A stretch of DNA of 34,611 bases from an uncultured Clostridium sp. (GTDB lineage Bacteria; Bacillota; Clostridia; Christensenellales; CAG-138). Position numbers and translations under genes: made by a program. Shown here piece by piece: positions 1 to 34,611 of this stretch. Positions within the stretch are counted from its first letter, which is position 1; the number at the start of each line of letters is the position of its first letter. The stretch is taken from positions 1 to 34,611 of the forward strand of contig CAZJYV010000001.1 of assembly GCA_964550295.1 (NCBI GenBank). The letters are read 5' to 3'. The notes under the pieces are model-generated. The model was given only the letters and a program-made list of their open reading frames with translations. It did not search any database and was not told where the DNA came from.

Positions 1-29
1 TCCGCCATAAGAACCCTGTATTTTGTCAT
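1..29 (-). CDS. 5' end of an unidentified leftward gene that runs off the left edge
   Basis: The reverse complement of 1-42 reads GAGGAGGGCACAA ATG ACA AAA TAC AGG GTT CTT ATG GCG GA. This gives an AGGAGG-type SD 6 nt before the ATG (29..27), and the frame stays open to the edge (MTKYRVLMA...). In-frame ATGs also occur at 71 and 77 without an SD, so the start is ambiguous. Only 9 codons are visible and the product cannot be called. Confidence 0.3.
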
Positions 30-44
30 TTGTGCCCTCCTCAT

Positions 45-60
45 CCCCAATATATTGGGG
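45..60. repeat. Perfect 16-bp palindrome CCCCAATATATTGGGG; candidate operator or 5'-UTR hairpin for the leftward gene
   Basis: The sequence equals its own reverse complement. It lies 2 nt from the SD of the leftward gene. It is bracketed by a 12-nt direct repeat, GTATTTTGTCAT, at 18-29 and 60-71. The function is not demonstrated. Confidence 0.5.
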
Positions 61-224
61 TATTTTGTCATCACCATAAGGATAGCACCGCATTTTCCGC
101 AGCGTAAGGGAAGTAAATTAGCTTCTTTTGCCGTATTTTAGGTGCGTTTATGCGATATATGTATAATCGTTTGGAAAATTCTCAACCGGTTGTTGACAAA
201 TGATGCGCAACGCGATTAAATGAC

Positions 225-252
225 TTGTCACACGATGGATGAACTCTATATT
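225..252 (+). promoter_or_regulatory. Candidate sigma-A type promoter for the GNAT gene
   Basis: TTGTCA (225-230), 16 nt spacer, TATATT (247-252), about 30 nt upstream of ATG 284. An alternative lies just upstream: TTGACA (193-198), 17 nt, TTAAAT (216-221). These are hexamer matches only. Confidence 0.3.
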
Positions 253-283
253 GGCATGTTGAGCTTTCATAAGGAGAACGGAT

Positions 284-781
284 ATGGGTTATGTTTTTGA
301 ACAGGGAACCGCTGCGGATGTGGATGCCGTGCTGGCGAATATCGACGCGGCGCGCGGCAACGGTTCTGCGGATTGGGACGAATATTATCCCACGCGCGAA
401 CATGTTGATGAGGATGTTAAAAACGGCGCGCTGTACCTGCTGCGTGCCGAGGACGGCTGCGTCGCTGCGAGCATCGCCGCATATTACGACGATGCCGAAT
501 TCGGGCAGGAGAGCACGGTCGAGGGCTGGGCGGAAGCCGCGCACACCGTTTCCCTGTTCCGCCTTTGCGTGAGCGCCGGTTTGCAGGGCAGAGGTGTTGG
601 ATTTGCGATGATGAATCATATACTTGACGCGGCGCGTGCGCAAGGCTGCAAAACGGCGCGGCTGCTCGCGAGCGAACAGAACGAGGCGGCAAACCGCTTG
701 TATCGCAAGCTGAACTTTTTTTCTCTCGGGCGCGTCTGGCTTTATGACTGGTGGTTCATTGCATACGAAAAGGCGCTGTAA
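284..781 (+). CDS. GNAT family N-acetyltransferase (165 aa)
   Basis: This is a track ORF. AAGGAGA SD at 271-277, 6 nt before the ATG. It has an acetyl-CoA motif-A-like LQGRGVGFAMM (Q/R-x-x-G-x-G/A), and its length and layout are typical of GNAT enzymes. The substrate is unknown. Confidence 0.8.
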   Translation: MGYVFEQGTAADVDAVLANIDAARGNGSADWDEYYPTREHVDEDVKNGALYLLRAEDGCVAASIAAYYDDAEFGQESTVEGWAEAAHTVSLFRLCVSAGLQGRGVGFAMMNHILDAARAQGCKTARLLASEQNEAANRLYRKLNFFSLGRVWLYDWWFIAYEKAL

Positions 782-800
782 AACAGCGGCAGCAAAACAA

Positions 801-838
801 AGGACACATCGGAAACGCGGTTCCGATGTGTCCTTTTT
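801..838. terminator. Bidirectional rho-independent terminator shared by the convergent GNAT and phosphohexomutase genes
   Basis: AGGACACATCGGAA (801-814) pairs perfectly with TTCCGATGTGTCCT (821-834), giving a 14-bp stem and a 6-nt loop. It is followed by TTTT on the + strand. On the - strand it is preceded by AAAACAAA, which reads as UUGUUUU. Confidence 0.85.
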
Positions 839-899
839 GTCGTATGCGCTTTGTATTGCCCGGGAAATTCCGCCGTTTATCGACCGGATACGGCGATCG

Positions 900-2414
900 T
901 CAGGGACAATCCCACACGAGCGGCGAGGTGTCGAGTTTTTCGTAGCGGGAGAGGAAGTCATATAGCACCCTCGCAATCCGCTCCACGCCGCCTTCGGAGT
1001 CGCTTTCGATGTTCAGCGGCATCAGCGGTTCGTGCAGGGACATGCGCAGCAAAAACCATCCGTCCCCGTGTGAGGCGTTCGCATTGACGCGGAGTCCCTC
1101 AAAGTTGTCCGGAGCGATGGAAAATCCCTTCGTGTTTTGTATATGCTGAGTCAGGTCCTCGATAATCTGCTTTCCGTATGCGGCAAAATCGTCCGCCGAG
1201 AGCGCCATGCGGCACTCCCTGCTTTCGCACGGCTCCGCGAGTCCGTCGATCAGGTGGGATAACGCGTGTCCCCGACGCTTTGCGCGCGCGAGCTCGATCA
1301 CGAGCTTCACCATCAGGTATGCGCCGTCGTCAAGAAAAAAGTTCTCTTTGAGCGCGCCGTGGCCGGAGGTTTCCATCGCGACCTGCGCGTCCTGCCCCTG
1401 TGCGTTCAGGCGGATTGCTTCGTCGATCACGTTCTTGTATCCCCGCTTGAAACGGCGGTGAACGCCGCCCCGGGCGCGGATAAAATCCGAAAGTCCCGTT
1501 GAGGTGATCGAATCGGTTACGATGGTCGTTCCCGGATGGTCGCGCAGTTCGATTGCGGCGATCATCGCGATGAGCCTGTTGCGGTTCAGTTCTCTTCCAT
1601 CCGGCAGCACAGCGCCCGCGCGATCGACATCCGTATCGAATAGGATGCCCAGTTCCGCTTCCGCATCCAGAACGGCGTCGGTGATGAAGGTCATCGCCCG
1701 TTTGTCCTCTGGGTTGGGGGCATGGTTCGGAAAGCGGCCGTCCGGCTCCAAAAACAGGCTGCCGCGCGTGTTCGCGCCGAGGGGATTGAGCACATCAGCG
1801 GCAAAGAAGCCGCCCGCGCCGTTGCCGGCATCAACGATGATGTGCAGCCCGCGCAAAGGTTCGTCGCCGAGGTTTGCGCCGGCGATGATCTTCTCGCGCA
1901 GCATTTTGGCGTAAACGCCCATAAAATCAGCTTCCAGAACGGCGCCTTTGCGTTCAGCGGGTGCATGACCCGTTTGTGCGCGGGTCAGCAGGGCGGTGAT
2001 ATCCTTTTTATCAAGGCCGCCATCCCGGGTGAAAAATTTAAAGCCGTTTTTTTCAAAGGAAAGGTGGCTTGCCGTGATCATGACGGCACCGTCAAAACAG
2101 TATCCGTCCGTAACCGTCGTCATGAACATGGCGGGGGTTGTCGCAAGGCCGACATCCGTCACCTCTGCACCCGCCTCGGCAATGCCTGCGGCAAGCGATG
2201 CCGAAAGCGCGCCTCCGGAAAGGCGCGTGTCACGGCCTACGGCAATCCGCAGGGCAGCGCACGGCTCATCCAACCGCTCAGCCAGCCATGAGGCGAACGC
2301 GCCGCCGATGCTTTGCGCAGCCTCCCCTGTGAGATCGACCTCTTTGCCGCCCTCGAGGGGAATCGCCGTGCCGCGGATGTCGCTTCCGTTTTGAAGTTTC
2401 AGGAAATCACGCAT
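900..2414 (-). CDS. alpha-D-phosphohexomutase (phosphoglucomutase/phosphomannomutase family), 504 aa
   Basis: The track ORF 900..2423 begins at a GTG that lies inside the SD, whereas the ATG at 2414 sits 8 nt after GGGAGG. Family hallmarks occur in order: phosphoserine loop ITASHLSFEKNG, metal loop FDTDVDRAG (DxDxDR) and sugar loop METSGHG. Substrate specificity cannot be assigned from the sequence alone. Confidence 0.85.
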   Translation of the reverse strand: MRDFLKLQNGSDIRGTAIPLEGGKEVDLTGEAAQSIGGAFASWLAERLDEPCAALRIAVGRDTRLSGGALSASLAAGIAEAGAEVTDVGLATTPAMFMTTVTDGYCFDGAVMITASHLSFEKNGFKFFTRDGGLDKKDITALLTRAQTGHAPAERKGAVLEADFMGVYAKMLREKIIAGANLGDEPLRGLHIIVDAGNGAGGFFAADVLNPLGANTRGSLFLEPDGRFPNHAPNPEDKRAMTFITDAVLDAEAELGILFDTDVDRAGAVLPDGRELNRNRLIAMIAAIELRDHPGTTIVTDSITSTGLSDFIRARGGVHRRFKRGYKNVIDEAIRLNAQGQDAQVAMETSGHGALKENFFLDDGAYLMVKLVIELARAKRRGHALSHLIDGLAEPCESRECRMALSADDFAAYGKQIIEDLTQHIQNTKGFSIAPDNFEGLRVNANASHGDGWFLLRMSLHEPLMPLNIESDSEGGVERIARVLYDFLSRYEKLDTSPLVWDCP

Positions 2415-2468
2415 GATTAACACCTCCCGATTTATTGTAAAGCGTCTTACTGTAAAACGATTTACTAC

Positions 2469-3131
2469 CTATCGGCAGCAGAAATTGCAGTACATGCACA
2501 TCAGCCACGAAATGAGGAAGCCGCCGCAAAGGCGGTTCATGCTCAAAAACGGGGCGGAAAAATCGCGTCCGTAGGCCGCGTACCGACTGCCGGGGTTTTG
2601 GAGTTCTTCGAGCAGCTCGGCGTAAGCGGCGTTACCGGGATCCATGCCGAGCGCCCGCTGCGCATGCTGGATGGCAATGATCTTGTTGCCTGCGCCGTTG
2701 TTTGCGACGGCGCTGTAGTAATACCACAGGGCGTCCCGCTCGCGGATACCCGCGAGCACGTTGAGCGCTTCCTGATAATGGCCAAATGCAATGTAATTGC
2801 GCGCGGCGTTCATGCGCGGGTCCGCGCTTTGCCCCTCGTAGCCGCCGCTCTCCCACGCGCTCCGATAGCCCCCGGAACCTCCGCCGTAGCCCGCGGAACT
2901 TCCGCCGTAGTTTCCGGAATTCCCGCCGTAACCCGCTGAGGAAGCGCCGCCGCCGTTGATAATCTGGTCGTAGGCTGTGTTGATTTCTTTCATGCGCTGC
3001 TCGGCGCGCTTATCGCCGGGGTTTGCGTCCGGATGATAGGTTTTGGCAAGGCGTCGGTAAGCCTTCTTCACCTCGTCGTCCGTCGCGGTGGTCGGCACCC
3101 CAAGCACCTTATACGGATCGGTGATCGGCAT
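2469..3131 (-). CDS. J-domain (DnaJ-like) protein with a Gly/Tyr-rich linker, a TPR-like helical part and a Cys-rich hydrophobic C-terminus (220 aa)
   Basis: J-domain signature: DPYKVLGV...[17 protein letters not shown] (HPD motif). The ATG at 3131 is preceded by AAAGGAGG, with 7 nt between the SD and the ATG; the longer track start at 3167 has no SD. The tail is [20 protein letters not shown]. Confidence 0.8.
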
Positions 3132-3960
3132 TCGCACGCCTCCTTTCCCATGCGCGTTTGAGCTCAAAGCGCGCCCATATGCCGGAGTATATCACATTTC
3201 GCATGAGCATGATATCCTCAACCAGCGGCAATTTCTCGAATTCTGTCGCGCATTCGTCCATGAGAACCTTGAGGATGGCCTCGCAGCGGCCGTCGAAATC
3301 CGGCGCGGCAAAGTCTGCCGCAAGCGGATTGAAACGCCTGTGGCGTATATCTTTTTTGCAGTCCTCCCAAGCGTCCATCATATAGATAAACCGGCCCAGA
3401 GCCGTTCCAAAGGCTTGCAGGCGCGGTGTCCAGCGATCCTCGTGCGGCGCGAAAATCGCCGCCGTAATCTCGCCGAAGCTTGCGGCCGCGGCGTCCGCGG
3501 AGGCATGTTCACTGCGCTCGACGGCCTGCAGTTTGGAGAGCGCGGCGCCGATCGCTTCGCATTGACGCGGCCACAGCGAAACCACGGCGTCATACCGTCT
3601 GCGCAAAAAGGCCGCCTCGGCAAGGCGCGCGAGGTTGCGCTCATCCCGCCAGTCGTCCAGACATTTGTGGTAATAAAGCGCGATGGTCATATCCGCGGCG
3701 TAAGCGGTAAAGGTGCTCGTTTCATGTTGACGCGCGCAGAAAGGATGCGCGGCGCAGCGCGCGGCGCATGCATGCTGCTCAGGTTCGTAAAGCGAATCGA
3801 GCAGCAGCACGAGAAAGACGAAATCATAGTTGAGCGCCAAGCGCGCGCATGTTCCGTGCCGCGTTTTGAGCGTTTCGCAAAGGCCGCAGTAAGCGGCCCT
3901 GTAGCGCTTTTCCTGCTCAGGACTTAAATCATGCTTATTGACCGTTACATATCCGAACAT
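3109..3960 (-). CDS. DUF5685-like conserved hypothetical protein (283 aa)
   Basis: The N-terminus [31 protein letters not shown] matches, from memory, the MFGYV...YCGLC start typical of the clostridial DUF5685 family. The ATG at 3960 lies 1 nt after the stop of the upstream gene. The 27-codon extension in the track (start 4041) overlaps that gene and was rejected. The 3' end overlaps the J-domain gene by 23 nt. Confidence 0.65.
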
Positions 3961-3961
3961 A

Positions 3962-4384
3962 TCAGCTCCTTCGAATGAAGGAAGTGCCGCACTTGGGACA
4001 GATGACGCGGATTTTTCCCTTGCCGCGCGGCGTGCGCACACACTGGCCGCACCCGGGGCATTTGAAGAAGCGATGGGATTTCAACTGCTTGACATGGGCG
4101 AACTCACGCCTGAAAAACCCCTTGACCGTATCGTGAAGATTGAGATATTTTACGTTTTCACGATAGCGTTGGGTGACATTTTTGGAAAGCATGCGCCAAT
4201 AGCAAACGGCCATCAAGGCGAGGGCGACCCACCAGAAAACACCGCCTGCGATCCCTGCGCCTGCGGACTGCAAAATCACGGCGAGGATGAGCGCGATCAG
4301 CGCCGCGAATGAAAGGGCGCGCGAAAACTGGTCAAACCCGTTTCGCCCCTGCATAAACCGTTGGATGCGCTCCCTGATATTCAT
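3962..4384 (-). CDS. Small membrane protein with a C-terminal zinc ribbon (140 aa)
   Basis: This is a track ORF. It has two hydrophobic spans (FAALIALILAVILQSAG, GGVFWWVALALMAVCYW) followed by CPGCGQC...x13...CPKCG (CxxC-CxxC). It is the first gene of the leftward operon. Confidence 0.7.
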   Translation of the reverse strand: MNIRERIQRFMQGRNGFDQFSRALSFAALIALILAVILQSAGAGIAGGVFWWVALALMAVCYWRMLSKNVTQRYRENVKYLNLHDTVKGFFRREFAHVKQLKSHRFFKCPGCGQCVRTPRGKGKIRVICPKCGTSFIRRS

Positions 4385-4595
4385 GTAAACCGCCTTGTAT
4401 GGATATCCGGCTTCCGAAACGCCGCCTGAAAGACGCCTGTGCCGGATCCGAAATAATAATTGCGCATCTATAATTTACGACGGTTGTGCATGCAACGCAA
4501 GGGCGCAGATGTGACAAGATTTCAAACAATCCCGCGTGCCCGTCTGCCGCCCCGCAGAAAATATAACGGAAAAAGGATTTATTTTCCTGTGTATA

Positions 4596-4624
4596 TTGTA
4601 ATTAATGAATGGTTGTGCAATAAT
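4596..4624 (+). promoter_or_regulatory. Candidate promoter for the TPR / giant-protein transcription unit, inside the AT-rich divergent intergenic region 4385-4694
   Basis: TTGTAA (4596-4601), 17 nt spacer, AATAAT (4619-4624), about 70 nt upstream of ATG 4695. This is the most AT-rich stretch of the window. These are hexamer matches only. Confidence 0.3.
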
Positions 4625-4694
4625 TTAAACAATGGATCAATATCCGTTTGAATGATCTTATTCATGCAGTTCTTCGGTTGGAGATTGATAAGCA

Positions 4695-6074
4695 ATGGAA
4701 GATTCGGTCCGGGAAAGACCGGTTGTCAAACGCCGGATCTTGATACGCGTTATCGCGGTCGTTCTTGTGGTAGGCCTGATCGCGACAGCGGGGTTGATCG
4801 AAGCGAGCAGAATCGTTTTTGGCGATGTCGCAGGCGCGAATGCCGCTGAGCAGGATGCGGCGGATTACATAGAAAACACCACGGAATATCTCGGCGCGCC
4901 GCTCACCCAGCGCATGGCGAACGTGCTTTATTCCTACCTGAGGGAACCTGTGACATACGCGGATCATTATCTGCGCATGTCGCTTTCGATATCAAAAGGC
5001 GCGTATTCCGACGCGGCGGAAAGCTGCGCCCGGTGCATTGAATTGTGGAACGATGAAGATCAGCCCCTGTCGGAACTTTGGACCAGACTCGCCTGTCTCG
5101 ATGCGCTGCTGGGCGACTACGAGAAAGCTCGGGATGAGCTGGATACAGCCGTCGGACTGGGCAGCGCGGCAGACGATCCCACGATGTATCTGCTCCGCGC
5201 GCAGATGAGCGCACAGCTTGGCGAAGCGGAGCCGGCGTTATCCGATATAACGGCGTATGAGAGCCTGACCGGGGATGCCGTGTCACTGCTTGCGATCAAA
5301 GGCCCGCTCTACGAAGCAACCGGCGCGTATCTGCTGGCGGAGGAGGTTTATACGGCGATGTTATCCGTCGCGGACGCGGGCGCTTCCGATCCCGCCATAT
5401 ATGGAAGCCGCGCGCGGGTGAGGCTGCTGATGAACGATTATGCAGGCGCGCGCGCGGACGCGGAAGCCTTTTTTGCGGCGGGGTGCGCGGATGAAGACGG
5501 CGCCACGCGTTATATTTTGGCCGCATGCACCCTGCAGGAGCAGAATTACGCCCTGGCGGAGGAGAACTTCCTGCTTGCGCTTGAGGAAGGATATCCCAAT
5601 CCAGCCGAGGTGTATCCCTCTCTGGTATATGTCCGCTATATGCAAGGCGACCTTGTTGGCGCAAAAACGGCGGGAACAGAAGCGCTTTCCATCGAAGGCG
5701 GGGAAACGGCTGAGCTTTTGCAGTGGATGGGCGTCATCGATATGGCGCAGGGCGCGTATGACGCGGCGTCGTCGTATTTTGCCCGCAGCGCAGCGCTCGA
5801 TGATACGCAAACGGATCTTTACTACTACATGGGCGTGTGCTTGGTCGCACTCGACGATTATCAAGCGGCGGCGGACGCATTTACGGTATCTGTGGGGCGG
5901 GGTGAATCGCTCGCGGAAAGCTATTACAACAGGGGCGTCTGCTACGCGGCTCTTGAGCAATATGAAAGCGCTTATGCCGATATGCTTTCGGCCATCGCGT
6001 TCTCGCAGGATGGGGAACTCACTGCTTCGGCGACCGATCTTCGGGACAAGCTCGCCAAAGCGCTTGACAAATAA
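4695..6074 (+). CDS. N-terminally membrane-anchored TPR-repeat protein (459 aa)
   Basis: This is a track ORF. It has a basic N-terminus followed by a TM span, ILIRVIAVVLVVGLIATAGLI. Repeated TPR-like helical pairs follow, e.g. YYYMGVCLVALDDYQAAADAFTVSV and YYNRGVCYAALEQYESAYADMLSAI. Confidence 0.75.
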   Translation: MEDSVRERPVVKRRILIRVIAVVLVVGLIATAGLIEASRIVFGDVAGANAAEQDAADYIENTTEYLGAPLTQRMANVLYSYLREPVTYADHYLRMSLSISKGAYSDAAESCARCIELWNDEDQPLSELWTRLACLDALLGDYEKARDELDTAVGLGSAADDPTMYLLRAQMSAQLGEAEPALSDITAYESLTGDAVSLLAIKGPLYEATGAYLLAEEVYTAMLSVADAGASDPAIYGSRARVRLLMNDYAGARADAEAFFAAGCADEDGATRYILAACTLQEQNYALAEENFLLALEEGYPNPAEVYPSLVYVRYMQGDLVGAKTAGTEALSIEGGETAELLQWMGVIDMAQGAYDAASSYFARSAALDDTQTDLYYYMGVCLVALDDYQAAADAFTVSVGRGESLAESYYNRGVCYAALEQYESAYADMLSAIAFSQDGELTASATDLRDKLAKALDK

Positions 6075-6136
6075 AGGACGCAACGCACGGGCGCGCCGCT
6101 GGTCGGCGCAAGGGTTCACACGGAAAGGATCGTCGT

Positions 6137-6238
6137 ATGAAAAAACTTCTTGGCAGCCATGCGAAATTCACGATGGGGGCGCTGCTTGCGTTTTTGGTGG
6201 CGTTTGCGTTGATTTGGACGCCGTCCGCCGCGCTGGCC
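6137..6238 (+). other. Sec-type signal peptide of the giant protein (34 aa, predicted cleavage ALA|EE)
   Basis: MKKLLGSHAKFTMGALLAFLVAFALIWTPSAALA|EEST has a basic n-region, a hydrophobic core and an AxA site. Confidence 0.8.
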
Positions 6239-9200
6239 GAGGAGAGCACCGATACGACAGCCGACCCCGGAGCGAGCGACGTTGACACGTCAGGCGGCAC
6301 TGCGCCGGGAACCGCCACGGTGGGAAGCATCGTGGAGGAAGGCACGGAGCAAGTCGCGCAAGGAGAAGCGAAGATTTACGACAACGCACCGGTCGAGCAG
6401 ACGACGACCACCGGCGGCGAAACGACGACGACCGAGGTGGAGAAGTCCGCGCTGCAAAAAGCCGTTGAATACGCGCTTACCCAAATTCAGGCGGATACCG
6501 AGAGCATCACCATCACGCTGACCGAAGGCACATACACAGGGGATGTGGCAATCGACAAAACAAACCTCGGGGGCGTGGATACATCCAATTTCAAACTGTT
6601 CATCCTGGCAAGCGACGCCGTTGTTACGGACGACGGGGGCAACACCACCTACACGAACGCGAACGGTGCCACAAAAGTGAACGGCAACATCACCATCGAC
6701 GGGCTCGATGTTGTGCTTGCCGGTATTTACATGGCCGTAGATAAGGCGATCAACGCTAAAAATACGGATGTTTCCATTTTTGGCACAACGGCAGGGGACA
6801 CCTATACCGTTAACGTCGGCGGGCGCGAAGGCGAGGATGACGATCAAACCGAGGTCAGCGTCGCGGGCGGCGCGGGCGGCGATACCATCAGTGTCACCGC
6901 GCAGACGGGCAACGCGGACATCGATATCGATGGCGGAGACGGCGGGGATGTCATCTCCGTTGACGGTACCACCGCGCCGGACGCGCAGGGCACTTCCGTT
7001 GATGTCAGCGGCGGCGCGGGCAGCGACGTGATCAACATCGACACCTCCGTTGCGGGCGGCGCAAGCCTTGTTTCCGTCAACGGCGGTTCCGGGGATGATA
7101 AAGTTCATCTGACAGGCTATCTCGATGAGGACGATAAGGACCAGGACGGCGCAGACGCACCGCGCATCGGCGGCAGTGCGACGCGTATCGACCTGCGGAA
7201 TAAAAACAACAAGGCGCTCGGCCTTGCCTTCAGCGGCGTGGAGCTTTTTACGGACGCGCTTTACAACAAGGCGTGCGTCACAGTCGCGGCCATCGGCGCG
7301 GACGGCAGGCTTTATTCAGACGCGGAAAAAACCCAGCTGATTACGTTCTCTCCCTTCACCGATTATTCGTATGACGCGATCAGCGGCGAGACCATCACCG
7401 GCATCAGCGACACATCCTCCGGCGCATTCCTTGCGAGCTTCTGGATCACCTGCATCGAAACGGACTTCAACGGCATCAACAACGACATCACGCTGGGCAA
7501 CATCAACCTGCCCGGCATAACGCTTGTCGTCAGGGCGGGGAAAGTCACCGTCACGGGAATTGTAAACGCGCTATCCATCCGGATCTTCGCAACCGATTCG
7601 GACGATCTTTATAAAGAATATATCCTCAACCTTGACGAGCTGCCTTTGCCCGACGGACTTGCCAATTCCGCCGCGGGGCAATCGCTCGACGTGAACGGAA
7701 GCCTTCTGGATTTCGTCACCAACGCCTACATTAATATAAAGGAAGGGGCGCACCTCAATGCCAACGGCTCCGTTGAGCTGACTGCGACCAGCTCGCAGAC
7801 GCACGCGCTCATCGACCTGATCAATGGCATCACCAACGCGCTCAACTTCATCTGCGTCAAGGTCGGGTCGGCCAGCATCACGATCGACGGCACAGTGAGC
7901 GGCACCAATGTGAGCGCCACCGCCGCCACGAATGTCACGATGTCCGCGAGCAATTCCACGCTTGCCCCGTACTTTGTACCCCTCGCGGTGAGCGTTTGCG
8001 TGGCTGACGCGCGCGTGACCCTCTCCGACACGGGCAGCATCACGGCCACCGGCAACGTGAACCTTTCGAGCACGAGTACCATCCAGGTCACGACAGAAGC
8101 ATGCACAGGCAGCATCCCCTTTTCACTTGCGGTGTCCGTAGTCGTCAGCGATGCGCATACGAGCGTTGCGGGTGATATTACGGCAGGCGGCGATATCAAC
8201 CTCACAACTGCCGCCACTGAGGATGTGACCACGCAATCCCACCGCGGAAACGCTTCAACCGGCAGCAGCGGCGGCTACTTCGCCATCGCTGTGACCCTTC
8301 AGGATGCCGATGCTTCCGTAACAGGTACGTCCGCGCTCAGCGCGCTTGGCGGCATCAACGTAAAATCCACCGCCATCGAGAAGGTGCTTACCACCGCTAC
8401 CTCCGCCAAACCGGAGGAGCAGAACGGCGGAACCACGCTTGACAAGGTGATTGCCAAAGTGAAGGAACTGCTCTCTACCGTGGCCGGCAAGCTCGGCGGC
8501 GCAATCAAAAACAAGATCACCGGCGCAACCGGCAACATGACCGGCGCACAGTATACCATCGCTGCCTCATCCACCACCAACGGCACAGTGAGCGCACCGG
8601 TTTCCAAGGCGAACGCGGGCGATACCGTCAAGCTGACCCTCACCCCGGCCAAGAACTACGAGGTTGACCAGGCATACATCAAATACCTCGAGCCCGGCAA
8701 GAGCAGCTATACGACCGTCGGCCTTTCAAACGGCAGCTTCGTGATGCCGGCCTTCAATGTAACGATCGTCGTCACATTCAAAAAAACCGCCGGCACGCCT
8801 GCCGATGACGATACGAGTTCCCTCTACGGGGATGGCGACGCCACCAAGCCCGGCGATCTGTTCGACGATGAGGATGACGGCGGCGGCGACCTGGGCATCT
8901 CCGATCTGTTCGACGAAGGCGCGGGCGGCACACAGGGTACGTCCGGCGGCGCAAGCGAAAACTCCGCCGACGCCGGCGCAAAGACCGTCACCCTCACGCA
9001 GCCCGCAAACGGCGCGCTCCTGTGCGCTGTCACAAAAGTGGATGCAGGCAAACAGGTGGCTGTCACCGTCAATCCCGCCTCCGGATACAAACTGACCGAG
9101 AACTCCCTTACCTATACTTATAACGATCCCGACAACGCGGGCAAGAAGCTCACCAACGTCATCAGAGCCAACGCGAGCGGCGCATATCTGTTCACTATGC

Positions 9201-12200
9201 CCGATGCCGATGTGACCGTGACCTGCGCTTTCGAGGCGGGAACGGACACCACCACGAATAACAACACCCCTTCGGGCAATCAGCTCACCGGCGCGCTTGC
9301 GGTAGCGGTCGTTATCAACAATAACAAAGCCTTCATCGATACGACCGGCGCAGTCGGCGCGGCGGGACAGGTCAACGTGACAACCGTCGGCGTGACCCAG
9401 TCCACCGTCGGCGCGGACGGTTCCCCCGCGGCGAAGGAAATTACCGCCGATACCGCGGCGGGCGAATCGCTGCGCGACCCGCAATCCTCGACCACCTTCG
9501 GGCAGGAGAAGGGGCATCTCACCGTTAAGCCGACGGTCAACGGCTCCATCCAGCTTCTCTCCAACAACGATGTTCAAATCGGCGACACCGTCGCCTTCCT
9601 GGTTGTACCTGCCGAGGGCAGCAAACTCAAGGAAGGCTCCGTTCAATACGTCGTTACCTATAAAGATGATACCGGCACGCACACCGCGACGCTCACGCCC
9701 ACCAAGGACGGTTCCGTTGCGAACAAATACTATTTTGTGATCGAGCATCCCGCGGGCGGCGTACTTGACGCAGCCTGCACGTTTGTGCTTTCGGCCGAGT
9801 TCGAGGCTGATCCGCACGCGATCACCGTCAACATCACAGGCGGCGGCACCGCCACGGCCGGCGCAGCTTCCGCCAAGGCGGGGGATGAAATCACCCTCAC
9901 CCTCACCCCGAACGAAGGATGCGGCGTTAAGACCGTGAAGGTAAACGGCGTTGCCGTTACTGCTGCGGATGGTGTTTACAAATTTAAGATGACCGCGACG
10001 GACGCTGTTGTGGATGTGGTATTCGGTGACAAGGAATATGCCGTCGTTCTTCACGAGGATTCCGCGGCAGTTTCATCTTATATTAAAATATCCAACTCCA
10101 AGGCGGATATCGGGGACAGGATCGCCGTCACGCTGACAGATGAGGCAGTCGCCCTCGGCAAGAAGATCGCCTCCGTGAGCGTGGAGTTCTATAATTTCGG
10201 CGGTGCGCTCCAGGCGAGCATCCAGGTGACGGTTGACGCGGACAACACCTTTGTCATTCCCGACAGCGTGGACGGTTATGTCAGCAACGAGCTCGGCACG
10301 GCGACATTCAAGGTTAAGGTGACGCTTTCCGACAAAACATACGCACTCACAACCGAGGTTCTGCCCGCTTCCGGCACCGCGACGCCCGCGCCTTCCGGCA
10401 CGATCAGCGCGCCTGCCAAGGTCGACAGCCTCGAACAGATCTCCGTGACCATCACGCCCAACGCGGGCTGCAAGCTCGTTCCCGGTTCGGTGAAAGTCAT
10501 CACCACGAACGGCGTGCAGAATACGACGGTGACGATCGTCATCGATACCCTCACCTTCGACGGAACGAAGTATACCTTCACCTATAAGCTGCCGATTCTG
10601 AGCGCCGCAGGGACCGAGACCAGCACCGTCAAAATTCAGGCGCAGTTCCAGCGGGGCACGGAAACCACAACCAAGAAGGATACCGTCAGCCTCGGCGTGG
10701 GCATCGCCGTGGGCGTTACGCTCCATAAAAGCGAGGCATATGTTCAGAACGCGGACATCACCGCCTCCGGCCTGAATATTGCCGCCACCAGCGGCAGCAG
10801 GGATGAGCGCGTCATTTCCTCCGTCACCGCTAAGGCAGGCGTCGCGGCGGGCACAATCGGCATCGGCGGTGCTGTTGCGGTCAACGTCGCCTCCGCAAAG
10901 ACCCATGCGCTCCTTTACAACACAGCGACCGTTCGCCTTACGGGCGGCGGCACGATGTCGATGGAGGCATCCTCTTTCGAACGCTTCACCACCATAGGCG
11001 ATGCGGCGAACAACACGGGTTCCTCCACGAGCGTCGGCATCGGTGCCGGCATCGCGGTGGGCGTGTACGGCGTTGAAGTATACGGTGCGGTTGAGGATGC
11101 AACGGATATCGCGCAGGCGCAGGGCGCGGCGGATATCCAAAGCATCACCATCGGAGCGGAGCATGACCTTGCGGAATCCATGCTGGCCAAGGCCGGATCC
11201 GCCGGCGGAACCAGCATCACGCCCGTGCTTGCGGTGCTGATTTCCGGCGCGGATGTGCAGGCGTATCTGGGCAAAGCGCCCACAGGCGCAAACGGTACGC
11301 TGAGCGTCGCGTCCGACATCACCATCAAAGCGGCAAGCAGCATCAACCGCGAAATGGCGGCCAACGCCGCCGCGGCAGGTTCGTCCGTGGGATTCGGGGG
11401 CGCGTTTGCCATCAGCGTTTTGAATGATTCCGCTATCGCGCGCCTCTCCCGCAACGTTCATGTGAAAAACGGCAACATCAGCGTAATCGCGCGCAGCCGC
11501 AACAACTTAAAATCCACCTCCCGCGCGGGCGCGAACGGCGCGCCTGCATCCGGCGGTTCCACCGCGGCGGATGGGTCCGGCGATTCCTCCGCGGGAGGGT
11601 CGTCTTCCTCCGGCTCAACCGGCGACGGGTCAGGGTCATCCGACGCACAAGCGGATAAAGCCCTCACTTCCGGGGGCAAGCTCGCCAATCTGACGGGCAC
11701 GAACAACACAAGTTCAAACACGCTTGGCAAACAGAATTATAACAGACAGCCGTCGCAAACCAGCGAGGGCAGCGTCAGCATAGCCGCAGGCTTCGCGCTC
11801 AACATCATGCGCAACGACTGCCGCGCCTATCTGGATGACGGCATAACGGTCGAAGCGCACGGCACGGATGAAATCGATTCCTCCGGAAACACCGTGAGGA
11901 AGGGCGAAGTCAATGTACAAAGCTTCAGCCTGGTCGGCGCGCAGATCGCGGCCAACGCTTCCGCCACGAAGAGCAAGATCGGCGTGGGCGTGGCGGTTGC
12001 CATCAACATCGTAACCTATCAAAACAGCGCTTATGTCGGCAATAGCCTCGTGAACTGTAACTACATCAACGTAACCGCCCTCATGGAGGAAAAGGTCAAG
12101 ACCACCAAGGTTACGCCGACCGCCGCCGTGACGGATGCGAACATCCTCGTCACCCTCGTCAAAAACGCGATTTCCGGCTTCCTCACCGATTTGGAGGAGG

Positions 12201-15200
12201 AGCTTGGCCTCTCGCAGTACTTTGACGCAAACGGCGTGGATGAAAAATATACCCTTTCCGGCATCATAGAAACGATCATCAGCTCCGTGCTCGGCAAAGG
12301 TCTCAACGCGCTGCTGGCAGGAACCGGCCTTGAAAAACTCCTCAGCTCCGACATCGCCGAAAAGCTGCAGAGCGTCAAGGACAGCATTTTCAACATCTTC
12401 ACGAGCGACGAGGCGACGGCAGAGGCGCTGACCCGCCTGAAAACCATCGCGATTCAAGATCTGATCTCGCTTGTGGCGGGCATGGTCACGCAGATGGCGC
12501 AGCAGGGCAACGCGCAGCAACAGCAGGGCGCGGATGCGGATGCTGCAAAACAGCAGCAGAACAATCAGTCCGTTAAGGATAAGATCATCACCACAATCAA
12601 AGAGAAGATCACCTTCTCCAACCTTTCCGCGGCGGCGCAGGTAGAGGGCGCGAAGTTCCTCACAACCCTTGCGGATCAGCTTGTGGGCAGCTTCGGCGGC
12701 GATCTGATCGATGTGAACGCGCTGACCAACTACCTGAAAACCAACCTGTCCGCGCATCTGATGACAAGCCTCAAGAGCGCGCTTTCCACGGCCGGTGTGG
12801 CATTGACCACCGCCGCGCTCGATACGCTCACCTATTATATGGGTACCAAGCTCGAGGGCGATACCCGTCCGACCAATACCTTCAAAACGGAGGCAGTCGC
12901 GGGCGCAGGCGCGGGCAGCGTCGGCGTCGCGGGCAGCGTTGCGCTCTCGGTCATCACCGGCAGCACCAAAGCGTATATCGCGGATTACAACGCCGCGCTT
13001 GCTCCGTCCGCAGGCACGGGGATCATCGCCGCCAAGATGACGACGATCAAGGCATACGCCCTGCAGAATGAATACACCGTCGCCTCCGGCGCGGTGGGCG
13101 GCAAGGGTACTGCTGATGCAAACCTGGGCGCGGGTACGAGCACCACAAACGACACCGCGGCACAGAACAATACCACGAACGAAACCACCCCCGATCCGGA
13201 CGGCGGCGAGGGAGAAACGCCGACCGCGGGCGGCGAGCAGACCAACGGCAAGCTCCGCGTTGTGACGTCAACCGGCGGCACCGCGACCGCGTACGGCTAC
13301 CAGAGTAAGGACGACGGCCAATGTACGGTTGAAGTCACCTGCGATCCCGGCTATGTTGTGGATGAAATCACCGCAACCATCACTACAGGCGCGGGCGTCG
13401 CGCCGACGGTATGGGCCACCACTGCCAACCGCGAATACAAGTTTTCGATGGGTGGCCTCGTTTCCGGGAACGCGGGCGGCGACCTCGTGATCACCATCAA
13501 CGTCACCTTCAAAAAAACGCAAAGCGATCCGTACACGGTCACCGTGGGCGCAACGACCAACGGAACCGTCAAGGTTCACAGCGACACGAACGAAACGGAC
13601 GCCGCCTCAACCACAGCCAAGGAAAGCGAGAAGGTCTATGTCGTCATCAGCCCGAGCGCGGGCTATACGCTCGACACCCTGACCTATACGTATAAGGGAC
13701 AAACGAAGAAGATCGTCAGCCAGGAGTCTTCCGCGACGAAGACGACCTTCATCTTCCTCATGCCCAACGCGGACGCGACGGTGAACGCCACCTTCAAGGC
13801 GGTTGATCCGAACGCGCCGGTCAACACGCAGAACACGAACAGCAGCGGCAAGAGCGTAGGCGTCGGCGCGGCGTTCGCGCTGACCGTCAGCGTGTTTACA
13901 GTTGAAGCTTCCATCGGGGCAAACCGCACCGTCACATCCGGAGGCATCGAACTGGGCGCGGACGGTGAAAAGAAAAACACCACATCGAGCGTCGCCGGCA
14001 GCGATCCGCTCGCCAACGCGTCCGACGGCACGTCGAAGGATATTTCCCTCGACGCATCCGCCGCAGTCGCTATCCAGACAACTTCCATCACCGCCACCGT
14101 CAAGAGCGGCGCTGTGATCACGGCAAACGGCGGCAATACCGTCACCGTGACGGAAGCCGTCAAGGATGCCGAAGGAAACGTTACAGCCCCCGCTGTTTTG
14201 GCCGGGTTTTACATGCACGCCAAAGAGATTGCGACGACCATCGTCAAGGCAAGCAGCTTTGCAGTCGGCGCAGAAACCGCCGTGGGCGCAGCGGTTGCGG
14301 TCAACATCGCAATATCCGATGTGGCCGCGCGCTTCCTCGGTACGGGCGCTGTGAGCGGAAAGGCAAGGCTTGAGGCAACCTCTCTTTCAAAGGATGACAG
14401 CCACGCGCTCGCAACGGCTATGGGCGCGGATATGCAGCGCTATACCGACAAGTTTGCCAAGGGTCAGGAACAGGCGGAAAATTTCGCCAACAACATGAGC
14501 TCCGGCAAATATTTCGATAACACGGGCAGCACCGCCAACACGAACAACGGCACGGCGGGCAAGGTCAACAGCAGCCTCAACAACAATGCAAACAACGAGC
14601 AGGGCGGCTCTCAGCCGCAGGCGAGCAACGACCTGCCGCTTTCCACCAACGCGCTGCGCGCCCAAAACGCAAGCACGGAGGATCAGGCGCAGACGAATTC
14701 CACCACCACAACAGGCACGACGACTGCAAACAACAACACCGGTTCCACCACCAATCCGGACACGAATACAAGCAACCCCACGGGCGTCACCACAACGCAG
14801 ACCCAAACCAACAAGCAGAGTGTGCAGATTGCTGCGGCGGTTGCGGTCAACGTCACCGTACACGCGATTGAAGCCATGCTTGCGGGAGCCCTCACCGCTT
14901 CCGAATTTGAGATTGAAGCCGAAAACAACGGCAATTTCCGGACGATCGCCTCGGGCGCGGCGATGAGCCTTGCGCAGAACAGCAACGCTGTTGCGGCGGC
15001 GGTCGCCGTCAGCGTGAACCGCAACGAAGCGCTCGCCTCGATTGCGGACGGTTCAACCGTCACCATGACGCGCGATTCATCCGGCAGCGGTGCTGTTACG
15101 GTTGCGGCTACATTGACCGCCAACCTCAACGACGCATACCGGGGATACCTCGGCGCGCAGGCCATCGCGGGCGCGGTGAGCGGCAGCGGCGGCAAGGTTT

Positions 15201-18200
15201 CCTTCGGCGGCGCGCTGGCGGTGATCGTTTCCCGCGCAGTTACCTCCGCGACAATCGGCAAAAACGTGCATCTCTACAACGGCGGCAGCGTCGTGATTTC
15301 CGCAGTGGATAAAACCAAACTCGCGCTTCGCGCGGGCGGTGTGTCCGTGTCCAAGGGCGGCAGCGCGGTCGGCGTGGGCGCAAGCTTCGCCGTGATTTAC
15401 GCGCACAACGAAATTACGGCCGCCATCGGCGACAACAGCGATCTGCACGTCGGCAGCCTTAAGCTCATCGCAGAAAAACAGCGCCTTGACATGTCGGACT
15501 ATGAGAATGCGGCCGGCTTCGACAGGCTCCTTACCGATACCTCCAACCTTTCCGCCGCCGAGCGCGAGCAGGCCAATACCGGCATCATCAGCGTGTACCG
15601 CGAAAAGGATGCCGCCACCGGTAAACTGAGTGATTCCTACAAGGTCGAGGTCAACATCACGACCGAAAAAATCATCGGCGCGCTCGATCTGCTCAACTTC
15701 CTCTCCGCATGCAACTATTACGCGGAGGCGATTTCTGGCAGCATCGTCGCCGGCGCGGGGCAGGACGCGAAGGCATCCGTCGCAGGGTCGCTCGCGATGA
15801 TCTTCTTCTTCAACACGATCAATGCCCTCATCGGCAGCAGCGTGAACATCGTGTCCGAGGGCGATGTGGCGGTCGAAGCCTCCAACGACGCAACGGTGCG
15901 CATCATCGCAGGCTCCCTCACGGTATCTCCCGCCAAGGTCGGCGTGGGTGCGACTGTGGGCTTCATCCTCAATTCCGATACGGTAACCGCGCGCGTAGGC
16001 GAAAGTTCCGCGATCAGCGCGGGCGGCGCGTACAAGCAAGATGCTTCCGGCAAAGCAAACGTTCAGGTCTATACGATCGCGGCATCCATCAGCGCGGGTG
16101 CAAACGAAAGCACTGCGACCGTGGGCGGCACGGTGAACGCCATCGCCGCGAAAAACGCGGTGCTCAGCGAAATCGCTCAAGATGTCGTCGTCGACGCCGC
16201 AAGCGTTGCGGTCATCTCTTCCCTGGCGATGGAAATGATGCTCATCTCCCTCTCGATCTCCGCAGGCAACAGTAAGGTCGCCGTCGGCGGCACGGTTGCG
16301 GTGATCGTCGATCAGAGCAGCGCAAAAACCAAAATCGGAGAGGATGTTACGCTCATCGCCCAAACGGGCGCCGGGGTGTCCAACACGCTTGTCAGCGCGC
16401 TGGCTTCCGCTTCCGGCGCACCGCAGGGTGTAACGGTTGCGGGCGTTCTGAGCGTACTTGTCGCACTCTTTAAATCCAACGTAGAAATTGCGGACGGCGC
16501 ATATATTGAAGCGAAGCTGGGGAACGTCCGGGTCGCGAGCACGGCGAAGAGCTTCATGGTCATCGTCGGCCTTGCGGCGACGGGTTCCGCTGCGGGTTCT
16601 GCGGCTGTCGGCGCGACGATCAGCGTCAACGTGTTCCAGCACGAGTCCAAAGTGGCGATCGGCACGGTCGTCATGAAGGCCGGCGGCGACATTACGGTAT
16701 TCGCCACAGGTGAGGATCTTACGATCCTCGTGAACATGGCACTTGCCGCCGCGGGTTCCGGCAGCGCCATCGCAGGCACGCTTCCCGTGGTTGTGAGCGA
16801 TACGGAAATCGAAGCCTCCATCGGGGACAATTCCAAAATCAGCGCGATGGGCAGCATCGCCGTCGCGGCGGATCTTACGAGCAAAACGATCGATGTCGCG
16901 GGCGGTCTAGCCGCAGGCGGCGGCAGCGCGGGCGTGGGCGCAACCCTCTCCACCGCGGTCTATATGAGCAAAATCACGGCGCGCGTGGGCAGCGGCGTTA
17001 CGATCTACGCAGGTGCGGCGGGCCTCGGCGTGCTTACTCCGAACCGCAGCGAAAAACGGCGCGGCATTCTCGTGAGCGCAACCGGCAACGAACTGCTTAT
17101 CCTCGTTGCAATTTCAGCAGGCGCGGCGGGTACGGCCGGCGTCGCAGGCGTAATCAACACGCTGGTCGCTAAAAACGATGTTTCGGCTACGGTCGGCAGC
17201 GGCAGCAGCCTCTTTGCAGGCTACCGCGAAGGCGAAACCGAAGGCGCCCCGGTTGCTACGGGCCATGAAGGACAAATCACCGTTGAGGCGGATGACGAAA
17301 CTGCGATAGCCAACTGCGCGGGCGCGCTTGGCGCGGGCGGAACCGCCGGCGTCGGTGCGACGGTCGTGGTGCTCGTGTTCTGCAAGACCGTCACTGCGGA
17401 TCTTTCCTCCGCGGCGATCGTGCGCGCGAGCGGAAACGTCAATGTCACGGCAAACGCAAAGGATGATCTCTGGCTGCTTGCCCTCGCCTTTGGCGCGGCA
17501 GGTACGGCGGGCGTTGCGGGCGGCGTGAACGCGCTGGTGTTCACAAACAAGGTCAACGCTCTGCTCGGCGGCACCATCGACGCGGGCGGGGATGTTGCCA
17601 TCAAGGCTTCGTCGGACAGCGGATTGTACAATGTGGCGGCAGGGCTCGCCTTCGGCGGAACGGCCGGGGTTACTGCGGTTGCGGTCGTCACCTATTTCTA
17701 TAATGAAACGATTGCCCGCATCACGGACAACACCCACCTCCAGGCAGGCGGCGCGGTGAGCGTACGCGCGGAGTCGGATGAATTTGTCACGGCGGATGCC
17801 GCAGGCGTGAGCGGCGGCGGAACGGCGGGTGTGGGCGGCACGCTCGATATCATCATCACCAAGGTCGTCACCAAGGCATATACCGGCAGCAACGTGCGTG
17901 TCACATGCGGCGGCGCGCTGAGCGTGACGGCCATCGACACATACAGCCTGATCGCAGCGGTCGTGACCGTTGCGGTTTCCGGCACGGCGGCGGTCGGTGT
18001 TACGGTGCTTGTGAGCCTTTCCTTCAACACCATCAATGCCGAAATCGGCCTGAACAACATCATCACGGCGGGTTCCGTCACAGTACAGGCTTCCTCCAAC
18101 CGCGATATCCTCACCGTCGTCGCTACGGCGGCAGGGTCCGGCGTCGCGGGCGTGGGCGTCAGTTTGAGCGTGGTGGTCGCCGGCAGCAAGATCAGCCAGG

Positions 18201-21200
18201 ATGCGCACGACGGCATCTATGCGGGCGGCTCCTCCATGGATCCGCAGGCGCAGACGGACGGTGCGTTCTCCGCGGGTAACGCCGCAGCGCTCGAGGGGCA
18301 GAAGCCCGGGGATGACCTTGGCGACATGCTCGAGGGCGACGGCCAAAACGTCGGCAACGAAGATTACAATTCCTACGGACAGGATACGTCCGGGCAGTAT
18401 TATGTGCGGCCCGGTTCCGGCGAAGATACAACCGCTTCCGGCGTCCTGCGCGGAACGGACGGCTTCTATTATCGTCCCGAGCGCAGCGAAGACGAGCTGA
18501 CTAAGCGCTACACCTTCACGAAGGACGGCGCGGGCGGCAACGTGTTTACCAAAGCAGTGTTCTACGTGGTCAGCGGCGCGGATGCCGAGGGCAACCCCGT
18601 CTATGAGCAGCTCAACGAGGATGCGGCTTCCTCCATCAGCGGCGACCTTTACGCAAGGAAGATGGTCGACGGCGCATACGAATACCATAAGGTCGATAAG
18701 AACACCCGCAGCGAAGGCAGTGACGCGGGTATGAACGATGAAACATACGATCAAACCGCCGAGGGCATGCAGTACGCGGGCGGTAAGATCACGGGGCTGA
18801 CGGATACGACCTCCGCCGTGATCAACGGCGGCTCTAGCGTCCTGACGACGGCGGGCAACATCGATGTACTCGCCAACGACACCATCAACGCGAACATGAT
18901 CGCCGGCACCATTGCAATCGGCATCGGCGGCGCGGGCGTGGGCGTCGGCCTGTCCGTTGCGGTGCTGATGAGCAACGTCAACGCCATCGTGGCGGATGAC
19001 GCGACGCTGTCCGCTCAAGGGAACATCAACATCATCGCCTCCTCCGGTTCGCTGGCAAAACCCATCGAGCAGCTGACTTCCGGCAGCAACGGCGCGGACG
19101 GCAGCCCCAACGCGGTGGGTACGCAGGGCGCAAACGACATGGCCAAGGATCAGACCGGCAACGACGGCACCGCCGCGACCATTCGGCTGATCTCGGTCAC
19201 GGGCGCGGGCGGCTTCGTGGGCGTGGGCGTCAGCGCGGCGGTCCTGATGGTTTTCTCCAATGTGCAGGCGAAGCTCCTGGGCGATGTGACGAGGGCGGAT
19301 GCCGTCACCGTTTCCGGCAAAATGAACTTTGGCGAGGTGCTCACCGTCACCATCGGCGTCGCAGGCGGCGCGGTTGCGGTCAACGTATCCGCGGGCGTCG
19401 CATACTTTGGCGGCACGATTGAAACCGCCATCGGCGGCAACGCGAAGATCGGCGGCGTGAGCGGAACGATCAAGGTCGAAACAACGGGTGTTGCCAACAC
19501 GATTTCCGCCGCTGCGGGCATCGCGGGCGGTGCGGTTGCGGTCAACGCGGGCATCGCGCTCGCCATCAGCCGCACGAAGATCCACACATACGTTGGGCGC
19601 GGCGTTACCGTGAACATTCCGGGCAGCGTGGAAGTTTACACCGGCTTTACCTCCAACTGCACGGCCATGATTTTAAGCATCGCGGGCGGTGCGGTTGCAG
19701 TCGGCGCAACGGCGGCAATCGCCATCAACAACACGCAGGCATATACCTATATCGGCATCACGCCCTCGGGAGACGTGGCGCAAGGCTCCTCCCTCACGGG
19801 CGGCAAGGTGACAGCATCCGGCGTTCAAGTCGCATCAACCCTCGCAGGCAACACCTATGTGGCCGGCGTGGGCATCGCGGGCGGCGCGGTCGCCGTGAAC
19901 GCAACGGTGGCGCTCGGCTTCAACCGGGTGAAGAACATCACGGCCATCAACGGCGCAGGAATTGAAACAGCGGGAAATATCGAGCTTTCGGGCGGACTTT
20001 CCGGCAACACGACGGTCGTAACAACCTCCATCGCGGGCGGCGCGGTCGCGGTGGGCGCAACGGTTGCCCTCGCGCAGATTAAAAGCGAGAACCGCGTCTT
20101 CATCGATAGCACGGGCGTTACCGTCAAGGCGGCAAACATCGCCGTCAAGGCGGGCGACATCGGCGCGATCAACGCCTCCGAAGCAAGCGTTGCCATCGTT
20201 GCCGGAACCGCCGGCGCAATCGCTGTGGCGCTCAACTTTGCAATCGCGCTTAACCAGGCGAAAAACAGCGCCGAGATCATCGGCACACGCGGCAGCGAAG
20301 CTTCCGGCGTTTACAACCTCGACGCGTCCGGTCTTATAGAGATCGGCGCCAAGGGCGAGGCGCACGCATTTGCCATCGCGGCAAACGCCAGCGCAGGACT
20401 TGTGGCGGCAAGCGCCTCCTTCGCGCTCGCCATCATCCAAAGCACCCAGCAGGCCTTGCTGACCGGCACGTCAAAGATCAGGGCGGCGCGGCTTTCCGTC
20501 TGGAGCATCCACAATACGGAAACCTTCGTTCCCAAGGTGTTCAGCCTCTTTAGCGGTTATGACAGAAACAGCAGCGGCGAATATATCGACGAAAACGGCA
20601 GCGTCATTCAGGAGAGCGACGCGGACTTTGAACAAAAACGCGTTGAAAAAAGCACAAGCTTCACGGCGACGGGTGCTGCCACAGCGCTCATCATCAGTGC
20701 AGCCGCCGGGTATTATACGATCACCGCCAACAGCGTCATCGCCGTTGCGGACGCGACGAGTCGCGCGAAGGTCAGCGTTTCCGACCTGACCGTTACGGGC
20801 GCGGGCGGCGCAAGCGTCGCCAATACGGCGGATTCTTCCGCCATCGCCAAAACCCTCAACCTTTCCTTCGGCGGCTTCAGCGTGGGCGTGATGACGGGCG
20901 TCGCATATGCTTCCGGCACGTTTGAGGCGATTTTTGAGAGCAACGGCACGGTTGAACTCGCCTCCGCGCCTCTTACGGTCACCAACCTCTACGCATCCTC
21001 CGCGATCACAGAAATCCTCACGGCCAGCGCGGGTATTTTGCTCAATGTTGGCATCAACACGGCCAACGCCGTTGCCAACTCCATCGCCAACACAGGCCTT
21101 TCCGGCACGGGCAGCATCCGGGCGGGAGCGATTGAGATCCGCGCGGACGGCACCGCCACGGCAAGCGCCGGGGTGAGCGCGCCTGCCTTGCTCAAGAATG

Positions 21201-24200
21201 TGCCTTCGTTCAGCACGATCAGCGTTGCGGCAAACAGCGCGTTCGCCCAAGTGAGCGCTGTGCAGAACACCTATGTTCATAAGGTTACGATCGACGCCGT
21301 CTCCCTGTTGGCGCACAGCATCTTCAACTATACGGTGGATGATATAACGCCCGCCAACAGCGGCATGAAAGCCGACACCGGCGCCATCGCGAACGTCGGC
21401 GGCAGCGGCAAGGGCCCGGGCGGCGTTTCCGTCAGGCTCATCGGCGTGGAACTGAACCTCGCCAATGCCGTGATGGAAGCGAAAAACGAGCTGATCCTCT
21501 CCGGATCGAACATCACGCTCACGGGCGACTTGAGCGTTAGAAACGACAGCGGCGCAAACGCCACGGCGGGCGTATACCAGAGCGCAGACGCGGGCTTCGT
21601 CGGCATCGGCCTCGTGCAGGTCTCGGCGAACACTGCGGGCAGCTTCATCGCGTGCGTCAACATTGCCGCAGGCAAGAGGGTTAAGGCACGCACCATCACC
21701 GTTCAAACCACCTATCGCTCCGTCGCCACCGCTAAGAGCGCGCAGGCGACCAACGGCGTGAGCGCGAACGTGCTTGCCGTAAACAGCAACATCGCAACAT
21801 CCGTCGTCGGCTCGCAGGCGGAAGCTTCCGTCACGGGCGGCGGCGAAGTGGAAACGGAGGATGACCTATCCGTTCAAGCGTTCGGTACCGCCAAGGCGTG
21901 GAGCGGCTTTGAGCCGCTTGCGGTCGCCATCAGCGGCGGCGCAGCGGCAATCAACTGCCTGTATGCGACGCTTTCCGGCACGCAAAAGGCACTCGTCAAC
22001 GGCGTAAAGGTCAAAGTCGGCCAAGACATGACGGTTCTCTCCACGTTCAACGTGGGTGTTGAGGACGGCGCGTTTGCTGTGCTTTCCGGCGGCATGCAGG
22101 GCGGCGGGTCCGGCATAGACAACATCAAAGTACAGGTGGGCGCCCTCACGGTGGCGGGCAGCGTCGCCGTCGCAACCTCCGACTTCACGGTGCAGGCGCT
22201 CCTTGAAAACGCGGATGTTCAGGTCACAGGCGACCTGCTCGTAAAGGTTGACGCAACTTCCGTGGCAACTGCGAAGCTTGCGGACGATACGCTCAAGATA
22301 AACGGGCTTGCCGTGGGTCTGAACTTCATGTTCGCCTGGGCAAAGGGTGCTTACGAAGCCAACATCATCACCGCGTCTGGCAAAACAATTGAGGCGGGCA
22401 CGATTTCCGTCAGCACGATCTATACGACAAGCGCGCTCGCCCAAACAGGCCAGCTATCCGGCGGCATGGGCGACTTGCTGAGCGCGAATCTCTCCTATAT
22501 CAGCGTCAACGCGAACCTCGGGGCTGCCCTGAGCGCGACGACGGCGAAAGCCGCCGTCACAGGGAATGGCACGGTTAAAACGACCGCGAACCCGGTAACG
22601 GGTGCCGCGCTCGACGTCACGGCGACGGGCCTTGCGGATGCGAAGGCCGAAAATCTCGCAGCTACCATCAACCTGAGCTATATCAAGGTTGGCCTCGTTG
22701 TGATGAGCGCCGATGTCACCGTGCAGCAAAGCGCATTCGTGAGCGCGGGAACCGTTTCCTGCGCATCCGCGCGGGTCGTTTCCTCCCTCAACGAAGGGTG
22801 GACTGACAAGGGTGCAAACGCTTATATCGGCAGCGCCCTCAACGCCGACAAGAGCGGGTTTGACAGTTTGAACCTGAGCGTATACGGCGGCAGCGTCAAC
22901 ACGGCAACGGCAACGTTCGGCGGCAGCAACACCGCCTATATCGCAAACGCCTCGATCGGGTCGGCGGCCGCGCGCGCGACAAGCGTCATCGTAAAGACCG
23001 TCGGCACAGCCATCGCCCTCGCGGATATCGCGCAGGGCAACACGATCGGTCTGGCCAACATCGGCGCGAACGTGCTTTACGCCTACGCGAACGGCACCTA
23101 TACCGCCAAGGTTGAAAACAGCGTGATTTACGCCAAAACCCTCACCGTGGAAACCGATTATACCGCAGGCGCGACCGCCAGCACCACGCAGGGTGCGTTC
23201 GGCCTTAAGGGTGTCGCGCTCGACGCGAACGTCGCTTGGGCCGAAACGACTACGGCAGGTTACGCCTATATTTCCGGCGGCAGCGTCGACATCGATTCCT
23301 CCGGCAAGCTCACCGTAAAGGTCACGAGCAACGCAACGGCGGTTTCCAACTTTGCCACGCCCACGATATCGCTCAGCGGCATCAGCCTTGCGTTCAACCT
23401 GCTGACCGCCAAGCTCAACGGAACGGCGCAGGCCTATGTTTCAGGCAGTTCCGTCAAGGCAGCGGGTGGGGCGGACGTGCTGGTCTTCTACAACAATGAT
23501 GCGACAAAACCCGGCGCCGCCGTCTATATGAACAGCTACGGCAGCCTTGCAAGCTGCAGCCTCATCAGCGGAGGCGGCCATGTTCTGAACGCGACGGATA
23601 CCTCTTCCGCGTCCGCATATGTGAGCAACGCGTCGTTCGCACAAGGAACGGGCGCGGTTACGATCGACACACGCGGCAACAGCTACGCCGTGGTCGATAA
23701 GGGCGGAAGTTATGTGAACTTTAACATCGTTGCCCTCGGCGTGCTGGTTGCAAGCGCCACGGCGGACGGCAGATTCAGCGCGTACCTGGCATTACAGAAC
23801 GGCAACCAGGTGCATGCGTCTTCCCTGTATGTCGGCGCGACGTATAGCATCCGCGCCAAAGCCATCGCCGGACAGCCGAGCCTTGGCACGAACATCAGCC
23901 TGATCGATATTGACTACAACCAGGCTGTCGCCAAAGCGGGCGACGACAAGAGCACAGCCCTCAACGGAGATGCGCACATCACCGCCGCAGGCACAACGCT
24001 GATCGATGTTGCAGGCGACGTCCAAATCCTGCTTGACGGCAAGATTGAAGCGATTGCGCGCATCGATGCGGCAAGCATCAACATCAGCGGCGTGGATGTG
24101 GGCGTGAACGTTGTCGACGCATATGCATATGCGAAGCAAAAAACCTATATCAGCGGCGTGCGCTCCTTCCTCACGGGCGGCAACCTGACCGTTGATGCAA

Positions 24201-27200
24201 CGCTCAACCCATACAATTCCGGCAGCCATATGGCGTATGCCGTGACGGGTGCAGCCTACGGCGTAGATATTGCCTTCATAAGCGGCGGGGCAAACAGCGT
24301 CAACGCCTCCGCCGGGACGACAAATGAATCTTACATTCATGCAAGCGGAATCACATCCACGGGCAACCTAGGCGTAACCGCAACGACGGTTGCGGCGGCT
24401 AAGGCGGAAGCGCTTGATGCATCCCTCCTGAGCCTGAGCGGAATCAAGCTTGCCGCGACAAAGGTGACCTCCGGCTGCGCGGATACCACAAAGGCATATA
24501 TCTACGGAAGCGGAACTGCCATTGCAGCCTACGACGTGCTCGTTCAGGCTACTTCAAACGCGGGCGTGCAAAGCAACGTCATGCCCCCGCAGGTATCGGT
24601 CAGCCTCGTCGGCGGCACGAGCGTAAACGGAACGGCGGATGTTTCAAACGAAGTGACTCGCGCCTATATCGATACGGGCGTTACGGTCCGGGCAAACAAC
24701 TGCCTGAGCGTGGACGCAGCGCAGAGCGTGTGGGCGAAGGTCGTGTGCGCGTATGCGCAGAGCTACTCCGCCATTCAGCTCGGCGGCTACTCGCTGACTG
24801 CCAAGGTAACCAAAGCGGAAGCGCTTGCATATATCAACGGCACGGCGGAAGCGCAGGACTCTGTGACGCTGAGCGCATCAAGCGGCGTGACTGAACTGAG
24901 CGTATCCTACGAAGCACTCGCGGCTTCTCTCTTCAGCGGCAGCGCAAACTCCGCGGCGGAGGCGAAGGTACTCGACCAGACGGCTTACGCCAACGTCGGC
25001 GCAGGCGCGAAGATCGCAGCGCGCATGGGCGATATCACCATCTCCTCGCGTACGGCTTCCAACGTCAGCTCGTCGATCAGCAGCACAAATTACGCCGGTT
25101 TGACCACGGGCGGCCAAATCAGCGCCTATTCCTACGTGAAACGCGACACGCGCGTGAGCATCGGTGACGGCGCGCTGGTTGAATCCCGCTACGGCAGCGT
25201 TTACATCGAAGCGCTCGCCGATTATGCCACGGTAAGCTCTCGGTCGCGGGATGACAACGGTTCCCTCCTGAGCATCGGTTCCGGCCCTGTCGCAACCTCA
25301 AACATCAACAGCACGGTTTATGTCATCGTCGGCGCGGCAACCATCAAGGCGATTTTCGGCGACCTGACGATCATTGCCGATGCTTACAGCAGGATCAGCG
25401 CGCTCGCGTACCGCAACATGAAGGCCTTTGCGGGCGACAATACGAGCAGCGCTTCCATCGCGGCAACGGAAACGGTCAAGGTGCTGCTGGGCGCGGATCT
25501 GGCGGGCGTCAACACGACAAACAAAGCCTATATCAACGCGCTCAACACGCTTGTGCGCGCGTACATCACGGATCAAACGCTCTATTCCTACGCATACTCC
25601 TATACCATCGCCGCCGGATCGAAGACGGAGTCCTTCTCCGTCCTGTCCGCTTATGACGATATCGATGTGCTCATCGGCAACGCGTATGTCGGCGGAATCG
25701 ACTCGCTTTCAATCGAGGCCAAGCACATCAAGCTTGACGCGCACGCCGAAAGCTATTCGATCATCAACGCGGGCGTTACCGGCAAGGTGTACGCCACATC
25801 CACCATCAACGGCTATTCAAATGTGGATGTCAATGTCAGAAGCAGCGCCGAGCTTGCGGGCGAAAAGGTGAACCTCGCCGCCTATGCGCCGACGTTTGAT
25901 AATGGTACGGTCTTTAAGGATGCGACCGCCGTCGCCAACACGGTCATCAGCTGGATCACCCGTACCATCCAGAAGGTTTCCCAGTGGATCGAGAAAAAGG
26001 TATCCAAGATTCCGTTCATCGGATGGCTCATTAAAAAGATCGTCCATAAGATCGTTGAGTGGATCACCGAGATCATCAAAATCATCACCTACTCCGACTC
26101 CGAAAGCTTCACGACCGGCTCACTCGATTCGCAGGGCGACCTCGTTGCAGGCGTGTATATCGCCTCCGGCGCAAAGGTGCACCTCGGCGGCGCGGCTGCG
26201 GGCATGCAGATCGACGTTCTCCAGGACGGCACCGTCATGGCCGCCGGACTGGATAATGACTACGACGGCAACCTGAGCGCGTTCTATACGATTCAAGGCG
26301 AAAAAATGCTGTTCGGGCCGATTTACAACAATGACGCGGGCACGCTCACCATCACCGTGCACAATGGCAGCCTGAACACGGCGAGCGCGTTTACCGCTTA
26401 CGGAAACGCCTATCTTGCGAACATTGTCATCAACAATGACTCTAATCTCGATCTGGTGTTCGATGTGTTCCGGGTTGCGAACCCCGCGGCGATTGCGCCG
26501 GATGTGCAGTCCAGCGCGAACAACAATTACCAGCCCGTTCTGGTCTATGCGGACGAAATCCCGGTCATCACCATCAACTCCGCGGGCGGCGGCGACGTCG
26601 TGTTTACAAAAACCGTTGAAAACGTGCGCGGTTCTATGACAATCGCCATGACGGGCGGCACCCCCGGCGACATATATGCCATCCACGATGAGCAGGGCAG
26701 CGCGATCCGCGTGAATCGGTTCACCGCGTACGGCGCACACAACATCGGCAAGTCTCCGACGGACAAGCTGATCGTCGAGTTCTATAACGCAAGCGCCAAA
26801 CCCGCTCAGTATGGGTCAGACGGCAGAATGGTGCGCATGGGAGAAACCGCGCGTACCTCGCTGATGGATGTTGAAGCGGGCGGCACAATCTATATCTCGA
26901 TCTGCCTCGTAGTGGATATCGGCGAAATCGACCTGACGGGAACGACCATTTCCGCGTATGTCGCCGCATTGAACCTGCCTACACCCAAGCTGACCGTCGA
27001 AAAGATACGCGCCGGCGGACAGGTCTATATCGAGCAAAAACAGACGCGCATCCGCTATACCGATGTTTCGTTGATCGCGAGCGCGGATGTGGATACGATC
27101 AGCTACCCCAACGGCTCGATGAGCTTCGTGGCGAACTTCCCGGCCGTTGCACCGGGCGCGTCCGCGAGTCTGATGCAGTTGGAAGGCACAAATTACTGGT

Positions 27201-30200
27201 ATTCGCCCGCTACGGGACTGATCAGCATCGACGCGCAGAATTTCGCATTCTATGCCGGCACCCTCGGTACAGCCCATGTGAGCAGCGACTATACGACCTA
27301 TCAGCTGCCCAACAGCGTGACGGTCACCATCCTCAACGCCACGGGCAAAATCGTGAGCGTATCGCGCCTGAGCAGTTCGGGCGGGGCGGATGAGGTTTAC
27401 CAGCTCAGCGACTTTACCATCACCTACGATGTGAACGGCAATCTCGTGCTGACTCTCCCCTCCACCGCAGAGAATGAAACGGGCACATCCGTCACCATCG
27501 ACCGGGAAACCGGCGAGGCAACCATGAAGATCGCCTCCAACGGCGCGGCGATTTACCTGCGCCGCTCGGCGGGCAGCCTCGGCTGGGAACTGCCAAACGG
27601 CATCCTGATTTACTTCAAATCGGCGTTCGTGCAGAACGGCAAAATCGTGGATGTGACGTGGATCGGCAAGAACGGAACGAACGATCTGTATGTGCTTGAG
27701 GATCTCAGTGACACGGCAAGGAACACCTTCCATGTTGTCGAGATGGCGTCCGGCGGCACGGGCAGCGCGTTCGTGGCAGGCTATCTTTACACCAGAACGC
27801 AGCTTACCGACCTGATCAACGGCACTGCGATCAGCTACTATAACAACATTGACGAGGCAATCGAGGCGATTGAATCGGCCGTTTCCGGCATCAATCTGAA
27901 TTCCCTCGGCCTGTCGTTCGACAAACAGTATGTGCTGGATGAGGATAACAAACCGACCACCGAAATCGACATCGCGGCAACATACGGTTCTTTGGGGAGC
28001 GAAAACGCCGATGCGCTCACCGCGATACTTACGGCATTGCTCACGGGCATCACGGCGGAGCTGACGAACAACCTTACCATCATGCTCGACGGATTTGAAC
28101 TGAGCATCCGTGTTTCCACCAACGGCGCCAACTTTGCCGTAACAAAGCTGAGCGTTGGTTACAGCGTCAGTGATGCGAACCTGCCCGAAGGCACGGCAGC
28201 CACGCTCGGCACGGCGATTAAGAACGGCTCCGGAAACGGAACGCTGTACAGCTACACCAACGATTACGCCGTTGGCGACGAACTTGAAGGGCAGGGCGCC
28301 GACACGGCGATCACCGATTACGGATACACGCACACGGCCACAGAGGGCACGCTCGAAAGCATCAACGTGATCCGTTCCTACAAAACCGTTTCCGGTGAAG
28401 AAACCGTCGTCTATACGCTGCGCACCGCAAGAAAGAGCGGCGAGCTGACGTTTGTGAGCAGCAAGGAAAACAAGGATGCCGGCGGAAACGTCGTGAGCGT
28501 CACCTCATACTACTCCTGTGCGCTTGCCGGGTTTGAGGGCATCGTGTTTGCCATCAACGTCAACATCGCAAGTCCCGACAGCAGCACGCTTCGTGCGTTC
28601 CGGTTGGCGCAGGGCGCGTCGGGCGAAACGACCGCCACGGCGGACAGCGGCGGCATTTACACGATCACCGGCATGAACGGCGGCTATGTGGTCGTCAACG
28701 GCAACTACCGCTTCATCGACGATGCGTCCGACATCGCGGATCCTACCGCCATCCTTTACCTGACGCAGGACGCCGTGGCTGTTTATCCGGACGGAAAAAT
28801 CGGCTTGGTCGCAGTTGAAGGCGGCACGGTCGAGGTGGATCCGGATACGGGCGAGCGCAAATACATCGCGGCGAAGATCGCCATCGCGCCCACGCTGACA
28901 CAGAAAAAGGACGCTGACGGAAAATTCGTCTACTCGTCCATCCAGTATTATTATAACAAGAGCAATGTAGCCCAAAGGATGACGTACGCGCAGTACCTTG
29001 CGTGGGTTGCCGCGGATTCTGCAGCACAAACCGCTTACCAGGCCGCCATGGACGCGCGCGCCGCCGAGCTGGATGCAGCCGTCGCCGCGGAAAAAGCTAG
29101 GTATGAACAGATGGGACTCTTCCTGTCGAGCTGGGATGAGGCGATCTTCCGCTCTTCCTACAACGATTATACGACGCAGCTGCCTGACGCAGTCACCTAT
29201 CAGGTACCTTCGTGGTTCCGCAGCGGCAATTACGCCATCGAGTATGATGCCGTGAACGGCCTGCCTGTTTACAGCGTGTATAAAGATTCCCCTGACAGCG
29301 AGCTTGACTATTATAAGGTCGACTACTACGGCTCGTTTGAACAAATACTGGCGCTCGCTCGGCTTTCGGGCAGCGGATACACACTTAATTCGCATTTGAC
29401 CCAAGCGCAATACGATGCGCTGCCCTATACCTTAAAATCCCTGTTTACGCCCGTCTATAAGAGCGTGTACAACTACATCGACGGCACGGTGATCATCTCG
29501 CCCGATGTGGATAGTCTCGGCGCGTATGTCACCTATGTGTCCGGCGCGAACGTACCCGCGTTCGACATTCCGATGGACGAGTTTGGGCGCGGCATCCTCG
29601 ATAAGGAAACCCGTATTGTAGCGGTGAAGGATCAGACGACGGGCAAATATACGAACCTGAACCTGATCTTCCTTGGTGCGGATGGCGATGTGGCGGCGGT
29701 CTACGACGGCACGGGTCTGCGCTTCAACGAAGGCGTGAGCGCATACGATGCAGCGACGACCGTGTGGTCCGCGTACGCGCCCGCCCTGGTCAACGGGGAG
29801 AATAACCTGCTCGTTTCCTATGACAAGGGCATGATGGTGAAGTTCCTCGAGGTGATGTCCGGCGTGTATACGACGATCGACAGCATCATCACCGATAAGG
29901 ACACCCTTAGGTGGGATTATGCAAACGCCCTGTACTTCACAGACGGCACCGACGGGCCGATGCTCCTTGAAAAGAGCGACACCTATTACGCGTACGACCT
30001 CATCGACAATATGTTTAACCGGCTTGCCGCCAAACCGACGGAAGGCGTCGAGGGAACCGATTATTTCAGGGCCGTGACGCTGACCAGCCCCGCAAACGGT
30101 CTGATCAAACTTTCCATCATGGTCGACGTGGCTTTGCCGCAGAGAACGCGCGCCTTTGAACCCGCACGCACGTTCTTCGTGCTGGCGGACGGCGATACGC

Positions 30201-33200
30201 TGGGCAGCAGCGACGGCGCGCAGGATCTGCTGCTCATGCGCAGCACATCCTCTTACCTGCCGCAGGAGATTGCGATGAACGGCATCGTAGAATCGATGGA
30301 GACCTCGGGCGAAAAGGTGATCATCGTCGTCGAGAGCGAGGGCGAAACCTGGATCGGCTCCGCAGGCGCTGGCAGGCGGGACATTTATGCCGACGAGGTA
30401 TCCTTCTACGTCAACGGCAGCGCAAGCTCCATCGGCACAAGCCTGGATCATGTATCCATCGGGGCGTTCAGCGCGGACAACCACACCGTTACGATGTATA
30501 TCTTCGGATATGACCCCGCCGGACTGACCGTACCCACCTATTCCGGCAGCGCATTCCTCGATGTGTTCGATCACATGGTGCTGCGTTCCGCCGAGCTTGA
30601 AGGCGGCAGCCTGATCGAGTACCACCTGTTCAACGGTTCGAGCCTAACGTTCCTCGACGCGGATATGGCAGGCACGGTGCGCGTAACCGATGAGGCGGGC
30701 GGCGTAAGCAATGTGACCATCGGCACCAACGGAGCAAGCGGCGATTTGGGCGGCATAAGGCTTGCGGGCGGCACGCTGGACATCGATGTGGACGGCGACA
30801 TCGCGTTTGACAAGATCGAACTTTTGGGTGGTGCGAAGCTTTACCTGCGTACGACCTTCGGTGGAATCAGCCATGTAGGCGCAGGCGGCTACCTCTATGC
30901 GGACGCGAGCGCGGGCAACGGCATCGTCCTGCGCGCGGCGGGGAATATCGGGCAGGCATCGAACCGCCTGATCATCGACGTACCCGCGTCGCTCACCGTT
31001 GAAATCGAACAGGCACTGAATATCTATATCGAAGCCGTCGCACTCACGGGAAACGTGCCATTTGCGCGCGCGTATCCCGCGGATCCCGCGCAGGCGGGCG
31101 GGCGCGATGTGAACGGCAACCAGGCATCCGGCGACTTGATGGGCGACGCGGGCGGCGAAACCGTCAACGTACCCGTTGCGAATCAGTCGCCCGAGGCGCT
31201 TTCCGACAGGCTGCTGACCGATTGCGCGGACGACCGCACAAAATGGACAGGCGCAATCAACGACGCGGGGCTTGCGGCTTACATCAACGCCGTGATGGCG
31301 CAAACGAAAGACAGCGCCGATATGCTCAGCAAGAGCGAGCTGATCAAACTGCTCAACCTTGCAGTGCCCGTCGGCGGAACGAAATGGACTGCGGCCACCC
31401 TCGCCGCGAAGACGGATGCAGAGGTTGCGGCGCTGCTCAAGGCGGCCCTCGAACTCCGGAACGCGGGGGATACGGCCTATGTGCTGACAAATGAAAACGT
31501 CGGCGGCGCGCTGACCCTGCTGCTTGGCAGCGACGCGTTCAACAGGAACGGCGCGGGAAGCCTGAGCGAGCTGCTCGAAACGCTTCTGACGGACGAGGAG
31601 CTCGAAAACCTCACCCAAGGCGCGTGGGACGGTGCAACTTATCCCGCTGTCACGCCCGTGGATACGCCCGCAAAGGCGTTCAGCCTGCATATCGGGCAGA
31701 GCACAGGCGCGACGTTCGTTTCAAACGAGGGCGATATCATCATCCTTCAGGATACGGGCGATTTCACGGCGGGTGGTATTGAAAGCCGCCGCGGGGATGT
31801 GCGAATCACAGCGAGCAACGGCGATATCGAGGGTGGCGCGACGAGCGCATCCGATCCGGCCAACATCGTTGCGCGCAGCATCATCCTCAACGCTTCCGGC
31901 GCAATCGGCGGGAACACGCCTCTTGTGATCGACGAAGTGGATAACAGGATCGTTCCCGTTGCAAACATCACAGCGCCCACGGCAAACAGCGCGCCGGCGA
32001 CCGGCTACAAAGATGTAACGGTCGTATACGCGGCGGATCTGGATGGCGACGGCAATCCGATTGCGGGCACGTGGGGATTCCGCCTTGCGGTCGATATTCA
32101 ATACACTTGGATACGCCAATTCTTCGCGGCGGACGCCACGCGCATCGATGCGAACGCGGGCGGTTCAATCGCGATCACCGAGCGAAACGGCAACTTCGGC
32201 GCGGGCATCCTCACCTCCGGCGGCGACGTAACGCTGAACATCGCGGGTGACCTCCTCGACGCGCGGACGGACGCCGAAAGAACCGCTGGTACGCGGAACA
32301 TCACCGGCGCGGGCGATCTGGATGTGACGCTGACCAACTGCGACGTGGGCACGGCAGCCAAACCCATCGCCGTGCGCGTACCCGGGTTGATGCGCGTCAC
32401 CTGTTCGGGCGATGTGTATATTGATGCGCTGGGTAGCCTTACGCTCGATATGAACAGCGGCACAGGGCATACGCAGATTGCGGTCGAGCAGAATCTCACC
32501 CTCAACAGCCTTGGCAGCGCACCGCTCACCGGCAGTGCGCTTGCGGGCGGGTCGATTGCCATCAGCGCGGCGGGCGATATCGGCACGGCGGCCTCACCCT
32601 TTGCGGTGGATACGAACCGACTGCTGACGGGCGGAACGCTGACGCTGACAGGGGCGAACATCTATATTGAAGAATTAACGGGCGATCTGCTGCTCCGGGG
32701 GCTGACGGCTTCCGGCGAAGCGTGGCTGAGCGTGCCGGGCAAACTCCTTGCCGCCCCCGGCAGCGACCTTTCGATTGAGGATGCAGCTGACGCGCAGGCG
32801 GCGGCGAACGAAGCCAAGAATGCAGCCGACCAGGCGCAGGCGGACGCACAGGTCTATGATCGGTATGCAGTCCGACTCGAGGCAGTGGCCGATGTGCGCC
32901 GGCAGGCGAAGCTTGCGGCGGAACAGATCGAGGCTGACGCACTGGCCGTCCTTGCCGCTGCGCAGACTGCCAACTCCGGACGCAAAAGCGCCGAGATCGA
33001 AGCAGACATCCTTGCGAAGAAAGACGCGCGCAACCTGCTCAACCCGCTGGATGCGGACTATATGACAAACTATCTGGCGCTAACGGCCGAAATCAACGCG
33101 CTCGCCAGCGAACTTGCCGCCAAAAAGCAAACCCAGCAGCAAGAGGATGCGGCGCGGGCAGCTTACGAACGGGCGCATGGCGTTGCCGAAACGGCCAGAA

Positions 33201-34611
33201 GCGCATTTAATGCGACGGCGCTTGCGGCGTCCGGTGCGCGCACGGAGGCAAACAGGCTTGCGGGCATCGCAGCGGACAGGCTGAACGATTACGCAAACGC
33301 GCTCTCAACGCTTGAAAGCAGACTGCTTGCGGCGGTTGCGGCAACCTCCGCCGTGACCACGGGCGGAAACCTGACCCTGATTGCGGGCGGCGGCGTCGGC
33401 GAGGGCTGCGCGCTGCGCGCGAACGTCGGCGGAAAACTGTTTGTCGCGGGCGGAACGGGCGGCGTATCGATTGCCTCGGGTGCGGATTTGGCCATAGGCG
33501 GCATCACCGCGGGGGGAACGGTCAGCGTCAAATCGCTTGGCGGCATAACGGGTGCGGCGGACGAAGGGCAGGCTGATCTCACAGCGCCGACGGTGCGGCT
33601 CGTATCCCTCGGCTCGCATGACGTGGGCGCGCGGACCGACCCGGTCCGACTGAGCGCGGACAGCTTCTCCGGCTCCGGCAGGAACGTATATCTGACAAAC
33701 GATCGGGCGATTGTCCTTGGCAGTGTGACGGGCGACCAGGATGTCGTCATCCGCGCGGCGGGCGATATATCGACAAGCGGCGGCATACTTTCAGCCTTCA
33801 GGCTGGAGGTCGCGGCGGACGGCGATGTGAACATCGATACGAGTGCGGGCAGCCTGCTTGTTACCGGCAGGAACATCACGATCGTCAACCATTCCCCGCA
33901 CCTGAACGTGCTGGAAATGAAGGGCGAAACGCTCACGCTGGCGACGGACGGCTCCCTCGGGACGGATCCGCATGGCACTGGCATCGAGGGACGGAGCCTG
34001 CTGATTGCCGCAGGCGGCGACATCGGCACCAAAGACCAGCCGCTCAGGGTTCTCATTACGGGCAAGGTCGAGGCGACATCGCTCTACGGCGAAGTGCATA
34101 TCCTGCTGCTGCAGGACAAGAACGCGAACTATTCGCATCGCGTGCTGAAGGATGAAAAGACAGGCGTTATCGTTGAGGGCCACAGCATCCATTGGGCGAC
34201 GACGCTGCGCGTGGATGATATCGACTTCGACGGGGATTCACCCCTGCTTGAGATGATCCGCGCGGCCATCAGGGCGCACAAGCTCCTCGCAGGTTACGAG
34301 ATCGTGCTCGATGCGGGCGGCGCGCAGGCGTATCGCGGCAGGCTTACGATCACCATCCCCGTGGATGAAGCGTACAACGGGCGGACGGTGTATGTGCTCT
34401 ATGAGGATCAAAACGGCGCGACGGTCAGCGTGGAATGCGTGGTTGAAAACGGTGCTGTGACCTTTGTGGCGGAGGGATACACCTCTACGGTGGCGGTGGT
34501 GCTGCCTTTGGTCGGCATCCCGCAGACGGGCGGCGCATGGCTGCCCATCGCGTGGCTGCTGCTTGCGGCCGGACTCGTGATGTTTGCCGCAGCGCGCGGG
34601 AGAAGGAAAGA
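6137..34611 (+). CDS. Giant secreted, cell-wall-anchored beta-strand-repeat fibre/adhesin-like protein; at least 9,491 aa, 3' end just beyond the window
   Basis: It is not in the ORF track. ATG 6137 is preceded by AAAGGA, with 7 nt between. I read all 9,491 codons in phase (position mod 3 = 2) and found no stop. The track lists no + ORF in this phase after 6137, as expected for an ORF with no stop in the window. The N-terminus is a Sec signal peptide. The C-terminus is IPQTG, a 21-residue hydrophobic span and RGRRK, and the window ends 2 nt into the next codon. Confidence 0.93.
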   Translation, partial: MKKLLGSHAKFTMGALLAFLVAFALIWTPSAALAEESTDTTADPGASDVDTSGGTAPGTATVGSIVEEGTEQVAQGEAKIYDNAPVEQTTTTGGETTTTEVEKSALQKAVEYALTQIQADTESITITLTEGTYTGDVAIDKTNLGGVDTSNFKLFILASDAVVTDDGGNTTYTNANGATKVNGNITIDGLDVVLAGIYMAVDKAINAKNTDVSIFGTTAGDTYTVNVGGREGEDDDQTEVSVAGGAGGDTISVTAQTGNADIDIDGGDGGDVISVDGTTAPDAQGTSVDVSGGAGSDVINIDTSVAGGASLVSVNGGSGDDKVHLTGYLDEDDKDQDGADAPRIGGSATRIDLRNKNNKALGLAFSGVELFTDALYNKACVTVAAIGADGRLYSDAEKTQLITFSPFTDYSYDAISGETITGISDTSSGAFLASFWITCIETDFNGINNDITLGNINLPGITLVVRAGKVTVTGIVNALSIRIFATDSDDLYKEYILNLDELPLPDGLANSAAGQSLDVNGSLLDFVTNAYINIKEGAHLNANGSVELTATSSQTHALIDLINGITNALNFICVKVGSASITIDGTVSGTNVSATAATNVTMSASNSTLAPYFVPLAVSVCVADARVTLSDTGSITATGNVNLSSTSTIQVTTEACTGSIPFSLAVSVVVSDAHTSVAGDITAGGDINLTTAATEDVTTQSHRGNASTGSSGGYFAIAVTLQDADASVTGTSALSALGGINVKSTAIEKVLTTATSAKPEEQNGGTTLDKVIAKVKELLSTVAGKLGGAIKNKITGATGNMTGAQYTIAASSTTNGTVSAPVSKANAGDTVKLTLTPAKNYEVDQAYIKYLEPGKSSYTTVGLSNGSFVMPAFNVTIVVTFKKTAGTPADDDTSSLYGDGDATKPGDLFDDEDDGGGDLGISDLFDEGAGGTQGTSGGASENSADAGAKTVTLTQPANGALLCAVTKVDAGKQVAVTVNPASGYKLTENSLTYTYNDPDNAGKKLTNVIRANASGAYLFTMPDADVTVTCAFEAGTDTTTNNNTPSGNQLTGALAVAVVINNNKAFIDTTGAVGAAGQVNVTTVGVTQSTVGADGSPAAKEITADTAAGESLRDPQSSTTFGQEKGHLTVKPTVNGSIQLLSNNDVQIGDTVAFLVVPAEGSKLKEGSVQYVVTYKDDTGTHTATLTPTKDGSVANKYYFVIEHPAGGVLDAACTFVLSAEFEADPHAITVNITGGGTATAGAASAKAGDEITLTLTPNEGCGVKTVKVNGVAVTAADGVYKFKMTATDAVVDVVFGDKEYAVVLHEDSAAVSSYIKISNSKADIGDRIAVTLTDEAVALGKKIASVSVEFYNFGGALQASIQVTVDADNTFVIPDSVDGYVSNELGTATFKVKVTLSDKTYALTTEVLPASGTATPAPSGTISAPAKVDSLEQISVTITPNAGCKLVPGSVKVITTNGVQNTTVTIVIDTLTFDGTKYTFTYKLPILSAAGTETSTVKIQAQFQRGTETTTKKDTVSLGVGIAVGVTLHKSEAYVQNADITASGLNIAATSGSRDERVISSVTAKAGVAAGTIGIGGAVAVNVASAKTHALLYNTATVRLTGGGTMSMEASSFERFTTIGDAANNTGSSTSVGIGAGIAVGVYGVEVYGAVEDATDIAQAQGAADIQSITIGAEHDLAESMLAKAGSAGGTSITPVLAVLISGADVQAYLGKAPTGANGTLSVASDITIKAASSINREMAANAAAAGSSVGFGGAFAISVLNDSAIARLSRNVHVKNGNISVIARSRNNLKSTSRAGANGAPASGGSTAADGSGDSSAGGSSSSGSTGDGSGSSDAQADKALTSGGKLANLTGTNNTSSNTLGKQNYNRQPSQTSEGSVSIAAGFALNIMRNDCRAYLDDGITVEAHGTDEIDSSGNTVRKGEVNVQSFSLVGAQIAANASATKSKIGVGVAVAINIVTYQNSAYVGNSLVNCNYINVTALMEEKVKTTKVTPTAAVTDANILVTLVKNAISGFLTDLEEELGLSQYFDANGVDEKYTLSGIIETIISSVLGKGLNALLAGTGLEKLLSSDIAEKLQSVKDSIFNIFTSDEATAEALTRLKTIAIQDLISLVAGMVTQMAQQGNAQQQQGADADAAKQQQNNQSVKDKIITTIKEKITFSNLSAAAQVEGAKFLTTLADQLVGSFGGDLIDVNALTNYLKTNLSAHLMTSLKSALSTAGVALTTAALDTLTYYMGTKLEGDTRPTNTFKTEAVAGAGAGSVGVAGSVALSVITGSTKAYIADYNAALAPSAGTGIIAAKMTTIKAYALQNEYTVASGAVGGKGTADANLGAGTSTTNDTAAQNNTTNETTPDPDGGEGETPTAGGEQTNGKLRVVTSTGGTATAYGYQSKDDGQCTVEVTCDPGYVVDEITATITTGAGVAPTVWATTANREYKFSMGGLVSGNAGGDLVITINVTFKKTQSDPYTVTVGATTNGTVKVHSDTNETDAASTTAKESEKVYVVISPSAGYTLDTLTYTYKGQTKKIVSQESSATKTTFIFLMPNADATVNATFKAVDPNAPVNTQNTNSSGKSVGVGAAFALTVSVFTVEASIGANRTVTSGGIELGADGEKKNTTSSVAGSDPLANASDGTSKDISLDASAAVAIQTTSITATVKSGAVITANGGNTVTVTEAVKDAEGNVTAPAVLAGFYMHAKEIATTIVKASSFAVGAETAVGAAVAVNIAISDVAARFLGTGAVSGKARLEATSLSKDDSHALATAMGADMQRYTDKFAKGQEQAENFANNMSSGKYFDNTGSTANTNNGTAGKVNSSLNNNANNEQGGSQPQASNDLPLSTNALRAQNASTEDQAQTNSTTTTGTTTANNNTGSTTNPDTNTSNPTGVTTTQTQTNKQSVQIAAAVAVNVTVHAIEAMLAGALTASEFEIEAENNGNFRTIASGAAMSLAQNSNAVAAAVAVSVNRNEALASIADGSTVTMTRDSSGSGAVTVAATLTANLNDAYRGYLGAQAIAGAVSGSGGKVSFGGALAVIVSRAVTSATIGKNVHLYNGGSVVISAVDKTKLALRAGGVSVSKGGSAVGVGASFAVIYAHNEITAAIGDNSDLHVGSLKLIAEKQRLDMSDYENAAGFDRLLTDTSNLSAAEREQANTGIISVYREKDAATGKLSDSYKVEVNITTEKIIGALDLLNFLSACNYYAEAISGSIVAGAGQDAKASVAGSLAMIFFFNTINALIGSSVNIVSEGDVAVEASNDATVRIIAGSLTVSPAKVGVGATVGFILNSDTVTARVGESSAISAGGAYKQDASGKANVQVYTIAASISAGANESTATVGGTVNAIAAKNAVLSEIAQDVVVDAASVAVISSLAMEMMLISLSISAGNSKVAVGGTVAVIVDQSSAKTKIGEDVTLIAQTGAGVSNTLVSALASASGAPQGVTVAGVLSVLVALFKSNVEIADGAYIEAKLGNVRVASTAKSFMVIVGLAATGSAAGSAAVGATISVNVFQHESKVAIGTVVMKAGGDITVFATGEDLTILVNMALAAAGSGSAIAGTLPVVVSDTEIEASIGDNSKISAMGSIAVAADLTSKTIDVAGGLAAGGGSAGVGATLSTAVYMSKITARVGSGVTIYAGAAGLGVLTPNRSEKRRGILVSATGNELLILVAISAGAAGTAGVAGVINTLVAKNDVSATVGSGSSLFAGYREGETEGAPVATGHEGQITVEADDETAIANCAGALGAGGTAGVGATVVVLVFCKTVTADLSSAAIVRASGNVNVTANAKDDLWLLALAFGAAGTAGVAGGVNALVFTNKVNALLGGTIDAGGDVAIKASSDSGLYNVAAGLAFGGTAGVTAVAVVTYFYNETIARITDNTHLQAGGAVSVRAESDEFVTADAAGVSGGGTAGVGGTLDIIITKVVTKAYTGSNVRVTCGGALSVTAIDTYSLIAAVVTVAVSGTAAVGVTVLVSLSFNTINAEIGLNNIITAGSVTVQASSNRDILTVVATAAGSGVAGVGVSLSVVVAGSKISQDAHDGIYAGGSSMDPQAQTDGAFSAGNAAALEGQKPGDDLGDMLEGDGQNVGNEDYNSYGQDTSGQYYVRPGSGEDTTASGVLRGTDGFYYRPERSEDELTKRYTFTKDGAGGNVFTKAVFYVVSGADAEGNPVYEQLNEDAASSISGDLYARKMVDGAYEYHKVDKNTRSEGSDAGMNDETYDQTAEGMQYAGGKITGLTDTTSAVINGGSSVLTTAGNIDVLANDTINANMIAGTIAIGIGGAGVGVGLSVAVLMSNVNAIVADDATLSAQGNINIIASSGSLAKPIEQLTSGSNGADGSPNAVGTQGANDMAKDQTGNDGTAATIRLISVTGAGGFVGVGVSAAVLMVFSNVQAKLLGDVTRADAVTVSGKMNFGEVLTVTIGVAGGAVAVNVSAGVAYFGGTIETAIGGNAKIGGVSGTIKVETTGVANTISAAAGIAGGAVAVNAGIALAISRTKIHTYVGRGVTVNIPGSVEVYTGFTSNCTAMILSIAGGAVAVGATAAIAINNTQAYTYIGITPSGDVAQGSSLTGGKVTASGVQVASTLAGNTYVAGVGIAGGAVAVNATVALGFNRVKNITAINGAGIETAGNIELSGGLSGNTTVVTTSIAGGAVAVGATVALAQIKSENRVFIDSTGVTVKAANIAVKAGDIGAINASEASVAIVAGTAGAIAVALNFAIALNQAKNSAEIIGTRGSEASGVYNLDASGLIEIGAKGEAHAFAIAANASAGLVAASASFALAIIQSTQQALLTGTSKIRAARLSVWSIHNTETFVPKVFSLFSGYDRNSSGEYIDENGSVIQESDADFEQKRVEKSTSFTATGAATALIISAAAGYYTITANSVIAVADATSRAKVSVSDLTVTGAGGASVANTADSSAIAKTLNLSFGGFSVGVMTGVAYASGTFEAIFESNGTVELASAPLTVTNLYASSAITEILTASAGILLNVGINTANAVANSIANTGLSGTGSIRAGAIEIRADGTATASAGVSAPALLKNVPSFSTISVAANSAFAQVSAVQNTYVHKVTIDAVSLLAHSIFNYTVDDITPANSGMKADTGAIANVGGSGKGPGGVSVRLIGVELNLANAVMEAKNELILSGSNITLTGDLSVRNDSGANATAGVYQSADAGFVGIGLVQVSANTAGSFIACVNIAAGKRVKARTITVQTTYRSVATAKSAQATNGVSANVLAVNSNIATSVVGSQAEASVTGGGEVETEDDLSVQAFGTAKAWSGFEPLAVAISGGAAAINCLYATLSGTQKALVNGVKVKVGQDMTVLSTFNVGVEDGAFAVLSGGMQGGGSGIDNIKVQVGALTVAGSVAVATSDFTVQALLENADVQVTGDLLVKVDATSVATAKLADDTLKINGLAVGLNFMFAWAKGAYEANIITASGKTIEAGTISVSTIYTTSALAQTGQLSGGMGDLLSANLSYISVNANLGAALSATTAKAAVTGNGTVKTTANPVTGAALDVTATGLADAKAENLAATINLSYIKVGLVVMSADVTVQQSAFVSAGTVSCASARVVSSLNEGWTDKGANAYIGSALNADKSGFDSLNLSVYGGSVNTATATFGGSNTAYIANASIGSAAARATSVIVKTVGTAIALADIAQGNTIGLANIGANVLYAYANGTYTAKVENSVIYAKTLTVETDYTAGATASTTQGAFGLKGVALDANVAWAETTTAGYAYISGGSVDIDSSGKLTVKVTSNATAVSNFATPTISLSGISLAFNLLTAKLNGTAQAYVSGSSVKAAGGADVLVFYNNDATKPGAAVYMNSYGSLASCSLISGGGHVLNATDTSSASAYVSNASFAQGTGAVTIDTRGNSYAVVDKGGSYVNFNIVALGVLVASATADGRFSAYLALQNGNQVHASSLYVGATYSIRAKAIAGQPSLGTNISLIDIDYNQAVAKAGDDKSTALNGDAHITAAGTTLIDVAGDVQILLDGKIEAIARIDAASINISGVDVGVNVVDAYAYAKQKTYISGVRSFLTGGNLTVDATLNPYNSGSHMAYAVTGAAYGVDIAFISGGANSVNASAGTTNESYIHASGITSTGNLGVTATTVAAAKAEALDASLLSLSGIKLAATKVTSGCADTTKAYIYGSGTAIAAYDVLVQATSNAGVQSNVMPPQVSVSLVGGTSVNGTADVSNEVTRAYIDTGVTVRANNCLSVDAAQSVWAKVVCAYAQSYSAIQLGGYSLTAKVTKAEALAYINGTAEAQDSVTLSASSGVTELSVSYEALAASLFSGSANSAAEAKVLDQTAYANVGAGAKIAARMGDITISSRTASNVSSSISSTNYAGLTTGGQISAYSYVKRDTRVSIGDGALVESRYGSVYIEALADYATVSSRSRDDNGSLLSIGSGPVATSNINSTVYVIVGAATIKAIFGDLTIIADAYSRISALAYRNMKAFAGDNTSSASIAATETVKVLLGADLAGVNTTNKAYINALNTLVRAYITDQTLYSYAYSYTIAAGSKTESFSVLSAYDDIDVLIGNAYVGGIDSLSIEAKHIKLDAHAESYSIINAGVTGKVYATSTINGYSNVDVNVRSSAELAGEKVNLAAYAPTFDNGTVFKDATAVANTVISWITRTIQKVSQWIEKKVSKIPFIGWLIKKIVHKIVEWITEIIKIITYSDSESFTTGSLDSQGDLVAGVYIASGAKVHLGGAAAGMQIDVLQDGTVMAAGLDNDYDGNLSAFYTIQGEKMLFGPIYNNDAGTLTITVHNGSLNTASAFTAYGNAYLANIVINNDSNLDLVFDVFRVANPAAIAPDVQSSANNNYQPVLVYADEIPVITINSAGGGDVVFTKTVENVRGSMTIAMTGGTPGDIYAIHDEQGSAIRVNRFTAYGAHNIGKSPTDKLIVEFYNASAKPAQYGSDGRMVRMGETARTSLMDVEAGGTIYISICLVVDIGEIDLTGTTISAYVAALNLPTPKLTVEKIRAGGQVYIEQKQTRIRYTDVSLIASADVDTISYPNGSMSFVANFPAVAPGASASLMQLEGTNYWYSPATGLISIDAQNFAFYAGTLGTAHVSSDYTTYQLPNSVTVTILNATGKIVSVSRLSSSGGADEVYQLSDFTITYDVNGNLVLTLPSTAENETGTSVTIDRETGEATMKIASNGAAIYLRRSAGSLGWELPNGILIYFKSAFVQNGKIVDVTWIGKNGTNDLYVLEDLSDTARNTFHVVEMASGGTGSAFVAGYLYTRTQLTDLINGTAISYYNNIDEAIEAIESAVSGINLNSLGLSFDKQYVLDEDNKPTTEIDIAATYGSLGSENADALTAILTALLTGITAELTNNLTIMLDGFELSIRVSTNGANFAVTKLSVGYSVSDANLPEGTAATLGTAIKNGSGNGTLYSYTNDYAVGDELEGQGADTAITDYGYTHTATEGTLESINVIRSYKTVSGEETVVYTLRTARKSGELTFVSSKENKDAGGNVVSVTSYYSCALAGFEGIVFAINVNIASPDSSTLRAFRLAQGASGETTATADSGGIYTITGMNGGYVVVNGNYRFIDDASDIADPTAILYLTQDAVAVYPDGKIGLVAVEGGTVEVDPDTGERKYIAAKIAIAPTLTQKKDADGKFVYSSIQYYYNKSNVAQRMTYAQYLAWVAADSAAQTAYQAAMDARAAELDAAVAAEKARYEQMGLFLSSWDEAIFRSSYNDYTTQLPDAVTYQVPSWFRSGNYAIEYDAVNGLPVYSVYKDSPDSELDYYKVDYYGSFEQILALARLSGSGYTLNSHLTQAQYDALPYTLKSLFTPVYKSVYNYIDGTVIISPDVDSLGAYVTYVSGANVPAFDIPMDEFGRGILDKETRIVAVKDQTTGKYTNLNLIFLGADGDVAAVYDGTGLRFNEGVSAYDAATTVWSAYAPALVNGENNLLVSYDKGMMVKFLEVMSGVYTTIDSIITDKDTLRWDYANALYFTDGTDGPMLLEKSDTYYAYDLIDNMFNRLAAKPTEGVEGTDYFRAVTLTSPANGLIKLSIMVDVALPQRTRAFEPARTFFVLADGDTLGSSDGAQDLLLMRSTSSYLPQEIAMNGIVESMETSGEKVIIVVESEGETWIGSAGAGRRDIYADEVSFYVNGSASSIGTSLDHVSIGAFSADNHTVTMYIFGYDPAGLTVPTYSGSAFLDVFDHMVLRSAELEGGSLIEYHLFNGSSLTFLDADMAGTVRVTDEAGGVSNVTIGTNGASGDLGGIRLAGGTLDIDVDGDIAFDKIELLGGAKLYLRTTFGGISHVGAGGYLYADASAGNGIVLRAAGNIGQASNRLIIDVPASLTVEIEQALNIYIEAVALTGNVPFARAYPADPAQAGGRDVNGNQASGDLMGDAGGETVNVPVANQSPEALSDRLLTDCADDRTKWTGAINDAGLAAYINAVMAQTKDSADMLSKSELIKLLNLAVPVGGTKWTAATLAAKTDAEVAALLKAALELRNAGDTAYVLTNENVGGALTLLLGSDAFNRNGAGSLSELLETLLTDEELENLTQGAWDGATYPAVTPVDTPAKAFSLHIGQSTGATFVSNEGDIIILQDTGDFTAGGIESRRGDVRITASNGDIEGGATSASDPANIVARSIILNASGAIGGNTPLVIDEVDNRIVPVANITAPTANSAPATGYKDVTVVYAADLDGDGNPIAGTWGFRLAVDIQYTWIRQFFAADATRIDANAGGSIAITERNGNFGAGILTSGGDVTLNIAGDLLDARTDAERTAGTRNITGAGDLDVTLTNCDVGTAAKPIAVRVPGLMRVTCSGDVYIDALGSLTLDMNSGTGHTQIAVEQNLTLNSLGSAPLTGSALAGGSIAISAAGDIGTAASPFAVDTNRLLTGGTLTLTGANIYIEELTGDLLLRGLTASGEAWLSVPGKLLAAPGSDLSIEDAADAQAAANEAKNAADQAQADAQVYDRYAVRLEAVADVRRQAKLAAEQIEADALAVLAAAQTANSGRKSAEIEADILAKKDARNLLNPLDADYMTNYLALTAEINALASELAAKKQTQQQEDAARAAYERAHGVAETARSAFNATALAASGARTEANRLAGIAADRLNDYANALSTLESRLLAAVAATSAVTTGGNLTLIAGGGVGEGCALRANVGGKLFVAGGTGGVSIASGADLAIGGITAGGTVSVKSLGGITGAADEGQADLTAPTVRLVSLGSHDVGARTDPVRLSADSFSGSGRNVYLTNDRAIVLGSVTGDQDVVIRAAGDISTSGGILSAFRLEVAADGDVNIDTSAGSLLVTGRNITIVNHSPHLNVLEMKGETLTLATDGSLGTDPHGTGIEGRSLLIAAGGDIGTKDQPLRVLITGKVEATSLYGEVHILLLQDKNANYSHRVLKDEKTGVIVEGHSIHWATTLRVDDIDFDGDSPLLEMIRAAIRAHKLLAGYEIVLDAGGAQAYRGRLTITIPVDEAYNGRTVYVLYEDQNGATVSVECVVENGAVTFVAEGYTSTVAVVLPLVGIPQTGGAWLPIAWLLLAAGLVMFAAARGRRK
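6866..7108 (+). repeat. Four RTX-like Ca-binding nonapeptides (GGxGxDxUx)
   Basis: The four copies are GGAGGDTIS (6866-6892), GGDGGDVIS, GGAGSDVIN and GGSGDDKVH (7082-7108). Each is followed by a short beta-strand-like segment, and they are 9-16 residues apart. Confidence 0.7.
8552..10651 (+). repeat. Cluster of six roughly 75-105-aa beta-sandwich modules resembling divergent InlB B-repeat (Flg_new-like) domains
   Basis: Module coordinates are 8552-8785, 8984-9235, 9515-9805, 9815-10027, 10034-10336 and 10337-10651. The shared pattern is (T/N)G(T/S)(V/I)...(A/I)G(D)xV/I x(L/V)T(L/V)xP..GY/C.(L/V)...(F/Y)x(F/M)(M/T)(P/A)..(D/N)(A/V)(T/V)(V/I)...F. An example is NGTVSAPVSKANAGDTVKLTLTPAKNYEV...GSFVMPAFNVTIVVTFKK. 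The family name is from memory. Confidence 0.6.
12085..12890 (+). other. Helical insert of about 268 aa, rich in Leu, Lys, Glu and Gln, that interrupts the repeat region
   Basis: It begins MEEKVKTT...LTDLEEELGLSQYF, continues through IAEKLQSVKDSIFNIF, and contains the Gln-rich tract QMAQQGNAQQQQGADADAAKQQQNNQS. It ends LKSALSTAGVALTTAALDTLTYYMG. It has no GxGxxVAVN units and its heptad-like hydrophobic spacing is visible by eye. Confidence 0.6.
13250..13798 (+). repeat. Second cluster of two InlB-B-repeat-like modules
   Basis: Modules lie at 13250-13516 (...GGDLVITINVTFKK) and 13532-13798 (YTVTVGATTNGTVKVHSD...EKVYVVISPSAGYTLDTL...FIFLMPNADATVNATFK). They follow the same pattern as the first cluster. 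Confidence 0.6.
14519..14818 (+). other. Asn/Thr/Gln/Ser-rich low-complexity linker (about 100 aa)
   Basis: NTGSTANTNNGTAGKVNSSLNNNANNEQGGSQPQASN...TNSTTTTGTTTANNNTGSTTNPDTNTSNPTGVTTTQTQTNKQ. Confidence 0.85.
17117..18180 (+). repeat. Seven consecutive units with the 'A-G-T-A-G-V-(A/G)' core
   Basis: The cores are AGAAGTAGVAGVINTLV, GAGGTAGVGATVVVLV, GAAGTAGVAGGVNALV, FGGTAGVTAVAVVTYF, GGGTAGVGGTLDIIIT, SGTAAVGVTVLVSLSF and AGSGVAGVGVSLSVVV. They start near 17117, 17330, 17492, 17651, 17810, 17979 and 18130, so the spacing is about 150-215 nt. Confidence 0.8.
18197..18787 (+). other. Acidic, Tyr/Gly-rich non-repeat insert of about 195 aa
   Basis: QDAHDGIYAGGSSMDPQAQTDG...GDDLGDMLEGDGQNVGNEDYNSYGQDTSGQYYVRPGSGED...GFYYRPERSEDELTKRYTFTKDG...DGAYEYHKVDKNTRSEGSDAGMNDETYDQTAEGMQYAGGK. 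Repeat units flank it on both sides. Confidence 0.8.
19360..20065 (+). repeat. Five consecutive units with the core (I/V)AGGAVAV(N/G)
   Basis: The exact 20-mer ATCGCGGGCGGTGCGGTTGC occurs at 19520 and 19679. The exact 20-mer ATCGCGGGCGGCGCGGTCGC occurs at 19874 and 20030. Spacings are 159, 195 and 156 nt, all multiples of 3. A fifth copy, GVAGGAVAVNV, lies near 19360. Confidence 0.9.
22930..25000 (+). repeat. Gly-poor repeat dialect marked by x-A-Y-(I/V)-x-x-(G/A/S), period about 165 nt
   Basis: The signatures are NTAYIANAS, GYAYISGGS, AQAYVSGSS, ASAYVSNAS, FSAYLALQN, QKTYISGVR, NESYIHASG, TKAYIYGSG, TRAYIDTGV, ALAYINGTA and QTAYANVGA. They lie near 22937, 23267, 23434, 23618, 23782, 24146, 24332, 24497, 24664, 24829 and 24985. 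Confidence 0.8.
25943..26092 (+). other. Trp/Ile/Lys-rich amphipathic helix of about 50 aa in a local GC trough
   Basis: VISWITRTIQKVSQWIEKKVSKIPFIGWLIKKIVHKIVEWITEIIKIITY has four W-initiated units of 11-13 residues (WITRTIQKVSQ / WIEKKVSKIPFIG / WLIKKIVHKIVE / WITEIIKII). It is the only segment of this composition in the ORF. It sits exactly at the junction between the repeat region and the non-repeat region. Confidence 0.8.
26093..31680 (+). other. Non-repetitive region of about 1,860 aa with mixed composition (richer in Tyr, Asp, Glu, Phe and Leu) and unknown function
   Basis: I translated it codon by codon. It has no GxGxxVAVN or xAYI periodicity. It contains a DxDxDG loop (DIDVDGD, 30779-30799), an Ala-rich helix (29000-29110, AQTAYQAAMDARAAELDAAVAAEKARYEQ) and helical TKWT-initiated segments (31240-31620). 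I recognised no catalytic motif. Confidence 0.7.
32771..33345 (+). other. Ala/Gln/Glu/Arg-rich coiled-coil-like stalk (about 190 aa)
   Basis: SIEDAADAQAAANEAKNAADQAQADAQVYDRYAVRLEAVADVRRQAKLAAEQIEADALAVLAAAQ...LTAEINALASELAAKKQTQQQEDAARAAYERAHG...ANRLAGIAADRLNDYANALSTLESRLLAAVAA. It is almost free of Pro and poor in Gly, and beta-helix-like blocks flank it. Confidence 0.7.
34517..34611 (+). other. LPXTG-class cell-wall sorting signal: IPQTG, hydrophobic span and basic tail
   Basis: IPQTG lies at 34517-34531, GAWLPIAWLLLAAGLVMFAAA at 34532-34594 and RGRRK at 34595-34609. The window ends 2 nt into the next codon, so the stop must lie just outside. Confidence 0.85.

Follow-up and report, generated by a model that had tools for sequence, protein, structure and literature searches.

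The DNA analysed here, a window of 34,611 nt from an uncultured Clostridium sp. (GCA_964550295.1, contig CAZJYV010000001.1, positions 1–34,611, forward strand), carries a giant open reading frame on its plus strand (6137–34611) that comprises at least 9,491 codons and is open at its 3′ end. That this frame is one real coding gene is confirmed, and we conclude that it most likely specifies a giant sortase-type surface fibre, made mainly of LktA-type and other beta-rich repeats, in an uncharacterised family of Clostridia. A sequence-only reading of the window had proposed that a single genuine gene encodes a secreted surface protein here, a proposal that is upheld by coding statistics, a synonymous bias between strains, the behaviour of shadow ORFs and colinear homologues. 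We think it probable that the frame is a single intact chromosomal gene of uncultured Clostridia (Eubacteriales-type) and that its product is an acidic, Sec-exported, sortase-anchored fibrillar adhesin of at least 9,491 aa. All features described below lie on the plus strand unless stated otherwise.

Translation of plus-strand frame 2 from the ATG at 6137 yields 9,491 sense codons (6137–34609) without a single stop, and the closest in-frame stop upstream of this ATG is at position 6065. The stop-free run in the giant frame amounts to 9,514 codons, compared with 288–852 in the five other frames; with stops expected at random in ~3.3% of codons from the base composition of the window, the calculated chance of meeting none in 9,491 codons is ~e^-314 (~1e-136). 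GC content at the third codon position (GC3) is 0.74–0.78 in each 3-kb block of the ORF, as against ~0.5 at codon position 2. The start is preceded by a Shine-Dalgarno-like AAAGGA (6124–6129, read directly from the sequence) with a 7-nt spacer, and the same ATG was chosen as the start when genes were called independently on L001, a Logan contig whose position 5341 corresponds to window position 6137. Because the window ends in '...agg aaa ga', at least one further codon, Asp or Glu, must follow, so that the ORF is truly open-ended and its stop codon lies past the window. The program-made list of ORFs shows no plus-strand ORF of at least 300 aa between 6.2 and 34.6 kb, and the giant ORF is missing from it because the lister omits ORFs that run off the end of the sequence.

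These results reproduce what the sequence-only reading had stated about the frame itself, namely a 9,491-codon open frame from ATG 6137, a ribosome-binding sequence 7 nt upstream, an open end at the window edge and a gene that any caller requiring a stop codon would miss. Its estimate of roughly 1 MDa likewise agrees with the mass of at least 962.5 kDa computed from the 9,491 aa, and its placement of the protein in the size class of Staphylococcus aureus Ebh (~1.1 MDa) holds. The protein is acidic (pI 4.56), rich in Ala, Thr and Gly, and poor in Arg and Cys (33 Cys in total), a makeup that matches the published compositional signature of giant surface proteins (PMC10756260).

The two ends of the protein are those expected of a surface protein, and their mutual consistency, also noted in the earlier reading, was recovered here. 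The N-terminus, MKKLLGSHAKFTMGALLAFLVAFALIWTPSAALA|EE, resembles a signal peptide (aa 1–34; 6137–6238): by inspection and hydropathy, a basic MKKLLGSHAK is followed by a hydrophobic core at aa 8–34, with a hydropathy peak of 2.11, and then by ALA|EE. A like N-terminal layout, with AxA followed by E or D, is present in the homologues P0001, P0003, P0004 and P0155. This layout suggests Sec secretion, in which the putative signal peptide would route the unfolded chain through the Sec translocon, with cleavage presumably after ALA34. The C-terminus (34517–34609) consists of IPQTG (34517–34531; aa 9461–9465), a span of 21 hydrophobic residues (34532–34594) and RGRRK (34595–34609), which reaches aa 9491. 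It matches the layout of LPXTG-type substrates, in which a pentapeptide precedes a hydrophobic span and a basic tail, the true end being at least one codon further on. The C-terminus of a homologue encoded on another Clostridia contig (L004, described below) reads GIPRTGGA, followed by a hydrophobic span and a KKR-rich tail, so that GIP(Q/R)TGGA is common to both. Together, the IPQTG motif, hydrophobic span and RGRRK tail would retain the chain in the membrane, and a sortase might then cut between Thr and Gly and join Thr9464 to peptidoglycan, a route suggested by the motif, which one homologue retains.

The protein belongs to a homologous family. An exhaustive HMMER search with aa 36–1200 returned 918 representative proteins at E<1e-3, 56 of them at E<1e-30, and the best relatives are 38–41% identical across nearly the whole query. 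The source records of ten relatives are all metagenome assemblies or MAGs, and the names, where given, are 'hypothetical protein' of Clostridia, Eubacteriales or Bacillota. Many relatives are truncated by contig ends, the longest that we found being 6,451 aa (MBR1606895.1) and 6,395 aa. P0004 aligns colinearly to aa 7–3097 with 38% identity, P0152 aligns colinearly to aa 96–3306, and P0156 (6,451 aa) aligns to aa 100–4732 and then weakly to the next repeat type. For the C-terminal half, a scan of genome contigs revealed one relative at 33–38% identity, L004 (Clostridia MAG contig JAVBWI010000004.1), whose ORF runs off the locus and matches aa 5398–8026 and 8476–9340 with 30–38% identity. The best chain of homologues thus joins P0156/P0155, covering aa 43–4782 (weakly to ~6066), with L004, covering aa 4875–9340. 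As the two homologue sets overlap at aa 4,875–6,260, homology backs the order of modules along the ORF. As a check on a mobile-element origin, plasmid sequences were searched with the head and with the stalk, and neither has a relative there. The region 3′ of the L004 ORF holds polyamine-pathway genes and no sortase.

The N-terminal half is modular. An acidic, Thr-rich linker (aa 35–98) connects the signal-like segment to an N-terminal head (aa 99–760; 6431–8416), which AlphaFold2 predicts to be an all-beta solenoid (pLDDT 81.9, pTM 0.77, from an alignment of 25 sequences). Foldseek comparison of the head model with PDB and BFVD gave nothing at E≤0.001; weak local similarity was seen to RTX beta-rolls (block V and serralysin, E≥0.2), to generic beta-helix passengers and to tailspikes. 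A regular-expression scan located four RTX-like GGxGxDxUx turns in the head, at aa 244, 266, 292 and 316 (6866–7108), which span aa 244–324 at one per ~22–26 residues. The Gly and Asp residues of these turns rank with the best-conserved columns of the family, conservation reaching 90% or more at alignment positions G195, G197, D199 and G221 (aa 293, 295, 297 and 319). The GGxGxD turns probably bind Ca2+, to judge from their sequence. The four motifs and the weak Foldseek similarity are what the head has in common with RTX beta-roll proteins, but the motifs are isolated and spaced 22–26 residues apart instead of forming tandem nonapeptides, the Pfam output contains no RTX family, and the C-terminus offers no context for a T1SS signal.

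Behind the head lie six Ig-like domains of the divergent InlB B-repeat type (aa 806–1482; 8552–10582), which belong to Flg_new_2 (PF18998) with 39.6–46.8 bits against a gathering score of 23.6; a custom profile maps seven copies in total, the six just mentioned and a seventh at aa 2466–2553. They are followed by the main stalk (aa 1505–4790; 10649–20506), ~3,300 aa of degenerate tandem repeats of 53–56 aa with a periodicity of 52–55 aa, of which a custom profile recognises ~38 copies. The repeats are of the LktA type: NCBIfam model NF012206 (LktA_tand_53; cut-off 50) scores 74.4 bits at aa 2851–3849 (6 stretches) and 50.5 bits at aa 3801–4799 (5 stretches), and 15 stretches match it within aa 1–4800. 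Self-BLAST at E≤1e-5 detected no internal repeats, which were revealed by profile methods alone. The stalk is interrupted by a helical insert (aa ~2000–2260), by the seventh Ig-like domain and by low-complexity linkers rich in S/G/N/T/Q at aa ~1800–1880, ~2790–2895 and ~4040–4235. An AlphaFold2 model of aa 1505–2300 has a pLDDT of 63 overall and of up to 95 in the repeat blocks, with a helical insert of low confidence at aa ~2000–2240. Each stalk unit in this model comprises two strands of 15–17 residues and one short strand, and may be either one turn of a parallel solenoid with two sheets or a hairpin of antiparallel strands. Foldseek found nothing significant in PDB for the stalk model, the top match being the FapC amyloid solenoid at E=1.

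Most of the C-terminal half falls outside described families. Internal-repeat analysis delimits a second repeat type at aa 4927–6263 (20915–24925), formed by about five super-repeats of ~235 aa, and L004 can be aligned to it in several registers, which lie ~237 aa apart. The next ~1,900 aa (aa 6264–8170; 24926–30646) are non-repetitive and have no family assignment, with no match in Pfam, NCBIfam or PDB sequences; they are richer in Tyr, Trp and Ile, include an amphipathic W/I/K-rich stretch at aa ~6601–6650, and are ~30% identical to, and colinear with, the L004 ORF. Further on, GD(I/V)G motifs recur in a region that looks like a solenoid (aa 8476–9335; 31562–34141) and was recognised from its internal repeats and its similarity to L004; it shares 38% identity with the C-terminal end of the L004 ORF and contains an Ala/Gln/Glu-rich, probably coiled-coil-like segment at aa ~8880–9060. 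A small extra domain precedes the putative anchor (aa 9336–9455; 34142–34501); it appears as an alignment gap against L004, from which it is absent, and has a weak match to DUF4222 (22.4 bits, cut-off 27). Pfam and NCBIfam searches of ten chunks of ~1,000 aa gave no families beyond Flg_new_2 and LktA_tand_53, which by our estimate explain ~15% of the length of the protein, and a PDB sequence search with both protein halves returned nothing under E=0.3.

On the basis of this layout, we suggest that the chain, once exported, would fold into an extended fibre that is for the most part beta-solenoid. Its anchor-proximal part would be a solenoid with a coiled coil, its middle would consist of the ~235-aa super-repeats and the LktA-type stalk of 53–56-aa repeats, with helical and low-complexity hinges, and its distal part would carry seven Ig-like spacers and the beta-solenoid head with its conserved, probably Ca2+-binding GGxGxD turns. 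The head, held far out from the wall, would most likely act as an adhesin that binds surfaces of host, dietary or microbial origin. An adhesive role is suggested by the arrangement of tip, stalk and anchor, by the Ig-like spacers together with the solenoid head, and by a composition that giant surface proteins typically have; the searches brought to light no adhesive domain whose specificity is known.

It is instructive to set the protein beside characterised systems. The closest link by repeat type is to LktA, the leukotoxin of Fusobacterium necrophorum, a protein of 3,241 aa (~336 kDa) from a diderm bacterium that is exported with a partner outer-membrane transporter. The two share the 53-aa tandem repeat (NF012206), which scores above the curated cut-off in the stalk, and both are very large filamentous exoproteins rich in Ala, Gly, Val and Thr. 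The protein described here differs by its putative Sec signal peptide, its Ig-like domains, its different head, its C-terminal sortase-type signal, its roughly threefold greater length and its Clostridia lineage. Nor does it belong to the two-partner-secretion systems of the FHA and LktA type, as Pfam detects neither a TPS domain (Haemagg_act) nor a haemagglutinin repeat in it, and the genes upstream of the giant ORF (TPR, DUF5685, DnaJ and PGM) include no transporter and hence no TpsB partner; its N-terminus instead has the layout of a classical signal peptide.

In general plan the protein resembles Ebh, which is alike not only in size class but also in its acidic Ala/Thr-rich composition, its repetitive stalk and its tip-stalk-anchor layout; the signal peptide and the C-terminal membrane or wall anchor of Ebh have putative counterparts here. 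Ebh is built of helical FIVAR/GA modules, in contrast to the predicted beta-solenoid stalk here, and ends in a membrane-spanning segment that is not a classical LPXTG signal; Pfam found no FIVAR/GA modules in the whole protein or in its ten ~1,000-aa chunks. Another parallel is provided by Giant1–5 of Apilactobacillus kunkeei, extracellular proteins of 3,000–8,000 aa (PMC12863079), which are likewise from Bacillota and likewise have a beta-solenoid head at the N-terminus and a very long Ala-rich rod of repeats; they end in a module for wall association, as the present protein probably does, and in both cases an adhesin function is inferred. Giant1–3 have alpha-helical rod repeats, an SH3b-like, non-covalent C-terminus and a head resembling the SRRP solenoid (PMC12863079), whereas the present protein has a beta-rich LktA-type rod, a sortase-type end and a head for which we obtained no significant PDB match. 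The IPQTG pentapeptide is identical to that of Streptococcus pneumoniae RrgB, a substrate of class C sortases (PMC5640630); unlike RrgB, the giant protein has no CnaB or CnaA pilin domains and no pilin motif, and the window has no pilus-type sortase locus. A protein as long as 9,491 aa is no pilin subunit.

Several other readings of these data have to be weighed, beginning with the coding strand and the assembly. Ten minus-strand ORFs of at least 300 aa (301–823 aa) lie inside the region, and it could be argued that these are the real genes and that the plus-strand frame is non-coding. We give this virtually no credence, since all ten are in a single phase with respect to the giant frame, are richest in GC at the first position of their own codons and not at the third, have a high content of Arg, Ala and Gly and contain no Pfam domain at E≤0.001, and since homologues were found for the plus-strand frame only. 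Strain variation argues in the same direction. L001, assembled from a different sample (run SRR31702755), aligns to window positions 799–16074 with 99.33% identity over 15,276 bp and no gaps; within the giant ORF it shows 86 differences, of which 57 are synonymous and 29 are not, and third codon positions of the giant frame account for 62 of them. This bias towards synonymous and third-position changes indicates purifying selection on the giant frame, and the ten minus-strand ORFs are phase-locked, non-coding shadows of it. A more serious concern might be an assembly artefact, by which two or more paralogous giant genes were fused into a chimera, or a repeat array was collapsed or expanded, so that the true gene is shorter or different. 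Giant repetitive genes are prone to misassembly, no one homologue spans the entire ORF, and independent assembly support ends at window position 16074: the contiguity implied by the earlier reading rests on a second assembly for the first ~3,300 codons and on homology and codon statistics for the other ~6,200. An exact look-up of the flanking TPR and PGM proteins gave five short Logan contigs, the longest of which aligned up to position 16074; in metagenome contigs, an exact search with a 26-mer of the last bases of the window gave 0 matches and a profile of the C-terminus gave 0 relatives. Metagenome contig scans and word-index protein searches found no near-identical sequence for the 3′ two-thirds of the ORF, the word-index searches giving one match for the head query and no match for the last 1,200 aa or for aa 5401–6600. 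Against an artefact, a chimera that kept one frame open over 9,491 codons with uniform GC3 would be a very improbable product, the internal repeat copies are ~65–80% identical at the DNA level and offer no long exact copies that could mislead an assembler, the window contains no long near-identical DNA repeats hinting at a collapsed assembly, and both sets of homologues extend over the super-repeats, with the order of modules conserved. We therefore regard misassembly as quite unlikely, and retain the reading of a single intact gene.

The remaining alternatives accept the gene and concern its product. The protein might be secreted but lack a sortase linkage, being held by a plain membrane anchor or shed, with IPQTG left unused. 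In favour of this, the curated LPXTG-anchor profiles stay below significance at the C-terminus, where the one hit, to NF033073, has 15.4 bits (cut-off 48; E=0.014) and Gram_pos_anchor (PF00746) is unreported even at E≤10; no sortase gene was seen in the 34.6-kb window or adjoining the L004 homologue; and the distant full-length relatives P0155 and P0156 have C-termini without any sorting motif, which means that anchoring is not family-wide. Sortase genes are, however, often unlinked to the genes of their substrates, the three-part signal is complete at the very end of the protein (motif, ~21 hydrophobic residues and basic tail), GIP(Q/R)TGGA is kept in a homologue of just 38% identity, and sorting of pneumococcal RrgB proves that IPQTG can serve as a sortase motif (PMC5640630). 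The earlier designation 'wall-anchored' accordingly stands in so far as motif, hydrophobic span, basic tail and their conservation in L004 are concerned, without significant backing from the curated profiles; a product free of sortase linkage seems to us rather unlikely, and sortase anchoring to the cell wall the likely outcome. A comparably small probability attaches to the view that a genuine gene serves mainly some purpose other than adhesion, the product acting instead as an LktA-related contact-dependent cytotoxin, as an envelope sheath or spacer, or as a carrier of a polysaccharide-active beta-helix enzyme. This view can draw on the stalk repeats, which fall in LktA_tand_53, a family named for a leukotoxin, on the beta-solenoid head, a fold common to many glycan lyases and hydrolases, and on the ~1,900 aa without family assignment. 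Yet the LktA repeat is a structural repeat and is not known to be the toxic part; searches of Pfam, NCBIfam and PDB sequences and by Foldseek disclosed no ligand-binding, toxin, enzyme or pore-forming domain; and a tip, a long stalk and a wall anchor make up the standard layout of fibrillar adhesins. A fibrillar adhesin anchored by sortase thus remains the reading that we prefer.

As to its wider meaning, metagenome assemblies usually fragment genes this large, and ORF callers that require a stop drop them. Because the close relatives found are all 'hypothetical' fragments, the family gains a useful reference from a copy that is nearly complete. We put forward, tentatively and with somewhat more doubt than conviction, that this is the first near-full-length, and perhaps the largest, member of an uncharacterised group of megadalton fibres in Clostridia, which unites LktA-type repeats of diderm type with a signal and anchor of monoderm type and contains head and stalk folds for which no counterpart was detected among solved structures. 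LktA-type repeats otherwise come from diderm toxins and adhesins that are exported with a partner transporter. If the proposal is true, a repeat module has passed between systems that differ greatly in how they secrete and anchor proteins, and ~85% of the protein is new structural territory; the combination of LktA-type repeats with a sortase-type anchor would be a case of repeat modules being reused across types of cell envelope. A surface fibre of ~1 MDa is costly to the cell and probably decides its attachment, be it to host mucus, dietary particles or other microbes, which gives ligand screening a concrete target in the head domain. It does not constitute a new category of biology, as giant adhesin-like proteins, some of them far larger, are already documented. 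With Ebh and Giant1–5 known, and with bacterial proteins on record that exceed 30,000 aa and reach 85,804 aa (bioRxiv 10.1101/2023.11.21.568195), the size of the protein is not unprecedented.

Some observations concern the surroundings of the gene. Rfam has no match anywhere in the window, the region upstream of the giant gene included, and thus no c-di-GMP riboswitch, an element found on some clostridial sortase-substrate genes, was seen. The nearest upstream gene (4695–6074) encodes a TPR protein of 459 aa with an N-terminal hydrophobic segment. This TPR gene was considered as a conserved neighbour and discarded, the gene upstream of the homologue P0026 encoding an unrelated GerE/sigma70_r4 protein. 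In the window, the TPR gene ends 62 nt before the giant ORF and runs in the same direction, so the two may be co-transcribed; the 62-nt gap contains no plus-strand terminator-like hairpin, and a promoter-like site is present at 4596–4624, ahead of the TPR gene.

Relatives of the giant protein, the product of the open reading frame of at least 9,491 codons on the + strand at 6137-34611, were sought in two ways. The word-index protein search returned no matches for two 1,200-aa pieces of the giant protein and a single match for its head (aa 99-760), and an exhaustive HMMER search with aa 36-1200 returned 918 relatives. It seems that the low-complexity Ala/Gly/Thr composition swamps the candidate list of the word-index search, which is capped at 8,000, and negatives obtained by this method on proteins of such composition are not to be trusted. 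The head of this protein of Clostridia lineage carries four RTX-like GGxGxDxUx motifs (6866-7108, + strand; aa 244-324), spaced 22-26 aa apart, whose Gly and Asp residues belong to the best-conserved alignment columns in the family. These motifs may be calcium sites in a setting other than type I secretion, where such sites usually occur.

In the stalk (aa 1505-4790), Ala/Val/Gly-rich stretches recur about every 54 aa in the repeats encoded at 17000-20300 on the + strand (aa ~3650-4700), and their hydropathy is transmembrane-like, exceeding 1.8 in 19-residue windows. Topology predictors would probably mis-call these stretches as many membrane helices; the equivalent repeats at aa 1505-1800 are predicted by AlphaFold2 to form long beta strands. 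An amphipathic Trp/Ile/Lys-rich stretch, …SWITRTIQKVSQWIEKKVSKIPFIGWLIKKIVHKIVEWITEIIKIITY…, encoded at 25937-26086 on the + strand (aa ~6601-6650) within a region without family assignment, is unusual and appears different from the remainder of the giant protein.

Directly N-terminal to the sorting signal (aa 9461-9491) lies an inserted domain of ~120 aa (34142-34501, + strand; aa 9336-9455), whose comparison with DUF4222 gave a sub-threshold 22.4 bits, below the cut-off of 27. This domain is missing in the homologue at L004, a locus on the Clostridia MAG contig JAVBWI010000004.1. Downstream of the homologous giant gene, L004 12788-20535 holds polyamine and arginine pathway genes (Orn/Lys/Arg decarboxylase, saccharopine dehydrogenase-like, carboxynorspermidine-decarboxylase-like and ADI-family), with no sortase gene among them and no synteny with the window.

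Upstream of the giant gene and on the same strand, 62 nt away, a gene at 4695-6074 encodes a TPR-repeat protein of 459 aa whose N-terminal part contains a hydrophobic segment. Because the 62-nt gap contains no + strand terminator-like hairpin and a promoter-like site (4596-4624) precedes the TPR gene, the two may be co-transcribed. For P0026, one homologue of the giant protein, the upstream neighbour encodes a GerE/sigma70_r4 protein and is unrelated to the TPR gene.

On the minus strand, opposite to the giant gene, a small cluster at 2469-4384 encodes a DnaJ-domain protein with a Gly/Ser/Tyr-rich tandem repeat (21-nt unit, 2866-2934) and a DUF5685 protein, together with a 140-aa product whose two CxxC pairs resemble a zinc ribbon. 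Its gene order is matched on Logan contigs, which are independent assemblies from other samples.

Follow-up and report, generated by a model that had tools for sequence, protein, structure and literature searches.

This locus raises the question of whether a degenerate protein repeat resembling that of the Fusobacterium necrophorum leukotoxin LktA, seen at positions 10676-25890 of a 34,611-nt stretch of DNA from an uncultured Clostridium sp. (the whole stretch, as analysed here, is called the window), belongs to a wall-anchored protein of a monoderm bacterium. Our reading, to which we give a probability of roughly 0.7, is that the repeats at these positions form the core of a single giant surface protein, made by a spore-forming monoderm of the Clostridia type.

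The giant gene and its parts

When the frames of the whole window were read, a single stop-free frame on the + strand was found to span 6068-34609. The interval 10676-25890 is not a gene of its own; it is the middle part of a giant ORF in this frame, which starts with an ATG at 6137 with AAAGGA ahead of it. Orthologous ORFs longer than 6,000-7,300 aa are present in related genomes. The encoded protein, in which Ala, Gly, Thr and Val abound, is probably a cell-surface fibre, with a putative adhesin function. The features are listed from the upstream gene to the C-terminus:

4695-6074, +, gene for a TPR-repeat protein with an N-terminal transmembrane segment (Pfam TPR_1, TPR_2, TPR_9 and others)
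6137-34609, +, giant ORF, running past the window end (at least 9,491 aa, ~962 kDa; stop codon beyond the window)
6137-6238, +, Sec-type signal peptide MKKLLGSHAKFTMGALLAFLVAFALIWTPSAALA/EE (read from the sequence)
6866-7108, +, four RTX-like GGxGxDxUx motifs at intervals of 22-26 aa, N-terminal domain (regex match)
7673-8407, +, first four LktA-type units, aa 513-757 (unit HMM), upstream of 10676-25890
9818-10027, +, Ig-like Flg_new_2 domain of the InlB B-repeat type (Pfam PF18998, E 3.9e-12)
10685-12106, +, seven LktA-type units, aa 1517-1990 (unit HMM)
12107-12919, +, non-repeat insert of ~270 aa, conserved in relatives (no unit matches; aligns with P0005 and P0007)
13532-13804, +, Ig-like Flg_new_2 domain between units (Pfam PF18998, E 2.6e-5)
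13856-15475, +, two blocks, together seven units, aa 2574-2764 and aa 2896-3113 (unit HMM)
15476-15772, +, conserved insert with DLLNFLSACNYYAEAISG (invariant alignment columns)
15773-18148, +, cleanest array, 15 consecutive units, aa 3213-4004 (unit HMM)
18149-18763, +, acidic, Tyr-rich insert of 205 aa (no unit matches; conserved in P0001 and P0004)
18764-25408, +, at least 28 more units, progressively diverged, aa 4210-6424, with one 118-aa insert (unit HMM)
25409-34516, +, wall-proximal part of ~3,000 aa without LktA-type units (unannotated domains, GxIG...P(L/F) repeats)
25964-26161, +, amphipathic hydrophobic stretch VISWITRTIQKVSQWIEKKVSKIPFIGWLIKKIVHKIVEWITEIIKII (read from the sequence; looks helical)
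34517-34609, +, sorting signal: IPQTG, a hydrophobic stretch of ~21 aa and RGRRK (read from the sequence)

Scanned alone, the N-terminal 500 aa, which hold the RTX-like motifs, had no match either in Pfam at E up to 10 or in NCBIfam at E up to 1. Repeat units fill the interval 10676-25890 as predicted, but the first of them appear ~3 kb earlier, at nt 7673, followed by a single unit at aa 1048 that also precedes the interval; downstream, units can be detected as far as nt 25408. PF18998 matches two stretches in the 950-aa segment that holds 9818-10027, and one Flg_new_2 match lies inside 10676-25890, with the others upstream. Among the inserts, that at 12107-12919 looks helical, and an Asn/Thr-rich low-complexity stretch separates the two unit blocks at aa 2574-2764 and aa 2896-3113. 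The motif DLLNFLSACNYYAEAISG is a signature of the orthologous monoderm family, and patterns derived from it retrieved 73 genome loci. The part at 25409-34516 has no significant match in Pfam, NCBIfam or the PDB and shares homology with the module at the C-terminus of P0004 (E 1e-34); its Ala/Gln/Glu-rich stretch at 32819-33421 may be a coiled coil.

An LktA-type repeat of 54 residues

With a unit HMM expanded on family members and a threshold of domain E<0.01, 62 units were detected in the giant protein, 57 of them inside 10676-25890, and none in five composition-preserving shuffles, which bears out the degenerate repeat. Unit-to-unit spacing has a mode of 54 aa (range 51-71 aa), and autocorrelation peaks at a lag of 54-55, with a z of 6.7 over aa 3200-4010 and of 4.5 over aa 6000-6600. 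The unit consensus, VGVGAAVAVAVANNTVEAYIGDGATITAGGDVTVTADSDSNATAVAGAAAAGGS, opens with the very core motif that had been noticed initially: G2-x-G4-(A/G)5-(A/S)6-V7-A8-V9-N10, followed by T16-x-A18-Y19-I20. Tandem Repeats Finder detected no tandem repeat at the DNA level; the periodicity is old and confined to the protein. Detected units cover only ~55% of the residues in 10676-25890, and the remainder consists of inserts or of units that have diverged too far to be scored. The expected ~80 units exceed the 62 that can be detected throughout the protein; taking gaps of ~110-250 aa into account, we estimate a total of roughly 70-75.

The only NCBIfam family matching the repeat is NF012206 (LktA_tand_53), with E 1e-13 and 51.2 bits for aa 3801-4750, and E 4e-13 and 49.3 bits in 11 stretches for aa 1514-6424. 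These scores are borderline, falling at the curated cut-off of 50 bits, and the units have drifted away from those of canonical LktA; P0023, used as a positive control, reaches 331.8 bits. P0023, a Thauera protein named 'leukotoxin LktA family filamentous adhesin' by NCBI, is a direct homologue (E 7.5e-29), in line with the predicted kinship to LktA. At E<=1e-3, a profile built from five units of the window retrieved 4,258 protein clusters, among them TPS-domain proteins down to E 1e-293, and hhalign of monoderm units against units from TPS-context proteins returned a probability of 97%. The 54-aa period and a near-identical consensus are common to monoderm, TPS-context and 'LEPR'-context proteins.

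Export, anchoring and distribution

As had been proposed, the ORF that holds the repeats also encodes a signal peptide and a sorting signal of the PxTG type, both read from the sequence; the former is found 4.5 kb upstream of 10676-25890, the latter 8.6 kb downstream. The signal peptide consists of a basic n-region and a hydrophobic core followed by A-L-A. Orthologues begin in the same manner, and most ORFs whose start lies inside the locus open with a Sec-type signal peptide. Neither NF012204 (adhes_FxxPxG, a 153-aa N-terminal TPS-type domain) nor a Pfam TPS (PF05860) or ESPR domain was found in the N-terminal 500 aa of the giant protein, whereas in four repeat-bearing TPS-context proteins used as controls NF012204 was detected in all four (152-167 bits) and Pfam TPS in three; the predicted absence of a TPS-type N-terminal domain therefore holds. 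No TpsB-like (ShlB/POTRA) gene was present in the 6 kb upstream of the giant gene, among the 25 most frequent Pfam families in the flanks of the 73 loci, or in the 10 kb downstream of the relative P0004. The data support a known LktA repeat type with different export and anchoring.

The C-terminus (aa 9461-9491) reads IPQTG-GAWLPIAWLLLAAGLVMFAAA-RGRRK and aligns with VPTTG...ARKRRIRKA of P0004 and L081-L084; P0173 has SPQTG at this position. The expected LPXTG-class anchor was thus recovered as to its pentapeptide, hydrophobic stretch and basic tail, but the pentapeptide is IPQTG and is missed by LPXTG profile models: the Pfam anchor models (Gram_pos_anchor) gave no match at E up to 10, and the best NCBIfam LPXTG model, LPXTG_double, scored 13.8 bits (E 0.042), its cut-off being 48. 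No sortase gene was seen, the window ending before the stop codon of the giant gene and the genes that follow it. On these features, the giant protein is probably fixed to the Gram-positive wall. Both ends are visible in the orthologues L068 and L069, whose C-termini have the transmembrane segment and basic tail but lack PxTG, so that membrane anchoring alone may apply to some members of the family.

All 73 loci with orthologous giant genes belong to Bacillota and Coriobacteriia, cultured Blautia and Faecalicatena among them. The combination of LktA repeat, signal peptide and probable wall anchor, initially regarded as unusual, is so only relative to the searched literature, in which we found no description of it, and is common in gut and digester genomes. 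Contigs that hold an identical copy of the window's upstream GNAT gene also carry genes for Spo0A, YabP, YabQ and DivIC, which supports a monoderm, Clostridia-type source. The membrane TPR gene lies directly upstream of the giant gene in the window and in 19 of the 73 related loci; in the window its 3' end is separated from the giant gene by a 62-nt gap on the same strand, in which no + strand terminator was found. Its product is a candidate dedicated partner, for which the charge distribution suggests an N-in/C-out topology.

Predicted fold, alternatives and known relatives

AlphaFold2 predicted the segment 17345-18148 with a pLDDT of 95.4 and a pTM of 0.88 and gave each unit strands of 20, 4 and 20 residues; for 24443-25438 (pLDDT 78.6, pTM 0.79) the long-short-long pattern was the same. 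Covariation was computed on 3,084 adjacent-unit pairs. Among the top 80 couplings, 37 connect i to i+54; repeat duplication can inflate this class, although neighbouring units share only 27.8% identity, compared to 22.6% for random pairs. A further 11 join adjacent units at offsets 1-4, and 22 connect strand A to strand B, all of them even-even and none odd-odd. In Foldseek, all neighbours are parallel beta-solenoids, with curli CsgA first and none significant (8c50_A and 9u4u_A best in the first search, 8c50_A again in the second), and no solved equivalent was found. Read from DSSP strings, covariation and these non-significant neighbours, the geometry points to the anticipated beta-solenoid, predicted to be flattened and to have one 54-residue coil per unit.

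On this model, the ~962-kDa precursor would cross the membrane via Sec, using its N-terminal signal peptide, and outside the cell each 54-aa unit would make up a single coil of a flattened beta-solenoid whose three sides are ~20, 4 and 20 residues long, the even-numbered, mostly small residues being packed in the interior. Stacked in register, 62-75 coils would form a ribbon of ~30-36 nm at an assumed rise of ~4.8 Å per coil, broken up by Ig-like and other inserts. IPQTG, the hydrophobic segment and the basic tail would hold the C-terminus at the membrane, where a sortase would probably join the protein to peptidoglycan; given such C-terminal wall linkage, the N-terminal domain with the RTX-like motifs would be the distal tip. 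The likely role would be that of a long adhesin or spacer fibre, with particles, host material or partner cells as possible targets, and the conserved upstream membrane TPR protein may help in export or folding.

That the resemblance to LktA is compositional, as among Gly/Ala/Val-rich beta repeats, or convergent rather than homologous appears most improbable: the richness in Ala, Gly, Thr and Val and an NF012206 score of only 49-51 bits across ~5,000 aa would fit it, but the clean shuffles, the period and consensus held in common across the three protein contexts, and the reach of the window-derived profile into bona fide TPS-domain proteins all argue for homology. Anchoring by the C-terminal transmembrane helix without a covalent sortase link, as a giant membrane-tethered surface protein of the kind described for Ebh of S. 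aureus, is an unlikely alternative to wall attachment. It would agree with the silence of the LPXTG models, with L068 and L069, and with the fact that no sortase gene was seen next to relatives (10 kb downstream of P0004); yet in three independent relatives (the window; P0173; P0004 together with L081-84) the hydrophobic segment is directly preceded by [IVS]P[QT]TG, sortases of Clostridia are known to accept (S/P)PxTG-type motifs, and sortase genes are usually unlinked to those of their substrates.

We consider it quite improbable that the protein acts on membranes as a released toxin in the manner of the F. necrophorum leukotoxin, with the C-terminal anchor as a transient tether and a ribbon, hydrophobic along part of its outer stripe (Val at odd positions 1-11 and 45), that inserts into or disrupts target membranes after proteolytic release. 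The repeat is indeed common to LktA-family proteins, Val occupies the outward (odd) face in the first half of strand A, the amphipathic stretch at 25964-26161 follows the array, and hydrophobic clefts have been reported in models of Cag_663 and Cag_665 (10.64898/2026.03.19.712371). Against this stand the conserved C-terminal sorting signal with its wall-proximal, stalk-like module, Ig-like inserts typical of surface fibres, and carriers that are commensal or digester anaerobes; moreover, the toxicity of LktA is not known to stem from its repeat region.

Seen as an anchored surface fibre, the giant protein shares with F. necrophorum LktA and the NCBI LktA-family adhesins (NF012204 plus NF012206) the tandem repeat of 53-54 aa, with a near-identical consensus. 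It differs from them in having a plain Sec signal peptide and a PxTG-type anchor in place of NF012204, TPS or ESPR domains and a TpsB partner (none seen in 6 kb upstream), in its Ig-like inserts and second, non-LktA C-terminal third, and in being about three times as long as LktA. FhaB, HMW1 and EtpA (type 5b, right-handed beta-helix) are long extracellular beta-solenoid fibres of tandem coils, as the giant protein would be, and two-partner-secretion fibres are among the Foldseek neighbours at non-significant scores (TM-scores at most 0.2); their coils are much shorter, however (~19-20 residues compared to 54), and they require a TPS domain and an outer-membrane TpsB, of which the giant protein lacks the former and shows no sign of the latter upstream. 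CsgA (curli) and FapC, the best, non-significant Foldseek neighbours, have coils that are strand-arc-strand units stacked in register, the arrangement that covariation suggests for the giant repeat. They are small subunits that polymerise non-covalently, whereas the giant protein would have its coils in one covalent chain with strands of ~20 residues, and its sequence is unrelated to theirs.

Cag_665 of the Chlorochromatium aggregatum epibiont is a giant protein with LktA-like tandem repeats modelled as a 'laminated beta-sheet', from a diderm green sulfur bacterium and with a T1SS-like export proposed by the authors (10.64898/2026.03.19.712371); unlike the giant protein, it has no sortase signal. 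For a stalk repeat of the LktA type in giant Gram-positive surface proteins, we found no report in the searched literature, and this repeat sets the protein apart from Ebh, SRRPs with beta-solenoid binding regions, Bap-type proteins and fibrillar adhesins, with which it shares Sec export and Ig-like domains and would share C-terminal anchoring and a stalk-and-tip layout. The L. reuteri SRRP is itself among the weak Foldseek neighbours of the repeat.

The giant reading frame and its domains

A scan for stop-free frames found the plus strand of the window open from 6068 to 34609, its last full codon. The product of the giant gene comprises at least 9,491 aa (~962 kDa), the stop codon lying outside the view because the window finishes two bases past RGRRK. 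By inspection, the N-terminus (MKKLLGSHAKFTMGALLAFLVAFALIWTPSAALA, followed by EE) is a Sec-type signal peptide, and aa 9461-9491 read IPQTG-GAWLPIAWLLLAAGLVMFAAA-RGRRK, an arrangement in three parts as in sortase sorting signals. Within the protein, the interval 10676-25890 spans aa 1514-6585. The main features are as follows.

4695-6074, plus strand: TPR protein with an N-terminal transmembrane segment, directly 5' of the giant gene (62-nt gap)
6137, plus strand: ATG start of the giant gene, preceded by AAAGGA
6866-7108: four RTX-like GGxGxDxUx motifs with a spacing of 22-26 aa, in the N-terminal domain
25964-26161: strongly amphipathic, hydrophobic, helical-looking stretch (VISWITRTIQKVSQWIEKKVSKIPFIGWLIKKIVHKIVEWITEIIKII), ~185 aa past the last detected LktA-type unit
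31787-34516: wall-proximal 900 aa, with a second repeat type (a-G-d-I-G-t...P-l/f) at aa 8587, 8812 and 9293
32819-33421: Ala/Gln/Glu-rich stretch of ~200 aa in the wall-proximal part

The region of the RTX-like motifs (6866-7108) gave no profile match; the motifs may form a Ca2+-binding, beta-roll-like tip. The Ala/Gln/Glu-rich stretch may be a coiled coil, and both it and the second repeat type are also present in the repeat-bearing protein P0004. A C-terminal module is common to the window protein, P0004 and the product encoded on contigs L081-L084 (E 1e-34), with alignable sorting signals. Rfam gave no match. On the minus strand, many long ORFs lie over the giant gene at 8729-21865, the longest of 823 aa (17114-19585); these were treated as shadow frames of GC-rich, Ala/Gly/Val-rich coding DNA.

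Repeat units and their relation to LktA

The unit HMM was started from a two-unit seed, iterated within the window protein and then extended over 31 homologues and 73 orthologous ORFs, resulting in a profile of 54 positions with the consensus VGVGAAVAVAVANNTVEAYIGDGATITAGGDVTVTADSDSNATAVAGAAAAGGS. At E<0.01 it detected 62 units in the window protein versus none in five shuffles, with a modal unit-to-unit spacing of 54 aa; autocorrelation peaked at a lag of 54-55 (z 6.7 for aa 3200-4010, z 4.5 for aa 6000-6600). The motif that the original prediction had ascribed to LktA, GxG(A/G)(A/S)VAVN ... (T)AY(I/V), falls on unit positions 2-10 and 16-20. The repeats do not begin at 10676, as had been proposed: the first units are found already at aa 513 (nt 7673), and the final detectable one ends at aa 6424 (nt 25408). 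Within the interval, 57 units cover 55% of the residues, the remainder consisting of Ig-like Flg_new_2 domains (Pfam), a helical-looking insert, low-complexity stretches, conserved inserts and gaps of 110-250 aa. These gaps probably contain units diverged beyond scoring, and we estimate the total at ~70-75. A second repeat HMM, built from four diverged units, was overfitted, recovered its seeds only and was discarded. TRF detected no repeat at the DNA level in the window, so the array is old and unlikely to be an assembly artefact.

In a ten-segment scan of the window protein, NF012206 (LktA_tand_53) was the sole NCBIfam family matched. Against a curated cut-off of 50 bits, one 950-aa segment reached 51.2 (E 1e-13), and aa 1514-6424 reached 49.3 over 11 stretches (E 4e-13). 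Scores at about the cut-off speak for a merely compositional likeness to LktA units, a very unlikely rival against which the lack of unit hits in the shuffles is to be set. P0023, a Thauera protein named 'leukotoxin LktA family filamentous adhesin' by NCBI, scores 331.8 bits on NF012206 and aligned to aa 3000-4010 with E 7.5e-29. The match and this homology together uphold the assignment of the repeats to the LktA type.

The expected absence of a TPS domain, the N-terminal domain of two-partner-secretion substrates, was likewise borne out. The N-terminal 500 aa matched neither Pfam TPS nor NF012204 (adhes_FxxPxG), even at lax thresholds, while the four TPS-type N-termini scanned all matched NF012204 (152-167 bits) and three of them Pfam TPS. 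NF012204 is the model that gives proteins the name 'leukotoxin LktA family filamentous adhesin', so the window protein has the repeat in common with that family, yet does not belong to it in NCBI's definition. Hmmscan of the whole of P0084 and P0076, two repeat-bearing proteins of 4-5 kaa, gave no Pfam match, and the first 420 aa of P0076 alone were recognized as TPS (E 1e-16); negatives from long repetitive segments were therefore not relied upon.

Among 1.84 billion representatives, a profile of five units (A1) matched 4,258 clusters at E<=1e-3 and 1,123 at E<=1e-30. Simple N-terminal patterns assigned TPS- or ESPR-type N-termini to 25 of the 146 best A1 matches. Another 32 of the 146, including P0054, P0062, P0069 and P0075, carry an LE(P/S)RxLL(S/A) motif behind a basic N-terminus and represent a third export context, with neither a TPS domain nor a monoderm-type anchor. 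Five have a C-terminal transmembrane segment and basic tail, with SPQTG in one of these.

Predicted fold of the unit

Five units (aa 3737-4004) were modelled with AlphaFold2 from an alignment of 28 in-register windows, yielding a pLDDT of 95.4 and a pTM of 0.88, with strands of 19-20, 4 and 20 residues per unit; the strand pattern recurred in the diverged units at aa 6103-6434, at a pLDDT of 78.6. Foldseek searches against PDB and BFVD returned nothing at E<=0.001, with a TM of at most 0.24 and a lowest E of 0.05 (TM 0.07). The weak neighbours were all parallel beta-solenoids: CsgA (curli), FapC, SufD, tapirin, ice-binding proteins, EtpA/FHA secretion domains and SRRP. Sequence searches of the PDB found nothing below E 0.1, whether the query was the repeat, the first 1,513 aa or the last 2,906 aa. 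The unit fold is thus confidently predicted yet without a solved counterpart, which makes short fragments attractive for structural work.

Pairs of adjacent units (3,084, taken from 251 proteins; effective number 2,874) were subjected to mean-field direct-coupling analysis. Among the top 80 couplings, 37 join identical positions of successive units, 11 join successive units at offsets of 1-4, and 22 connect strand A with strand B in a register of i+j ~52-54. All 22 of the latter are even-even; some connect the two strands of a single unit, others strand B to strand A of the following unit. Adjacent units are 27.8% alike versus 22.6% for random units; as this difference is slight, the i to i+54 signal is not simply recent duplication. 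An antiparallel hairpin meander, our first reading of the DSSP string, was rejected on the in-register inter-unit couplings and the zero odd-odd A-B couplings. The couplings fit one coil per unit with even positions inward, giving a putative flattened, wedge-shaped, three-sided solenoid; in this model, the inward residues would be Gly/Ala/Ser near the GG turn, and at the wide end V16, I20, I26, V32 and V34. A preprint (10.64898/2026.03.19.712371) modelled the LktA-like region of Cag_665 as a 'laminated beta-sheet', in agreement with this solenoid.

Neighbouring genes, export and distribution

Contigs with an identical copy of the upstream GNAT acetyltransferase gene (L078, L079) also encode, in the region 5' of the window, Spo0A, YabP, YabQ, DivIC, BioY and an RNA methyltransferase; from the first four genes, the source is an endospore-forming member of the Bacillota. 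With the conserved insert (...NFLS.NYYAEAI...) as query, 73 loci were found in species-representative genomes; going by record titles, these are 13 in Christensenellales, 12 in Oscillospiraceae, 8 in Lachnospiraceae, 6 in Coriobacteriia, 2 in Erysipelotrichaceae or Solobacterium, 2 in Clostridiaceae and 1 in Anaerovorax, the other 29 being labelled Clostridia, Clostridiales, Eubacteriales, Firmicutes, Bacillota or 'bacterium'. The nearest are a Christensenellales bin (72% identity) and 'Firmicutes ADurb.Bin248' (71%). ORFs at these loci exceed 6,000-7,300 aa, and most with a visible start have a signal peptide. Cultured carriers within Lachnospiraceae are Blautia sp. Marseille-P3087, Blautia sp. 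HCP28S3_G10 and Faecalicatena contorta ET52.

The gap between the TPR gene and the giant gene holds no terminator-like site. A TPR gene takes the equivalent position and strand at 19 related loci (including L012, L016, L032, L033, L038, L040, L059-L061 and L070), and TPR families dominate the flanks (20 of 64 ORFs); the two genes form a conserved pair, which may mark the TPR protein as a dedicated helper. The other upstream genes encode, besides the GNAT acetyltransferase, a phosphomannomutase, a DnaJ-domain protein, a DUF5685 protein and a small protein that we call zinc-ribbon-like from its CxxC motifs. A gene for a TpsB-like outer-membrane partner was not found among the window's upstream genes, and ShlB/POTRA is absent from the 25 most frequent flank families at related loci. 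In the P0004 relative, ABC-transporter genes, a FeoB gene and others occupy the 10 kb downstream, with neither TpsB nor a sortase gene.

The evidence best supports a giant surface fibre that is exported by Sec and anchored at its C-terminus, with LktA-type coils as shaft and the N-terminus distal. An unlikely rival is a released toxin; the repeat shared with LktA-family proteins speaks for it, and the conserved C-terminal sorting signal against it. The findings suggest that LktA's own repeat region is a structural shaft and not by itself the toxic principle. An anchor consisting of the transmembrane segment alone, a further, less likely rival, would suit two orthologues with both ends visible (L068, L069; 5,417-5,536 aa), which end in such a segment and KRRKEEDEQ without any PxTG, and the anchoring mode may vary among orthologues. 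For the window protein, with its IPQTG, putative attachment by sortase is likely. We further consider, with a probability of about one in four, that the 54-aa unit is a widespread, structurally unsolved single-chain fibre coil with strands stacked across the fibre axis, found in 4,258 clusters and combined in evolution with three or more export routes (in diderms TPS, then the 'LEPRxLLS'-type N-terminus, and Sec plus PxTG anchor in monoderms). The monoderm form would then travel with a TPR protein dedicated to it, membrane-anchored and extracytoplasmic, which would serve the ~1-MDa substrate as holdase or assembly factor and stand in functionally for TpsB.

Two-partner secretion is, on these results, not obligatory for LktA-type repeats. 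Full-text literature searches found no description of them in Gram-positive or sortase contexts, the Chlorochromatium preprint being the sole further mention outside Fusobacterium, and the idea of an unusual combination was therefore correct in this respect; what we see is nevertheless no isolated curiosity but a family that is widespread and has been overlooked. Many Clostridia and Coriobacteriia of gut, rumen and digester have ~1-MDa surface proteins, mostly annotated as hypothetical, with these repeats as their core. The family gains interest from its unsolved fold, its size of ~1 MDa, the conservation of the TPR neighbour and the cultured carriers, which allow testing of export and wall-anchoring of a 9,500-aa protein, its binding target and its need for the TPR neighbour.

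A metagenome scan with the C-terminal 392 aa gave no match, and one with the window-P0004 alignment recovered the P0004 species only. Neither aa 5400-6400 nor the C-terminal 941 aa retrieved any homologue, low-complexity words having probably saturated the candidates. Two loci per genome were seen in OY762278.1 (L019, L028), CAZIQO01 (L008, L015), CAXXPJ01 (L034, L065) and JAFYBB01 (L036, L066). In L077 (5280-10559; one JGI sample), the P0004 homologue begins only 126 nt 3' of a serine-recombinase gene, itself preceded by RepA_N and IstB genes; in four further contigs (L081-L084) this gene encodes at least 4,176 aa, which suggests that an insertion shortened the copy in L077.

Follow-up and report, generated by a model that had tools for sequence, protein, structure and literature searches.

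The LktA family (NF012206), whose prototype is the leukotoxin LktA of Fusobacterium necrophorum, has the same type of 53-residue tandem repeat as the giant protein analyzed here, which is likewise very large and presumably fibrous. In its Gram-negative source bacterium, LktA leaves the cell by a type 5b two-partner system (10.1101/534297). The present protein differs in carrying a Sec signal peptide together with a sorting signal of the LPXTG type, and the segment under study (nt 26093-31680) has no match to any LktA-type repeat. The layout of signal peptide, long repeat stalk, non-repetitive region, and C-terminal sortase signal is shared with Gram-positive fibrillar adhesins. In the classical form of these adhesins the adhesive domain is distal, i.e., N-terminal in LPXTG proteins, whereas the unique cassette of the present protein is anchor-proximal, and no known adhesive-domain family of Pfam or NCBIfam was detected anywhere in the protein. 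In addition, its stalk is probably a solenoid and not a series of tandem Ig-like domains, except for InlB B-repeats at aa 850-1560.

RTX adhesins such as MpIBP and LapA similarly combine thousands of residues of extender repeats with a mixed-domain block of one to two thousand residues near the C-terminus. They are type 1-secreted proteins of Gram-negative bacteria, and their C-terminal block is distal and bears sugar- or peptide-binding domains and RTX domains. The C-terminus of the present protein, in contrast, is predicted to be anchored, no RTX or lectin family was found, and its DxDxDG string is unconserved. Among giant SLH-anchored surface proteins of Clostridia, SLH domains occur together with the same cassette in two distant relatives (L006 and L007), whereas the protein studied here and its close relatives carry an LPXTG-type signal; the cassette modules had no counterpart in described SLH proteins in searches of Pfam and PDB sequences.

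The parent protein and its repeat stalk

The window, that is, the whole analyzed stretch of 34,611 nucleotides, contained one long stop-free frame (6068-34609, 9,514 codons) on the + strand, on which all features described below are located. The parent gene (6137..34609, starting with ATG at 6137) encodes at least 9,491 aa, its stop codon lying beyond the window end. Residues are numbered with aa 1 at nt 6068; thus, the segment, which was in frame within this ORF, corresponds to aa 6676-8537. By direct reading, a signal peptide was identified at aa 24-57 (nt 6137-6238; N-terminus MKKLLGSHAKFTMGALLAFLVAFALIWTPSAALA followed by EE), and the C-terminus, in an ORF cut by the window end, contained the sorting signal IPQTGG followed by a hydrophobic span and RGRRK (...VGIPQTGGAWLPIAWLLLAAGLVMFAAARGRRK). 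The protein therefore has the signal peptide, [LI]PxTG motif, hydrophobic span, and basic tail of sortase-anchored (LPXTG) proteins; profile models for the LPXTG-type motif gave no match on it. The C-termini of homologues L001 and L002 read LPQTGG...RRRKK/N. No sortase gene was found in the window or in the flanks examined. Genes upstream of the parent gene encoded GNAT, phosphoglucomutase, DnaJ-TPR, DUF5685, and TPR proteins, and those downstream in L001 encoded a transporter and peptidases. From its sequence, the parent is predicted to be a giant Sec-exported fibrous surface protein, anchored to the wall at its C-terminus.

The densest LktA-type 53-residue repeats, given here as context, were located at 14627..20332, with NF012206 (LktA_tand_53) scores of 51.0 bits at aa 2854-3804 and 53.4 bits at aa 3805-4755 (cut-off, 50). 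A 3,501-aa piece of the protein scored 49.6 bits against the same curated cut-off of 50 bits. Matches were confined to pieces within aa 952-6657, with none in aa 4756-5706, and no match at E<=1 was obtained for aa 6658-7608, 7609-8559, or 8560-9510. By the curated cut-off, the stalk counts as an LktA_tand_53 repeat protein and the segment does not. Autocorrelation of Gly/Ala/Val supported a periodicity of about 54 residues at aa 2900-4050 (peak at lag 54-58 of 0.17 versus 0.10 for the shuffle null) and was borderline at this lag at aa 4250-6600. The earlier description of about 6,600 residues of repeats upstream of the segment was too broad, since this region also contains the InlB B-repeat domains as well as helical and low-complexity stretches. 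A two-partner-secretion (type 5b) exoprotein of the LktA or FHA kind was rejected: in the N-terminal 3,300 aa only Flg_new_2 was matched in Pfam, thus no TPS domain was seen, and no lktB-like or TpsB transporter gene adjoined the parent gene.

A non-repetitive segment with solenoid-like flanks

The abrupt change in composition described for the segment was real, though moderate. Relative to the N-terminal 6,650 aa, the segment was richer in Tyr (5.5 vs. 2.8%), Trp (0.6 vs. 0.2%), Leu (8.6 vs. 6.3%), Asp (7.3 vs. 5.2%), Glu (4.6 vs. 3.4%), Phe (2.9 vs. 2.2%), and Pro (2.8 vs. 1.4%), and the sum of Gly, Ala, Val, Ser, and Thr per 300-aa window fell from 52-63% upstream to 42-48%. The Gly/Ala/Val periodicity was lost, as had been noted, with autocorrelation above the shuffle null at no lag. 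Self-BLAST revealed no internal repeats in the segment, only long composition-driven alignments of ~20% identity, and profile-profile comparisons among the modules were all weak; the modules bore no relation to one another or to the repeats. With no repeat-model match either, the segment stands as a distinct non-repetitive part of the protein. Moreover, it had no match anywhere in Pfam, NCBIfam, PHROGs, PDB sequences, or phage searches, and its description as a place of uncharacterized domains was fair in view of the Pfam, NCBIfam, PHROGs, and PDB-sequence results.

The segment was non-repetitive but not homogeneous, as about 590 of its 1,862 residues appeared solenoid-like. It consists of two flanks (aa 6676-7020 and 8101-8345), a core (aa 7021-8100), and an end (aa 8346-8537). 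Modeling suggests that both flanks probably resemble beta-solenoid. The first, module S1 (26093..27127; aa 6676-7020), was rich in beta-strands, with strand stacks at aa 6829-6997 in AlphaFold2 (AF2) models (pLDDT 58-75) and a weak hhalign match (P=7e-4) to the C-terminal solenoid block T2; it was present in L004, L005, L006, and L007. The second, module F (30368..31102; aa 8101-8345), had regular short strands at aa 8159-8289 in AF2 models (pLDDT 50-71) and weak hhalign matches to blocks T1 and T2 (P 0.004-0.012). These blocks belong to the C-terminal context (31679..34609), where the sequence indicates solenoid block T1 (aa 8538-8900), a probable Ala/Gln/Glu-rich coiled coil (aa 8900-9095), solenoid block T2 (aa 9096-9345), and a C-terminal domain preceding the IPQTGG signal.

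The strand stacks of S1 and F and their weak profile matches to the C-terminal blocks fit a reading of the whole segment as a degenerate beta-solenoid continuation of the fibre with no role of its own, as do the top Foldseek matches of the AF2 models, which were beta-helix proteins, although all had E>0.01 and none was significant. This reading is nevertheless very unlikely, as modules A-E had no periodicity, repeat-model match, or profile similarity to the solenoid blocks, the AF2 models of the core included long helical stretches (low confidence; pLDDT on the segment was 36-38 with a two-sequence alignment), and the core motifs were conserved position for position in distant relatives, unlike interchangeable rungs. 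The first-pass annotation had named searches returning only degenerate beta-solenoid as a refutation of its own view; the flanks, about one third of the segment, probably fall under it.

Conserved modules across close and distant homologues

Three close relatives were colinear with the segment at 63-86% identity, with hardly any indels. Four distant metagenomic giant genes (L004-L007; two SLH-anchored) shared about 27-35% identity and kept modules H, S1, A, C, and D in unchanged order. The distance from module H to block T1, 1,911 aa in the window, was 1,908, 1,875, and 1,985 aa in three of the four distant loci. In L004, the cassette of 1,908 aa accompanied ~680 aa fewer repeats, which bears out the proposal that homologues keep this region while repeat number varies. 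The dN/dS ratio stayed below 1 throughout the cassette, ranging over 0.19-0.44 in modules A and C-G and peaking in module B; the segment is under purifying selection. Colinearity in close relatives, fixed module order in distant genes, and this selection argue against a disordered spacer. The segment thus represents a conserved cassette, specific to its family, in which several different modules are inserted between probable beta-solenoid blocks. The family comprises only about 11 known protein clusters, most of which are frameshifted fragments.

Directly upstream of the segment, at the border between repeats and non-repeats, module H (25907..26092; aa 6614-6675) formed a basic amphipathic helix-turn-helix rich in Trp, Ile, and Lys, modeled as two helices by AF2 at low confidence. 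It shared 82% identity with L001 and had the lowest dN/dS of the protein (0.06-0.11), and its turn, KKVSKIPxIGW, was invariant in distant loci L004 and L007.

The core begins with module A (27128..27877; aa 7021-7270), which is conserved and beta-rich, carries the motifs YxLPNG, GWxLP[ND]GxxxYxKxAF, and HVVE, and has a dN/dS of 0.23-0.31. Exhaustive HMMER searches matched it in eight of nine distant clusters (E 4e-25 to 1e-3), and in the 11-sequence alignment A7 a Lys (K in YxKxAF), a Glu (LE), and a His (HVVE) were nearly invariant. Searches of PDB and Pfam with this module gave no match, only sub-threshold Ig-like noise. Module B (27878..28537; aa 7271-7490), helix-rich by inspection, was the most variable part of the cassette (41-58% identity) and the site of the few indels among close relatives. 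Its dN/dS was 0.38-0.74, with windows up to 0.87 compared with a protein-wide 90th percentile of 0.55, and HMM searches did not detect it in the distant loci, though its space is kept.

Module C (28538..29017; aa 7491-7650) carried the motifs LNGGY, YxFVD, and GILYLxxxAVxVxPDG (alignment A8) and was present in L004-L007, P0004, P0007, P0014, and P0016; against PDB it gave chance-level matches only. In module D (29018..29797; aa 7651-7910), the Ala-rich helix located, as first described, at nt 29000-29110 (aa 7645-7681) is followed by a Tyr-rich region. The conserved core of this module (TPVYxxxxGxVxIxP...GAYVTY...FxxPxDExGxGIID; alignment A9) was matched at aa 7770-7903 in L004-L007, P0007, P0015, and P0016, with no match in PDB or Pfam. 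Module E (29798..30367; aa 7911-8100) was well constrained (72-76% identity; dN/dS 0.19-0.25), and its one distant match, in L004, was weak (E about 1e-3).

Module G (31103..31678; aa 8346-8537) comprised, by direct reading, a Pro/Gly/Asp-rich linker, then a helical module of two Trp-anchored half-repeats, and a C-terminal Pro-rich linker (YPAVTPVDTPAKA); a weak distant match was found in L006. Distant homologues gave no clear match to modules B, F, or G. The half-repeats correspond to the helical pair beginning TKWT: two such motifs 47 aa apart were present from 31238, while their duplication was weakly supported (as high a score in 9 of 500 shuffles), and only Trp was conserved. DIDVDGD at 30779-30799, within module F, had been taken for a Ca-type loop. 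This assignment did not hold, since the fifth residue was D, E, or G across homologues (DIDVDG in the window, DVDVEG in P0001, DIDVEG in L002, and DIDVGG in L001), and the string was located in an alternating strand-like pattern inside the solenoid predicted by AF2.

Possible role of the core

The segment had been proposed as the functional part of the fibre, with ligand-binding or effector activity. Because the anchor is C-terminal (LPXTG-type, or SLH in relatives), the segment would lie at the fibre base and not at its tip, separated from the wall by 1,000-2,800 residues. The ligand-binding domain of Gram-positive fibrillar adhesins is usually found at the distal end, and such closeness to the wall speaks against a classical tip adhesin. 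Our main reading, to which we assign a probability of roughly 0.4, is that the core forms a knob close to the base of the fibre, with a non-catalytic role in binding or architecture, that module B is a variable part, and that the flanks are solenoid connectors. We infer a globular fold, a binding or architectural role, and a position relative to the wall as follows. The core (aa 7021-8100) would fold as a compact, globular knob at the foot of the LktA-repeat stalk, just outside the cell wall, joined by solenoid connectors at aa 6676-7020 and 8101-8345. It would act non-catalytically by binding, for example, to a partner surface, a polysaccharide, or an envelope layer; alternatively, the knob may be an architectural junction setting the way in which the stalk emerges from the wall. 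Module B would provide a variable, possibly specificity-bearing surface. The doubling of Tyr and tripling of Trp in the segment fit globular cores and carbohydrate-binding surfaces.

The core is probably non-catalytic judging from its residues. No HExxH signature was present in the whole protein, in agreement with the first-pass annotation, which had also reported no nucleotide-binding loop. It had missed a P-loop-like string, GAHNIGKS at aa 6889; this candidate was rejected as a chance match because the string is GARNIGKG in P0001. Neither it nor the DxDxDG string was conserved. Residues invariant across distant homologues (alignments A7, A8, and A9) were mostly of structural types (Gly, Trp, Pro, Tyr, Phe, and aliphatic). 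That one or more core modules are fibre-displayed enzymes of a family not yet described, for example polysaccharide- or peptidoglycan-active or self-processing, is improbable, given this dominance of structural residues, the lack of catalytic-family matches in Pfam, NCBIfam, and PDB sequences, and the absence of a conserved Cys, Ser, or Asp constellation across the distant homologues in the same alignments. Large surface proteins of Clostridia often bear catalytic modules, however, and the near-invariant Lys, Glu, and His of module A would suit such an enzyme; motif absence is a weak ground for a non-catalytic assignment in an orphan family, where missing known motifs are uninformative.

It is possible, though rather doubtful, that the cassette is purely architectural, serving as a hinge, oligomerization, or envelope-embedding node between the distal stalk and the wall-spanning C-terminal part made of solenoid and coiled coil. 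It would then lack a ligand, and binding would take place at the N-terminal tip or in the repeats. Its location near the anchor between solenoid blocks, its solenoid-like flanks, and its length, tightly kept across a change of anchor type, are in accordance with such a node, as is a possible pairing of helices among module H, aa 7645-7681, module G, and the coiled coil at aa 8900-9095. On the other hand, a joint of about 1,100 residues made up of at least four unrelated modules would be unusually large, and a module evolving as fast as B is more typical of an exposed interaction surface.

An extension of the binding knob appears quite unlikely, namely that the core consists of several undescribed folds forming a wall-proximal binding platform, with module B as specificity determinant and the H hairpin as a latch or envelope element. 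If true, such a platform would let Christensenellales-type fermenters of anaerobic digesters adhere to insoluble substrates or partner cells; its specificity would be set by the fast-evolving module B, and the invariant amphipathic hairpin at aa 6614-6675 would be a latch or envelope-interacting element. The source organisms of the cassette family were Christensenellales-type Clostridia of anaerobic digesters.

The segment within a giant surface protein

The segment at nt 26093 to 31680 of the window (aa 6676 to 8537 of the encoded protein) was found to be a conserved, family-specific and non-repetitive cassette in a Sec-exported, C-terminally anchored giant protein with a stalk of LktA-type repeats. 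Its parent gene was the single very long stop-free frame in the window (6068 to 34609, + strand; 9,514 residues, with aa 1 at nt 6068), in which the first ATG lay at 6137, just behind a purine-rich GGAAAGGA. Judged from its sequence, the N-terminus (MKKLLGSHAKFTMGALLAFLVAFALIWTPSAALA followed by EE) resembles a Sec signal peptide. The frame was open at the window end, with the stop codon beyond, and its final residues were ...VGIPQTGGAWLPIAWLLLAAGLVMFAAARGRRK. The C-terminus is an LPXTG-type sorting signal by its sequence, with the motif IPQTGG (34508 to 34609, + strand) followed by a hydrophobic span and a basic tail, and anchoring is predicted. In two close homologous loci (L001 and L002), the corresponding motif LPQTGG was located at about 18400 to 18514. 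Genes 5' of the giant frame were ordinary chromosomal genes, encoding GNAT, phosphoglucomutase, DnaJ-TPR, DUF5685, and TPR proteins. A gene for a 459-aa TPR-repeat protein (4695 to 6074) was encoded on the same strand, ending 63 bases before the giant start codon. Minus-strand antisense ORFs of 300 to 500 aa were treated as high-GC artefacts, because the + frame was kept at the protein level without indels.

The first-pass annotation had described a change of composition and a loss of Gly/Ala/Val periodicity at the start of the segment, and both were confirmed, although the compositional shift was moderate. The segment was richer than the upstream part in Tyr (5.5 vs. 2.8%), Trp (0.6 vs. 0.2%), Leu (8.6 vs. 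6.3%), Asp (7.3 vs. 5.2%), Glu (4.6 vs. 3.4%), and Pro (2.8 vs. 1.4%), and the sum of Gly, Ala, Val, Ser, and Thr per 300-aa window fell from 52–63% to 42–48%. Upstream, Gly/Ala/Val autocorrelation at lags of 54 to 58 exceeded the shuffle null, clearly in aa 2900 to 4050 and at a borderline level in aa 4250 to 6600, while no lag did so in the segment. The 53-residue repeat model LktA_tand_53 (NF012206; curated cut-off, 50 bits) matched pieces within aa 952 to 6657, with no match in aa 4756 to 5706, and reached the cut-off in aa 2854 to 3804 (51.0 bits) and aa 3805 to 4755 (53.4 bits). It gave no match in aa 6658 to 9510. Self-BLAST and profile-profile comparisons detected no internal repeats in the segment. 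The earlier view of the 6,600 upstream residues as repeats holds in part, but InlB B-repeat domains and helical or low-complexity stretches also occur there. Several divergent InlB B-repeat domains (Pfam Flg_new_2) were located at about 8615 to 10750 (aa 850 to 1560), and this was the only Pfam family above threshold across the entire frame.

Close relatives and modules of the cassette

A word-indexed search with the whole segment retrieved one protein, P0001 from a Clostridia MAG (63% identity, full coverage). Species-representative genomes contained two loci, L001 in a Christensenellales MAG from an anaerobic membrane bioreactor and L002 in Firmicutes bacterium ADurb.Bin248, the latter 99.5% identical to P0001. 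A metagenome scan added L003, which probably belongs to the L002 lineage, since its locus length, match coordinates, and identity were all equal to those of L002. An exhaustive HMMER search with aa 6990 to 8150 against 1.84 billion cluster representatives found only 11 clusters; one of these (P0002) was 86% identical to the window protein, without gaps over 3,292 aa. From aa 3346 to the C-terminus, the window protein, L001, and L002 were colinear, and indels were almost absent. The family is very small, and most of its members are fragments.

Selection was assessed as dN/dS by the Nei-Gojobori method for L001 against L002 and for the window against L001. The ratio stayed below 1 throughout (median over the whole protein, 0.31 in 60-codon windows) and ranged by module from 0.06–0.11 in H (the lowest) through 0.19–0.25 in E and 0.23–0.31 in A to 0.38–0.74 in B (the highest). 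Windows within aa 7300 to 7450 of module B reached 0.66–0.87, against a protein-wide 90th percentile of 0.55. Constraint on the segment is thus similar to that on the remainder of the protein, apart from a single fast-evolving module, which is a local hotspot of amino-acid change and carries the few indels of an otherwise constrained cassette.

The segment was not uniform, and several distinct modules were distinguished. Directly 5' of it, exactly at the border between repeats and non-repetitive sequence, lay module H (25907 to 26092, + strand; aa 6614 to 6675), a basic amphipathic Trp/Ile/Lys helix-turn-helix with the sequence TVISWITRTIQKVSQWIEKKVSKIPFIGWLIKKIVHKIVEWITEIIKIITY; no other piece of the giant protein was as conserved or as constrained. 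Module S1 (aa 6676 to 7020) was followed by module A (aa 7021 to 7270), in which HMMER search and alignment revealed the motifs YxLPNG, GWxLP[ND]GxxxYxKxAF, and HVVE. Module B (aa 7271 to 7490; 27878 to 28537) was variable by identity and dN/dS and had a helix-rich look. By alignment, module C (aa 7491 to 7650) contained LNGGY, YxFVD, and GILYL...PDG, and module D (aa 7651 to 7910) an Ala-rich helix leading into a Tyr-rich region with TPVY...GAYVTY...PxDExGxGIID. Module E (aa 7911 to 8100) was well constrained by identity and dN/dS. Module F (aa 8101 to 8345) was followed by module G (aa 8346 to 8537), a Pro/Gly-rich linker plus a helical module.

Modules S1 and F were strand-rich and are probable beta-solenoids. 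They were the only parts with an AlphaFold2 pLDDT of 50–75, drawn as stacked short strands, and the only inter-module profile similarities linked them to the C-terminal solenoid blocks T1 and T2, weakly (P from 7e-4 to 0.012 in 91 comparisons). No relatedness was detectable among modules A, C, and D, deeper alignments included. Extending the solenoid reading of S1 and F to the whole segment, as merely degenerate solenoid, appears improbable, and the core modules (aa 7021 to 8100) speak against it.

The small features picked out earlier in the segment were all found at the coordinates given for them. The DxDxDG string of module F (30779 to 30799), taken then for a calcium loop, read DIDVDG in the window, DVDVEG in P0001, DIDVEG in L002, and DIDVGG in L001; a calcium loop is not supported, since the string sits in an alternating strand-like pattern, and it was not conserved among homologues. 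For the two TKWT motifs of module G, the alignment score was reached by 9 of 500 shuffles, and only Trp was conserved. A further string, GAHNIGKS (aa 6889), agrees with the P-loop pattern, but P0001 has GARNIGKG, and this reading was rejected. Thioester and isopeptide adhesin domains were likewise discarded, as no fitting Cys/Gln or Lys/Asn/Glu pattern was seen by eye.

Distant relatives and database searches

Nine of the 11 HMMER clusters were distant fragments with 21–36% identity. Their contigs, the distant metagenomic loci L004 to L007, carried giant genes, each split by frameshifts into 6 to 30 small gene calls, in low-coverage or long-read assemblies. In all of these, colinearity with the window protein extended from aa 5000 or earlier (aa 3073 for L004) as far as the C-terminal region, and the module order was the same: H, S1, A, C, and D recurred, and E, F, and G were seen only weakly. 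The turn of module H, KKVSKIPxIGW, was invariant in both distant loci covering it (L004 and L007). H was separated from the following solenoid block by 1,911 aa in the window, 1,908 in L004, 1,875 in L007, 1,985 in L006, and about 2,200 in L005. The test proposed earlier, whether homologues keep the segment while varying in repeat number, came out in favor of a retained unit: L004 retained the cassette without approximately 680 residues of the repeat region. In L006 (17739 to 18617) and L007 (12822 to 13595), the C-terminus was an SLH domain in place of LPXTG. Since these loci still have the cassette, it survived the change of anchor; with SLH in distant relatives and LPQTGG in close ones, a single protein family has undergone a swap of anchor type.

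Few genes of uncultured anaerobes are as poorly understood as those for giant surface proteins. The expectation of uncharacterised domains was borne out, as no part of the segment matched a curated family or a solved structure. Searches of the whole giant protein with Pfam and NCBIfam gave no family within the segment, and PHROGs, tblastn against phage genomes, and a viral contig scan gave no matches to it. Against PDB sequences, nothing credible was found with the whole segment, a three-sequence profile, or profiles of modules A, C, and D including distant homologues; matches to hydrazine synthase beta, lymphotoxin, and cupin were dismissed as motif-level chance. No PDB sequence relatives were found for the N-terminal 2,000 aa or the C-terminal 976 aa. 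Pfam searches with every member of the module A, C, and D alignments gave only sub-threshold hits, and FlgD_ig, Big_1, and Phage_tail_C (10 residues, LTQAQYDAL) were regarded as noise. AlphaFold2 models from a two-sequence alignment (window and P0001) had mean pLDDT values of 37.5 and 35.9, and Foldseek searches of these against PDB, with no hit at E ≤ 0.001 (best E, 0.015), were given no weight. The same applied to two alignment-query homologue searches that came back empty, missing even the known P0001, one profile being mostly gap columns. A literature search found nothing on this family. The non-repetitive block of this giant fibrous surface protein is made of orphan modules, approximately 1,100 to 1,900 residues for which Pfam, NCBIfam, PDB sequences, and phage collections yielded no relative. 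If they represent new folds or binding domains, they would provide new families for domain catalogues. Because distant members are shredded into small gene calls, public protein sets under-represent the family; databases contain distant homologues only as fragments labelled hypothetical proteins, and the family escapes word-indexed searches.

Candidate role and comparison with known systems

Residues invariant across distant homologues were mainly Gly, Trp, Pro, Tyr, Phe, and aliphatic residues. No catalytic signature was conserved in the segment among homologues, and HExxH was absent from the entire giant protein. On these grounds we tentatively favor, with a probability of about 0.4, a non-catalytic role of the cassette, either in binding or as an architectural junction. 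A purely architectural joint is rather unlikely, and an undescribed enzyme more so. The cassette could offer a route into the study of how Christensenellales-type bacteria attach to substrates or partners.

With the anchor at the C-terminus, the cassette would lie 1,000 to 2,800 residues from the wall, the 6,600-residue stalk projecting beyond it, and may form a basal knob of the fibre rather than its tip. The region near the mature N-terminus at about 6830 to 7110 (aa 255 to 348) contained acidic GGxGxD-type repeats with an RTX-like look (GGAGGDTISV...DIDIDGGDGGDVISVDG...GGAGSDVINID...GGSGDDKVHLTG), and this distal end may be the real fibre tip.

The stalk repeats match those of LktA-family filamentous proteins, but no TPS domain was seen in the giant protein and no TpsB gene in its upstream neighborhood, whereas LktA, from a Gram-negative bacterium, is secreted by a type 5b two-partner system (10.1101/534297). 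In this family, LktA-type repeats, hitherto tied to two-partner secretion in Gram-negative bacteria, occur together with wall anchoring of the Gram-positive kind (LPXTG or SLH). The overall layout matches Gram-positive fibrillar adhesins, except that here the unique region occupies the anchored end and known adhesive domains were not found. RTX-type giant adhesins are likewise built from extender repeats and, near the C-terminus, a mixed-domain block, but their topology is opposite. Near the anchor, between two solenoid-like blocks, an Ala/Gln/Glu-rich stretch of approximately 190 residues (32765 to 33352; aa 8900 to 9095) is probably a coiled coil and was among the less conserved parts of the giant protein (40–59% identity).
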